From positions 1 through 33,318 of the forward strand of contig DASXQR010000037.1 in NCBI GenBank assembly GCA_036507075.1: a stretch of DNA of 33,318 nucleotides. Reading direction: 5' to 3'. Shown here piece by piece: positions 1-33,318 of this stretch; the first letter of the stretch is position 1, and the number at the start of each line of letters is the position of its first letter. Position numbers and translations under genes: made by a program. The notes under the pieces are model-generated. The model saw only the letters and a list, made by a program, of their open reading frames with translations, made no database searches and had not been told where the DNA came from. This DNA is from Acidobacteriota bacterium. Its GTDB lineage: Bacteria; Acidobacteriota; UBA6911; JACQSX01.

Positions 1-12
1 AGAGCCGCAATT

Positions 13-74
13 CCCACGGCTGCGCTTCGCTGCGCCGTGGGCTACAGGCTGGCGCCCGCCAAAAGGCGGCGGGC
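13..74. repeat. REP-like tandem GC hairpins
   Basis: CCCACGGC (13-20) pairs with GCCGTGGG (34-41), followed by GCCCGCC...GGCGGGC (54-74). The layout resembles REP sequences, but no cognate RAYT gene is in the window. Confidence 0.5.
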
Positions 75-139
75 TGGTGATCCACGGCTATTTAACTAAT
101 CGCCTTCTCGCAATCCCAAGAACTAATTTGGACAGGCGT

Positions 140-352
140 GACGGTCACGTGCACGTCAATGTCCACGCCGCACGTCCAAATGCTACGGGACAGATTTAGA
201 GAGAAAAAATCGCAGTTTAGAACGCATCATGTCAATGTTGATCGTCAGCGTTAACGTAGTCGTTGACGTCTATCGTTGACGTGCACGTGCACGTCAACGG
301 CTTTTTTCTTTGGTTGCGGCCTACGGCCGGGCTGTGCCTTTTGTGGTGAAAA
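140..352. repeat. Hexamer-array palindromic element (NACGTN period 6) followed by a REP-like hairpin and a 9-mer arm
   Basis: Left array CACGTGCACGTCAATGTCCAC (~147-167) and right array GTTGACGTCTATCGTTGACGTGCACGTG (~262-289). 261-347 is nearly the reverse complement of 4641-4725. Confidence 0.85.
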
Positions 353-380
353 CTCATACGCGAATTTACGCAATCAGGTA

Positions 381-1310
381 CTAATAAGACAATTTCAATT
401 TCGCTGCTTCCAGAAATTCAATTACGGCTTTCTGATATTCCTGCTCGTGGTCGCGATAGGCGCGGCCATGGCGCCGGCCGTTCAAAATCAGCAGTCGTTT
501 TACCCGACCGGCAGATTCCCGGTAGAGCTGCCGCGCATAGTCTGCCGGCATGCGCCGATCCTCTGACTGCGCAACAAACAGAACGGGGCGAGCCCCCAGT
601 TTTCTGTTGGCTTCGACAATGTCGACGGCGTCCCCGTCGAAATCTCCTCTCCACTGGATCAGGGCAGCAATTTCATCGGCGATCGGCCAGGTCGGCAAGC
701 GAAAGAACAGTCGAAAATGATGATCGACAGTCTCGCGAAATGAAAGAAAAGTGCTGTCGCAGATAACCGCGTCTACGGTCGGATCTTCGGCCGCCGCGAG
801 CATTGCCGAAGCGGCTCCCATGGAAATTCCCCACAAAATAACTCTGCTGTGCGGTTCCTTTTTGCGAATCCACTGCACGGCGGCAGCGATGTCCGATTTT
901 TCAGCGGCTCCAAACGTGGACTTGTCGCCGGTGCTCTGCCCGTGATGCCGCAAATCGAACAACAAGCCGGAAGCTCCCAGTCCGTGCATGAATGCCGCTT
1001 GAGGAAGCATCTCCACGCGGCTGCGATTCAGGCCATGACAATAGACCACGGCCAGCTTCTTCCCTTTGCCCGGAAGGTACCAGCCACGCAGGATAATTCC
1101 CGGAGTGCTGCTGATAAAGACCGATTCATAGGCGACGCTGAAATCAGAAGGCGTTTTCCCCAGCAGCGGATCGGGAAACTGGAAGCGTCGATTGACAGCG
1201 ACCGAGGACAACAGCAGCGGTCCCACGACAAATAACAGCAGAACCACAATGCTGCCCAGGATTCCGACCGTCCATCCCAACACCCTTCGCCAGCGTTTTT
1301 TTCTTCCCAT
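381..1310 (-). CDS. Membrane-anchored alpha/beta hydrolase
   Basis: N-terminal TM after MGRKKRWRR, HG oxyanion motif (YCHGL), nucleophile elbow GISMG, C-terminal Asp and His (EDRRM, GRRHG). Start placed at ATG 1310 because the upstream ORF extension reads through repeats. Confidence 0.85.
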   Translation of the reverse strand: MGRKKRWRRVLGWTVGILGSIVVLLLFVVGPLLLSSVAVNRRFQFPDPLLGKTPSDFSVAYESVFISSTPGIILRGWYLPGKGKKLAVVYCHGLNRSRVEMLPQAAFMHGLGASGLLFDLRHHGQSTGDKSTFGAAEKSDIAAAVQWIRKKEPHSRVILWGISMGAASAMLAAAEDPTVDAVICDSTFLSFRETVDHHFRLFFRLPTWPIADEIAALIQWRGDFDGDAVDIVEANRKLGARPVLFVAQSEDRRMPADYARQLYRESAGRVKRLLILNGRRHGRAYRDHEQEYQKAVIEFLEAAKLKLSY

Positions 1311-1359
1311 TTGAAGTATTTGCCGAACGCCGCAAGATTCAAATCTGGAGATCTGTTTG

Positions 1360-1506
1360 GCCACGAAATTCGCCACGAAGGCACAAAGACACGAAGGATC
1401 CAGCCGTCCATTTAGAAGTGTCACTTCTCGCCGACCTGGATCGAGTTATGAGAAGTGTCACCTCGAAATAAACACCCGACTCTTCGTGGCTTCGCGGCTT
1501 CGTGGC
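1360..1506. repeat. 9-mer-array palindromic element (CCACGAAG / CTTCGTGG) with two internal 13-bp palindromes
   Basis: Left arm GCCACGAAGGCACAAAGACACGAAG, right arm CTTCGTGGCTTCGCGGCTTCGTGGC. Internal GAAGTGTCACTTC (1415) and GAAGTGTCACCTC (1452). Confidence 0.85.
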
Positions 1507-1586
1507 TACCTGATTTGCCGTCAACATCCCGTAAAGTGTTCGCGTTCTTAGCGCTTTCGCGGTGAAAGTTGCACCACCGAAGTTCA

Positions 1587-1616
1587 TTGACGCCTTGCAA
1601 AAGCGGTGCATATAAT
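1587..1616 (+). promoter_or_regulatory. Sigma70-type promoter
   Basis: TTGACG-N18-TATAAT upstream of RBS AAGGAG and ATG 1655. Confidence 0.6.
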
Positions 1617-1654
1617 GCCGCACATTCCGCAATATATAACTAAGGAGCATTAAG

Positions 1655-2473
1655 ATGAAATCCCGGCTCTTGTTGTCTATGGCGATGACTTTCCTGCTTC
1701 TTTCGGCTTTCATCGGCTGCTCTAAACAAGAGAAGACCGGAGAAACTGCTGCGGAAAAGAAAGCGGAAGTCGTCCCCGGTGAAATGGTCCGGATTCCGGC
1801 CGGGGAGTTTATCATGGGCAGCGATGTTGCCCCCAACGGTGAGAAGAAGGCGGGCACCTACTCGCCGGCTCATAAGGTAAACCTGCCGGAATATTGGATC
1901 GACAAGTACGAAGTCACCAACGGCGAATACCTTAAATTTGTCACAGAGGGATCCTACAAACCTGAGGGTGACTGGCGAACCCACTACCTGATGGGCAAGG
2001 AGAACCTTCCGGTCGCGCAGTTGACGCTGAATGACGCCAAGGAATATTGCAAGTGGGCCGGCAAGCGCCTGCCGACAGAAGAGGAGTGGGAAACGGCGGC
2101 ACGCGGCGAGAAAGGACTGGATTACCCATGGGGCAACAAATGGGAACCGGAGCGGGCGAACACCTACGAAATGGGTCATCGGGAAAGGGTGGATGTCGGC
2201 TCGATGGCCGGGGACGTCAGCCCTTATGGCGCGCATGACATGATGGGAAACGTTGTTGAATGGACAACATCCGAATACAAGGCCTATCCCGGAGGACCCA
2301 AGAACCCCGATTACTCAAAGGGTTATTTTGTGGTTCGCGGCGGTTCGTGGGCCGTCTACGGCAATGATAAGAAGGAGCCTTACAAGATCTGGTTGCGCGG
2401 CGCCTATTTGCCAAAATCCCAGTATGGTATCGGCTGCCGCTGCGCGGGTGAGCAGGAAGTGAAGCCGAAATAG
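1655..2473 (+). CDS. FGE-sulfatase (SUMF1-like) domain lipoprotein
   Basis: Lipobox AFIGC. Motifs IPAGEFIMGS, IDKYEVTN, KRLPTEEEWE, DMMGNVVEW, RGGSW, GCRC. It lacks the catalytic Cys pair of true FGE. Confidence 0.9.
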   Translation: MKSRLLLSMAMTFLLLSAFIGCSKQEKTGETAAEKKAEVVPGEMVRIPAGEFIMGSDVAPNGEKKAGTYSPAHKVNLPEYWIDKYEVTNGEYLKFVTEGSYKPEGDWRTHYLMGKENLPVAQLTLNDAKEYCKWAGKRLPTEEEWETAARGEKGLDYPWGNKWEPERANTYEMGHRERVDVGSMAGDVSPYGAHDMMGNVVEWTTSEYKAYPGGPKNPDYSKGYFVVRGGSWAVYGNDKKEPYKIWLRGAYLPKSQYGIGCRCAGEQEVKPK

Positions 2474-2488
2474 GCGGGAGCCAGGATT

Positions 2489-2680
2489 AGTTCACAAAAA
2501 ACTTAACCGCCAAGAACGCCAAGAGAGCGCAAAGGACGGGGGCTGAAACTTGAAGTATGAAGGCACTACGCCTACGTCTGACGCGGTTTTACAGCACTTC
2601 ATACTTCAAGTTTCAGCCCCCATCCTTTGCGTTTTTCTTAGCGTTCTTGGCGTTCTTGGCGGTTAAGTTTTTTGTGAACT
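2489..2680. repeat. Long nested inverted repeat between convergent genes (outer 9-mer CGCCAAGAA, inner 7-mer TGAAGTA); possible bidirectional terminator
   Basis: 2489-2562 pairs with 2597-2680. The right arm has one extra 9-mer unit. Confidence 0.9.
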
Positions 2681-2705
2681 CGTAAACCCGCTAACCCGAA
2701 ACCCG

Positions 2706-4043
2706 CTAACCCCAATTTTGGCGCACATAGCTGAGCGCCTGTTCACGATCCTGAAGATCTCCTTCAAGTTGGCGGTCTTCCACATCGCTCAGGATTTCCC
2801 GAAATAGGGGGCCCGGTTTGAAGCCGAGCTCGATCAGGTCGTGGCCGTTGATCAACGGCGGCGGGTTGATTTTCTCCTTTCCAAACTCTTCGAGCTTCTC
2901 CCGGCAGAAGTAATAATTGTCCAACATCCCGTGGCTTGCGCTGCAGTCGAGTCTGTGAAGCTCCAGGTGTTCGTCAAAGTTCGGCTTGCGCAGAAACCTC
3001 TTCAGTTTCGCCTCGCGCATTTCCTGCACGTGCATGAAACGCATGTGGTTCTCGATCAGATCCACCACGCTGTCAATCAAATGATTTTCCATCCGCAGCC
3101 GTTTGCCGATCTCGCGGGCTATTGCGACTCCAACTTCCACATGCCCGTCGAACCGAATGCGATCCCGGACCTGAAAAGTCGCCGGTTTGCCCACATCGTG
3201 CAGCAGAATGGCCCATGCAAGCGGAGCCGAAAGAGGCCCCTGCGCCTTTTCGTACATCAACCGCGTGTGCGTAAAAACGTCGCCTTCAGGATGATACTCA
3301 GGCGGCTGCTCGATGCCGATCATGGCATGCACTTCCGGCAGTAAGACCTTCAGAAGCCCGGAGTCGCGAAGTAAATCCAGGCCCCTGGCGGCGTGGCCGC
3401 TGGTCAGGATTTTCTCCAGTTCCACGCGGATCCGCTCTCGACTGACGCCCGCGATGTCACCGGAACTGGCGATCACCGCCTTCCACGTTTCGGATTCCAC
3501 CTGAAATTCGAGCTGCGCGGCAAAACGAACGGCGCGCAGGATGCGCAAACGATCCTCACGAAACCTTTCAAACGGATTTCCTACCGTGCGCAACACCCGT
3601 GCCTGAAGATCCGACTGCCCACCGACGTAATCGAGCAACTTTCCCGTAAACGGATCCAGGAACATCGCATTGATCGTGAAATCGCGGCGCCGGGCGTCTT
3701 TGACCTCATCCGAGAAGCGGATAGAACTGGGATGGCGGCCGTCGAGATACTCGGAATCCTCACGAAACGTGGCTACTTCAACGTTCTTACCGTCACTGGG
3801 GATCATTACCACGCCGAACTGAGCGCCCACGGTGACGGCGTTGGAAAACAACGAGAGGATCTGGTCTGGTTTGGCGTCGGTTGCCAGATCGACATCCGAT
3901 TCAGGCCGCATTCGGCCCAGCAGGTAATCGCGCACGCTGCCGCCGCAAATCAGAATGCGATGGCCCGCATCCCGAAGCGCGGCCGCGATGCGCGCGGCCT
4001 GCGGGGCGCTGGAAGAAGGGAGTTGCTCCAGAAAAGACGGCAT
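2706..4043 (-). CDS. cca: CCA tRNA nucleotidyltransferase (class II, with HD domain)
   Basis: GGSVRDYLLG..DVDLAT, DARRRDFTINAM, EDRLRILRAVRF template motif, loop EDSEYLDGRHP, HD domain (HT...LLHDVGK). Confidence 0.85.
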   Translation of the reverse strand: MPSFLEQLPSSSAPQAARIAAALRDAGHRILICGGSVRDYLLGRMRPESDVDLATDAKPDQILSLFSNAVTVGAQFGVVMIPSDGKNVEVATFREDSEYLDGRHPSSIRFSDEVKDARRRDFTINAMFLDPFTGKLLDYVGGQSDLQARVLRTVGNPFERFREDRLRILRAVRFAAQLEFQVESETWKAVIASSGDIAGVSRERIRVELEKILTSGHAARGLDLLRDSGLLKVLLPEVHAMIGIEQPPEYHPEGDVFTHTRLMYEKAQGPLSAPLAWAILLHDVGKPATFQVRDRIRFDGHVEVGVAIAREIGKRLRMENHLIDSVVDLIENHMRFMHVQEMREAKLKRFLRKPNFDEHLELHRLDCSASHGMLDNYYFCREKLEEFGKEKINPPPLINGHDLIELGFKPGPLFREILSDVEDRQLEGDLQDREQALSYVRQNWG

Positions 4044-4081
4044 GGTCTGTAATTTTTCGACTGAAGAAAACAAAAACCGCT

Positions 4082-4575
4082 CACGTGCACGACCACGTCA
4101 ACGTCCACCGAATACGCCCACGCGTCACGTTGGTCGTATTCAGAATTTCATCATTTTAGACAACATCGACACGATTCGAACAAGAAGTTCGCTGCCGTGC
4201 CTTAACTTGTCCGACTGCGCCAGGTTCAACACTGCACAGGCATCCAGCACCGCGCCGCACTCCATGGCTGAGCCCCTGGCAATGCCGAAATAGCGCGACC
4301 GGTCTGCCTCGCTCGGCTTTCCCACTCCTTCAGCAATGTTCTGCAAAATCGATAGAGCTGCTCGTTTTAGCTCATCCGTAAGGAAGGAGTAGCCTCGAGA
4401 AATTCTCTGCACGATGATAGCGACCAGCGCAAGAAACTCAATGGCACATTTGTAGACATCCAGTTTTTGATAGCTGAGCATTTTCGCCTCCTGGTGCACA
4501 TAACTGTCCAAGGGGCAGTTCTGCGAAAGTTTTTTTGTCGACGTAATCGTGAACTTTGACGTGGTCGTGCGCGTG
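4082..4575. mobile_element. Putative element: four-helix-bundle gene bounded by hexamer-array inverted repeats
   Basis: 4082-4108 CACGTGCACGACCACGTCAACGTCCAC matches the reverse complement of 4549-4575 at 24/27 nt. Mobility is inferred. Confidence 0.55.
4140..4481 (-). CDS. Four helix bundle protein (23S rRNA intervening-sequence protein family, Avd-like fold)
   Basis: MLSYQKLDVY..L.DELKRAALSILQNIAEG..RYFGIARGSAMEC..LLVRIVSML. RBS GGAGG before ATG 4481. Confidence 0.92.
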   Translation of the reverse strand: MLSYQKLDVYKCAIEFLALVAIIVQRISRGYSFLTDELKRAALSILQNIAEGVGKPSEADRSRYFGIARGSAMECGAVLDACAVLNLAQSDKLRHGSELLVRIVSMLSKMMKF

Positions 4576-4582
4576 GACATGG

Positions 4583-4792
4583 ACGGCTTTTTCTTTGGTT
4601 GCTGCTATTTACCTTGTGCCTGTGTGGCGAGTATGTTCTTACCACAGAGGCCCGGCCCGGCCATAGGCCGCAACCAAAGAAAAAACCGAGGACGGCCACG
4701 TGCACGTCAACGATAGACGTCAACGTAGACGTCAACGACCACGGCCACGTGCACGTGGTCGTAGCCGATAAACGTCGACGTTGACGTAATCG
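4583..4792. repeat. Back-to-back composite repeat plus an empty hexamer palindrome
   Basis: TTTCTTTGGTTGC..CTTGTGCCTGTGTGG (4589-4627) faces ACCACAGAGGC..GCAACCAAAGAAA (4641-4683). CACGTG/GTCAAC arrays at 4696-4790. Confidence 0.85.
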
Positions 4793-4883
4793 GCTGTTTT
4801 CTGAAATCTTGTTGAAAAAACAAGAAGTTGCCAACTTGTTACATTGAGGGCACGGAGATCTTTCAAGTCAAACAAAAAAATTT

Positions 4884-4910
4884 GGAACTATTGCACCCCG
4901 AAACGTGAAT
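4884..4910 (+). promoter_or_regulatory. Possible autoregulatory ECF promoter (GGAAC...CGTGAA)
   Basis: A GGAAC -35-like element and a CGT-containing -10-like element upstream of the ECF sigma gene. The spacing is atypical. Confidence 0.35.
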
Positions 4911-4945
4911 TAACTATAACCGCGCGACGAGAGCACAAGGTCGGG

Positions 4946-5563
4946 ATGGATTTTCAAGAGCAGCGCAGCGACGAAGATTTAATGCGGGAGATAGAGGCCG
5001 GCAGCGAACAGGCTTTTGTCCAGCTCTACAGGCGCCGCCAGCCGGGAATTTACCAGTTCGCCCTCAGGATGAGCGCTTCCACGCTGATTGCAGAAGATAT
5101 CGTGCAGGAAGTTTTTATGACGCTGGTTCGAGAACCGCTACGTTATGACCGCGAAAGGGGCCCGGTTGTCGCCTACCTTTATGGCATCGCCCGCAATCAA
5201 ATACTGCGGAGCCTCAATCGAAACCGCAACAAAGTTTCGGTGGTGGAAGGCGACGCAGCGCAGTCGTGTTCCGAATCTCTGGTTTCGACCGACGACCCCC
5301 TCGGCGATTTAACACGCAGCGAAACGATCGACGCGGTGCGGCGAGCGGTGATGGCCTTACCCCAGCACTATCGGGAGGTCGTTGTGCTTTGCGATCTGAA
5401 CTCATTGAGCTATGCCGAGGCGGCCACAGTTCTGGAATGTGCCATCGGGACGGTACGCTCGCGGCTGCATCGCGCGCACGCGCAACTCTCGCAGAAATTG
5501 CGCGGGGCTGGCAAAACAGCTTCTCTTTCGGAGAAATTGGCTACGGTGAGGTGTTCGGTATGA
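4946..5563 (+). CDS. ECF RNA polymerase sigma factor
   Basis: Region 2 AEDIVQEVFM..YLYGIARN and region 4 LPQHYREVVVLCDL..SYAEAA..GTVRSRLHRA. Confidence 0.93.
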   Translation: MDFQEQRSDEDLMREIEAGSEQAFVQLYRRRQPGIYQFALRMSASTLIAEDIVQEVFMTLVREPLRYDRERGPVVAYLYGIARNQILRSLNRNRNKVSVVEGDAAQSCSESLVSTDDPLGDLTRSETIDAVRRAVMALPQHYREVVVLCDLNSLSYAEAATVLECAIGTVRSRLHRAHAQLSQKLRGAGKTASLSEKLATVRCSV

Positions 5564-6435
5564 ATTGCCGAGAAATTGATTTCATTCTTCCCGAACTGGC
5601 ACGTGGCAGTGCTTCACAAGGAATTGATCCATCAGCCGCGCTGCAGCACCTCGAAAAGTGCGGACGTTGTCGGTCTCTGCTGGAACAGGAGCGGTCCCTG
5701 GTGGAAAAGCTGAATTTCCTGGCCGCTGCAACAACACTTGCCGCCTCTGTTGAAGTCGAGGAGCGTCTACGGGCTGCTTTCAGGCGATCAGCAACGCCCG
5801 CACCGGGTGTCACGCCAGCGCTGATTAGAACTGCTTCGGTTTGGCGGCTGCGCGCATGGGCAGTGGGCGGCAGCGTCGCTGCAGCCTTGCTGTTGGTATT
5901 GCTGCTGCCGAAATTCGGTTCCGGAGCTTTCCTCGGACACCGCAAAAATTTGCCGCCGCGCGGGAATGATTCTCGGGTAGACCAGCCGGCTTCCGGCAAG
6001 GATGCGACTCAGGCGGCAGGCAGGCTCGGGTTGCAGCCATCCCGGGATGCAACGCGCCGTGGCGCCATCCTTGAAGGGCACAGAACCGCTGCCAGTTTCC
6101 GGCGCATCTCGCACGGTCACGGACCGCGGCGGGCATCAGCGATGAGCGACCAGGTGACTCAGGCGGGCGCAGTGGCTTTGGGGCCCGGTGAAGATTCGGC
6201 CGCTCAGGCTCAGGAACAGGAAATCACTTCGGACTTCTTCTCGCTGAACTACGACGCCGGTTCGAACGCAGTCGACGCGGGACAGTTAATCCGGGTGAAA
6301 ATGCCGCGTTCTTCACTGCTCTCTTTTGGACTTCCGATGAATGTGGAACGTGCCAGCGAACCGATTCAGGCCGATGTTCTGGTGGGTCAGGACGGCCGGG
6401 CTCGGGCCATTCGTTTCGTCAATTTCAGGCGTTAA
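5560..6435 (+). CDS. Zinc-finger (ZAS-type) transmembrane anti-sigma factor
   Basis: MNC..HLEKCGRC motif, single TM (AVGGSVAAALLLVLLL), ATGA overlap with the sigma stop codon. Confidence 0.85.
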   Translation: MNCREIDFILPELARGSASQGIDPSAALQHLEKCGRCRSLLEQERSLVEKLNFLAAATTLAASVEVEERLRAAFRRSATPAPGVTPALIRTASVWRLRAWAVGGSVAAALLLVLLLPKFGSGAFLGHRKNLPPRGNDSRVDQPASGKDATQAAGRLGLQPSRDATRRGAILEGHRTAASFRRISHGHGPRRASAMSDQVTQAGAVALGPGEDSAAQAQEQEITSDFFSLNYDAGSNAVDAGQLIRVKMPRSSLLSFGLPMNVERASEPIQADVLVGQDGRARAIRFVNFRR

Positions 6436-6463
6436 GCAAAATAACTGCCAGCAGGAGAAATCT

Positions 6464-7549
6464 ATGAAAGCTAAAACCGCAACAGCAACAGTGGTACTTC
6501 TCTTTGTGTTCTGCGCGGCACTGGGCGCACAGGAAGAAAAGAAGATTGAAAGGAATGTCGTTGTGCAGCGAGGCGTCATGGGGGGAGCTGGAATGGCATC
6601 GACTATTCCCATTGAGGGGCCGTTCGGCGGTGCGGCTATGGGCGACCGGATGATGTTTGTCTCCTCGGAAATGGCGTTTGAAAACAAGCTGGTCAAAGGC
6701 GTTCCTTACCAGGCGCAGGCCACAAGCGAGCACGTTCAGGTCCTGGCCGACGGGAATCGCATTTCAAGGAAGGATTCAGCCTCGGTTTATCGAGACAGCG
6801 AGGGACGTACCCGCCGCGAGCAGAATATTTCAGCCATCGGCCCATGGGCGCCGGCCGGAGAACATCTCCGCATGGTTTTCATCATTGATCCGGTGGCGGA
6901 CGTGAGCTATATCCTCGATCCCGACAGGCGCACGGCACGCAAGGTCTTTGCCGGAGTGATGCTTGCCAGAGATAAAATGCTGGAAGCCAAGCTCGACCAA
7001 CTGAAGGCGCAGCATGCGGGCGAGGAGATACATGTTGAGCTGAAAGGCGGTGGGGATCCTAAAGAACTGGAAGCCAAAATCGAAGAACACCGGAAGCAGC
7101 ATCCCGGCGAGCGTCTGCGGGTTGAAATAAGAGACGGGGTGGAATCCGTCGAAGTGTTGAAGCCGGAAGCGGCCCATACCGGGCGGGCCGAAGTTAAGTT
7201 TAATCGAGCTGTGCCGGCCCCGAACGTTCGCACCGAACAGTTGGGAAGGCAGATTTTCGAAGGTGTTGACGCCGAGGGCACGCGCACGGTGTTAACCATT
7301 CCTGTCGGAGAAATTGGAAATGAGCGTCCAATCGACGTGGTGACGGAACGGTGGTATTCGCCGGATCTGCAGGTAGTGGTGATGAGCCGCCACTCGGACC
7401 CCCGCCTGGGAGAGGATGTTTATCGGCTCACGAATATCCAGCGCGTGGAACCGCCGGCCGCTCTCTTTCAAGTGCCCCCGGACTACACAATCAAAGAAGG
7501 AAAGGAAAATTTTGAAGTTTTTAAATACAAAGGGGAGTTGAAAAAATAG
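6464..7549 (+). CDS. Secreted hypothetical protein in the ECF operon
   Basis: Signal peptide and RBS AGGAG. Conserved-looking motifs LADGNRI, YRDSEGRTRRE, ERWYSPDLQ, DPRLGE, EPPAALFQVPPDY. Confidence 0.8.
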   Translation: MKAKTATATVVLLFVFCAALGAQEEKKIERNVVVQRGVMGGAGMASTIPIEGPFGGAAMGDRMMFVSSEMAFENKLVKGVPYQAQATSEHVQVLADGNRISRKDSASVYRDSEGRTRREQNISAIGPWAPAGEHLRMVFIIDPVADVSYILDPDRRTARKVFAGVMLARDKMLEAKLDQLKAQHAGEEIHVELKGGGDPKELEAKIEEHRKQHPGERLRVEIRDGVESVEVLKPEAAHTGRAEVKFNRAVPAPNVRTEQLGRQIFEGVDAEGTRTVLTIPVGEIGNERPIDVVTERWYSPDLQVVVMSRHSDPRLGEDVYRLTNIQRVEPPAALFQVPPDYTIKEGKENFEVFKYKGELKK

Positions 7550-7624
7550 TCGGCGACGCCCCCGGGCTTATCCCGATGGTGAACGCGATTCTTCACTAGT
7601 GCTTAGTTTCAAAAATTCGAGTCA

Positions 7625-7789
7625 GAACTTTTCACCACAAAGGCACAAAGAGCGCAAAGCAAGACGTGGGGCAGGCAGAGGCCGGTCAGCTTTCCAAATG
7701 TAAACACGACAGGGGCTTTCGAAGCTGACCGGTCTCTGCCTGCCCCACGTCTTCCCTTCGTGTCCTTTGTGTCTTTGTGGTGAAAGTTC
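7625..7789. repeat. Nested palindrome: outer 9-mer arms (CACCACAAAGGCACAAAG), inner 32-bp REP-like inverted repeat
   Basis: 7661-7692 matches the reverse complement of 7722-7753 at 31/32. Outer GAACTTTTCACCACAAAG pairs with CTTTGTGGTGAAAGTTC. Confidence 0.9.
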
Positions 7790-7871
7790 CATACGGGAAC
7801 AAATTGTTCAACTTCCTCCCATCCTTTCTCCCATTCTTCCAGTCTAAATCGCTGATTGCACAGATAAGGAG

Positions 7872-8681
7872 ATGAAAGATATGCGGAGAACAATGCTTCT
7901 TTTGGCGATTACCTCGGTTTTCCTGCTGGCATTTGCCGCCGCGGCCGCGCAGGACTTTCAAAAGTCTTATTCCATTCCTGCCGGCGGCGAGGTTGCGATC
8001 AACAGCGCGTCGGGGGACGTTAACGTCGTTGGTTATAACGGCAACACCGTCGTCGTGACAGCCTATAAGGAAGGCCGGGATCGGAACCTTGTGGACATTG
8101 AAGATCTGAGCTCGGGAAACCGTGTGGAGCTCAGGTCGCGCTATCCTCGCGACTGCCGCTGTGATGCCAGCGTGCGCTTCGAGGTGCAGGTTCCGGCTAT
8201 GGTGGACCTGAAAGAGAATCTGTCGACCGCGAGCGGCAACATCCATGTCGCGATGCTGACCGGAGAGGTGAACGCCAAATCGGCCAGCGGCGAGATTACT
8301 GTTCGCAAAGTCAACGGCGCCGTCAAAGCCCACACTGCCAGTGGAAATGTGGAGATTACCGATGTGGCCGGAACCGTCAGTGCTCATACTGCCAGCGGAA
8401 ATGTCGATGCTTCGCTGACCCGGATAGAGGGTAACAACAGCATGGAGTTCACTACTGCCAGCGGGAACGTCACGGTGAAAGCACCCGCAAACCTGGATGC
8501 CAACGTGGAAATGACCACCCACAGCGGCTCTGTCAGAACGGATTTTCCGCTTTCCATTACCGACCGGGACGACGGGCGCAATCGCTTTGGTCCCCGGACG
8601 ATGGGCGGGAGATTGGGTCAGGGCTCCCGGGAACTCCGCATCCGGTCGGCTTCAGGCAACGTGAAACTGCTGCGAAATTAG
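7872..8681 (+). CDS. DUF4097-type beta-strand repeat secreted protein
   Basis: Signal peptide, repeated (T/S)ASG(N/D)V motifs, RBS AAGGAG. Confidence 0.85.
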   Translation: MKDMRRTMLLLAITSVFLLAFAAAAAQDFQKSYSIPAGGEVAINSASGDVNVVGYNGNTVVVTAYKEGRDRNLVDIEDLSSGNRVELRSRYPRDCRCDASVRFEVQVPAMVDLKENLSTASGNIHVAMLTGEVNAKSASGEITVRKVNGAVKAHTASGNVEITDVAGTVSAHTASGNVDASLTRIEGNNSMEFTTASGNVTVKAPANLDANVEMTTHSGSVRTDFPLSITDRDDGRNRFGPRTMGGRLGQGSRELRIRSASGNVKLLRN

Positions 8682-8764
8682 ACACGAATTAACACGAATT
8701 ACACGAATTTTCACGAATCTTTTAAGATAGATTCGTGTAATTCGTGTAATTCGTGAAATTCGTG
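8682..8764. repeat. Inverted 9-mer arrays (CACGAATTA x4 / AATTCGTG x4) between convergent genes
   Basis: Begins immediately after the TAG of the upstream gene. The short loop gives a terminator-like hairpin. Confidence 0.9.
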
Positions 8765-8784
8765 CTCAACTCCGTGCTCCAGGC

Positions 8785-11700
8785 TCAGAAGAGAATTTTC
8801 AGCGCCAGTTGAATTACTCTTGCATCCCTCGTGTCCGTCACCACCGCGAAATTCCCGGTATTTGGATTGACGCCACTCGAAGTGGTAGTCAAGCTGGCGC
8901 CCACGCCGGACAGCGAAGGGTGGTTGAAAGCATTGAAGGCTTCGGACCGGAATTGGACTCTTACCTTTTCGCCGGCCTGAAAATTCTTGAACAGCGAAAG
9001 ATCCCATTTGTGAATCCCCGGTCCGCGCAGGCTGTTGCGCCCCATATTGCCAAATGTTCCGGTGGCTGGTCGCGCAAACGCGGAGCGGTTGAACCACTGC
9101 TCTATCGTGCGCAGCCCGCGGGTGTCCCCAACGACGTTGGGACGCTGGTTCTGGGTGGAGCCGATTCCCGCTACGTCGGACGTCATTACGACATCAAACG
9201 GCCTCCCCGAATAAATCCGTGTGATACCGGAAAGCTGCCATCCATTCAACAGCGCGCCTGCCAATCCCCGGCGGGCGGGACCTGGCAGAAACCAAATGTA
9301 GCTGCTGGTGAAGACATGGGTACGGTCAAAGTCTGAAGGTCCCCGCTCGGCTCGGACATTATTGCTGTCGGGAGGAATATCGCTGCCTCCGCGCTCGCTG
9401 GAGGCAACATCGATGCTTTTCGAGAAAGTGTACGCGGCGCTTAGGGAAAGCTTATTTGCCATTCGACGATTGAAACTCACCTGCAACGAGTGATAAATAC
9501 TCGACGCGCTGCTCTCGCGCTGTGTAATCGACCCGTAGCCCAGGAAAGGACGCACCGCGTTTACGTGAACTCCGCGCGCCGCCGCCAGACCGGGAGGCGG
9601 ATTGTTGATCGCCAGCGGCCGAAACAGATGCGTTCCGTGCGTTCCGACGTAGGCCACGCTCAGAATGGCGCGCTTTAAGATTTCCTGCTGCACGCCCAGG
9701 CTCCATTGCTGCACTGTCGGCGCCAGCATGGGAGTAACGAGCGTGGTGAGATTGGGCACTCCCTGCGCGGCCTCCACTCCTCCTCCCGGATCGTTCAGGC
9801 GCGGAGTCTGAATCGTGACCGAGCGGCTGAAAGGAGGATTGTCAAAGGCATTGTTGATGAATGTTCCGATGAAGGGTCGGGTGTAAAATATCCCGTATCC
9901 GCCACGAAGGGCCGTCTTTTTCCTGCCAAACACGTCCCATGCAAACCCCAGGCGCGGGCCCAACAGGTCTGTATTGTTTTGCGTCGCCCGCTTTCCGAAC
10001 GGAGAGTCGCGGCCGGCGATCACGATCCCGTTGAGCGGTTCACCGGTGCCGGGTACCGGCTGGCCGGTGGTGGGATTAATGCGGGGCGCGCGATTTGGGT
10101 CGAACAGCGAAGGAAGAAAATTTGTCAGAACGTTGTTGGTATCCCAGGGATTCAGATACGCCGAGTAGCGCAACCCGACATTGAGCATCAGCCGGCGGTT
10201 CACTTTGAAATCGTCCTGCGCGAAAGCCTCGACGATGGAGAAACGCGCGTCCGAGTACACCACCTGGTCGATTTCCGTGTAACTGAACGGCAAACCAAGC
10301 AGCATGTTTGCAATCGGATTGCGGCTGAACTGCGTGTTGAAAGTAAAACTCCCGTTGGTGTTCGGAGAAAACGGGTGTTCCAGATTCCCGCCGTACGAGT
10401 AAAGCACGCCGGCCTTGAACACGTGACGGCCGATAATTCTGGTCAGGTTGTCCGAAAACTCAAGATTGAACAGTCTCTTGAATCCTTCGCGGGGGACATT
10501 CAGCGCTGCGAAGCCGGAGCCGAGGTTGATCGTAGGAACCACATTGCCGAAGTTTCCCGGAAAGATTTCGGGAATGTTGACGCCCAGGTGCTCCCGGCTT
10601 CCCAATTCACTGATGGAGATCATGGTGAAATGACGCGCCGCGTAAGTGAAACTGGTTTCATTCAGAAAATGCGGGTTAAAGATCTGGGTTGAGCTCACCA
10701 CCAGATTTCTCCCGGGACGGTCCGATTTGGTGGTGGCAACGCCCGGAAAGCGCGTGGTGATTGACGTCAGACCGGAGCCGCCGTAAGGATTGCTGACGAA
10801 TGCGCCATCCTGCGCGTATCGCCCAAAAAGCTTGAAAGACGGAGAAAAGTTGTGATCGATGCGCACCAGTTCTTCGCGCCAGCGCTGCAGGCTGGGCGCC
10901 GCGGAGGTGAAGTTCGTGTTGCCGGGACCGCGGAAATTCGGAAGCGGGTAAAGAGCCAGCAGTTTGACTCCATTGGGGTCGATACGCGATTGCGGAATCA
11001 CGCCGCCGGGAAACCCCAGCCGCGTGACAGGATCAATCACCGGATCATCGGCGGTTCCGAAAACCCCATCGGCGCCAGGGCCGCGGCCGCGAAAGTCTCC
11101 TTTCCTCTCATCTTCGGAGGGAACCAGGGTGTTGATCGCTTCGCCGCGCGTGCTGGTGTGATTGAATTCCTGTGTGAAGAAAAAGAAGGTCTTGTTCCGC
11201 TTGCGATTGTATCCTCCCGGAAGCAGCAGTGGGCCGCCGAAGGTGAAGCCGAAATTGTTCAACTTCAGCGGAAGCACCTGGTGTGAAAAAAAATCGGTCG
11301 CATCCATCGCGTCATTGCGGAAGAACTCATACACTGAGCCATGAAACTTGCGCGTTCCTCCCCGGGTAACGACATTCACCTGCGAGAACCCTCCTTTACC
11401 ATATTCGGCCGCGAACGTGGAGGTAGCGACTTTTACTTCCGCAACGGTGTCGACGGAAGTGAAAGTATTGAGGGAGCTGCTGCCCACGATGACATCCATG
11501 TTGCTGCCGCCGTCGATGTTGAAGCTGGAGGCCGAGCTGCGCGCGCCGTTTATAGACAAAGAGGGGTTGGTATTCGGGTCGGCGCGGTCGGGCATATCGG
11601 AAGTAACGCCCGGAATCAGCTCCAGCAGGGTCATAAAGGAGCGGCCGTTCAGTTGCAGTTCACGCACTTCGTCCCCGGAGATCAATCCGCTCACTTCTGA

Positions 11701-12084
11701 AGTTTCGGTCTGCACCTGTACCGATTCGGCTACGACGGACACCACTTCTGCGATTTCTCCTATTTCCAGGACCAGGTCGATCCGCAAATGATCCGCAATG
11801 TGCAGCTCGATCCCGCGTTGGACGGTCTGTTTGAAACCCGGAAGTTGAGCGGAAATCTCGTAGAGGCCGACCTGAAGGGAAGTAAAGACGTAGGCGCCGT
11901 CCTCAGTGGTAATCGTTTTACGAACGGCGCGTGTGGCGACATGAACCGCCGTCACTTCAACGCCGGGAATAGCTGCTGCGGATTTGTCCTTCACCGAACC
12001 GTCGATATTGCCTGTGGTCTCCTGTCCCAGGGTCAAGGCAGGCAGCAGAAACAGGAGAGCAAACAAACAGGGAAGTTTTCGCAT
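8785..12084 (-). CDS. TonB-dependent receptor (Oar-like) with N-terminal carboxypeptidase regulatory-like domain
   Basis: Signal peptide, G.V.D.S.AAIPG N-domain, plug LQLNGRSF, RGGTRKFHGSVYEFFRN, C-terminal R.IQLALKILF. Confidence 0.93.
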   Translation of the reverse strand: MRKLPCLFALLFLLPALTLGQETTGNIDGSVKDKSAAAIPGVEVTAVHVATRAVRKTITTEDGAYVFTSLQVGLYEISAQLPGFKQTVQRGIELHIADHLRIDLVLEIGEIAEVVSVVAESVQVQTETSEVSGLISGDEVRELQLNGRSFMTLLELIPGVTSDMPDRADPNTNPSLSINGARSSASSFNIDGGSNMDVIVGSSSLNTFTSVDTVAEVKVATSTFAAEYGKGGFSQVNVVTRGGTRKFHGSVYEFFRNDAMDATDFFSHQVLPLKLNNFGFTFGGPLLLPGGYNRKRNKTFFFFTQEFNHTSTRGEAINTLVPSEDERKGDFRGRGPGADGVFGTADDPVIDPVTRLGFPGGVIPQSRIDPNGVKLLALYPLPNFRGPGNTNFTSAAPSLQRWREELVRIDHNFSPSFKLFGRYAQDGAFVSNPYGGSGLTSITTRFPGVATTKSDRPGRNLVVSSTQIFNPHFLNETSFTYAARHFTMISISELGSREHLGVNIPEIFPGNFGNVVPTINLGSGFAALNVPREGFKRLFNLEFSDNLTRIIGRHVFKAGVLYSYGGNLEHPFSPNTNGSFTFNTQFSRNPIANMLLGLPFSYTEIDQVVYSDARFSIVEAFAQDDFKVNRRLMLNVGLRYSAYLNPWDTNNVLTNFLPSLFDPNRAPRINPTTGQPVPGTGEPLNGIVIAGRDSPFGKRATQNNTDLLGPRLGFAWDVFGRKKTALRGGYGIFYTRPFIGTFINNAFDNPPFSRSVTIQTPRLNDPGGGVEAAQGVPNLTTLVTPMLAPTVQQWSLGVQQEILKRAILSVAYVGTHGTHLFRPLAINNPPPGLAAARGVHVNAVRPFLGYGSITQRESSASSIYHSLQVSFNRRMANKLSLSAAYTFSKSIDVASSERGGSDIPPDSNNVRAERGPSDFDRTHVFTSSYIWFLPGPARRGLAGALLNGWQLSGITRIYSGRPFDVVMTSDVAGIGSTQNQRPNVVGDTRGLRTIEQWFNRSAFARPATGTFGNMGRNSLRGPGIHKWDLSLFKNFQAGEKVRVQFRSEAFNAFNHPSLSGVGASLTTTSSGVNPNTGNFAVVTDTRDARVIQLALKILF

Positions 12085-12155
12085 AAGTTTTTCCGAGGAA
12101 GGTAGGGATTCAATATAGACCGGAACGGGGGTCAGTTCAATAATGGATGTCTGTT

Positions 12156-12206
12156 AGCTTGGTGCCTTGGTGGTGAAAAAACTGAACACCAAGGCACCAA
12201 GCCAGA
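12156..12206. repeat. Back-to-back 9-mer palindrome (CTTGGTGCCTTGGTGGTG-A-rich-CACCAAGGCACCAAG)
   Basis: Near-identical copy at 18835-18887. Related copies at 18072-18118 and 29547-29601. Confidence 0.9.
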
Positions 12207-12412
12207 GCTCGACACTGGCGGCGCCAAAGGAGGCATTAGAAATTTGCCCATGAATTGCCCGACTTTTGCAATTCCCGCCGTTTTGATAACGTTAAAGGGG
12301 AGATTCGAGATCTTGCTGGGTCCGATTTCAGAGAAGTTTAGAAACCGTCGAGCCGGTTGCCGCATGAAGCAACCTGGCGTGCGTGAAGCTACACCGCCGC
12401 GGTTGGGCCGAT

Positions 12413-12492
12413 CTCTCCCACTCCTCCACTCCCACACTCCCCCCCTCCTCTACTCTCCCCCTCTCCCCCTCTCCCACTCTTCCACTCTCCCA
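12413..12492 (+). repeat. Unpaired polypyrimidine 8-mer array (CTCCCACT-like)
   Basis: About ten degenerate units, almost entirely C/T with periodic A. Confidence 0.8.
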
Positions 12493-12525
12493 TTTACACC
12501 ATCACCGCCACGCAGGACAACAACG

Positions 12526-13875
12526 GTGCTCGTCTCACTGCTGCTGGCCTCGATCGCGTTTCTCGCTTACTCGAATTCCTTCCCCGGCGCTTTCCATTTT
12601 GACGATTATCCACTGCTCCTCGACAATCCCGCCGTGACCGGAAAGTCCTTTCCATATCTGACGTTCCTGCAGCATTATGGCGGCCGACCCCTCACGCTTT
12701 GGAGCTTTTACTGGAACTACCGGTTGTTTGGAAGCGATCCGCTTTCCTACCACCTGATCAGCGTGGCGCTGCATGCAATCGCTGTGGTGTGCCTGTTTCT
12801 GCTGGTTTCACGCCTCTTTTCCAGCCGTTTCCTGGCATGCGGCACGGCGCTGATTTTTGCGCTGCATCCGCTTCAGACGCAGCCGGTCAATTACGTCTGG
12901 TCGCGCTCCATGCTGATCATGTCCTGTTTCGGACTGCTGTCACTATTACTGGTTCGCAAGCACCCGGTTGCGGCGTTGATTTGCTGGCAGCTTGCGATCT
13001 GGTCGCGGAGTGAAGCTATTGTGCTGGCCGTCTTTCTTTTGTGGATTCGACCGGAACGATGGAAAAGCGCGGCCGGCCTGGCGTTGCTTAATGCAGGCGC
13101 ATTCCTTTACGGTCTGGCTGCGTATCGTCCGCCTGACTTTGCGTGGAATTATCCCGACGCCGGCGGATATTTTTTGCAACAGGGGCAGTCATTCTGGCGA
13201 TACGCCTCGCTGGTCATCTGGCCTGGAAAGCTGACGGTTGATCACCATTTTACCTTTCTTCCTTCCTGGGTGGCGCTGGCGGGGATCGTAAGCCTCCTTT
13301 CCGTGTCCTGCTTCATCTACCGTTTCAGGAACTATGTTCCCGTTCCGGTGGCGGGATGGTTTTGGTTTATCGTTCTGCTCCTGCCGTCTCTGATGATTCC
13401 CAATAAGGATTTCATCAACGAGAGTCGTATCTATCTGGCACTTCCCGGGCTTGCACTGATTGCGGTCTGGTTTTTCGAACGGGTCGGATCTGCGCGAAAA
13501 CTCATTTCTGTTCGAACATTGGGCCTTTGCTTGATCGGAGCGGCAATGCTCGGCTTCACGTGGCAGCGCAACAAGGTCTGGACGGATGATGTGTCGCTGT
13601 GGAGAGACGCCGTTTCCAAGGGTGCTTCTAAATGGAGAACGCATTACAACCTGGGCGCCGCGCTGGCTCGGCAGGGAAGCGCGGCGGAAGCGGAACGCGA
13701 GTTTCACATCGCGCGCCTTTTGAATGGGGGCGATGATTTCAGCCTTGCCGGTCTGGGATACTGCGCTGAATTGCGCAGTGACTGGACGGCAAGCCGGCGT
13801 TTTTATGTGGATGCCTTAAAGCTGAATCCATCGAATCACTACGCCAGAAAACGGCTGGACTTACTAAATCATTGA
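12526..13875 (+). CDS. TMTC-like GT-C glycosyltransferase with C-terminal TPR
   Basis: F.FDD first-loop motif, RPL..SF..N, ALIFALHPLQT.PVNY..RS, ESRIYL, RNKVW.D..LW, TPR tail. The start is uncertain (GTG 12526 with AGGA, or ATG 12364). Confidence 0.75.
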   Translation: MLVSLLLASIAFLAYSNSFPGAFHFDDYPLLLDNPAVTGKSFPYLTFLQHYGGRPLTLWSFYWNYRLFGSDPLSYHLISVALHAIAVVCLFLLVSRLFSSRFLACGTALIFALHPLQTQPVNYVWSRSMLIMSCFGLLSLLLVRKHPVAALICWQLAIWSRSEAIVLAVFLLWIRPERWKSAAGLALLNAGAFLYGLAAYRPPDFAWNYPDAGGYFLQQGQSFWRYASLVIWPGKLTVDHHFTFLPSWVALAGIVSLLSVSCFIYRFRNYVPVPVAGWFWFIVLLLPSLMIPNKDFINESRIYLALPGLALIAVWFFERVGSARKLISVRTLGLCLIGAAMLGFTWQRNKVWTDDVSLWRDAVSKGASKWRTHYNLGAALARQGSAAEAEREFHIARLLNGGDDFSLAGLGYCAELRSDWTASRRFYVDALKLNPSNHYARKRLDLLNH

Positions 13876-13894
13876 GCGCTATGACGGCGAAAAA

Positions 13895-14011
13895 GGTTAC
13901 GGGTTACGGGGTTTCGGGTTACGAGTTACGGAAATTTCCGCTGTAAAAGCGATTATCCGTCCTGACCGAAACTGGAAACCCGGAACTCGAAAACCCGTAA
14001 CCCGAAACCCG
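13895..14011. repeat. Inverted 7-mer arrays (GGGTTAC / GTAACCC)
   Basis: GGTTACGGGTTACGGGGTTTCGGGTTACGAGTTACG on the left and AAACCCGGAACTCGAAAACCCGTAACCCGAAACCCG on the right. Confidence 0.85.
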
Positions 14012-14101
14012 GTCGTGATCGTAGACGCGCCCGGGGATTCGAAATTCTGGTTCGTTCAGGCTAAGATACATACTGTCAGGGAATAAACGAAAAGGGGAAT
14101 A

Positions 14102-14569
14102 ATGATGAATAAGAGATCGAGTTTTGGACAATCCGTGCTCCTTGGACTGTTCAGTCTCATGGTGCTGATCGCAAGCCAACTTGTGCTGGCCGACGGACAG
14201 GTGGCTGAAAAGAAGCCCGGGGAGAAAAAAGTAACAGTCACTACGGTCAAGGCGCCGGCAAAGAAGTCCACAAAATCACGGGTCAAACTGGACCTGAACA
14301 CGGCGCCGGTAAAGCAGTTGATGACCCTTCCGGGTATTGACGAAGAGTTAGCCAGGAGGATCAGCGCAGGCCGGCCCTATGATTCCGTCCAGGATCTGGC
14401 ACGGGTGGGAGTTCCCGCCGGTACAATCGATGAAATCACTCCGCTGGTAAAGGTGCGGCCCCGGGGAACGCACACGATGACTCCCCCGCCGCCCTCCCGG
14501 TCACAGCAGCAGGCACCGCCGCCCCCTCCTCCGCCTCCGGCAGGATCTGCTCGCCCGCCGTCCAGGTAG
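14102..14569 (+). CDS. Secreted helix-hairpin-helix DNA-binding protein (ComEA-like) with Pro-rich tail
   Basis: LDLNTA..QLMTLPGI...A.RI..GRPY.SV.DL motif and a signal peptide. Confidence 0.8.
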   Translation: MMNKRSSFGQSVLLGLFSLMVLIASQLVLADGQVAEKKPGEKKVTVTTVKAPAKKSTKSRVKLDLNTAPVKQLMTLPGIDEELARRISAGRPYDSVQDLARVGVPAGTIDEITPLVKVRPRGTHTMTPPPPSRSQQQAPPPPPPPPAGSARPPSR

Positions 14570-14586
14570 ATTATTGATTGGTTTAG

Positions 14587-14654
14587 AAACCACAAAGGCA
14601 CCAAGAGACCATTTATTTGGTGCGCCGACTTGGCGCCTTGGTGTCTTGGTGTTT
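14587..14654. repeat. 9-mer-array palindrome between convergent genes
   Basis: AAACCACAAAGGCACCAAGAGACCA pairs with CTTGGCGCCTTGGTGTCTTGGTGTTT. Confidence 0.8.
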
Positions 14655-14659
14655 AAATC

Positions 14660-16114
14660 TTACGCGTTGTAGCTGGTCGACGATACCGTTCCGCCGCGGC
14701 CCGTCCAATTGGTGTGAAAGAACTGGCCTCTGGCGCTATCCAGGCGCTCATAAGTGTGGGCGCCGAAGTAATCGCGCTGGGCCTGAAGCAGGTTGGCCGG
14801 CAATCTCGCGCTCCGGTACGCGTCATAAAAATTCAATGCGGTTGAAAAGGCCGGAGCCGGGATACCTTTTTTTGCCGCCGTTGCCACGACATTGCGCCAG
14901 GATCGCTGGCAATCCTTGATTGCTTTCTGGAAAAACTTGTCCAGCATCAGATTGGTAAGCTTCGGATTATTGTCGAAGGCTTCCGTGATCTTCCCCAGAA
15001 AGCGGCTGCGGATGATGCAGCCTCCGCGCCACATCAGGGCGATTCCGCCATAGTTCAGGTTCCATTTATATTCCTGCGCCGCGGCCCGCAGCAGCATGTA
15101 GCCCTGCGCGTAAGACACAATCTTCGAAGCGTAGAGCGCGCGTCGAATGTCCTCCACAATCTTTGTCCGGTTGCCCGCGATTTTCGATTTGGGTCCTTTA
15201 AGCTTCCTGGATGCAATCAGACGTTCCTCTTTCAGCGCGGAAACACTGCGCGCGTAAACCGCTTCAGCCATAAGTGTGATTGGAATTCCGAGTTCCTGAG
15301 ACGAGATCACCGTCCATTTGCCGGTGCCTTTCTGTCCTGCGGTGTCCAGGATCTTCTCCACGAGCGGCTGGCCGTCGGCTTCCTTGAAGGCGAAAATGTC
15401 GCGGGTGATTTCAATCAAGAACGAATCCAGCTCTCCCTTGTTCCACTCGGCGAATACCGGGTGCAGCTCGTCGGCCGTCATCCCCAGTCCATCCTTCATC
15501 AACTGATAAGCTTCGCAAATCAGTTGCATGTCGCCGTATTCGATCCCGTTGTGGACCATCTTGACGTAGTGACCGGCGCCGTTTTCACCTACCCAGTCGC
15601 AACAGGGGGATCCGTCTTCCACTTTGGCTGCAATTTTCTGGAAGATTTCCTTGACGTGGGGCCAGGCGGCGGGCGATCCCCCGGGCATTATGGAAGGTCC
15701 CCGACGGGCGCCCTCCTCACCTCCTGAGACGCCCGTCCCGATGAACAACATGCCCCTGGACTCCAGGTAGCTGGTGCGCCGGATGGAATCCTGAAAAAGC
15801 GAATTTCCTCCGTCGATCACAATGTCGCCCGGTTCCAGGTGCGGAACAAGCCTCTCGATAAATTCATCCACGGCGCTGCCCGCTTTTACAAGCATCATCA
15901 CCCGCCTTGGCCGTTTCAGATGCGCCACCATTTCCTCGATCGAATGCGCGCCGATCACATTGGTTCCGCGCGCGCCGTCGGAAAGAAATTCGTCAACTTT
16001 CGACACGGTCCGGTTGTAAGCGACCACGGTGAAGCCGTTGTCGTTCATGTTCAGGATCAGATTCTGGCCCATTACCGCCAGGCCGATTAGTGCGATGTCT
16101 GCTTTCGGTTCCAT
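14660..16114 (-). CDS. gnd: NADP-dependent 6-phosphogluconate dehydrogenase (decarboxylating)
   Basis: [62 protein letters not shown]. Confidence 0.98.
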
Positions 16115-16182
16115 AAGAGAGTCCTCAAAAAGAGGCAGATAATACAAGAGTGGCGGCTCTGCCGGAATAAAAAATGCTCCCC

Positions 16183-16289
16183 AATGCGGATTTCGGAATG
16201 CGGAATGCGGAATAGGTTAGAGATTTGGACTCGGCCTGCAAGACTCAACCTGGGATATATTCCGCATTCCGCATTCCGAAATCCGCATT
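16183..16289. repeat. Perfect 32-bp inverted repeat made of 7-mer CGGAATG units
   Basis: 16183-16214 is the exact reverse complement of 16258-16289, including the variant unit GCGGATTTC. Confidence 0.95.
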
Positions 16290-16301
16290 CGGAAGGGCGC
16301 A

Positions 16302-16850
16302 TTAATGCACCATTGTCACTTTTCCGCTCCCTTCTTTGACGGTATGGATGCGGTCTACGACCAATCCTTCGAATCGTTCCACCAAGCCGCTGGGCCACCT
16401 GACTTCGACGAATTCGATGCGGTCGCTCTGCCCGAGGCCGAAGTGAGAGCGCAGATCGCTTTGAGACAAATAGCTGGAGCCGCTGCGCGCTTCATCGACC
16501 TGCATTCTTGACCCGGTCTTTACGGTGATTCGGGCGCCGATGGCATCGCGGTTGGACCGGGTTCCCACCAGCTTGAGGCCCACCCAGTGATTCCGGTCGG
16601 GCGATCGATTCACCAGCAAATTGGGCGTTTCGTTGATGTTGCTGATTGCGGCGGAAATGCGGCCGTCATTCCAGAAATCGGCGATGGCCAGCCCGCGGGC
16701 TGCAGAAGACATGCGAATTCCGGATCCCGCCGTCATCGACATGTCGCTGAACGTGCCGTCTCCGTTGTTGCGATAAAGCAATCGCGGCTCTCGATAGCTT
16801 GTTCCGAACGGATGGATATCCACTTCGGGATAAATATGGCCATTGACCAG
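16302..16850 (-). pseudogene. C-terminal fragment of a CRTAC1-family (FG-GAP + ASPIC/UnbV) protein
   Basis: LVNGHIYPEVD..LYRNNGDGTF..SNRDAIGARI..GSSYLSQSD.R.HFGLG..VRWPSG. The N-terminal part is absent. Confidence 0.8.
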
Positions 16851-17170
16851 ACAATGGATTGGGGTTTCTCACCTTCCAGCTCCACAATGTAAGTGGAAGG
16901 GAAGTCGCCGCCCGGCGCGCGCCAGGTGACGGCATGGCGGCTGTTGGATTGGAGCTCGAAATTGGCGCGGTGGCAGCTTGCGCAAACTTCGACGCCGACA
17001 TAATAGTTGTCCCGCTTCGTGGCGCTGCCGGTCTGTTCGATTAACTGTTCCGAGAATCCTGTTTCGATCCTGGAAGCAGTGAATCCACCGGTGCCGGCAA
17101 GCGCGGCAAGAAACAGACTTATCGGGCGGAGCAAACCGGCGAAGCAGACAGAGCCGAATCTGATCTTCAT
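16851..17170 (-). pseudogene. N-terminal fragment of a c-type cytochrome protein
   Basis: Signal-like N-terminus and YVG.EVCASCH..S.HA motif. It then runs out of frame into the CRTAC1 fragment. Confidence 0.65.
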
Positions 17171-17220
17171 TGACAGGCCTGAGGAAAGATTGTCATCTTA
17201 TTGCAAAACTGTTTCAAGCG

Positions 17221-17347
17221 TTGTTCGTTGTCAGTGGTCAGTTGCCCATGGTTCGGTCTTAACGTCGAAGGTCTGAAGGTTGAAAGTCCGAAAGTCAAAA
17301 GTTTGAAGGTCAGTGAGGTGAACTGTCTTGGTGTCTTGGTGGTTAAA
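17221..17347. repeat. Stacked arrays: 7-mer (TTGTCAG), 7/8-mer (GTCNGAAA/G) and 9-mer (CTTGGTGT)
   Basis: The 7/8-mer and 9-mer parts mirror 18101-18163. 17319-17347 is also directly repeated at 18064-18092. Confidence 0.8.
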
Positions 17348-17369
17348 TCTTTTCAGGCAAGGAGATTCT

Positions 17370-18029
17370 ATGGCATCCGATCGACCGCCGATCATGCAAC
17401 TGATTCTGGTTCCATCGATGATCACCCTGCTGATCACCCTGCTGCGATTGGTAGGGGAGATGAAGGGTTGGTCTGAGGTTTTCTTCAAGCGTTCAGCGGG
17501 CGGGTTCGGCGCTCTGGTTGGTATTGCGTGGCTTGTGCCCGTGTTCGGGATTTATTTTGCACTCAAGCTTGCCAAGATGGGATTTGAGCCGCGCGGCGCT
17601 TTGCGTGCTGTCGGCATCGTGCTGGTCGCGCTGGTTGTGGAAATTGGCGTGGGTCTGGTGCCAATGATTTTCCACGGAGACTATCGCGCTCAGCTCGGAT
17701 TCATGGCGCTGGGGGCTTTGATCGGGATTCCAATTGCTATCACTGCCTGGCCGGCACTGGGCAAGACTCTTCTGGCCTATGGTTTGGCCGCGCGTGTCCC
17801 GGTAATCGTGATCATGTTTTTGGCCATCCGCGGCAATTGGGGAACGCATTACGATGTGGCGCCTCCTGACTTTCCAGCGCTGCCGGTGATGCAGAAGTTC
17901 TTCTGGATCGGACTGCTGCCTCAGGCGACGCTTTGGATCGCGTACACGGTGTTGTTCGGAATTATTTTTGGCGCCCTCGCATATGCAGTCGGACGACGGC
18001 GCGCGCCGGATCTTGCGCACTCGGCTTGA
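17370..18029 (+). CDS. Hypothetical multi-pass membrane protein
   Basis: RBS AAGGAG before ATG 17370 and about six hydrophobic segments. Confidence 0.8.
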   Translation: MASDRPPIMQLILVPSMITLLITLLRLVGEMKGWSEVFFKRSAGGFGALVGIAWLVPVFGIYFALKLAKMGFEPRGALRAVGIVLVALVVEIGVGLVPMIFHGDYRAQLGFMALGALIGIPIAITAWPALGKTLLAYGLAARVPVIVIMFLAIRGNWGTHYDVAPPDFPALPVMQKFFWIGLLPQATLWIAYTVLFGIIFGALAYAVGRRRAPDLAHSA

Positions 18030-18063
18030 CCGGCTTAATGTCGAAAGCCTCAAAATCGGGAGT

Positions 18064-18163
18064 TGAACTGACTTGGTGCCTTGGTGGTAAAATTTTTTTG
18101 AACCACGAAGACACCAAGAGATTAGCTCACCCTCAGACTTTCGATCTTCCGGACTTCCGACTT
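18064..18163. repeat. Back-to-back 9-mer palindrome plus a 7/8-mer array
   Basis: CTTGGTGCCTTGGTGGT-AAAATTTTTTTG-AACCACGAAGACACCAAG, then GACTTTCGATCTTCCGGACTTCCGACTT. Confidence 0.85.
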
Positions 18164-18168
18164 AGTAA

Positions 18169-18825
18169 ATGGAAAGCCATTTAGTCGATCGGCTTGCCAG
18201 GATCATCTGGGACTACCACCACCTGAACCATTCTCTGGAAAAGGCCGACTGCATTCTGGTGCTCGGGAGCCACGACCTGCGGGTGGCGGAAAGGGGCGCG
18301 CAGCTTTATCTGGAAGAGTGGGCTCCACTGATCGTTTTCTCCGGAGGCCTGGGAAACCTCACACGCGGCATGTGGGACGAACCGGAAGCTCAAAAATTTG
18401 CCAGGGTTGCCGTGCAGATGGGAGTGCCCGTGGAAAATATTCTGACAGAAGGCAGGTCGACAAATACCGGTGAAAACGTCAGATTTACCCGCAGGCTCCT
18501 GGAGGATCGAGGATTGAATCCCGGGAAATTCATTCTGGTACAGAAGCCCTACATGGAGCGGCGCACTTATGCGACTTTCCGGCAGTACTGGCCCCGGAAA
18601 GAGTGTATTGTCACTTCTCCGCAGATCCCGTTTGAACAATATCCCAATGCGGGAATCAGCAAGCAGGACGTGATCCACATCATGACGGGAGATCTGCAAA
18701 GAATCCGGGAATATCCGTCGCGGGGTTTTCAGATTTACCAGGAGATTCCGCCTGATGTTTGGAATGCATACGAAAAGCTTGTGGAGTTGGGTTATACAAA
18801 TAACCTTATCGATCGTGCACCATGA
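18169..18825 (+). CDS. YdcF/DUF218 family protein
   Basis: ADCILVLGS, FSGG.G, EA, E.RSTNTGEN, VQKPYMERR motifs. Confidence 0.88.
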   Translation: MESHLVDRLARIIWDYHHLNHSLEKADCILVLGSHDLRVAERGAQLYLEEWAPLIVFSGGLGNLTRGMWDEPEAQKFARVAVQMGVPVENILTEGRSTNTGENVRFTRRLLEDRGLNPGKFILVQKPYMERRTYATFRQYWPRKECIVTSPQIPFEQYPNAGISKQDVIHIMTGDLQRIREYPSRGFQIYQEIPPDVWNAYEKLVELGYTNNLIDRAP

Positions 18826-18834
18826 GAGTTTCGA

Positions 18835-18887
18835 AGCTTGGCGCCTTGGTGGTGAAAAAAATTAAACCACCAAGGCACCAAGCCAGA
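18835..18887. repeat. Back-to-back 9-mer palindrome
   Basis: Near-identical to 12156-12206. Confidence 0.9.
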
Positions 18888-18922
18888 TTTTCCACTTCTG
18901 TGCCGAAGACCAAGGAGGAGAA

Positions 18923-19804
18923 ATGAAAACATCCAGACGCGATTTTATTAAGACCAGTGCTGCGGTTTCAGGCCTGGTTGGGTTTCCCGCTTCCATTTCG
19001 GCGGGTCAGGTTTCGACTCCCAAGGCAACAAAGGGCTTGCGGCTGGGGACGGTGACCTACAACATTGCCAAGGACTGGGACATCGACGCGATTATCAAGA
19101 ACCTGACCGAAGTTGGAATGGATGCCGTGGAACTTCGGACCACGCACGCTCACGGGGTCGAGATTACGCTTCCCCCGGAGAGGCGACAGTGGGTGCGCCA
19201 GCGATTTGAAGAATCGCCGGTCAAGATCGGTGGTCTTGGAACGACATGCGAATACCACGCGGCCGACCCCGCGCTGGTTAAAAAGAACGTCGAAGAAACC
19301 AAGCAGTGGATCAAGCTGGCCCGCGACGTCGGATCTCCCTCGGTAAAGGTTCGACCCAACGGGCTGCGCAAGGACGTGCCTGAAGAGAAGACACTCGAGC
19401 AGATAGGGAAATCACTGAAAGAGTGCGGAGTCTTTGCCCAGGAGCACGGAATCAAGGTGCAGTTGGAAGTGCATGGACCCGAGACGGCGCGCGTGCCACG
19501 GATAGCCAGGATTCTGCAGTATGCAGATCATCACCCCGGCGTGTTTGTCTGCTGGAACTCCAACCAGGACGATCTACTGGATGGCGGCCTGGAAACAAAT
19601 TTCGGCCTGGTGAAGTCACGCATCGGGCAGGTCCATATGCGGGATCTCTTTGTTGAGGAATATCCCTTCAGGCGCTTGATCCAATTGCTCAGCGGGATGA
19701 ATTTTCAGGGATACTGTTTTGCCGAAATTCCGTCATCGCAGGATCCCGTTCGGGTGCTGAAGTACTTCCGCGGCCTGTTCCGGGCCTATCAGGGAATCAT
19801 TTGA
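18923..19804 (+). CDS. Tat-exported sugar phosphate isomerase/epimerase (xylose isomerase-like TIM barrel)
   Basis: SRRDFIK Tat motif, VELR, LEVHG, VHMRD, FAEI; RBS AGGAGG. Confidence 0.85.
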   Translation: MKTSRRDFIKTSAAVSGLVGFPASISAGQVSTPKATKGLRLGTVTYNIAKDWDIDAIIKNLTEVGMDAVELRTTHAHGVEITLPPERRQWVRQRFEESPVKIGGLGTTCEYHAADPALVKKNVEETKQWIKLARDVGSPSVKVRPNGLRKDVPEEKTLEQIGKSLKECGVFAQEHGIKVQLEVHGPETARVPRIARILQYADHHPGVFVCWNSNQDDLLDGGLETNFGLVKSRIGQVHMRDLFVEEYPFRRLIQLLSGMNFQGYCFAEIPSSQDPVRVLKYFRGLFRAYQGII

Positions 19805-19827
19805 GTCCCAGCAGCTTGAGTAAGAAT

Positions 19828-19896
19828 TTTTCCACCACAAAGGCACAAAGATCACAAAATGTCTCACTTTGTGATCTTCGTGTCTTTGTGGTGAAA
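19828..19896. repeat. 9-mer-array hairpin between convergent genes
   Basis: CACCACAAAGGCACAAAGATCACAAA pairs with TTTGTGATCTTCGTGTCTTTGTGGTG. Confidence 0.9.
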
Positions 19897-19924
19897 CTTC
19901 ATAAGCGGATCCGCCAACCCAGTA

Positions 19925-20638
19925 CTAGAAGCGATACCCAACGCCAAAGATGCCATGGTGGGACCGGAATAATGTGCGTGCTGTTCCTGCGGCGACGTTC
20001 AGCTCCGGATGAACGCGGGTAAGCTTGTACTCGGCAAAAGCGTACGCTCTTGGGCCCAGACGGATCTCGGTGCCGGCTGCAAGCTGGAAGGCAAGACCGG
20101 ACAACTGATACCTTTCCCGGCGGAGTCCTTCAACGGTGCTCTCCGGATGTGCAAGCGCCGGCCCCAGGCCGGCTCGAGCGGTCAGTGAAATCGTCCGCCG
20201 CGCAATCGGATAGCGCGTTACTGCGTTGACAAGCAGAAAATTCAAGCCGTGGGAAACTGAGAAACTCTGCAGGATACTGCGCAGAGGAAGCTGCCCGCTG
20301 ACGGCCAAACCGTTCCTTCGCCCGGCGGCGACGACCGGCATATCCGTCTTTGCGTATGCCTTTGCATGAATGAATTCGCCTTCCAGACCAAAGGCAGGAG
20401 CGGCAGAAAAGTAACACCCGATGCGGCCCCCGTAGTAGAGGGGGCCGGTAAAAGATTTACCCTCGTAATGCACCGGAGAAAGCAGCAGTTCTGTATCACG
20501 CCCGGGTTGCCGCAGCAGGATGGAATTGCTGTCGCTGTGGTTTGCTCCCAGGAAAACGCCCGCCGTCCATTCCCCGCGCACCGAAGCAGATCCGGCGACG
20601 TAGAAAAGAGTCACTACTATTGCCAGACGACGCTTCAT
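19925..20638 (-). CDS. Outer-membrane beta-barrel protein, lipid A oxidase (LpxQ)-like
   Basis: Signal peptide, P.YYG.R.G, F.H.KAYA, F..SHGLN, terminal aromatic GYRF. The LpxQ resemblance is from recalled motifs only. Confidence 0.65.
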   Translation of the reverse strand: MKRRLAIVVTLFYVAGSASVRGEWTAGVFLGANHSDSNSILLRQPGRDTELLLSPVHYEGKSFTGPLYYGGRIGCYFSAAPAFGLEGEFIHAKAYAKTDMPVVAAGRRNGLAVSGQLPLRSILQSFSVSHGLNFLLVNAVTRYPIARRTISLTARAGLGPALAHPESTVEGLRRERYQLSGLAFQLAAGTEIRLGPRAYAFAEYKLTRVHPELNVAAGTARTLFRSHHGIFGVGYRF

Positions 20639-20703
20639 ATTTTTTAAGGTCGAAGGGGTGCCTCCATAGTCAGTACCGCGGGCGTCAGCCCGTGAGAAAC
20701 ACT

Positions 20704-20873
20704 TTGAACCGCCAAGAACGCTAAGAACGCTAAGAATTTCTTTTTCGGTCCGGCAGTTTAAATGTTACCGCACTTTACACGTGACACTTCTTCAGAACTT
20801 TCAATTGCTTGCACTCAGCCGGTTGTTCGGACCCACGATGAGCTCAGCGTTCTTGGCGTTCTTCGCGGTTCAA
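20704..20873. repeat. 9-mer-array palindrome (CGCYAAGAA) with ~110-bp spacer
   Basis: TTGAACCGCCAAGAACGCTAAGAACGCTAAG pairs with CTCAGCGTTCTTGGCGTTCTTCGCGGTTCAA. Same unit as 2505-2524. Confidence 0.9.
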
Positions 20874-20955
20874 GCTTAAGCGCCATTCAGGCAATGCAAC
20901 ACAATCCGGCAAGTTTCGTTTAATATGGAAGGAGTTGCACTCACCGAGAGGAAAA

Positions 20956-22197
20956 ATGAAGCGCCTGATAATTCTTTCATTATTGCTCGTCTGTTTGTTG
21001 CTGGCTGGTTTTTCCGCCGCGTCCCTTGAGCCCGACTGGCCCCAGTGGCATGGGCCGACACGCTCCGGTCTGTCGTCCGATACCGGCCTGATGAAATCCT
21101 GGGCGCCCAGCGGGCCGCCGCTTGCCTGGTCAATAGCCAATCTTGGCGCGGGCTACGGGTCACTCGCGATCAAGGGCGACCGCATTTTTGTGCAAGGTAC
21201 ACGCGGCAACGAAAGTGTGGTGCATTGTTTGAACCGCGCCGATGGAAAGTCCGTGTGGACCGTTAAAATGGGCCCAACGCTGCCGCAGGACCGCGGAAAC
21301 GGCCCGCGAGGAACACCCACTGTCGACAATGATCGGCTTTACGCGCTGACGGAAAATGGCGATCTGGCCTGTCTGAAAACCGCGGACGGCTCGACGGTCT
21401 GGACCCGGAACATCCTGCAGGATTTCAACGGTGAGAATCCGAACTGGCAGATCAGCGAATCCCCTCTGGTTGATCAGAATCGGTTAATTGTGACGCCCGG
21501 AGGACAGCAGGCCGGCATCGTGGCGCTCGACAAAATGACCGGAAAGACGATCTGGACTGCCCGCGAATTGAGCGATCCGGCTGCCTATTCGTCCTGCCTG
21601 GCAGAGGACGTGGGAGGTATACGCACGATTATCGGATTTACTTCACGCGCCGGTGTAGGCGTGCGCGCTTCCGACGGAAAACTGATGTGGCGCTATGAAC
21701 CGGTAGCCAACCGCACCGCGAACGTCGCCACTCCTGTCTTTCATGACAACAAGGTCTTTTACACGTCGGCTTATGGAACCGGCTGCGCGCTGCTGGGTCT
21801 GACGGCGGAGAAAAACGAACAAGTGAAAGCGAGCGAGATTTATTTCAATCGCGATATGAAAAACCATCACGGCGGTGTGGTGCTGGTCAAGGATCATCTC
21901 TATGGTTATTCGGACACCATTCTCACCTGCATGGAATTTGCGACCGGCAAAGCAGTTTGGAGAAATCGCAGTGTCGGAAAGGGAAGCTTGACCTACGCCG
22001 ATGGCGATCTGTACCTGTTGAGTGAAAACAACGTGGTGGGCCTGGCTGTTGCCGCCCCGGAGGGTTATCAGGAAAAAGGGCGCTTCCAGATTGAAGATCA
22101 AGGACGCCCCAGTTGGGCGCATCCGGTTGTAGTCGGCGGCAAGCTTTACATTCGCAATCAGGGAAAACTTTACGCGTACGATGTCCGCGCCAAGTAA
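20956..22197 (+). CDS. PQQ-binding-like beta-propeller protein
   Basis: DWPQWHGP.R.G N-motif, repeated xDGK.vW blades, WAHPVV..GKLYIR. Confidence 0.88.
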   Translation: MKRLIILSLLLVCLLLAGFSAASLEPDWPQWHGPTRSGLSSDTGLMKSWAPSGPPLAWSIANLGAGYGSLAIKGDRIFVQGTRGNESVVHCLNRADGKSVWTVKMGPTLPQDRGNGPRGTPTVDNDRLYALTENGDLACLKTADGSTVWTRNILQDFNGENPNWQISESPLVDQNRLIVTPGGQQAGIVALDKMTGKTIWTARELSDPAAYSSCLAEDVGGIRTIIGFTSRAGVGVRASDGKLMWRYEPVANRTANVATPVFHDNKVFYTSAYGTGCALLGLTAEKNEQVKASEIYFNRDMKNHHGGVVLVKDHLYGYSDTILTCMEFATGKAVWRNRSVGKGSLTYADGDLYLLSENNVVGLAVAAPEGYQEKGRFQIEDQGRPSWAHPVVVGGKLYIRNQGKLYAYDVRAK

Positions 22198-22266
22198 GTC
22201 GTTCAGTCTTCCAGTCCGTCAGTCTGTCAAAGACTGAACGACTGAACGACTGAACGACTGACAGAC
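22198..22266. repeat. Inverted 8-mer arrays (GTTCAGTC / GACTGAAC) filling the whole gap between two stop codons
   Basis: GTCGTTCAGTCTTCCAGTCCGTCAGTCTGTC-AAA-GACTGAACGACTGAACGACTGAACGACTGACAGAC. Confidence 0.9.
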
Positions 22267-25200
22267 TCACTTTCCCCGGTACGTGATCCACATCGGCGAG
22301 ACCCAGACGATTTCGCCGTCCTGCTGTTCTCCCCGGACATAGTAATAGCTCGTCTTTCCCGCCTGCGCAGCCGTGTCCATCCAGGTGAATTCCACTCTGG
22401 CCGTCTTCGGCTCATGGCTGTAGACGTAGCGGTTGTCTTTGACCACGTGCACCTTGGCGAACGGGGCGGTTCCCATCAGCTTAACGGTAAGCGATGGTTT
22501 GTCGCTGGTTTCAAACTGTTCGCCCATCAGGTGATTGCCGCTGCGCACGTCTGCCAGGATGTCGTCTGTGGCGCCGTAGACATGGCGCTTCTTGAAAGCT
22601 TCCAGCAGAGCCTCACGCGTCGGCGCCGTTGTAAACAAGTTGCAGTAGCTCATGTGCGTCGAAATATGGTCTGAACTGGCTTGAAATCCAAGACGGTACC
22701 CTCTATCCAGAAGCGCAAGCGAAACAAAACCTTTGGGCCGCCAGCCGCCGATGGAATCTTTCTCGTTGTTCGATCTGGGAGCATCTGGCATTTCATAGTT
22801 CTGCCGGTCTCCCTGGTAGATCTCCACCAGTGGCTCGAGGAGCGGATCATTGTCGCGCCAGTCCGTGCCCATATTGGTGGCGCTGGTGTGTGAAGCGACG
22901 ATGCCGTTGAAGTGCCGCAAATAATCATAGAGCATTCGGGTGTCGGGCGCGCCGCCGGCAATCGTGTCATCTTTAACCTTGGGCAGTCGCGGCAGCGTGC
23001 GAACGCCTCGTTGCGCAAAGATAACGTTCCGGTGCCCCTCCGGATAAGCCACGCTCCGCTCGTAATTGAACATTGGAGTAAACACTCCCGTCAGCAGAAA
23101 GATATCCGTGAGCTTTTGCGTCGTCCACCAGCTGTATTCCCTGCCAAACCCGTTGTCGTGGTCGCAACAACCGATCCAATCGAGTGCCGCGGCATCCAGC
23201 GCGTAACGCCAGGCGTCCCAGATGGAGCCATCCCGCCCCGCGTCCATCGAAATTTCCGTGTGGCGATGAAACTCCCCGCGTACAATGCGATATTCCACGC
23301 CGTCCACGCGTGCGCGATACTCACGGAGCGCGCGGACATTCGATCTCCCGGCGGGCATATTTGTTCCGGGATCCTCGCCAGGCGCGGCTTCCAGCCGGGC
23401 CTGACTAACGGAAGTCCCCAGGACAATGGTCGAAGCGTAAAGATCGTTATTGTACGGATCCTGCCGCATCCCGAATTGCTGTGCCGGGATATCGGACCTT
23501 CGGAGTGAAGCGTCGAACTTTTGCCGGCTGTCGGAAGAACGGATAATCATGACTTCTCCCGGAGCGCCGGCCGCCAGCGCCGGCCGGTTGTCCAGCAGGT
23601 TATCGCTGTGGTTAAGAAAGATCGGGTTGGACCATGAGTTGCCGTCGAACGAGACCACATTCTCAAACCAGACCGTCCCGAGTGCAGTCCACCAGATCGG
23701 ATGAGCAGTACGATATGCAAGCCAAATGCGACCGCTGCGATCCGACAGGAGTCGCGGGTAACTGTTGAGGGGCCGCGGCGGAATCACGGGGATGCGGCTG
23801 GTGGGGCGATTCTTTGCAAGAGAAGGATCGGGCTGCGGATCCTTGTGCGCGTCACTTTGTCGAGCGTTGGAGTCCACTTTTCGGTCTGGAACGCCGGGCA
23901 GCACGGCATCCAGATTCCCAGGGATGAAGGCCTTACCCCCTTGCCACACCTTCAAGCGAATCCAGCGGCCCTGATAAAGCCCGATGCCTGTTGTTTCATA
24001 GGCTCCGAAGTCTTTTCCCCACGCCTCATCGGATTCCTCCCAGGCAAGCCAGAGCCGTCCGGAAGGATCATAAGCAACTGTCGGGTACGCTTCATAGCGG
24101 CTGGTGTTTGCCGCAGGCTGCTCGGCTCCGGGTTTTCCGGCGCTGTCAAATGAGCGGAAGTATACGTCGTAGTTTCCACTTCGATAACTGTCCCACGCCA
24201 CAGTGACCTGACCGGAAGGCGAAGCCGCAATCGCCGGGTTCCATTCATTTGCCGCCGAGGCTGCGACTGGTATGGCCGCGGAAAAGGCGTCCCCCTCCTG
24301 GCGTGCCGCGTGGATCTGAAAATGCCCGTGGCGAAATGCCTGCCAGGCTATCCACACACGCCCGGCAGAGTCGGTGGCCGCAACCGGCAGGATGTCAGGA
24401 CCGGCATCCGTGGTCAGACGCACCGTGCTCCCTCCTTTTTCACCCTGGAAAGGCCGCGCATAAAGATCAAAGTTGGCGCCGCTGTTCGCTGTCCAGCAAA
24501 CCCACACACGTCCCGAGCCGTCAATGCCAACCGCCGGCCTGTAAAGGTCGCCACGTGCCTCGGAAACCGGGATCGGATTCGACCAGGAGCCCTTGGAGTA
24601 TCGCATCAGAAAGATCTGATCTCCTCCGGCGGGTTCCGCCAATTCGCTGAAATTTTTAGGCGCTTCGCCCAGCGCCATGCGAATACCGGCGAATTTTGGA
24701 TTGATGGAGAACTGCATGAATGCGATCCAGATATTGCCGGCCGCATCCACTGCGGCAGCCGGGTAATCCTGATCGTCTCGCGAGCGGGTCAACTGCATGG
24801 TGACGGGAATGCGGTCGACCATTGCCCGGCCGTCGAGAAATTTTGTTATCTGGCCATATTGGATGTCGGCGGCGCGAAACTGAAAGTCTCCCTGGGCTGT
24901 TTTTACGCGCACTTCGGAATTCGGTTTTAGGTTCTTGAAGGTTGCAATGATGCCATTCGCCACAAAAGGCTGAGCCGGCTGAGGCGGCGGCTGCCCCGGC
25001 TGCTGTGCCGCTTGTGCGGGCTGCCGAGCCGTCTGCGGTGCGGCCTGGGGCGCCTGTGGTGCAGACTGCGGCGCCTGTGGTGCGGGCTGTTGCGGCGGTG
25101 GTACGGGCTGTGGCGCCTGTGGTGCGGGCTGCTGCGCCGTTTGCTGTGTGGTTGCAGCCTGAGGCTGTTGCGGTTGCTGGCGCTGCGCTCCAAAGGCGCG

Positions 25201-25530
25201 CGCACGATGGGTGGCGATTTTCCAACTGCTGTTTTGCAGGCTGTCGCCGTCGTCAAATCGCCATGGTTCCAGACGTTCCAGCTTGCCGTCTTTCACTGAA
25301 ATGGAGCCGTCCCATGATTTGCTCTCCGCATCGGTAAGACCGAGAAGAATCCGGAATGACGCTTCTCCGGCCGCGCCCGTTGCGCCGCGCGAAGAGTCGC
25401 CGGTCGCCGTCTGGCCGGCGGCGGTGCCCGCGGAAAGGGCCGCTCCGGAAAACATGCCTGCGTAGTGCATCAACGCAAGCAGTGCAAGGGACAGCGTCAG
25501 AATGATCGCAAGGCGGGAGATTCTGAACAT
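22267..25530 (-). CDS. Large secreted protein: P/Q/A-rich linker, beta-propeller-like repeats, C-terminal PHP-like metallohydrolase domain
   Basis: GEFHRHTEIS.D, DHD, GHRN, H, SSDH metal-ligand pattern. Repeated P.iA.D..G.vWiAW blades and a YYYVR C-terminus. Confidence 0.75.
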   Translation of the reverse strand: MFRISRLAIILTLSLALLALMHYAGMFSGAALSAGTAAGQTATGDSSRGATGAAGEASFRILLGLTDAESKSWDGSISVKDGKLERLEPWRFDDGDSLQNSSWKIATHRARAFGAQRQQPQQPQAATTQQTAQQPAPQAPQPVPPPQQPAPQAPQSAPQAPQAAPQTARQPAQAAQQPGQPPPQPAQPFVANGIIATFKNLKPNSEVRVKTAQGDFQFRAADIQYGQITKFLDGRAMVDRIPVTMQLTRSRDDQDYPAAAVDAAGNIWIAFMQFSINPKFAGIRMALGEAPKNFSELAEPAGGDQIFLMRYSKGSWSNPIPVSEARGDLYRPAVGIDGSGRVWVCWTANSGANFDLYARPFQGEKGGSTVRLTTDAGPDILPVAATDSAGRVWIAWQAFRHGHFQIHAARQEGDAFSAAIPVAASAANEWNPAIAASPSGQVTVAWDSYRSGNYDVYFRSFDSAGKPGAEQPAANTSRYEAYPTVAYDPSGRLWLAWEESDEAWGKDFGAYETTGIGLYQGRWIRLKVWQGGKAFIPGNLDAVLPGVPDRKVDSNARQSDAHKDPQPDPSLAKNRPTSRIPVIPPRPLNSYPRLLSDRSGRIWLAYRTAHPIWWTALGTVWFENVVSFDGNSWSNPIFLNHSDNLLDNRPALAAGAPGEVMIIRSSDSRQKFDASLRRSDIPAQQFGMRQDPYNNDLYASTIVLGTSVSQARLEAAPGEDPGTNMPAGRSNVRALREYRARVDGVEYRIVRGEFHRHTEISMDAGRDGSIWDAWRYALDAAALDWIGCCDHDNGFGREYSWWTTQKLTDIFLLTGVFTPMFNYERSVAYPEGHRNVIFAQRGVRTLPRLPKVKDDTIAGGAPDTRMLYDYLRHFNGIVASHTSATNMGTDWRDNDPLLEPLVEIYQGDRQNYEMPDAPRSNNEKDSIGGWRPKGFVSLALLDRGYRLGFQASSDHISTHMSYCNLFTTAPTREALLEAFKKRHVYGATDDILADVRSGNHLMGEQFETSDKPSLTVKLMGTAPFAKVHVVKDNRYVYSHEPKTARVEFTWMDTAAQAGKTSYYYVRGEQQDGEIVWVSPMWITYRGK

Positions 25531-25662
25531 AAGAATCCTCCAGTTTTGTGGCGCGGTTTGGAGATCCCGCGCATTATTTTGGCGAAAGATGAACTGAACG
25601 GGACGTTGACATTTTCCGATTCCGGCGGGCTTGGATCAAGGGAATTCCTTCGTCAAGGGTTT

Positions 25663-25790
25663 TTGCCACAAAGCCACAAAGATTCTACGGGCTCATGAGA
25701 AGTGTAACTTCCGTGCATGCCCGATCATGGCTGGGAAGGTTTCACTTCACGCTGAATCCAGATCTTTGTGGCTTTGCGGCTTTGTGGCCA
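25663..25790. repeat. 9-mer-array palindrome (GCCACAAA) with two internal 13-bp palindromes; overlaps the kinase 3' end
   Basis: GCCACAAAGCCACAAAGAT pairs with ATCTTTGTGGCTTTGCGGCTTTGTGGC. Motifs at 25699 and 25736. Confidence 0.85.
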
Positions 25791-27102
25791 ACCCAAATGC
25801 CGCTCGGACCGTAACCGGCTCGATGCAGACCGATGCGATCAAATTCAGGATTGCCGTTCCGAAGACAAGTGCCGAGTAGCCGGGGTGAGCGGTGGCAATT
25901 CCTGCCGCCGCTCCGACCAGCGCCAGAATGATAATCCAATCCATGCCGCGCACCCACGGAGTCACCCGCCGCATCTGCACCGGAAAAACGTCTGGATAAA
26001 ACTGCGCGACAAACCAGAGATGGAGTCGCAATATCCCGGCCGTGAGCGCCGGAGCCAGCACGCCGAAGAACAGAAACACACCCCACCTGTCAACGTACCA
26101 GGGGCGTATTTTCCATTGTGTGTAAACCAGCATCGTGTAAAGCAGCACCACCCAGCCCTGGTGGAATCTCCACCACCAGAATGGCGTCAGGCTTCGGGAA
26201 ACGGCGCTTGTCGCCGCCGGCGCGATTGTACCGGACTCTCTGCGCAAAATTGAACCGGAAGCTGGAGGCACAGCAACCAGATCCCAGACCCTTTCCAGGT
26301 CAGAGACCAGATCCGCCGTGGACGAGTAACGTTCGACCGGTTTCTTGCGAAGGCACTTCTTTAGAACCTGGTCCAGTTCGTCCGGCATCGATGGATTTCG
26401 ATCACGCAGCAGCGCCGGCTCGGCAGTCAAAATGCGGACCGTGATGGAAGCGGGCGTGGAGCCCTGGAACGGGTGCACGGCCGATGCCAGCTCGTACAAC
26501 AAAATGCCGAGAGAAAAAAGATCGGTTCGAAAATCGATGGAGTGCCCCTCAATCTGCTCCGGTGACATGTAAGGGACGGTGCCCACGATAGCACCGGTGA
26601 CAGTGAGCCGCTCAGTCTCCTTAAAGAAGCGCGGATCGAGGTGAGCCAACCCGAAATCCAGAATCTTAATACCGCCGTCCCGGCAGCGAATAACGTTTTC
26701 CGGTTTCAGGTCGCGATGCACAATTCCCGCCTGGTGCGGCACTACCAGCGCCCGCGCGATATTCAGAGCCGTTTGCACCAGCTTGTCGGGGGCAAGTGGT
26801 CCGTTTTCAATTTCCCTTCGCAGCGTCTCGCCCTGCACGTACTCGTAAACGATCAACAGGTCGTTTCCCGCCTCTTCAATGTCGTACACCGCTGCGATGC
26901 CGGGATGCGAAAGTTGTGCTGCAGCGCGCGCTTCCTGCTTCAGGCGCTGGCGAAGATGGGCATCATGCGTGGCGTGAGGCGGCAGTGCCTTGAGAGCCAC
27001 GTTGCGTCCCAACCGCATATCTTCGGCCAGGTAAACCACTCCCGCCCCGCCTTCTCCCAGCTTCTCAATTACCCGGTAATGTGAAATAGTTTGGCCGATC
27101 AT
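25747..27102 (-). CDS. Hanks-type Ser/Thr protein kinase with C-terminal multi-TM region
   Basis: MIGQTISHY, GEGGAGVVY, VALK, HRDLKPEN, DFG, GTVPYMSPEQ, followed by four hydrophobic segments. Confidence 0.93.
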   Translation of the reverse strand: MIGQTISHYRVIEKLGEGGAGVVYLAEDMRLGRNVALKALPPHATHDAHLRQRLKQEARAAAQLSHPGIAAVYDIEEAGNDLLIVYEYVQGETLRREIENGPLAPDKLVQTALNIARALVVPHQAGIVHRDLKPENVIRCRDGGIKILDFGLAHLDPRFFKETERLTVTGAIVGTVPYMSPEQIEGHSIDFRTDLFSLGILLYELASAVHPFQGSTPASITVRILTAEPALLRDRNPSMPDELDQVLKKCLRKKPVERYSSTADLVSDLERVWDLVAVPPASGSILRRESGTIAPAATSAVSRSLTPFWWWRFHQGWVVLLYTMLVYTQWKIRPWYVDRWGVFLFFGVLAPALTAGILRLHLWFVAQFYPDVFPVQMRRVTPWVRGMDWIIILALVGAAAGIATAHPGYSALVFGTAILNLIASVCIEPVTVRAAFGLATKPQSHKDLDSA

Positions 27103-27106
27103 GTTG

Positions 27107-27237
27107 CAAGTTATCAGGAGCAAGAGTTACCAGTACATTCAAGTGATAATTTAACCCGAGCAAGAGTTACCAGTGGAGCAGGAGTTAGCATCGAGCACCA
27201 ACCGGTAATTCTTGCCTCGGTCAACTTGTCACTTGCC
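27107..27237. repeat. Direct repeats GAGCAAGAGTTACCAGT (40-bp period) with degenerate and inverted copies
   Basis: Identical 17-mers at 27118-27134 and 27158-27174, partial copy at 27176-27190, inverted GGTAATTCTTGC near 27204. Confidence 0.7.
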
Positions 27238-27531
27238 AGATACGAAGCTCTGCGAGACTCCGCGTGCTTTGCGGCTCTGCGGTGAAAGCGGTTAACTATG
27301 CTGCGACTCCAGCGGTCACATCGCAACTTAACACTGCATCCACAGTTTCAACATGCAGCCGGACTATTGCGCCTGATCGGGCTGCTATCACGTGACTGGT
27401 GAAGTCGCAGCAGCGGCCGACCTGCGCGGAATGCCGACGTTGAAACTGTTCAATATGTTAACGGATATTGCGGAAAGCACAAAGCTGGTCTGGAGCGTGC
27501 AGGCAGACGGGCAAAATTTTTGAGGCCGGAA

Positions 27532-29079
27532 ATGAAAAATGACAGTCAGCAAGCACGACCTGTGTCCAGCAGCGTTACCACTACTCTGCACGCTTCGTCT
27601 CGGCGCAGGTTCCTGAAACTCGGCTGCGCTTTGATCGCGTCACGCTGGGTTCCGTCACCGCCGCTCTGGGGCAGAGTCGCTGAGGAAAATTCGGGCGTGG
27701 TCGTCAACGATATCCATTCCCAGTTGAATGCCACCCGCGTCGATCAAATTCTCAAGCCCCAATCCGTCGATGAACTCGGGTCCATTCTGCGCAGCCGGCA
27801 GGGAAAAGCGATCAGCATTGCCGGTGGGCGCCACGCCATGGGGGGCCAGCAGTTTGGCGAAAAAAATATTCTTCTGGACATGCGGAGCATGCGTCGAGTG
27901 CTCGGGTTTGACGCAGAGCGAGGCCTCGTCGAAGTCGAATCCGGCATTGAATGGCCAGAGCTTCTTCAGTACCTCGATAACGTCCAGCAGGGAAGAGAAC
28001 AGCAGTGGGGCATTATCCAAAAACAAACCGGTGCAGACCGGCTCAGTATCGGCGGAGCCTTGGCGTCCAACGTCCACGGTCGCGGCTTGAAATTTCGTCC
28101 GATCATTGAAAACGTGGAATCATTCACTCTGCTCGACGCCGCCGGGTCGCTGCGGCGCTGCAGTCGGGAAGAGAACGGCGAATTATTTCGCGCGGCGATC
28201 GGCGGCTACGGTCTGTTTGGGATCATTACTTCGGTGCAATTGCGCCTCTGGCCGCGCAAGAAGGTGCAGAGGATCGTGGAAATTCGGGCAATCAAGGACA
28301 TCCCGGCAGCCTTTGAGCAGCGTATCCGCGATGGTTATCTGTATGGTGACTACCAGTTTGCCACCGACAGCAAGCGCGACAGCTTCCTCGGGCGCGGGGT
28401 CTTTTCGTGCTACCGCCCGGTGGATCCTTCCACTGCTTTGACCAAGAATCCGACGCGGTTCAATCCTGAGGACTGGGCGCGCCTGACCTATTACACGCAC
28501 AAGTACAAGCAACGCGCCTTTGACTTTTACACCAAACGGTATCTGGAAACATCCGGGCAGGTCTACTGGGCTGACTCACAACTGTCGGGCGCTTATGTGG
28601 ACAACTACCATGAGGAGGTGGATCGAAAGCTCCACGCCAAAGTGAAGGGAACTGAAATGATCACGGAAATTTACGTGCCGCGGGCCTCCCTGCTGTCTTT
28701 CATGGAACAGGCGCGCTCTGCCTTGAGGGAGCACAATGCCAATCTCATCTACGGCACCGTTCGTCTCATTGAAAAGGATGACGAGAGTTTCCTGCCCTGG
28801 GCAAAGGAGCGCTATGCCTGTATCATTTTTAATCTGCATACCACGCACAATCCTGAGGGAATCGAGAATTCAGCCCGGGCTTTCCGCGCCTTGATTGACC
28901 TCGGCATTCGTCATGGGGGCAGCTACTATCTGACCTATCACCGGTACGCCACCAGGCAACAGGTGGAAACTTGCTATCCGGAATTCCCGCAGTTTCTTCA
29001 ACTGAAGTTGCAATACGATCCCCAGGAGGTCTTCCAAAGCACCTGGTATCGGCACTACAAGTCGATGTTTCTGGCGTAG
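27532..29079 (+). CDS. Tat-exported FAD-binding oxidoreductase (VAO/PCMH-type)
   Basis: SRRRFLK Tat motif, GGRHAMGGQ, SIGGALASNVHG, GGYGLFGII, YYL.YH, YDP...F. Confidence 0.88.
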   Translation: MKNDSQQARPVSSSVTTTLHASSRRRFLKLGCALIASRWVPSPPLWGRVAEENSGVVVNDIHSQLNATRVDQILKPQSVDELGSILRSRQGKAISIAGGRHAMGGQQFGEKNILLDMRSMRRVLGFDAERGLVEVESGIEWPELLQYLDNVQQGREQQWGIIQKQTGADRLSIGGALASNVHGRGLKFRPIIENVESFTLLDAAGSLRRCSREENGELFRAAIGGYGLFGIITSVQLRLWPRKKVQRIVEIRAIKDIPAAFEQRIRDGYLYGDYQFATDSKRDSFLGRGVFSCYRPVDPSTALTKNPTRFNPEDWARLTYYTHKYKQRAFDFYTKRYLETSGQVYWADSQLSGAYVDNYHEEVDRKLHAKVKGTEMITEIYVPRASLLSFMEQARSALREHNANLIYGTVRLIEKDDESFLPWAKERYACIIFNLHTTHNPEGIENSARAFRALIDLGIRHGGSYYLTYHRYATRQQVETCYPEFPQFLQLKLQYDPQEVFQSTWYRHYKSMFLA

Positions 29080-29124
29080 TGAAATTAATTTCGTGATTTC
29101 TGGTGGTCGCCGGTTTAGTTATGC

Positions 29125-29538
29125 ATGAACCACCAGGACAACAAGCAAACGATCGAGCCCGTACCCTATTCATTAGACCAGATAGCAAGACAGGTTGTTA
29201 GTGCGGCCTGCAATGTGCATTCATCGCTGGGGCCGGGCCTCCTGGAGAGCGTCTACGAAGCATGTTTGGCCCATGAAGTAGGCAAACGAGGTCTGTCGGT
29301 ACGGAGACAGGTGCCTGTACCGGTAAATTACGACAACGTGCGCCTGGATCTGGGATTTCGCTTAGATTTGGTGGTTAAGGAGGCATTGATTGTAGAGATC
29401 AAGGCAGTGGATGCACTGCATCCCGTGCACTACGCTCAAATGATCACTTACCTGAAACTTACGAACCTTCGCCTCGGGCTATTGATCAATTTCAATGTTC
29501 CCTTGATCAAAGAAGGAATTCATCGAATAGCCTTGTAG
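29125..29538 (+). CDS. GxxExxY protein (PD-(D/E)XK nuclease-like)
   Basis: VHSSLGPGLLESVYEACL, RLDLVV...IVEIK, H.AQ..TYLK...GLLINFN. Confidence 0.95.
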   Translation: MNHQDNKQTIEPVPYSLDQIARQVVSAACNVHSSLGPGLLESVYEACLAHEVGKRGLSVRRQVPVPVNYDNVRLDLGFRLDLVVKEALIVEIKAVDALHPVHYAQMITYLKLTNLRLGLLINFNVPLIKEGIHRIAL

Positions 29539-29572
29539 AATGTTAAGCTAGCTGGGTGTCTTGGTGGTTCAT
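29125..29572. mobile_element. Putative element: GxxExxY gene bounded by 9-mer inverted arms
   Basis: ATGAACCACCAGGACAACAAGC (29125-29146) matches the reverse complement of GCTGGGTGTCTTGGTGGTTCAT (29551-29572) at 19/22. Mobility is inferred. Confidence 0.55.
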
Positions 29573-29601
29573 TTTTTTTACCACCAAGACACCAAGCTAG
29601 C
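29547..29601. repeat. Back-to-back 9-mer palindrome downstream of GxxExxY
   Basis: GCTAGCTGGGTGTCTTGGTGGT pairs with ACCACCAAGACACCAAGCTAGC around a T-rich loop. Confidence 0.9.
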
Positions 29602-29687
29602 CAATAAAGTTTCCAGTAACCTCGGCAGTGACTCAAGACCCCGAATTCTGATATCTTCTCTCCACATCCATCTCCTGGAGGTCACCT

Positions 29688-30785
29688 ATGTCCAAGGAAA
29701 GTTTTACTCGGAGAGATTTCATCGCAGGCATCACGGCGGCCGGGACCGCCACATCCCTTTCGGCGGCAGCAGGAGGCGCATCACAACCTTTGGTTGTTCA
29801 CAGCTATCCCGTAGTCGCGATGAAAGCCCCGGATTCCATAAGAATCGTATGTGCGGAAAAGCTCACCCCCGAAGAAGCGGAGAAAATCCGTTCGGCCGGG
29901 AAGGGGGTTGATCTGGTTCTGGTGAAAGACAGATCAGAACTGGCGGTTCAGGCTCCAAACGCGGACGTGATCTTCGGGACTCCCGATGCCGCCGTCATCG
30001 CCAATGCAAAGAGGCTTCAGTGGGTGCAGCTCTGGCACGCCGGTGTTGAGACGGTCCCGAAGGAGGTGATGGACCACGCGAGTGTAATGACCAACATGCA
30101 ACGCGTGTTTGCGCCCGTGATAGCGGAAACCGCCTTCGGTCTCTTACTGGGTCTTACTCGCGGACTGGTGCAGACTTCCATCCCCGCTTTCAGTGAAAAA
30201 AAATGGAAGCGCGGCGATGCGCAGCTCGACGATCTGTATCACAAGACGATGGGCTGCGTCGGTATGGGCGGAATCGGATCGGAGATCGCGCGGCGCGCCC
30301 ATGACGGGTTCGGCATGCGAGTTCTCGCCACGGACGCCAAGCCGCTTCCCAAGCCTTACTTTGTAGCAGAGTTGCATGAGCCAGGTTGGCTGATGGAAAT
30401 GGTGCCTCAAGTGGATGTGCTTGTAAGCTGCGCTCCGCTGACACGGGAAACGCGCCATCTTTTCAATGAGTCAGTATTCCGCAAAATGAAGCCGACCGCG
30501 TATTTCATCAATATGACGCGCGGCGGGCTGGTTGATCAGACCGCCCTGGCGCGCGCCTTAAAAGAGGGTTGGTTCCGCGGGGCCGGGCTCGACACCACCA
30601 CGCCCGAACCGCTCCCCTCTGAAGATCCCTTGTGGAACACTCCGAACCTGGCGATCACGCCTCACAATTCCGGCCAAGCCCCGATTCGCCAGGTGCGGAT
30701 CATCGCTCTGGTGGCTGAAAACGTGCGGCGCTACACCAACGGTTTGCCGCTGTTGAACGTGGTGGATAAGACAAGGGGATATTGA
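29688..30785 (+). CDS. D-2-hydroxyacid dehydrogenase with Tat signal
   Basis: TRRDFI, G.GGIG, APLT.ETRHLF, INMTRG, GLD..PEPL, ITPH; RBS GGAGG. Confidence 0.9.
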   Translation: MSKESFTRRDFIAGITAAGTATSLSAAAGGASQPLVVHSYPVVAMKAPDSIRIVCAEKLTPEEAEKIRSAGKGVDLVLVKDRSELAVQAPNADVIFGTPDAAVIANAKRLQWVQLWHAGVETVPKEVMDHASVMTNMQRVFAPVIAETAFGLLLGLTRGLVQTSIPAFSEKKWKRGDAQLDDLYHKTMGCVGMGGIGSEIARRAHDGFGMRVLATDAKPLPKPYFVAELHEPGWLMEMVPQVDVLVSCAPLTRETRHLFNESVFRKMKPTAYFINMTRGGLVDQTALARALKEGWFRGAGLDTTTPEPLPSEDPLWNTPNLAITPHNSGQAPIRQVRIIALVAENVRRYTNGLPLLNVVDKTRGY

Positions 30786-31056
30786 AAGGCCGGAAGGCGG
30801 AAGGCGGAAGGCGGAAGGCGGAAGGCGGAAGGCGGAAGGCGATAAAGCCGACGACGTCTACGTGCACGTGACACCTCAACGTCCACGTCTACGATTACGT
30901 CCTCATATGGTAACCTTGGGCAACGCGTCAGCGTCGACGTTGTCGTGGACCTTGACGTGTCACGTGCACGTGGTCGGTCGTTTTTCGCTTTCCGCTATCG
31001 CTTTGTGCCGGAGTGACACTTCCAGATCGATTAAGAATCTTCGTGGCTTCGTGGCG
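30786..31056. repeat. Nested repeats: (CGGAAGG)x7 outer arm, hexamer palindrome inside, then a 13-bp motif and an orphan 9-mer arm
   Basis: Seven perfect units at 30791-30839. 30860-30893 matches the reverse complement of 30938-30971 at 30/34. GGAGTGACACTTC at 31010 and CTTCGTGGCTTCGTGGC at 31039. Confidence 0.9.
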
Positions 31057-31069
31057 ATTACCCGAAGGA

Positions 31070-31948
31070 TCACTTCTCCGCAGAAAGCGCCGCTTCCCAA
31101 ACCAGCATTGCTTTCTTGCGCGCCGCCCCCCAGCGATAGTTACCCACAATTCCTGATTTTCGAATCACCCGGTGGCAAGGGACCAGAAATGCGACCGGAT
31201 TCGAGCCTACAGCCGTGCCTACGGCGCGAGAGGCCGAGGCCTGTCCCACCGCCTGGGCCAGATCTTCATAGCAGCAGACCTGACCGGAAGGAATGCGGAG
31301 AAGCGCTTCCCAGACTTTGATCTGAAAGTTCGTCCCCTTGAGAAAAAGAGGCACCTTTTGCCTTCCGGGTTCGAAAATCTTCTGCGCGAAAGATCGGGTG
31401 GCCATTGCGTCCTCTATCAGCCCGGCTCCCGACCAGCGATCTCTCAAGTCCGCGAGGGCTTCCTTTCTCTCCCCGGGACAGAAGGAGAGGCCACAAATCC
31501 CTCTCTCTGTGACTGACAGCAGGCATTCGCCAAACGGAGAGTCATGAAACCCATAGCGGATCCGCAACCCGGCGCCATTCCGCTTGAATTCCGCCGGTGT
31601 TACGGCCTCGATTGTTACAAACAGATCATGCAGCCGTCCGGGCCCTGAAAGACCCGCCTGATAAGCGGTATCCAGCAGGTCACGGGATTCCTGCAGCAGC
31701 CCTTTTGCATATTCGACGGTCAAAAACTGCAAAAACCGTTTCGGGCTTATGCCCGCCCAGCGCTTGAACAGCCGCTGGAAGTGGAAGGGGCTCAATCCTG
31801 AATTGCCGGCGATTTCTCCCAGGCTTGGTTGTTGTTGGAAATTTTGCTCGATATAACGAATCGCGCTCTCGATTCGGGAGTAATCAGAGGAGAGACTCAT
31901 ACCTGACCGTGAAATGTTGCGGCTTGTGGCAGCAGTTTGCAATTGCAT
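31070..31948 (-). CDS. AraC-HTH / methylated-DNA--protein-cysteine methyltransferase (Ada-like, no N-terminal Zn domain)
   Basis: LSPFHFQRLFKRWAGISPKRFLQ HTH, GTNFQ.KVW.AL, RAVG.A...NP...VPCHRV active site. Confidence 0.92.
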   Translation of the reverse strand: MQLQTAATSRNISRSGMSLSSDYSRIESAIRYIEQNFQQQPSLGEIAGNSGLSPFHFQRLFKRWAGISPKRFLQFLTVEYAKGLLQESRDLLDTAYQAGLSGPGRLHDLFVTIEAVTPAEFKRNGAGLRIRYGFHDSPFGECLLSVTERGICGLSFCPGERKEALADLRDRWSGAGLIEDAMATRSFAQKIFEPGRQKVPLFLKGTNFQIKVWEALLRIPSGQVCCYEDLAQAVGQASASRAVGTAVGSNPVAFLVPCHRVIRKSGIVGNYRWGAARKKAMLVWEAALSAEK

Positions 31949-32037
31949 ATTGAAACCTCTCTAAAAAGATTCGACGCAGGTAAAATAGCGAATCAAGCCG
32001 CTTTTCTGCCACCCGATTCTTGCTGTCCAGGGAAATA

Positions 32038-32200
32038 CTTATTCACCACAAAGGTTGGGAGTGGAGAGACGGCCTGAGGGCCGTCTCAGCTTGGCAGTTG
32101 GCTCGACATGACAAAGGCCACGACGCCCTTGGCGCAGCTTTGCTACGCCCGAGACGGCCCTCAGGCCGTCTCTCCATTCCCAACCTTTGTGGTGAATAAG
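32038..32200. repeat. REPIN-like element: 50-bp inverted repeats, each holding a REP-like hairpin and capped by a 9-mer-family terminus
   Basis: 32038-32087 matches the reverse complement of 32151-32200 at 49/50. Internal hairpin GAGACGGCC-TGAG-GGCCGTCTC. Confidence 0.9.
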
Positions 32201-32215
32201 CTTTTCCGGGTTTCG

Positions 32216-33013
32216 CTAATCAGCGGGCGCCAGTTCCCGAATCCAGATGTTGCGATAACGCACCGGATTTCCATGATCCTGGAGCGAGATCGGCATCTTG
32301 TCGGGATGCACTTTGTAGGGCGGGCGCTGCTGGTGTGCGGTGGGGCCCATCAACTCGACGTTGTCCTGAACAAGGACGCCATTGTGGAGGACGGTCTCCC
32401 GCGCCGGCTTGAGGAGCTTGCCGTCCTTATCGAAACGTGGAGCGTGGAAAATAATATCGTAGGTCTGCCACTGTCCGGGAGGACGGGATGCGTTTACCAG
32501 GGGCGGGTATTGTCCATAAATCGCGGCGGCCTGGCCGTCCGGATAAGTCTTGTTCTGGTAAGAATCCAGAACCTGCGTCTCGTACTGCTTCATCAGAAAA
32601 ACTCCGCTGTTGCCTCGGCCCTGGCTTTCTCCCCTGGGAGGCGTGGGAGTCGCGAATTCGACGTGGAGCTGGCAATCGCCAAACGACTGGCTGGTGACGG
32701 CATACCCTGTCCCTCTGACGGATTCCATATAGCCGTTCTCCGCCTTCCACTTTGTCGGTTCGCCGCTCTCACTTCTCCATTGCGTCAGATCCTTGCCATC
32801 AAACAGGACAATTGCATCGGAAGGAGCGAGGCCGGCCGCTTCCTGCGTGCTCGCTGTCGGCGGACTGATCACCGGCGGCTGCGGTCGATCCATGTCATGA
32901 ATCTTCCATTCCTTTTCCTTCGATACCGCAAAGCTGGCAAGGGCTGCCGCGCTCACGAGCAGCAAAACCGCAAGCACAGCCAGCCGGGTAGGGGTCGCAA
33001 ATGGTTTAGACAT
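32216..33013 (-). CDS. DUF1080 (3-keto-disaccharide hydrolase-like) secreted protein
   Basis: PSDAIVLFDGKDL..W, FGDCQLHVEF, RGNSGVF, YETQVLDS, WQTYDI.F, LQDHGNPVRYRNIWIR. Confidence 0.92.
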   Translation of the reverse strand: MSKPFATPTRLAVLAVLLLVSAAALASFAVSKEKEWKIHDMDRPQPPVISPPTASTQEAAGLAPSDAIVLFDGKDLTQWRSESGEPTKWKAENGYMESVRGTGYAVTSQSFGDCQLHVEFATPTPPRGESQGRGNSGVFLMKQYETQVLDSYQNKTYPDGQAAAIYGQYPPLVNASRPPGQWQTYDIIFHAPRFDKDGKLLKPARETVLHNGVLVQDNVELMGPTAHQQRPPYKVHPDKMPISLQDHGNPVRYRNIWIRELAPAD

Positions 33014-33086
33014 GGGGCCTCCTCTGTTGGACTTTAAGTTATTGCGTGTCGGGAATCCGAGTCTAACTTAATGGCGGGAAAGCTTC

Positions 33087-33169
33087 AATGCGGAATGCGG
33101 AATGCGGAATACGGAATAAAAGCTGTCAGTTGTCCGTTGTCCGTCGTCAGTTGTCCGTTGTCGGTTGTC
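33087..33169. repeat. Two stacked unpaired 7-mer arrays (CGGAATG; TGTCMGT)
   Basis: AATGCGGAATGCGGAATGCGGAATACGGAATA, then TGTCAGTTGTCCGTTGTCCGTCGTCAGTTGTCCGTTGTCGGTTGTC. Confidence 0.9.
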
Positions 33170-33178
33170 TGCGGTGCG

Positions 33179-33318
33179 GGTACAACCTCACAACATCGTT
33201 GACACTTTAACCTCACAACATCGTTGACACAATTGAACAGGGCAGAATGGGGTCTTTGAGGAGATCACAGGATGCCCTGGGCAGAGAGGTCGACGATGGA
33301 AGAACGGATGCGATTTGT
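33179..33318 (+). mobile_element. Left end of an IS481-family insertion sequence (truncated by the window)
   Basis: 22-bp direct repeat AACCTCACAACATCGTTGACAC at 33184-33205 and 33209-33230, followed by a transposase-like start. Confidence 0.75.
33272..33318 (+). CDS. IS481-family transposase, N-terminal fragment
   Basis: RBS GAGGAG, then MPWAERSTMEERMRF(V), matching the typical MPW....M.ER.RFV start. It is not in the ORF track. Confidence 0.75.
   Translation, partial: MPWAERSTMEERMRF

Follow-up and report, generated by a model that had tools for sequence, protein, structure and literature searches.

The DNA analyzed here, a stretch of 33,318 nucleotides that we refer to as the window, probably samples small selfish cassettes, together with gene-less relatives of them, that populate the whole genome. 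We hold this reading with moderate confidence; under it, the encoded protein would recognize the arms of its cassette, new copies would enter hairpin tips or sites already occupied, and copies that have no gene would depend on the protein in trans. As read from sequence, a complete cassette is 0.45 to 0.7 kb long and consists of two inverted arms of tandem 6 to 10-nt units around one small gene. The GxxExxY cassette carries a predicted PD-(D/E)XK nuclease between arms of 8 to 10-nt units with a CRCNRAG core. The four-helix-bundle (4HB) cassette carries a protein of the 23S-rRNA-IVS/Avd type between arms of 6 to 8-nt units, whose core and period appear specific to the protein clade. Both proteins are very common in other genomes as well as here.

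Microrepeat palindromes in the window and the genome

The original prediction placed mirror-image arrays of short tandem repeats in about 20 intergenic gaps, and this description held. When each of the 24 gaps was scored by the best ungapped inverted repeat inside it, 16/24 contained a microrepeat palindrome at a strict cut-off of at least 14, and 19/24 did so leniently upon inclusion of three gaps that scored 10 to 13 with clear microrepeat arms (1372-1506, 14599-14651, and 18072-18118). Read by eye, the remaining five contained lone arms or arrays. Controls scored lower, with averages of 4 to 8 for shuffles of the same gaps and values of 6 to 9 for 14 coding segments. TRF yielded 48 rows of period 6 to 24 in the window, and an inverted-repeat scan yielded 52 pairs; the I-numbers in Table 1 refer to the longest 25 of these. 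The repeat units that had been named were present, TGAAGTA with only two occurrences per arm. We found hexamers centered on ACGT, the heptamers CGGAATG, GGGTTAC, AAGGCGG, and TGTCCGT, the octamers GACTGAAC and CTCCCACT, and the series CACCAAG, CACAAAG, CGCCAAG, CACGAAG, and CACGAAT.

Table 1 Cassettes, palindromes, and arrays of the window
Feature	Position	Strand	Evidence
Gene-less palindrome, hexamer (ACGT-core) arms 139-159 and 276-296	139..296	.	I22, I14; score 15
Gene-less palindrome, CACGAAG-type arms, conserved inner box	1372..1506	.	Score 13; 10 full-length genome copies (query 1362-1507)
Two-layer palindrome, outer CGCCAAG 9-mer arms 36 nt, 100% complementary	2489..2680	.	I3, I5; 21 full-length copies
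Inner arms of the preceding palindrome, 35 nt, 97% complementary	2528-2631	.	
4HB cassette arm, hexamer array	4082..4108	.	I16, 27 nt, 89% complementary to 4549-4575
4HB gene (TIGR02436 / PF05635)	4143..4487	-	64.3 bits, cut-off 24; PDB relative 2gsc
Promoter-like motif between arm and 4HB start codon: A-tract, TTTCGCAGA, spacer, CAGTTATGT	4496..4540	-	Sequence reading and motif statistics
4HB cassette, second arm	4549..4575	.	I16
Palindrome (4560-4605 with 4667-4712), then hexamer array 4698-4756; adjoins 4HB cassette	4560..4756	.	I2; TRF
Two-layer palindrome, outer CACAAAG 9-mer arms, TTTCACC / GGTGAAA heads outward, inner unique 37-nt stem	7630..7785	.	I6, I15; 21 full-length copies
CACGAAT palindrome whose start coincides with the stop codon of the gene upstream	8676..8764	.	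TRF; score 17; 45 copies
CACCAAG palindrome of ~55 nt, heads inward, A-rich loop	12150..12208	.	Score 16; 108 copies
GGGTTAC heptamer palindrome	13895..14012	.	I9, I11; score 18
CGGAATG heptamer palindrome, variant unit mirrored in register in the opposite arm	16177..16295	.	I4, 38 nt, 95%; 24 copies
Two concentric arm pairs (outer GGTCTGAA-type with GACTTCC-type, inner CTTGGTG with CACCAAG) around a 233-aa membrane ORF	17255..18163	.	I21, I8; no family match for the ORF in profile search
Complete palindrome within the preceding feature	18068-18119	.	
CACCAAG palindrome of ~55 nt	18836..18886	.	Score 15; 123 copies
CACAAAG palindrome, 3-nt loop	19830..19896	.	I10; 34 copies
CGCCAAG / CGCTAAG palindrome, 110-nt loop	20704..20873	.	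Score 22; 18 copies
GACTGAAC octamer palindrome over a stop codon	22194..22262	.	I13; TRF
GCCACAAA palindrome	25665..25788	.	TRF; score 16
Left border of GxxExxY cassette: degenerate outer arm, promoter-like stretch, inner arm 29125-29146 over the start codon	29092..29146	.	I24
GxxExxY gene (TIGR04256 / PF13366), PD-(D/E)XK fold	29125..29538	+	147.3 bits, cut-off 35
Right border of GxxExxY cassette: complete CACCAAG palindrome, first arm 29551-29572 pairs with left arm	29547..29601	.	I18, I24; 114 copies
AAGGCGG heptamer array, 8 units, then hexamer palindrome 30855-30976	30786..30976	.	I7; TRF score 103
Palindrome with 57-nt arms, 95% complementary: CACAAAG head and GC-rich REP-type hairpins	32031..32207	.	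I1
Two lone arrays (AATGCGG, TGTCCGT) close to the contig end	33087..33169	.	TRF

A genome-wide repeat scan, one of the checks proposed with the original prediction, gave 6562 TRF rows corresponding to 4914 arrays, compared with 934 rows in a Markov-shuffled genome. Periods of 7 (1391 arrays), 8 (1193), and 9 (852) dominated, and more than half of the arrays (2778/4914) lay mostly outside ORFs of at least 100 aa, which leave just 12.7% of the genome free. Gene-less palindromes formed multicopy families with conserved inner parts and 10 to 125 loci each. The largest unit family was AATGCGG with 436 arrays; no resident gene copy of it was found in the 95.7%-complete assembly, and in a relative genome the arms around a 4HB gene differ from the AATGCGG type by one base. 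Unit families differed widely between close genomes. The host is a soil bacterium assembled in 233 contigs, the ends of which often lie in arrays.

Such fragmentation would fit repeats that are assembly errors of a metagenome-assembled genome, an explanation to which we give almost no weight. The same architectures recurred in genomes complete as a single contig and across numerous independent assemblies, and an independent assembly from two soil runs, a possible source of the DNA, contained 1.00 and 0.97 of sampled words. In addition, a variant unit in one arm of pair I4 has its mirror image at the matching position of the other arm.

Association of the arms with two gene families

As predicted, each of the two genes in the window lies inside matched arms: the GxxExxY ORF is tightly enclosed by a 22-nt pair (I24, 86% complementary) and the 4HB gene by the hexamer pair I16. 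We extended this to the genome by scoring a locus as enclosed when at least eight inverted 8-mers were common to both flanks. Enclosure was found for 4/6 GxxExxY and 4/7 4HB loci against a background of 123/4520 ORFs (2.7%), so the claimed enrichment relative to other genes was borne out. Inverted arms around 4HB genes were nevertheless not universal, since two loci (C88 and C225) had direct flanking arrays.

Beyond this genome, we examined 77 GxxExxY loci that span a wide range of bacterial phyla and include some from archaea; 48/77 had a flank inverted repeat score of at least 14, compared with 3/77 in a mismatched-locus control; 29/77 were without a clear flank repeat. Enclosed loci shared one arm motif type across phyla, with units of 8 to 10 nt and the CRCNRAG core. 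Among metagenome loci of one 4HB subfamily, 46/57 qualified, all with GCAG-core heptamers, and 18/23 4HB loci in five relatives scored at least 18. Arm periods were 8 to 10 in 42/48 GxxExxY loci and 6, 7, or 12 in 67/70 4HB loci. In a phylogeny of 48 4HB proteins, the 14 rows with hexamer arms all fell into one clade (support 96/89; 0/500 shuffles as low), and single host genomes can carry both 4HB arm period classes. The proposed period classes, about 9 for GxxExxY and shorter for 4HB, therefore persist in looser form (8 to 10 and 6 to 8), whereas period-6 arms belong to one protein clade rather than to 4HB genes generally. These results show that arms and gene behave as one unit, in this genome and across phyla.

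The abundance of arms also tracked gene presence, as had been proposed. In 301 Acidobacteriota genomes, arm and GxxExxY gene counts correlated with a Spearman coefficient of 0.66 (0.65 over 90 families), and the gene was present in 69/80 arm-rich genomes versus 43/221 others. No GxxExxY gene was found in the other 11/80 arm-rich genomes, and no triple-unit arm was found in 13 gene-bearing genomes. Comparison within families gave the higher arm number to the gene-bearing genomes in 15 cases and the lower one in 2, with 3 ties, and the distribution was patchy even inside families.

We considered whether the small genes are passengers, caught in the loops of palindromes that are moved by another agent such as Y1/RAYT-type transposases or replication slippage. 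There are 12 Y1_Tnp matches in the genome, the loops of one arm family hold very diverse contents, other palindromes included, and ordinary genes can sit between matching arms, at background frequency and with EF-P and RNase PH among them. However, what borders the Y1 genes is a set of GC-rich REP hairpins of their own rather than microrepeat arms. Across phyla, moreover, the type and period of an arm go with the family and clade of the protein, which would not be expected of random passengers, and arm counts follow GxxExxY counts. We thus regard this explanation as very improbable.

With respect to the encoded proteins, residues E41, D81, E91, and K93 were invariant across 80 GxxExxY sequences. 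The window protein keeps the catalytic residues and its model (pLDDT 92.3) has the PD-(D/E)XK fold, so the predicted nuclease looks active. The four intact GxxExxY proteins of the genome are only 34 to 51% identical to one another, and nothing pointed to a recent burst among the gene-bearing copies. The sole solved relative of the window 4HB protein is 2gsc from Xanthomonas campestris, and we know of no enzymatic function for 4HB proteins. In this host lineage, the promoter-like motif occurs in both cassette types and also upstream of recA, recQ, dprA, and comEA-like genes; because the motif is common to them, both cassette types may be coexpressed with DNA repair or uptake functions.

Filled, empty, and swapped sites

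The original prediction proposed a comparison of orthologous loci in close relatives for filled and empty sites. Such sites, along with swapped ones, were found in two genera other than that of the host. For instance, one operon junction in 31 genomes of genus g57 held 6 gene-bearing cassettes, 10 gene-less palindromes, and 15 short spacers. The gene-bearing cassettes had two arm types, with genes 66 to 69% identical between flanks 86 to 90% identical, and the gene-less palindromes had at least four; the junction over the whole genus shows five or more arm types, or none. In outgroup genera this position varied among a naive spacer, an isolated arm, and a palindrome. At one site in genus g40 with flanks 95 to 96% identical, three genomes carry a 4HB cassette and a fourth carries a GxxExxY cassette. 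Comparison at these two sites shows mobility, with the arm-gene unit coming, going, and swapping at fixed positions. Single events at the g57 site could have run in either direction, and part of the g57 pattern could reflect long vertical residence with in-place arm change.

Decay intermediates were also observed. In one locus of the host genome (G000:C152), the GxxExxY gene is truncated at residue 72 and abuts the right arm directly, and one g57 genome (G288) retains only the left arm and ~25 codons at the junction. Cassettes thus decay by internal deletion into arms-only palindromes, and such palindromes multiply to hundreds of copies. The proposal that empty palindromes are derivatives agrees with these intermediates, with the shared arms, and with the multicopy families, but the largest family, AATGCGG, fits it less well in having no resident gene.

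Alternatively, the hairpins could serve the host as RNA stabilizers, terminators, or RNase III, G-quadruplex, or nucleoid-structuring sites and have spread by virtue of this benefit, with GxxExxY and 4HB proteins as domesticated factors that service them, as has been argued for REP/RAYT. This would account for the extreme intergenic density without apparent harm, for the many elements that begin at stop codons within operons, and for the promoter motif common to repair genes. Similarly, a study of Xanthomonas repeats describes most of them as transcribed and most as retaining their gene context (PMC4692102). Against this, broken genes are frequent (2/6 GxxExxY, 3/7 4HB), the distribution is patchy within families, unit families vary among close genomes, one g57 site has held many arm types or none, and the two cassettes have replaced each other at the g40 site. 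We judge a host function, servicing proteins included, to be unlikely.

Nesting and a proposed mechanism

Among 783 tight palindromes in the genome we found 20 nested pairs, none side by side within 150 nt, and none interleaved. Either family can form the outer layer. Because paired palindromes are always concentric, this suggests that new copies insert at hairpin tips. A target-site duplication of at least 3 nt was found for 0/76 copies, which is weak evidence since the element ends are not sharply defined.

These data bear on a classical transposon, in which the arms would act as terminal inverted repeats that contain several subterminal binding sites, the gene-less palindromes would be MITEs, and the encoded protein would be or recruit a transposase for cut-and-paste or copying to essentially any site. 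Repeated short motifs in inverted ends are seen in elements with subterminal binding sites, and the inverted arms, multicopy families of defined length, internal-deletion derivatives, and abundance that follows the gene all conform. Nonetheless, the lack of a duplication in those copies, the nonrandom insertions, the repeated hitting or refilling of one g57 junction, the finding by profile search of no DDE, HUH, or serine/tyrosine recombinase domain in GxxExxY or 4HB proteins, and the apparently nonenzymatic nature of the latter make such a transposon an improbable explanation.

We favor selfish cassettes that work differently. The encoded protein would recognize its own arms by their periodic core motif and would probably do so as an oligomer bound to the folded hairpin or cruciform. 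New copies would then enter the tip of an existing hairpin or an already occupied site by nuclease-started, repair-dependent copying similar to homing, without target duplication, and gene-less copies would use the protein in trans.

Comparison with known systems

Our literature search found no published description of these hairpin-armed cassettes. As far as the available accounts go, a close likeness is to REP/REPIN elements with RAYT (Y1, HUH) transposases, where a single small gene lies between inverted hairpin-forming repeats and hundreds of gene-less intergenic palindromes are tied in abundance to the gene. True REP/RAYT units also occur in this genome. In contrast to them, the cassettes encode a PD-(D/E)XK nuclease or an apparently nonenzymatic four-helix bundle in place of an HUH enzyme, the arms are tandem 6 to 10-nt units of variable copy number instead of one GC-rich stem, and several cassette lineages coexist per genome with gene copies that are often multiple and often broken.

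Foldback transposons and MITEs of eukaryotes have long inverted termini of short tandem subrepeats in variable number, and most copies are noncoding, typically internal-deletion derivatives of a rarer coding form. The cassettes resemble them in these termini and in their mostly noncoding copies; however, the eukaryotic elements encode other proteins and make target duplications, which were not found in the 76 copies here. Free-standing homing endonuclease genes likewise place a small nuclease gene at a specific kind of site, where it is replaced or lost between close relatives. Their target is a conserved gene sequence, whereas the target suggested for the cassettes is either a structure or a palindrome that is occupied; here the gene also comes with arms of its own, and the 4HB version is without a nuclease.

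The ORF-bearing IVS of 23S rRNA (Coxiella burnetii, Leptospira; S23p ORF) also has a PF05635 protein inside a terminal-inverted-repeat stem, at the tip of an existing helix. According to one paper, these IVSs are viewed as selfish and possibly mobile, and the 28-bp stem in Coxiella is cut by RNase III (PMC4990558). Unlike them, the cassettes lie between protein-coding genes and not in rRNA, and have stems of microrepeat arrays. Their gene-less copies number in the hundreds, and the same layout also serves another protein family that is unrelated to the first.

Lastly, abundant intergenic 7-nt arrays of variable copy number are described for Xanthomonas and Nostoc (GGGNATC) and for Beggiatoaceae, cyanobacteria, and Bacteroidetes (TAACTGA) (PMC4692102, PMC4679880), and Xanthomonas is also the source of 2gsc. 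The accessible text of these papers reads the repeats as G-quadruplex or translational signals and does not connect them with any gene family or mobile element; that of the TAACTGA paper contains neither "helix bundle" nor "23S" (PMC4679880), and that of the Xanthomonas paper states that the repeats show no general association with mobile elements (PMC4692102). The latter counts 70 to 75 convergent inverted pairs, and finds gene context mostly kept between two species with only 16% of repeats absent or strongly mutated (PMC4692102); therefore, turnover can be slow.

Two protein families within arms of short tandem repeats

The original prediction named a set of short repeat units and two genes enclosed by them, a GxxExxY gene (TIGR04256/PF13366) and a four-helix-bundle (4HB) gene (TIGR02436/PF05635), and we found both the units and the enclosed genes as claimed. 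The GxxExxY protein of the window matched TIGR04256 with 147.3 bits (cut-off 35) and PF13366 with E = 2e-41, and both the PD-(D/E)XK core (D, E-x-K) and the G-x-x-E-x-x-Y helix are present. Residues G38, E41, Y44, D81, E91, and K93 were invariant in 80 GxxExxY sequences, with the catalytic residues kept in 80 of 80. The fold model is a confident PD-(D/E)XK nuclease (pLDDT 92.3), and its best PDB fold matches were Cas4, RecB-type, and Hjc nucleases, all of them weak (E of at least 0.007). The 4HB protein scored 64.3 bits against TIGR02436 (cut-off 24) and 67.1 bits against PF05635 (cut-off 33.8), and matched PDB entry 2gsc with E = 3.7e-9. In the accessible text of PMC3424549, PF13366 is tabulated as "Unknown" with multiple transfers; PF05635 is described, in the available part of PMC10053308, as known only through rRNA intervening sequences and a likeness to Avd. 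In PADLOC, the GxxExxY protein drew nothing beyond marginal matches (E = 0.0026, and 0.0095 to Cas4) and the 4HB protein matched no defence model; we rejected assignment to a known anti-phage defence system.

Across the genome (G000), profiles matched PF13366 in six places and PF05635 in nine places at seven loci. When the flanks were read, five of the six GxxExxY loci were bordered by CACCAAG-, CGCCAAG-, CACGAAT-, CACAAAG-, or CACGAAG-type arrays. The sixth (L002, G000:C145:17161-18499) carries three copies of a 35-nt unit upstream and inverted copies downstream, which is a second arm style of the family beside units of 8-10 nt. One GxxExxY copy, on contig C152, ends at residue 72 and directly abuts the right arm, and another, on C59, contains two stop codons. 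The 4HB loci are bordered by arrays of period 6-8 in all flanks read; three of the seven are broken or fragmentary, and at two (C88 and C225) the arrays beside the gene are direct, not inverted. Enclosure was scored as at least eight inverted 8-mers shared between the 200-nt flanks. At this threshold, four of six GxxExxY loci and four of seven 4HB loci are enclosed, compared with 123 of 4520 ORFs (2.7%) in the background, a rate independent of gene length. The enclosed background ORFs are ordinary genes, e.g. those for EF-P and RNase PH, and their enclosure is a matter of chance position between two palindromes of one abundant family.

Gene-less palindromes form multicopy families

The 33.3-kb window is an entire contig of a 6.1-Mb genome held in 233 contigs. 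TRF returned 48 tandem-repeat rows in the window, nearly all with a period of 6-9 or multiples thereof, and an inverted-repeat scan returned 52 pairs. When each of the 24 intergenic gaps was scored for an internal inverted repeat, 16 reached a score of at least 14 and three more, with evident microrepeat arms, scored 10-13, while the rest held lone arms; shuffled gaps averaged 4-8 and 14 coding segments scored 6-9. On the genome scale, TRF found 6562 rows (4914 arrays) versus 934 rows in the shuffled genome, most commonly with periods of 7, 8, and 9. Although only 12.7% of the genome lies outside ORFs of at least 100 aa, 2778 of the 4914 arrays lie mostly there. We counted 986 inverted array pairs no more than 3 kb apart, their spacing showing a peak at 20-150 nt and a trough at 200-800 nt. 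The unit families are limited in number (for instance, AATGCGG with 436 arrays, the CGCCAAG type with 200, and the CACGAAG type with 175), and many of the window palindromes belong to dispersed families of fixed length in which the unique inner parts are conserved too. A 55-nt CACCAAG-type palindrome occupies 108-125 loci in the genome, the type at window position 8676 occupies 45, and the types at 2489 and 7630 occupy 21 each. The gene-less palindromes are thus multicopy families.

Features of the window and their coordinates
Feature	Position (nt)	Strand
4HB ORF	4143-4487	-
Arms of the 4HB cassette	4082-4108 / 4549-4575	
Promoter-like motif upstream of the 4HB gene	4496-4540	-
GxxExxY ORF	29125-29538	+
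Promoter-like motif upstream of the GxxExxY gene	29092-29124	+
CTCCCNCN octamer array, 80 nt	12413-12492	
Long reading frame containing the octamer array	12244-13875	
21-nt tandem repeat, 5.8 copies	25014-25138	
1087-aa ORF containing the 21-nt repeat	22267-25530	
Overlapping ORFs (16302-17170)	16302-16823; 16733-17170	-
233-aa membrane ORF within two concentric arm pairs	17255-18163	
Microrepeat arrays beside the contig end	33087-33169	
Copies of Y1-type GC-rich hairpins	1-80; 32060-32180	
Palindrome containing the hairpin copies at 32060-32180	32031-32207	

The table includes several features beside the two cassettes. The CTCCCNCN octamer array lies upstream of the probable true start of the long reading frame that contains it, and arrays 79-83% identical to it occur in ten places in two relatives (eight in G001 and two in G003). 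The 21-nt repeat is coding and probably has no relation to the hairpin system. The overlap of two ORFs on the same strand suggests one gene with a frameshift or a misassembly. The 233-aa membrane ORF, which has no family match, could be a chance neighbour or another kind of cargo. Many contigs start or end in or beside microrepeat arrays (for instance, C213:187, C146:66, C186:194, C232:18, and C148:4), as the window itself does. Microrepeat hairpins break metagenome assemblies, and the arrays probably account for much of the fragmentation seen here.

Arm abundance follows gene presence

In 301 Acidobacteriota genomes, three of which (G015, G053, and G171, none arm-rich) are unpublished, we tallied both PF13366 matches and occurrences of a triple-unit 9-mer pattern. 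G000 holds 1053 such arms, the highest count among the 301, and the pattern read backwards yielded none in this genome. The expectation that the abundance of empty elements would track gene presence was borne out: arm and gene counts correlated with a Spearman coefficient of 0.66 (0.65 over 90 family means), related genomes being non-independent and significance consequently overstated by the P-values. The gene was present in 69 of 80 genomes with at least 20 arms versus 43 of 221 with fewer. Among 20 families with both states, median arm number was higher in the gene-bearing genomes in 15, lower in two, and equal in three. Exceptions comprise 11 arm-rich genomes without a gene match and 13 gene-bearing genomes without a triple-unit arm.

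Arm period belongs to the cassette lineage

The enrichment of arms around both families extends to other genomes. We fetched 80 GxxExxY relatives from named genomes that span many bacterial phyla and include some archaea, and for the 77 with enough flank, the inverted-repeat score reached at least 14 in 48; when each upstream flank was paired with the downstream flank of another locus, 3 of 77 did so. The GxxExxY arms were always CRCNRAG-core arrays with a TTAACC, TTCACC, or CTCAC head. An assembly artefact is one of the rival explanations. We conclude that the finding is real and not ordinary.

For the 4HB family, metagenomic relatives 65-78% identical to the copy on contig C199 were collected with this single protein as query, which reaches one subfamily only. 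Qualifying arms, all of them GCAG-core heptamers, flanked 46 of the 57 usable loci, and the cross-locus control was also high (31/57) because all loci share these heptamers. Among relatives of the window-type 4HB protein in 300 further genomes of the phylum, those at least 36% identical had hexamer arms and more distant ones had heptamer arms. In five family- or order-level relatives of the genome, 18 of 23 4HB loci had arms scoring at least 18; among them are arm families for which G000 has no gene copy, for example AAGGCGG, AAAGTCG, and an AATGCGG variant that differs by one base.

Among loci with clear arms, the period was 8-10 in 42 of 48 for GxxExxY and 6, 7, or 12 in 67 of 70 for 4HB. 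A maximum-likelihood tree of 4HB proteins was built from 48 of 59 candidate rows, the remainder being left out for stops, a length below 85 aa, short flanks, or an arm score below 14. All 14 hexamer-armed rows formed one clade (support 96/89), so that arm period changes once on the tree, and none of 500 shuffles gave an equally low number. Since there is one hexamer clade and both 4HB period classes occur within single host genomes, arm period is a trait of the cassette lineage, not of the host, and is tied to the protein clade. The arm unit itself drifts in sequence, with a small core conserved.

Filled, empty, and swapped alleles at orthologous sites

The genomes nearest to G000 share 65-76% nucleotide identity with it and carry the neighbouring genes of the window on different contigs; three window sites read by eye in them held other elements or other neighbours. 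Because synteny was lost, we moved the comparison of filled and empty sites to two other genera. In the first (g57, 31 genomes with flanks 82-91% identical), the site runs from a thiolase stop codon to the start of the next gene. It holds a GxxExxY gene with its arms in six genomes, 55-290 nt in ten, and a short spacer in 15. Five of the six gene-bearing alleles were read, three with CGCAGAT-type and two with CACAGAT-type arms, and the CACAGAT-armed genes are only 66-69% identical although their flanks are 86-90% identical. All ten alleles of 55-290 nt were read. Nine turned out to be palindromes without a gene, with arms of CGCGAAAT, CGCGAATG, CGCAGAG/CACTGAG, or CACAGAT type. In the tenth (G288), the left arm and ∼25 codons of the gene remain, with another palindrome behind them. 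Cassettes decay to arms-only elements. The short spacers measure 37-47 nt, and the six that were read have a common sequence, in which a 7-bp stem resembles a collapsed arm. Of three outgroup genera, one has a short naive spacer at the site, another a solo arm, and the third a CGCGAATG palindrome. Elements at this site start 0-8 nt past the stop codon, and in several the TAACC head supplies the stop. Long residence with change in place may explain part of the g57 pattern.

In the second genus (g40), whose four genomes have flanks 94-96% identical, a hexamer-armed 4HB cassette occupies the site in three genomes. In the fourth, a 9-mer-armed GxxExxY cassette stands in the same place, directly after the upstream stop codon. 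Taken together, filled and empty orthologous sites both exist, and the two genera show that a gene plus its arms behaves as one replaceable unit and that 4HB and GxxExxY cassettes are interchangeable occupants of one site.

At operon junctions, cassettes and arms-only elements are followed by a ribosome-binding site of their own, and the opening 3-8 codons of the gene downstream vary between alleles (e.g. locus L247, 2960-2990, and locus L186, ∼2000-2025, versus genome G046). The element seems to provide the gene behind it with a new start of translation.

These sites bear on a classical transposon with terminal inverted repeats (TIR) as a rival explanation. Insertion polymorphism at orthologous sites, a criterion for TIR transposons and MITEs, was found in both genera; none of 76 copies of the 55-nt family had a flank match of at least 3 nt as a target-site duplication, their ends not being sharply defined.

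Concentric nesting and a proposed mechanism

Among 783 palindromes with loops of up to 400 nt, we found 20 nested pairs, the loop of the outer palindrome being occupied by a complete one from another family, usually to within 30 nt. No pair lay side by side within 150 nt or was interleaved. Either family may lie outermost, and stacks of as many as four layers were seen; the nesting is concentric. In the accessible text of PMC4990558, rRNA intervening sequences are described as replacing helix tetraloops. Genes in loops, palindromes in loops, and these intervening sequences fit one rule, namely entry at the hairpin tip.

Each protein would recognise its own arms on a folded hairpin by binding their periodic core. 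The GxxExxY nuclease, or a recruited host enzyme in the case of 4HB cassettes, would open the hairpin tip or an occupied site, and repair of the opening would then bring in a copy of a cassette or of an arms-only element, with gene-less copies relying on the protein in trans. We consider this scheme of arm binding, tip opening, repair copying, and trans use by gene-less copies moderately probable. It makes two predictions, protein binding to the periodic arm motif and insertion at hairpin tips, and natural filled, empty, and swapped alleles are now available.

Foldback elements offer one comparison. The window 4HB cassette is like an intervening sequence in that an ORF of the S23p/PF05635 family is enclosed by complementary, stem-forming termini, but unlike 23S rRNA intervening sequences (helix 9, 25, or 45) it is not in an rRNA gene, its neighbours being a CCA-adding-enzyme-like ORF and a sigma-factor ORF. 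No RT-sized ORF adjoins this 4HB gene and only repeat arms separate it from its neighbours, so a diversity-generating retroelement with Avd, which has an adjacent reverse transcriptase, was rejected for this locus. The cassettes resemble REPIN-RAYT systems in that a gene is flanked by inverted repeats also present as many gene-less palindromes, and differ in that the gene is of PF13366 or PF05635, not an HUH Y1 transposase. The REPIN-like reading of the original prediction stands as the best available, while its part concerning protein function is unproven. In the full-text literature, which leaves subscription journals largely outside, we found no paper linking either family to flanking microrepeat arms. 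Judging from the accessible portions of each source, the nearest published cases are REP/REPIN-RAYT systems, ORF-bearing 23S rRNA intervening sequences (PMC4990558, through which Ralph and McClelland 1993 is cited), heptamer repeats of Xanthomonas and Nostoc with 70-75 inverted pairs not tied to genes (PMC4692102), and TAACTGA repeats (PMC4679880).

The evidence ties PF13366 and PF05635, very large families without an assigned role, to one testable kind of element. More tentatively, and with somewhat less than an even chance in our estimation, the cassettes could represent an unrecognised and very widespread class of prokaryotic mobile elements whose insertion into the tips of DNA hairpins is directed by structure and guided by a small protein that reads a periodic 6-10-nt motif in the arms of its element. 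Two unrelated proteins would each have been recruited to this task, a minimal PD-(D/E)XK nuclease and a four-helix bundle resembling Avd, and could take each other's place at one chromosomal site. If this is true, a single mechanism would account for what two of the largest "unknown" protein families do, for where ORF-bearing rRNA intervening sequences come from, and for the 6-9-nt microrepeat arrays reported without explanation in Xanthomonas, cyanobacteria, Beggiatoaceae, and others, and it would account for genomes that give most of their intergenic DNA to microrepeat hairpins.

Y1 transposases and a shared promoter-like motif

The cassettes could instead be passengers of another mover. Five of the nine Y1 (RAYT-like) transposase genes of the genome are enclosed, by differing GC-rich REP hairpins, and because the Y1 flanks are different repeats, we rejected the idea that these transposases move the microrepeat arms. 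Classical REP/RAYT-like units are present as well, with IS200-type Y1 genes within GC-rich hairpins (C122:12873-13319, C85, C107, C223); copies of such hairpins lie in the window, at its start and inside a larger palindrome.

A promoter-like motif, consisting of an A/T tract, TTTCGCAGATTT, a spacer of ∼14 nt, and GGTTATGT, lies upstream of the genes in both cassette types and likewise of Y1 transposase genes. It also precedes recQ-, ERCC4-, comEA-, recA-, and dprA-like ORFs, and we counted 13 instances of its strict form in the genome and none in the shuffle. These observations bear on the rival explanation that the genes serve a domesticated host function. The motif was found at none of 78 GxxExxY loci of other taxa, on which ground we rejected it as an intrinsic part of the cassette and regard it as a feature of the host lineage. 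It may mark a DNA-repair or competence regulon into which the cassettes plug. In g40, both cassette types carry a shared promoter variant of their own.

Follow-up and report, generated by a model that had tools for sequence, protein, structure and literature searches.

A repeat-bracketed four-helix-bundle gene in an Acidobacteriota genome carries a motif shared with DNA-uptake genes

Introduction

Proteins of the PF05635 family are common and without known function, and the role of RAYTs and of short tandem repeat arrays is an open question. The stretch of 33,318 nucleotides analysed here (the window; contig DASXQR010000037.1) belongs to an Acidobacteriota genome of 6.1 Mb, which was found in soil metagenomes and in no RNA run among those listed, and holds a gene of this family bracketed by inverted hexamer arrays, while further palindromes of the same arrays stand without a gene. 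How a gene whose product shows no catalytic motif comes to be expressed and to multiply along with its repeats is the question this locus raises. No paper on the cassette or on the regulon described below was found in the literature (most subscription papers and supplements lay outside the search), and the accessible parts of PMC3686654, PMC12378983 and PMC4679880 hold nothing on these cassettes.

Anatomy of the cassette

The cassette lies between cca and an ECF gene and is composed of the following features:

4073..4108, plus strand: downstream arm, inverted hexamer array with outer end AAAAACCG
4110..4141, no strand: short internal hairpin GAATACG...CGTATTC between stop codon and downstream arm
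4140..4481, minus strand: four-helix-bundle gene, 113 aa, TIGR02436 / PF05635, from HMM profile scores and structure model
4487..4492, minus strand: ribosome-binding site AGGAGG, read in the sequence
4498..4536, minus strand: two-box motif of 39 nt, from matrix score; likely host late-competence promoter
4537..4592, minus strand: upstream arm, hexamer array of CACG-type units with outer end AAAAAGCCG
4594..4655, no strand: degenerate carrier left end GGTTGC with octamer-type palindrome CCACAGAGG / CCTGTGTGG

The open reading frame starts with an ATG at 4481 behind the AGGAGG site, and its product exceeds both profile cut-offs with 64.3 bits for TIGR02436 (cut-off 24) and 67.6 bits for PF05635 (cut-off 33.8), the latter being its sole domain match. 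The arms 4082-4108 and 4549-4575 are reverse complements at 24 of 27 positions. For comparison, 300 randomly placed pairs of 100-nt windows, 440 nt apart, reached 13-20 positions in their top inverted match over 27 nt. Shifting the match by one 6-nt period leaves 17 or 19 of 27 positions and other shifts leave 2-7, a fall-off with 6-nt periodicity as expected of arrays. The similar outer flanks, AAAAACCG from 4073 and CGGCTTTTT at 4584-4592, are both present as well, so that the arm-enclosed four-helix gene described in an earlier note on this DNA is confirmed as a real observation.

The AlphaFold model of the protein (pLDDT 94.5) is all-helical with four long helices. Foldseek superposes it on XCC0516 (2gsc) with a TM score of 0.93 and an rmsd of 1.2, and it superposes on BT_0352 (2rld) too. 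The Avd-like fold proposed previously holds in that the model matches Avd (4dwl) at a TM score of 0.79, at 9% sequence identity. Judging from the five chains of entry 2gsc, the protein is probably a pentamer. It carries Ser28 and Leu46 where relatives almost always have proline, and with both conserved prolines gone it is possibly a relaxed copy. A homologue of 79% identity (L032) retains the two prolines. Neither a catalytic motif nor a HUH motif was found in the protein and no transposase is encoded in the cassette; mobilisation, if it occurs, would presumably take place in trans.

By eye, no target-site duplication or conserved insertion site is evident in the flanks. The nearest of the metagenomic cca relatives sought for an empty site reached only 56%. 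Short contigs matching this cassette allele were detected in two other soil runs; contigs of four other soil runs gave no informative joint, the listed joints stemming from other repeat copies.

Gene-less copies and a carrier element

The host genome contains 159 hexamer-array loci, 83 of them with inverted arms. The window holds three gene-less palindromes of this type and one complete copy of a second repeat element, termed carrier element here:

141..334, minus strand: gene-less sister with carrier left end, upstream arm 249-302 and downstream arm 141-178
4657..4841, plus strand: carrier element, complete copy, left end ...GGCCGCAACCAAA, right end ...GAAGTTGCCAACTTGTTA
4680-4792: gene-less hexamer palindrome with the whole interior deleted, inside carrier element 4657-4841
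30842..30990, no strand: stand-alone gene-less hexamer palindrome, adjoining an AAGGCGG heptamer array

The earlier note had listed three empty sister elements. Gene-less palindromes are indeed present at about 140-300, 4680-4792 and 30842-30990, but they are not all simply empty: the first holds a promoter remnant and the 3' tail of the gene (at about 203-243 of the sister 141-334, inverted relative to the arms), and the second lies within a carrier. A DNA profile built from seven hexamer-clade coding sequences found, besides the gene itself, 15 loci in the genome with E values up to 0.0012. All 15 gene-less loci match just the final 38-65 nt of the gene and 12 of them were flagged beside an array; the retention of the gene tail only points to internal deletions. 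In several copies the gene tail directly follows a stretch made up of upstream arm, decayed promoter and ribosome-binding site, while others have lost more. Pairwise identity among 16 such copies ranges from 58 to 96% with a median of 80%. In a relative (G003:C274) the middle of the gene was lost between two similar short words, and the same kind of decay is seen in remnants, promoter included, that Y1 genes and another four-helix clade have left. These data support the descent of the gene-less sisters from gene-bearing cassettes by internal deletion. Decay also affects the genes themselves, as three of the seven four-helix loci of the host genome are frameshifted or partial. In two other genomes (L032:2845-3070 and L033:2270-3029), a gene-tail remnant and an arm stand in tandem just after an intact hexamer cassette.

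The carrier element, which had been missed previously, inserts into CACCACAGAGG repeats. Genome-wide there are 107 strict left ends, 88 of which sit at one fixed spot in the octamer repeat; the octamer-type palindrome near 4594-4655 is the usual target of the element, and another left end of it is found in the window at 307-334. The strict left ends are followed by hexamer arms in 38 cases, by another REP in 34 and by heptamers in 20, and thus the carrier captures several repeat families that are unrelated to each other. A coding partner was not detected between carrier ends up to 3.5 kb apart.

With 63 of the 159 hexamer-array loci beside a carrier, part of the copy number and spread may be hitch-hiking. 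One could go further and regard the cassettes as passive passengers that are brought in by ordinary transformation, erode through deletion and multiply solely as carrier cargo or by slippage and gene conversion, their protein being inert on the repeats. The passage from carrier end to hexamer arm in 38 of 107 cases, the fixed octamer spot and the carrier end with which most of the listed tail-bearing copies start all speak for this explanation, which we nevertheless consider unlikely: 96 of the 159 loci lack a carrier core by the strict pattern (some having degenerate ends), 37 of these 96 have inverted arms, and the explanation does not account for the protein tree, arm orientation and promoter data given below.

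Palindromes are also found in further gaps of the window, at 2489-2680, 7629-7789, 13895-14012, 16177-16295, 20704-20873, 32031-32207 and 33087-33175. They are built from 7-9-nt arrays or RAYT-type REPs, and several of their units recur beside other four-helix, GxxExxY or Y1 loci.

Protein clade and repeat type

The seven four-helix loci of the host genome are flanked by differing repeat units. In a tree of 68 intact proteins, from which partial, frameshifted and stop-containing entries were dropped, the 17 proteins whose repeat unit is 6 nt long all fall into one clade (support 100/98), found in three phyla, i.e. Acidobacteriota, Desulfobacterales and one Bdellovibrionota genome. Repeat period requires 6 changes on this tree compared to 50 for host genome; as related entries share labels, this result indicates linkage and not co-evolution. 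Among 52 four-helix loci with scorable arm orientation, the arms are inverted in 45 and direct in 4. Neither the match of period and clade nor the prevalence of inverted arms would be expected of passive passengers.

The gene is not tied to cca either, since two cca loci of the family lack an upstream four-helix gene on inspection; the six closest homologues are found in unrelated genomic settings. Two outcomes had been named beforehand as speaking against a repeat-linked mobile cassette, namely paralogues without any link between protein clade and flanking repeat, and stable synteny with cca in the absence of repeats. The link and the lack of synteny reported here are the reverse of both.

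Altogether, the distribution of the four-helix cassettes is patchy, multi-copy and non-syntenic. Relatives of the gene occur in 4 of 72,556 plasmid records and in 0 of 50,697 phage records, and the viral contigs searched gave 3 distant matches. Five near-identical hexamer-clade genes with CCTGGA units lie on contigs C3 and C6 of genome G043 (L176, L180, L182, L188 and L191) and, by their similarity, appear to be a recent expansion. In another genome a split four-helix gene directly follows radC (G041:C29:139463-140253, L226).

A motif shared with late-competence genes

The upstream regions of four-helix, GxxExxY and Y1 genes in the host genome have a two-box motif in common, TTCGCA-N17-GTTATGT, with a fixed spacing of 19 nt between TTCG and GTT. 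In the cassette it consists of an A/T tract, TTCGCA (4527-4522), 17 nt and GTTATGT (4504-4498). A matrix trained on 18 such upstreams finds 62 sites of at least 18 bits in the host genome, compared to 0-1 for column-shuffled matrices. The 57 sites of at least 24 bits comprise the 18 seeds, 13 sites before host genes and about 10 before further cassettes or remnants; the remainder precede unannotated or unrelated genes. The host genes are ssb, recA, comM/yifB, dprA, comF, comEC, comEA, a GspH-type prepilin gene, radC, an ERCC4-HhH gene, recQ, recG and uvrD, whereby the names ComF, ComEC and YifB were assigned by best hit and domain content, as their whole-protein scores fall short of the NCBIfam cut-offs.

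Sets of the type comEA, comEC, comF, dprA, comM, radC, ssb, recA and prepilin are characteristic of late competence. SOS genes of the host genome lack the motif, with lexA reaching 5.5 bits and two uvrA genes, dinB and an imuB-like gene all scoring below 0. The gene set behind the motif is thus a late-competence and not an SOS set. Readings of the motif as CRP-S or dif site were discarded for lack of a second half-site and for wrong spacing. Likewise, GTTC-N7-GTTC, which we take to be the Acidobacteria-type SOS box, was found neither before lexA nor before 22 recA genes of other genomes.

In the reverse direction, a matrix trained on the 13 host-gene sites gives the cassette motif 4498-4536 a score of 35.9 bits and reaches at least 22 bits within 200 nt of 6/7 four-helix, 5/6 GxxExxY and 8/12 Y1 matches, a test that is partly circular because the training genes were themselves first found with the element matrix. 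As background, 15 of 4134 ORF upstreams reach 15 bits. Counting two longer genes with the motif further upstream, 10 of the 12 Y1 genes carry it; the other two are a fragment and a match at a contig edge. At 12 of the 57 strong sites the second box is separated from an ATG by exactly 5 nt, a distance consistent with a -10 box and leaderless mRNA, and the G-T-T at this position resembles ECF promoters. The two-box motif is therefore probably the late-competence promoter, and the cassette, sharing it with DNA-uptake genes, is likely expressed during natural competence. The motif had been overlooked in the earlier note, whose interpretation as a whole is upheld in part.

A second locus of the window carries the motif:

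29125-29538, plus strand: GxxExxY PD-(D/E)XK gene with motif at 29081-29119 and ATG 5 nt downstream, followed by an octamer palindrome

By its motif this gene is a putative co-regulated neighbour of the cassette. Two other open reading frames of the window are not among the motif matches, one from the vicinity of 14660 to 16147, which we take to be gnd-like, and an ordinary Ada-like host gene (AraC/Ogt) at 31070-31948. Elsewhere, unannotated proteins are encoded directly behind the motif at L075:423-1304, L074:2145-2768, L081:321-1736, L076:276-632 and 1698-2069, L084:856-1125 and L268:416-916. One of the unannotated motif-led proteins has a marginal NucS match (E 0.01), and an atlas search with the L075 protein returned unnamed clusters only. 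They may represent new competence genes or further cassette families.

The same motif data would suit domesticated competence accessories, i.e. four-helix, GxxExxY and RAYT genes that handle or screen incoming DNA to the benefit of the host, with the palindromes as bait or landmarks and cassettes that rarely move. The near absence from plasmids and phages also agrees with this proposal, which has been made for RAYTs by Bertels et al. in a passage of PMC5581495. We judge it improbable, given the patchy, multi-copy and non-syntenic distribution and the frequent decay, with three of seven loci broken and promoter-bearing four-helix and Y1 remnants common; patchiness and decay together look like selfish-DNA turnover. 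Passive passage, in turn, leaves unexplained why the same host promoter occurs in many clades.

The motif in relatives and a candidate regulator

In relatives of the same family the motif precedes 8/11 (G001) and 8/9 (G003) four-helix loci of several clades, the single locus of G004 (1/1) and, weakly, both loci of G002 (2/2). It is also present before independently located family genes (comM 3/3, dprA 3/3, radC 3/4 and recA 4/4, with weak scores in two cases). Motif variants stand before comM, radC or recA in other lineages of the class, where some cassettes carry the local variant. Of 25 family loci above the null, 24 prefer variant A, whereas in the variant-B lineage 4 of 22 four-helix loci exceed the null and 3 of those 4 prefer B, the exception encoding a protein 79% identical to that of the window. 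As judged from these sites, the variant seems to track host lineage, variant B having been defined after inspection of the sites and the compared genomes being kin. Outside the class, none of 30 four-helix, 30 comM and 30 dprA upstreams scores 10 or more. The arms abut the start codon in many cassettes there, as in those of the Desulfobacterales, hexamer clade included. Since the motif is absent from many cassettes elsewhere, the cassette family can spread without this promoter; the link between motif and cassette is real but local.

Among 34 sigma-70 region-2 matches in the host genome, a divergent ECF at G000:C17:71536-72081 (L073:2037-2594) stands out by having one match each in 13 of 21 genomes searched. 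Of 14 loci viewed, 10 have it next to a gene that we name coaD from a motif, and it lies near recG. The two-box motif occurs in its 3' end, before a zinc-finger/TPR-type anti-sigma gene, with 32.7 bits in the host genome (G000), 14.3 in G007, 8.6 in G002 and 7.4 in G001. A divergent motif copy at the locus is conserved in three family genomes and precedes a small ORF of about 80 aa. However, the ECF was not found in G005, G008, G024, G032 and G043, and four of these genomes do contain the motif or a variant of it. The accessible portion of the ECF classification paper PMC7826278 has no passage on competence. With some reserve we put forward this conserved ECF beside coaD and recG as a possible competence sigma factor of the class.

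A possible route of spread

As the motif lies between upstream arm and gene and hence inside the arms, the cassette's own transcript would carry only one arm and the long stem could form solely on single-stranded DNA or read-through RNA, which favours ssDNA over an RNA hairpin. Folded as ssDNA, the cassette strand reaches -101 kcal/mol (z = -3.6), with 0 of 100 shuffles as good. The RNA intermediate and the reverse transcriptase partner contemplated in the earlier note find no support. The genome has two RVT_1 matches, one full and one short, both on contigs other than that of the window. The full match proved to be a group II intron RT/maturase, and it lacks the motif (score below 0). No RT was seen in the window, nor a template/variable repeat pair beside the gene. 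Next to the group II intron RT at L077 (G000:C146), which is read from the minus strand, a motif in back-to-back orientation leads an M78-like ORF.

An RNA-level element akin to 23S rRNA intervening sequences or DGRs, the arms pairing on RNA, with excision by RNase III or RT copying aided by the Avd-like pentamer and re-insertion as cDNA, is accordingly quite improbable for this locus. Such an element would fit the fold match to Avd and the occurrence of the PF05635 family in rRNA intervening sequences, noted in a passage of PMC10053308, and many promoterless cassettes of other lineages would be transcribed whole within operons. Apart from the missing arm on its own transcript and the type of the full RT, the cassette argues against it by its location, which is not inside a 23S rRNA gene and has no rRNA match; Rfam gives no match at gathering score in 1-6000, its four weak matches all falling below.

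Our preferred reading, held tentatively, is that of a selfish cassette with a motif shared with DNA-uptake genes, likely expressed in competence and likely spreading via its arms folded back on ssDNA. Anatomy, shared motif, clade-period link and the deletion series towards gene-less copies are direct observations, and competence would supply ssDNA together with RecA, DprA and ComM, which favours spread by transformation. An ECF-type sigma factor would read the two-box motif in competent cells, and the Avd-like pentamer would bind ssDNA, incoming or displaced, that has folded back at repeats of the pentamer's own type. The fold-back could then be inserted with the host recombination proteins RecA, DprA and ComM, existing repeat arrays serving as anchors, while cutting would be supplied in trans by co-regulated Y1 (RAYT/IS200-like) or GxxExxY nucleases. 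Internal deletion at short repeats would give rise to gene-less copies, some of which would have multiplied inside the separate carrier element.

A bolder and rather doubtful generalisation is that repeat-bracketed four-helix, GxxExxY and RAYT cassettes form a transformation-borne selfish guild with a captured competence promoter, the pentamer acting as sequence-specific receptor of ssDNA fold-backs and the unexplained 6-9-nt tandem repeats of bacterial genomes being its debris. If the pentamer is such a receptor, an enzyme-less cassette could use the uptake and recombination machinery of its host. Placing three repeat-associated gene families behind a DNA-uptake motif names both a condition, competence, and a substrate, ssDNA, and sketches, for one class of Acidobacteriota, a competence regulon and a candidate for its sigma factor. 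The competence wiring of the cassette is the new and testable part.

Comparison with known systems

RAYT-REP/REPIN systems resemble the cassette in having a gene on the chromosome that lies between palindromic repeats of its own, many gene-less extragenic copies and a rare occurrence on plasmids and phages, and the Y1 genes of this host share the motif. A further resemblance is the link to competence that is probable for the cassette, the E. coli RAYT yafM being reported to rise when competence is induced (passage of PMC5581495 citing Sinha 2009); the same paper also suggests a defensive role for RAYTs (Bertels et al. 2017). In contrast, RAYTs are Y1 HUH transposases with single REPs, whereas the cassette protein is all-helical and Avd-like, has no enzyme in cis and lies between tandem hexamer arrays. 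Paired inverted heptamer repeats of Xanthomonas likewise consist of short tandem arrays that face each other in pairs in intergenic DNA, but the passages of PMC4692102 describing them name no four-helix gene and report no general link to mobile elements.

23S rRNA intervening sequences (S23p; XCC0516, 2gsc, and BT_0352, 2rld) share family and fold as well as a gene in the loop of a long stem, while the cassette is intergenic and has a promoter-like motif inside the arms and dispersed deletion derivatives. The link of PF05635 to Avd appears in a passage of PMC10053308. DGR Avd is similar in fold and, by way of 2gsc, in its expected pentamer, and is itself known to bind nucleic acid, yet sequence identity is low, as stated above, and the cassette has no adjacent RT, template or variable repeat in view.

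The gene-less copies, formed by internal deletion with both ends kept, are comparable to MITEs and PATEs, which are non-autonomous deletion derivatives; here, however, the parent has no transposase and no target-site duplication was evident by eye in the flanks. Late-competence regulons such as SigX/ComX and Sxy/CRP-S are known, and the present set is like them in uniting comEA, comEC, comF, dprA, comM, radC, ssb, recA and prepilin under one motif, but unlike them in the motif itself, in its occurrence in Acidobacteriota, in its putative regulator and in the inclusion of three repeat-bracketed gene families. The cassette thus works like a RAYT-REPIN system without the enzyme and, beyond its protein family, is a member of none of the systems compared.

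Follow-up and report, generated by a model that had tools for sequence, protein, structure and literature searches.

The 33,318-nt stretch of Acidobacteriota DNA analysed here (the window) carries a small gene of the GxxExxY family, with a single domain of the PD-(D/E)XK fold, that is accompanied by its own tandem 8/9-mer repeat arms. About 1500 copies of these arms occupy intergenic sites of the same genome, and the gene has a promoter-like motif in common with genes for DNA uptake and recombination. By analogy with the SsnA/NTS system of Neisseria, we suggest that the gene may encode a PD-(D/E)XK counterpart of SsnA, one that would cut transforming single-stranded DNA (ssDNA) at its own hairpins. 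We rate the chances of this reading as even.

The GxxExxY gene and its arms

The gene encodes 137 amino acids, ends with a stop codon at 29536-29538 and lies, as the first-pass annotation had it, between two metabolic genes, here confirmed as an FAD-linked oxidase and a D-2-hydroxyacid dehydrogenase. It belongs to the GxxExxY/PDDEXK_3 family, matching both TIGR04256 (E 2e-43, 147 bits) and PF13366 (PDDEXK_3; E 5e-42, 143.5 bits) above their curated cut-offs of 35 and 22, respectively. Among Pfam families, PF13366 was the only match to the window gene; the GIY-YIG domain (cd10448) was absent from it, the three GIY-YIG matches of the genome lying elsewhere, and DUF559 gave no match with the query used. 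No solved structure was found to match the window protein by sequence. In the accessible text of PMC3424549, the family is listed as of unknown function with multiple transfers.

A structure model of the protein (pLDDT 95.1, from a 122-row alignment) contains the PD-(D/E)XK core. Foldseek returned no match to the model at E <=0.001, its best rows being Cas4 and phage exonucleases. In a wide structural search Cas4 SSO0001 came top (Z 8.1, rmsd 3.6, 99 aligned), with restriction enzymes scoring equally; the top matches comprised Cas4, restriction enzymes and Hjc. The modelled fold is thus nearest to Cas4 and lambda-exonuclease-type nucleases, at a level of match that is common for a shared fold. 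Residues E41 and Y44 are invariant in the 122 rows, and D81, E91, K93, Q105 and Y109 are present in at least 90% of them. The modelled core fold and the conserved acidic and lysine residues together place the protein in the PD-(D/E)XK superfamily, with E41, D81, E91 and K93 as the probable catalytic residues. Nucleases of the RecB/Cas4 type, which act on ssDNA, typically carry a QxxxY motif.

The first 22 nt of the gene (29125-29146), which encode MNHQDNK, are repeated in inverted orientation at 29551-29572, beginning 12 nt past the stop codon, with 19 of 22 positions matching, exactly as first described. The better partner for the 3' arm is nevertheless the one downstream, with which it forms a head-to-head dyad (Table 1). 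Of the further arms said to abut both sides of the gene, the outer one at 29580-29601 is genuine; the supposed degenerate left arm at 29089-29108 scores -25 on the arm profile, a level matched by 8% of 1289 arm-free intergenic windows, and was rejected in favour of the bipartite promoter-like motif of which it forms part. The start codon was also described as part of the gene's own inverted repeat. Only 16 of 126 homologous loci with arms have their only ATG within an arm, so that this feature is incidental. The five gene-less copies noted at the outset are real, with units at 12158, 14589, 17327, 18072 and 18837.

Table 1. Features of the GxxExxY locus and gene-less arm copies in the window
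Feature	Position	Strand	Remarks
Promoter-like competence-regulon motif	29080..29119	+	Score 27.9 on host-gene-only profile
Motif parts	29080-29089; 29090-29095; 29111-29115	+	A/T tract; TTCGTG; 15-nt spacer; CGGTT
GxxExxY gene, PD-(D/E)XK fold	29125..29538	+	Conserved E41, Y44, D81, E91, K93, Q105, Y109
5' forward arm	29129..29145	+	Degenerate, 15/17 to common unit; read as codons 2-7
3' reverse arm	29547..29568	-	Pairs with 5' arm (19/22) or outer arm (21/22)
Dyad loop, T-rich, 11 nt	29569..29579	.	Head-to-head dyad; typical spacer 11-14 nt
Outer forward arm	29580..29601	+	Closes head-to-head dyad of genome-wide type
Gene-less long forward-reverse hairpin	7634..7781	.	Same arm family
Gene-less head-to-head dyad	12158..12201	.	
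Gene-less forward-reverse dyad, short loop	14589..14653	.	
Gene-less single arm	17327..17343	-	
Gene-less head-to-head dyad	18072..18118	.	
Gene-less head-to-head dyad	18837..18882	.	
Gene-less short forward-reverse hairpin	19834..19892	.	Same arm family

Several other features of the window were recorded. Unrelated families of hairpins or tandem repeats occupy intergenic sites at 2489-2720, 12413-12511, 13895-14011, 16177-16295, 30844-30976, 32031-32207 and 33086-33166. A four-helix-bundle gene (PF05635) at 4065-4712 on the minus strand lies between arms of another family, with 127 genomic copies, and is preceded by the same promoter-like motif at about 4488-4537; its start is probably near 4481 and not at 4580. 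A helix-hairpin-helix (ComEA-like) gene at 14102-14569 on the plus strand has no motif upstream.

Arms across the genome and around homologues

Counted by arm pattern, the 6.1-Mb genome of the window (G000) contains 1551 arms in 943 clusters, compared with 4 arms in 3 Mb of Markov-simulated DNA. The clusters include 357 forward-reverse dyads, mostly with loops of 20-30 or 85-130 nt, 193 head-to-head dyads with loops of 11-14 nt, and 360 single arms. The arms are almost all intergenic: only 69 of the 943 clusters fall inside long ORFs, by simple long-ORF calls that cover 77% of the genome. Identical arms are found within dyads more often than in shuffled pairs (0.285 vs 0.08 and 0.249 vs 0.121). 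Dyads occupy tandem, convergent and divergent gaps at approximately background rates, with 63 of 359 between divergent genes against a background of 428 of 2143. A terminator or mRNA-end role was rejected because convergent or tandem gaps are not preferred. No fixed distance to stop codons was found, and pairing outside head-to-head dyads does not exceed that of shuffled sequence (3.11 vs 3.18). Target duplication, the hallmark sought for classical insertion sequences and MITEs, was not detected: direct repeats of at least 7 nt occur outside 3.1% of 355 dyads and outside 3.5% after shuffling.

Six GxxExxY loci are present in G000, two of them broken. The copies are mutually 38-53% identical, with no near-identical pairs. 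Each abundant arm subtype in G000 is carried by one of these loci: the subtype of C152 numbers 517 arms, that of the window 294, C83 276, C140 268, C59 179 and C145 63. The commonest subtype, that of C152, is carried by a broken gene copy.

We inspected 173 GxxExxY loci, leaving out 11 with short flanks, and counted an inverted match when it exceeded the 99th percentile of shuffles. By this measure, 126 of the 162 remaining homologues have inverted arms at their flanks (60 of 70 selected for resemblance to the query, 62 of 88 in an even phylum sample and 4 of 4 own loci), compared with 10 of 224 control genes at those loci. Homologues do have flanking arms, and the first-pass annotation's association of gene and arms survives the comparison on which it was said to depend. 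Matches in direct orientation were found at 38 of the 162 loci, and the order forward arm, gene, reverse arm at 82 of the 120 loci with a labelled arm type.

Arm type was expected to covary with protein phylogeny. Mapped on a tree of 156 core proteins, it changes 16 times as opposed to 37.7 times when shuffled, and the window protein falls in a group of 80 rows drawn from many phyla; of the 64 rows labelled there, 62 have the same arm type as the window. The tree is a quick one, of 116 columns, with many open forks and 70 rows chosen by likeness, and it establishes that arm types cluster, not that they coevolve with the protein. Among 41 relatives, which as kin are not independent, all 8 with at least five exact arms possess the gene, and each of the 24 that lack it has 0-1 arms. 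Nine of the 17 gene-bearing genomes have 0-1 arms of the window type, and arm counts range from 1 to 946 within one family.

The position of the gene is variable. None of 80 relatives of the FAD-linked oxidase has a GxxExxY gene nearby, so the gene is not syntenically fixed; fixation would have told against the original proposal. The predicted junction of oxidase and dehydrogenase with only an empty palindrome did not materialise: the dehydrogenase is missing from all 80 (65 of which extend 500 nt or more downstream), and among the relatives compared none keeps the junction or offers a precise empty allele of it. The oxidase orthologue in genome G001 has other neighbours, neither of the two genes being present. 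The dehydrogenase orthologues in G001 and G003 follow other genes but, by eye, are immediately preceded by a dyad of related arms that encloses no gene.

A 426-kb sample of G001 has 55 gene adjacencies in common with G000, 10 of which hold an arm cluster in G000. Judged by eye, the window arm type occurs at none of these 10 junctions in G001; a hairpin from a different 7-9-mer family is found at 6, another palindrome at 2 and nothing at 2. At the G001 junctions in L291, L304, L308, L311 and L323, the hairpins are from other tandem 7-9-mer families than those of G000, although both genomes belong to one family. It is as if the slot were kept while the repeat was replaced. Together with the 80 oxidase relatives, these junctions indicate that the site does not always hold the gene and that the hairpins turn over.

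A promoter-like motif shared with competence genes

The motif upstream of the gene has the consensus A/T tract, TTCG(C/T)(A/G), 15 nt, C(A/G)GTT. In the window the ATG at 29125 stands 9 nt past CGGTT, and the mRNA is therefore probably leaderless. With a spacer of 15 nt, an ATG lies exactly 9 nt on in 11 of 105 matches in the genome, compared with 0-3 at spacers of 12-14 and 16-19 nt. From their placement relative to the ATG, the two boxes may represent the -35/-10 pair of an alternative sigma factor with a leaderless start. A sigma-70 scan of the locus found no promoter.

Further occurrences of the motif lie upstream of the other GxxExxY copies, of four-helix-bundle genes and of Y1 transposases. 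When the three GxxExxY seeds were removed, the profile still gave 68 matches in the genome and 0 in the reversed genome. Of 19 genes scanned downstream of these sites, 13 are host genes, namely ssb, comEA, recA, comM, a pilin gene, comF, ERCC4, uvrD, radC, recQ, recG, dprA and comEC; the other 6 comprise one with an IrrE-like domain, one anti-sigma-like gene and four without a Pfam match (one with a weak REP-transposase match). The motif-bearing set resembles a late-competence regulon, such as that of ComX (PMC6560143). The roles of Ssb, DprA, RecA and ComM are described in the available part of PMC12378983. The SOS box was considered as the identity of the motif and rejected, since lexA lacks it.

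A second profile was built from the 13 host sites alone. It detected the motif at GxxExxY loci (5 of 6), at four-helix-bundle loci (6 of 7) and at Y1-transposase loci (10 of 12), and at none of 4 DDE, 14 tyrosine-recombinase, 34 sigma and 1 lexA loci; 31 of 3665 long ORFs were positive, and the genome gave 95 matches against 11 when reversed. Because the host genes were picked after the motif had first been seen at mobile genes, the test is not fully blind. In 3 of 5 GxxExxY copies the motif lies outside the arms, and in the window it is outside the 5' arm. In sum, one oriented motif precedes DNA uptake and processing genes at a fixed distance, as a competence-regulon promoter should, and this arrangement is kept in G001 and G003.

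Further motif sites precede genes without a Pfam match or without a clear ORF (for example C48:57114, C97:18566, C30:18390, C28:984 and 2398, and C192:81797). Several IS200-like Y1 genes (G000:C122:12838-13400, and others on C85, C107, C201 and C223) have long inverted arms of their own, TIRtron-like, and the competence motif mostly lies inside these arms. A small GIY-YIG gene without the motif (G000:C5:700-1900, minus strand) follows a tRNA-like sequence, the 3' part of which is repeated after the gene.

Beyond G000 the motif is found in few genomes. A strict pattern has 22 matches in G000, 24 in G001, 10 in G003, 2 each in G002 and G007 and one in each of five others, and none in 127 of the 137 genomes of the class. 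The motif lies before dprA and recA in both G001 and G003, and before comM in G001 and, weakly, in G006; none was seen before the genes checked in G088 and G136. Of ten GxxExxY loci in G001, G003 and G004, with one G003 fragment left aside, seven score at least 16 and one scores 9, while two control stretches in G003 scored 13.7 and 17.5; two of the loci lie directly behind a motif-bearing dprA. Broken GxxExxY genes were seen directly downstream of dprA in G001 (L349, on C383) and G003 (L350, on C73). Twelve near-identical matches of a mis-spaced pattern in G205 probably belong to a multi-copy element.

The exact motif is absent before GxxExxY genes at 158 more distant loci and at 20 loci in other families of the class. 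A looser pattern, chosen post hoc, occurs upstream on the sense strand at 8 of the 158, against 1, 2 and 0 in three control stretches; five of these 8 loci belong to one family (f30), and the pattern also precedes dprA of G088, the only positive among 8 host genes checked. A link to competence genes is also seen in the neighbourhood: comEA or comM lies within 9 of 117 GxxExxY loci and none of 80 control loci (p 0.012; counted as 7 independent cases, p 0.043). One of these two genes stands immediately upstream in L032, L042, L065, L123 and L201. Most distant GxxExxY copies sit behind a housekeeping gene. Two cassettes (L153 and L106) directly follow genes that, from their ends inspected by eye, resemble lexA and ruvB.

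Beside coaD in G000 (L344, C17:69500-74500) lie an XRE regulator, an ECF sigma factor and a zf-HC2/TPR anti-sigma-like gene, with the motif on both sides. This ECF sigma factor is single-copy in 75 of the 137 class genomes. Among 8 loci, only that of G000 has the motif before the anti-sigma gene, so that we retain it as a weak candidate for the sigma factor of the regulon.

Comparison with known systems and alternative explanations

The comparisons below refer to the accessible parts of the papers cited. SsnA is a 94-aa GIY-YIG nuclease, flanked by its own repeat, that cuts only ssDNA near that repeat; when the transforming DNA bears the repeat, transformation drops about five-fold (PMC11893778). 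The SsnA/NTS (Ssn/SRM) and GxxExxY systems have in common a small single-domain nuclease gene, its own flanking hairpin repeat, hundreds of intergenic copies, co-occurrence of gene and repeat, clade-specific variants and a link to natural transformation (PMC11893778). They differ in fold, GIY-YIG in SsnA and PD-(D/E)XK in GxxExxY, and in the repeat, NTS being one 30-nt hairpin whereas tandem 8/9-mer arms here form dyads whose loops range from 11 to about 130 nt. Cutting of ssDNA is proven for SsnA and predicted by analogy for GxxExxY, and a competence-type promoter, present at GxxExxY as a motif, is not mentioned for SsnA in the accessible text of PMC11893778. The cognate, abundant and intergenic hairpin repeat of Ssn/SRM is found here without the GIY-YIG domain; with its other fold, GxxExxY is not a member of that system. 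The same arrangement of arms and motif is seen at the four-helix-bundle genes, whose products lack a nuclease fold, so that layout alone is no proof of cutting.

REPtrons, TIRtrons and REP/BIME elements likewise place one small gene between inverted repeats, have gene-less intergenic copies and lack target duplication (PMC3733652; see also PMC3333891 and PMC8266576). GxxExxY, unlike REPtrons and TIRtrons, has neither an HUH transposase nor a GTAG or CGTC tag, and the Y1 genes of this genome have different arms. The gene enclosed by the window repeats is PF13366, with no HUH Y1 transposase between them, and window arms lie within 300 bp of none of 10 Y1 loci checked, which places the locus outside the REPtron/TIRtron and IS200/IS605 groups. 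In pneumococcus, the late competence genes of the ComX (sigma-X) regulon are similarly preceded by an alternative-sigma motif that has a T-rich stretch upstream of it, and ComX also drives "recombination-promoting nuclease or transposase" pseudogenes near a repeat (PMC6560143); the motif and phylum are different, and the pneumococcal copies are pseudogenes of another family.

The arms could instead act in RNA, pairing in the transcript so that RNase III cuts the cassette out, as with the ORF-bearing intervening sequences of 23S rRNA in Coxiella and Leptospira. These are of similar size and layout (about 430-450 nt, with a terminal stem of short tandem repeats around a small ORF), the Coxiella example being a stem-loop of 428 nt that contains heptamer repeats and an ORF for a four-helix bundle and is cut by RNase III (PMC4990558). 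The four-helix-bundle genes of the window genome have the same layout together with the motif. The window cassette, however, is not in an rRNA gene, encodes a nuclease and has no sign of strand-specific RNA pairing, and no Rfam family was found in the window. Selection for pairing in the transcript should produce more G.T than A.C pairs on the sense strand. No such excess was found around genes (124 vs 134, p 0.58) or in gene-less dyads (170 vs 172, p 0.96; 46 vs 60, p 0.21), which speaks against selection of the arms as RNA hairpins. The lack of G.T bias and the presence of dyads between divergent genes at about the background rate point to DNA that can be single-stranded on either strand, and away from the rRNA sequences, and we consider an RNA-level element improbable. 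Less probable still is the classical element of about 450 bp, with terminal inverted repeats at 29125 and 29572, that the first-pass annotation proposed. The 19/22 match and the prevailing forward-reverse order around homologues agree with such a unit, but its boundaries were not borne out: the promoter-like motif is left outside the 5' arm, the 3' arm pairs better downstream, the ATG seldom lies in an arm, and neither a target duplication nor an empty allele was found. Alternatively the gene may be a passenger, enclosed by tandem-repeat hairpins that fill gaps through slippage, fold-back or Y1 activity in trans, with the motif reflecting a host DNA-processing role unrelated to the arms. The other hairpin family at 6 of the 10 G001 junctions, the four-helix-bundle genes that have the same layout with other arms, and the 12 Y1-transposase matches of the genome are all compatible with this. 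It accounts poorly for the enrichment of arms around homologues from many phyla over neighbouring genes, for their prevailing orientation, for the clustering of arm types on the protein tree and for the absence of window arms from the Y1 loci checked, and we regard it as unlikely.

A selfish mini-element that exploits competence is somewhat more credible than the passenger, although we would still not favour it. Its nuclease would cut the arms on ssDNA and insert or home the cassette, gene-less hairpins would be non-autonomous copies like REP sequences of REPtrons or IS200 derivatives, and the competence promoter would be borrowed, as by the Y1 transposases, 10 of 12 of which have the same motif. 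The mixing of phyla in a protein tree on which arm type is clustered, the broken copies between intact arms, the widely varying arm counts within one family and the absence of the window arm type from the conserved G001 junctions would all suit such an element. It is opposed by the lack of a target duplication and of a fixed distance to stop codons, by the promoter outside the arms in most copies, by the absence of near-identical copies in G000 and by the failure to find an empty allele among relatives; moreover, we know of no strand-joining chemistry for the PD-(D/E)XK fold. The authors of the SsnA study suggest a selfish-element origin for their own system (PMC11893778), and the selfish-element reading is a close kin of the SsnA-like one and may describe its origin.

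Proposed function and significance

If GxxExxY acts as SsnA does, an alternative sigma factor would read the motif upon competence and give a leaderless mRNA from the ATG at 29125. Transforming DNA would be met as a single strand, in which the arms could fold into hairpins, and the enzyme would cut at or near its cognate arm. Such cutting would shorten homology and tune or restrict how DNA with the repeats, from kin, recombines, and new copies may be seeded when cut hairpins are, rarely, mis-repaired. Each GxxExxY clade would serve its own arm type. More tentatively, and with appreciably less confidence than we place in the SsnA parallel itself, GxxExxY might constitute a second, unrelated and very widespread family of sequence-specific ssDNA nucleases with clade-specific tandem-repeat hairpins. 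Together with four-helix-bundle cassettes and IS200-like transposases, it would form a guild of mini-elements wired to an undescribed competence sigma promoter; its members would be active, and would spread with no transposase of their own, at the very time when transforming ssDNA is taken up.

The new part is the competence motif together with the SsnA parallel. In the literature searched (subscription journals and supplements excluded), we found no description of GxxExxY with arms or a competence link, of such arms with four-helix-bundle genes, or of competence in connection with Acidobacteria, four-helix-bundle genes or IS200. The name GxxExxY was met there in papers on reverse transcriptases and on an algal virus, and the accessible parts of related repeat papers (PMC4692102, PMC4679880, PMC3733652) do not tie their repeats to a GxxExxY gene.

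GxxExxY is a large family without an assigned function, and the intergenic tandem-repeat hairpins of many uncultured bacteria have been without an explanation. The motif indicates a time of action, competence, the arms offer a candidate substrate, and SsnA provides a ready assay, so that the question of function becomes directly testable. A further yield of the motif is the map of a competence-type regulon for a lineage in which the literature searched described none, with ssDNA-using transposases tied to that regulon. If the SsnA-like reading is true, site-specific cutting of ssDNA would gain a second fold, one that offers many natural specificities, and GxxExxY would represent a control on gene exchange in soil bacteria.
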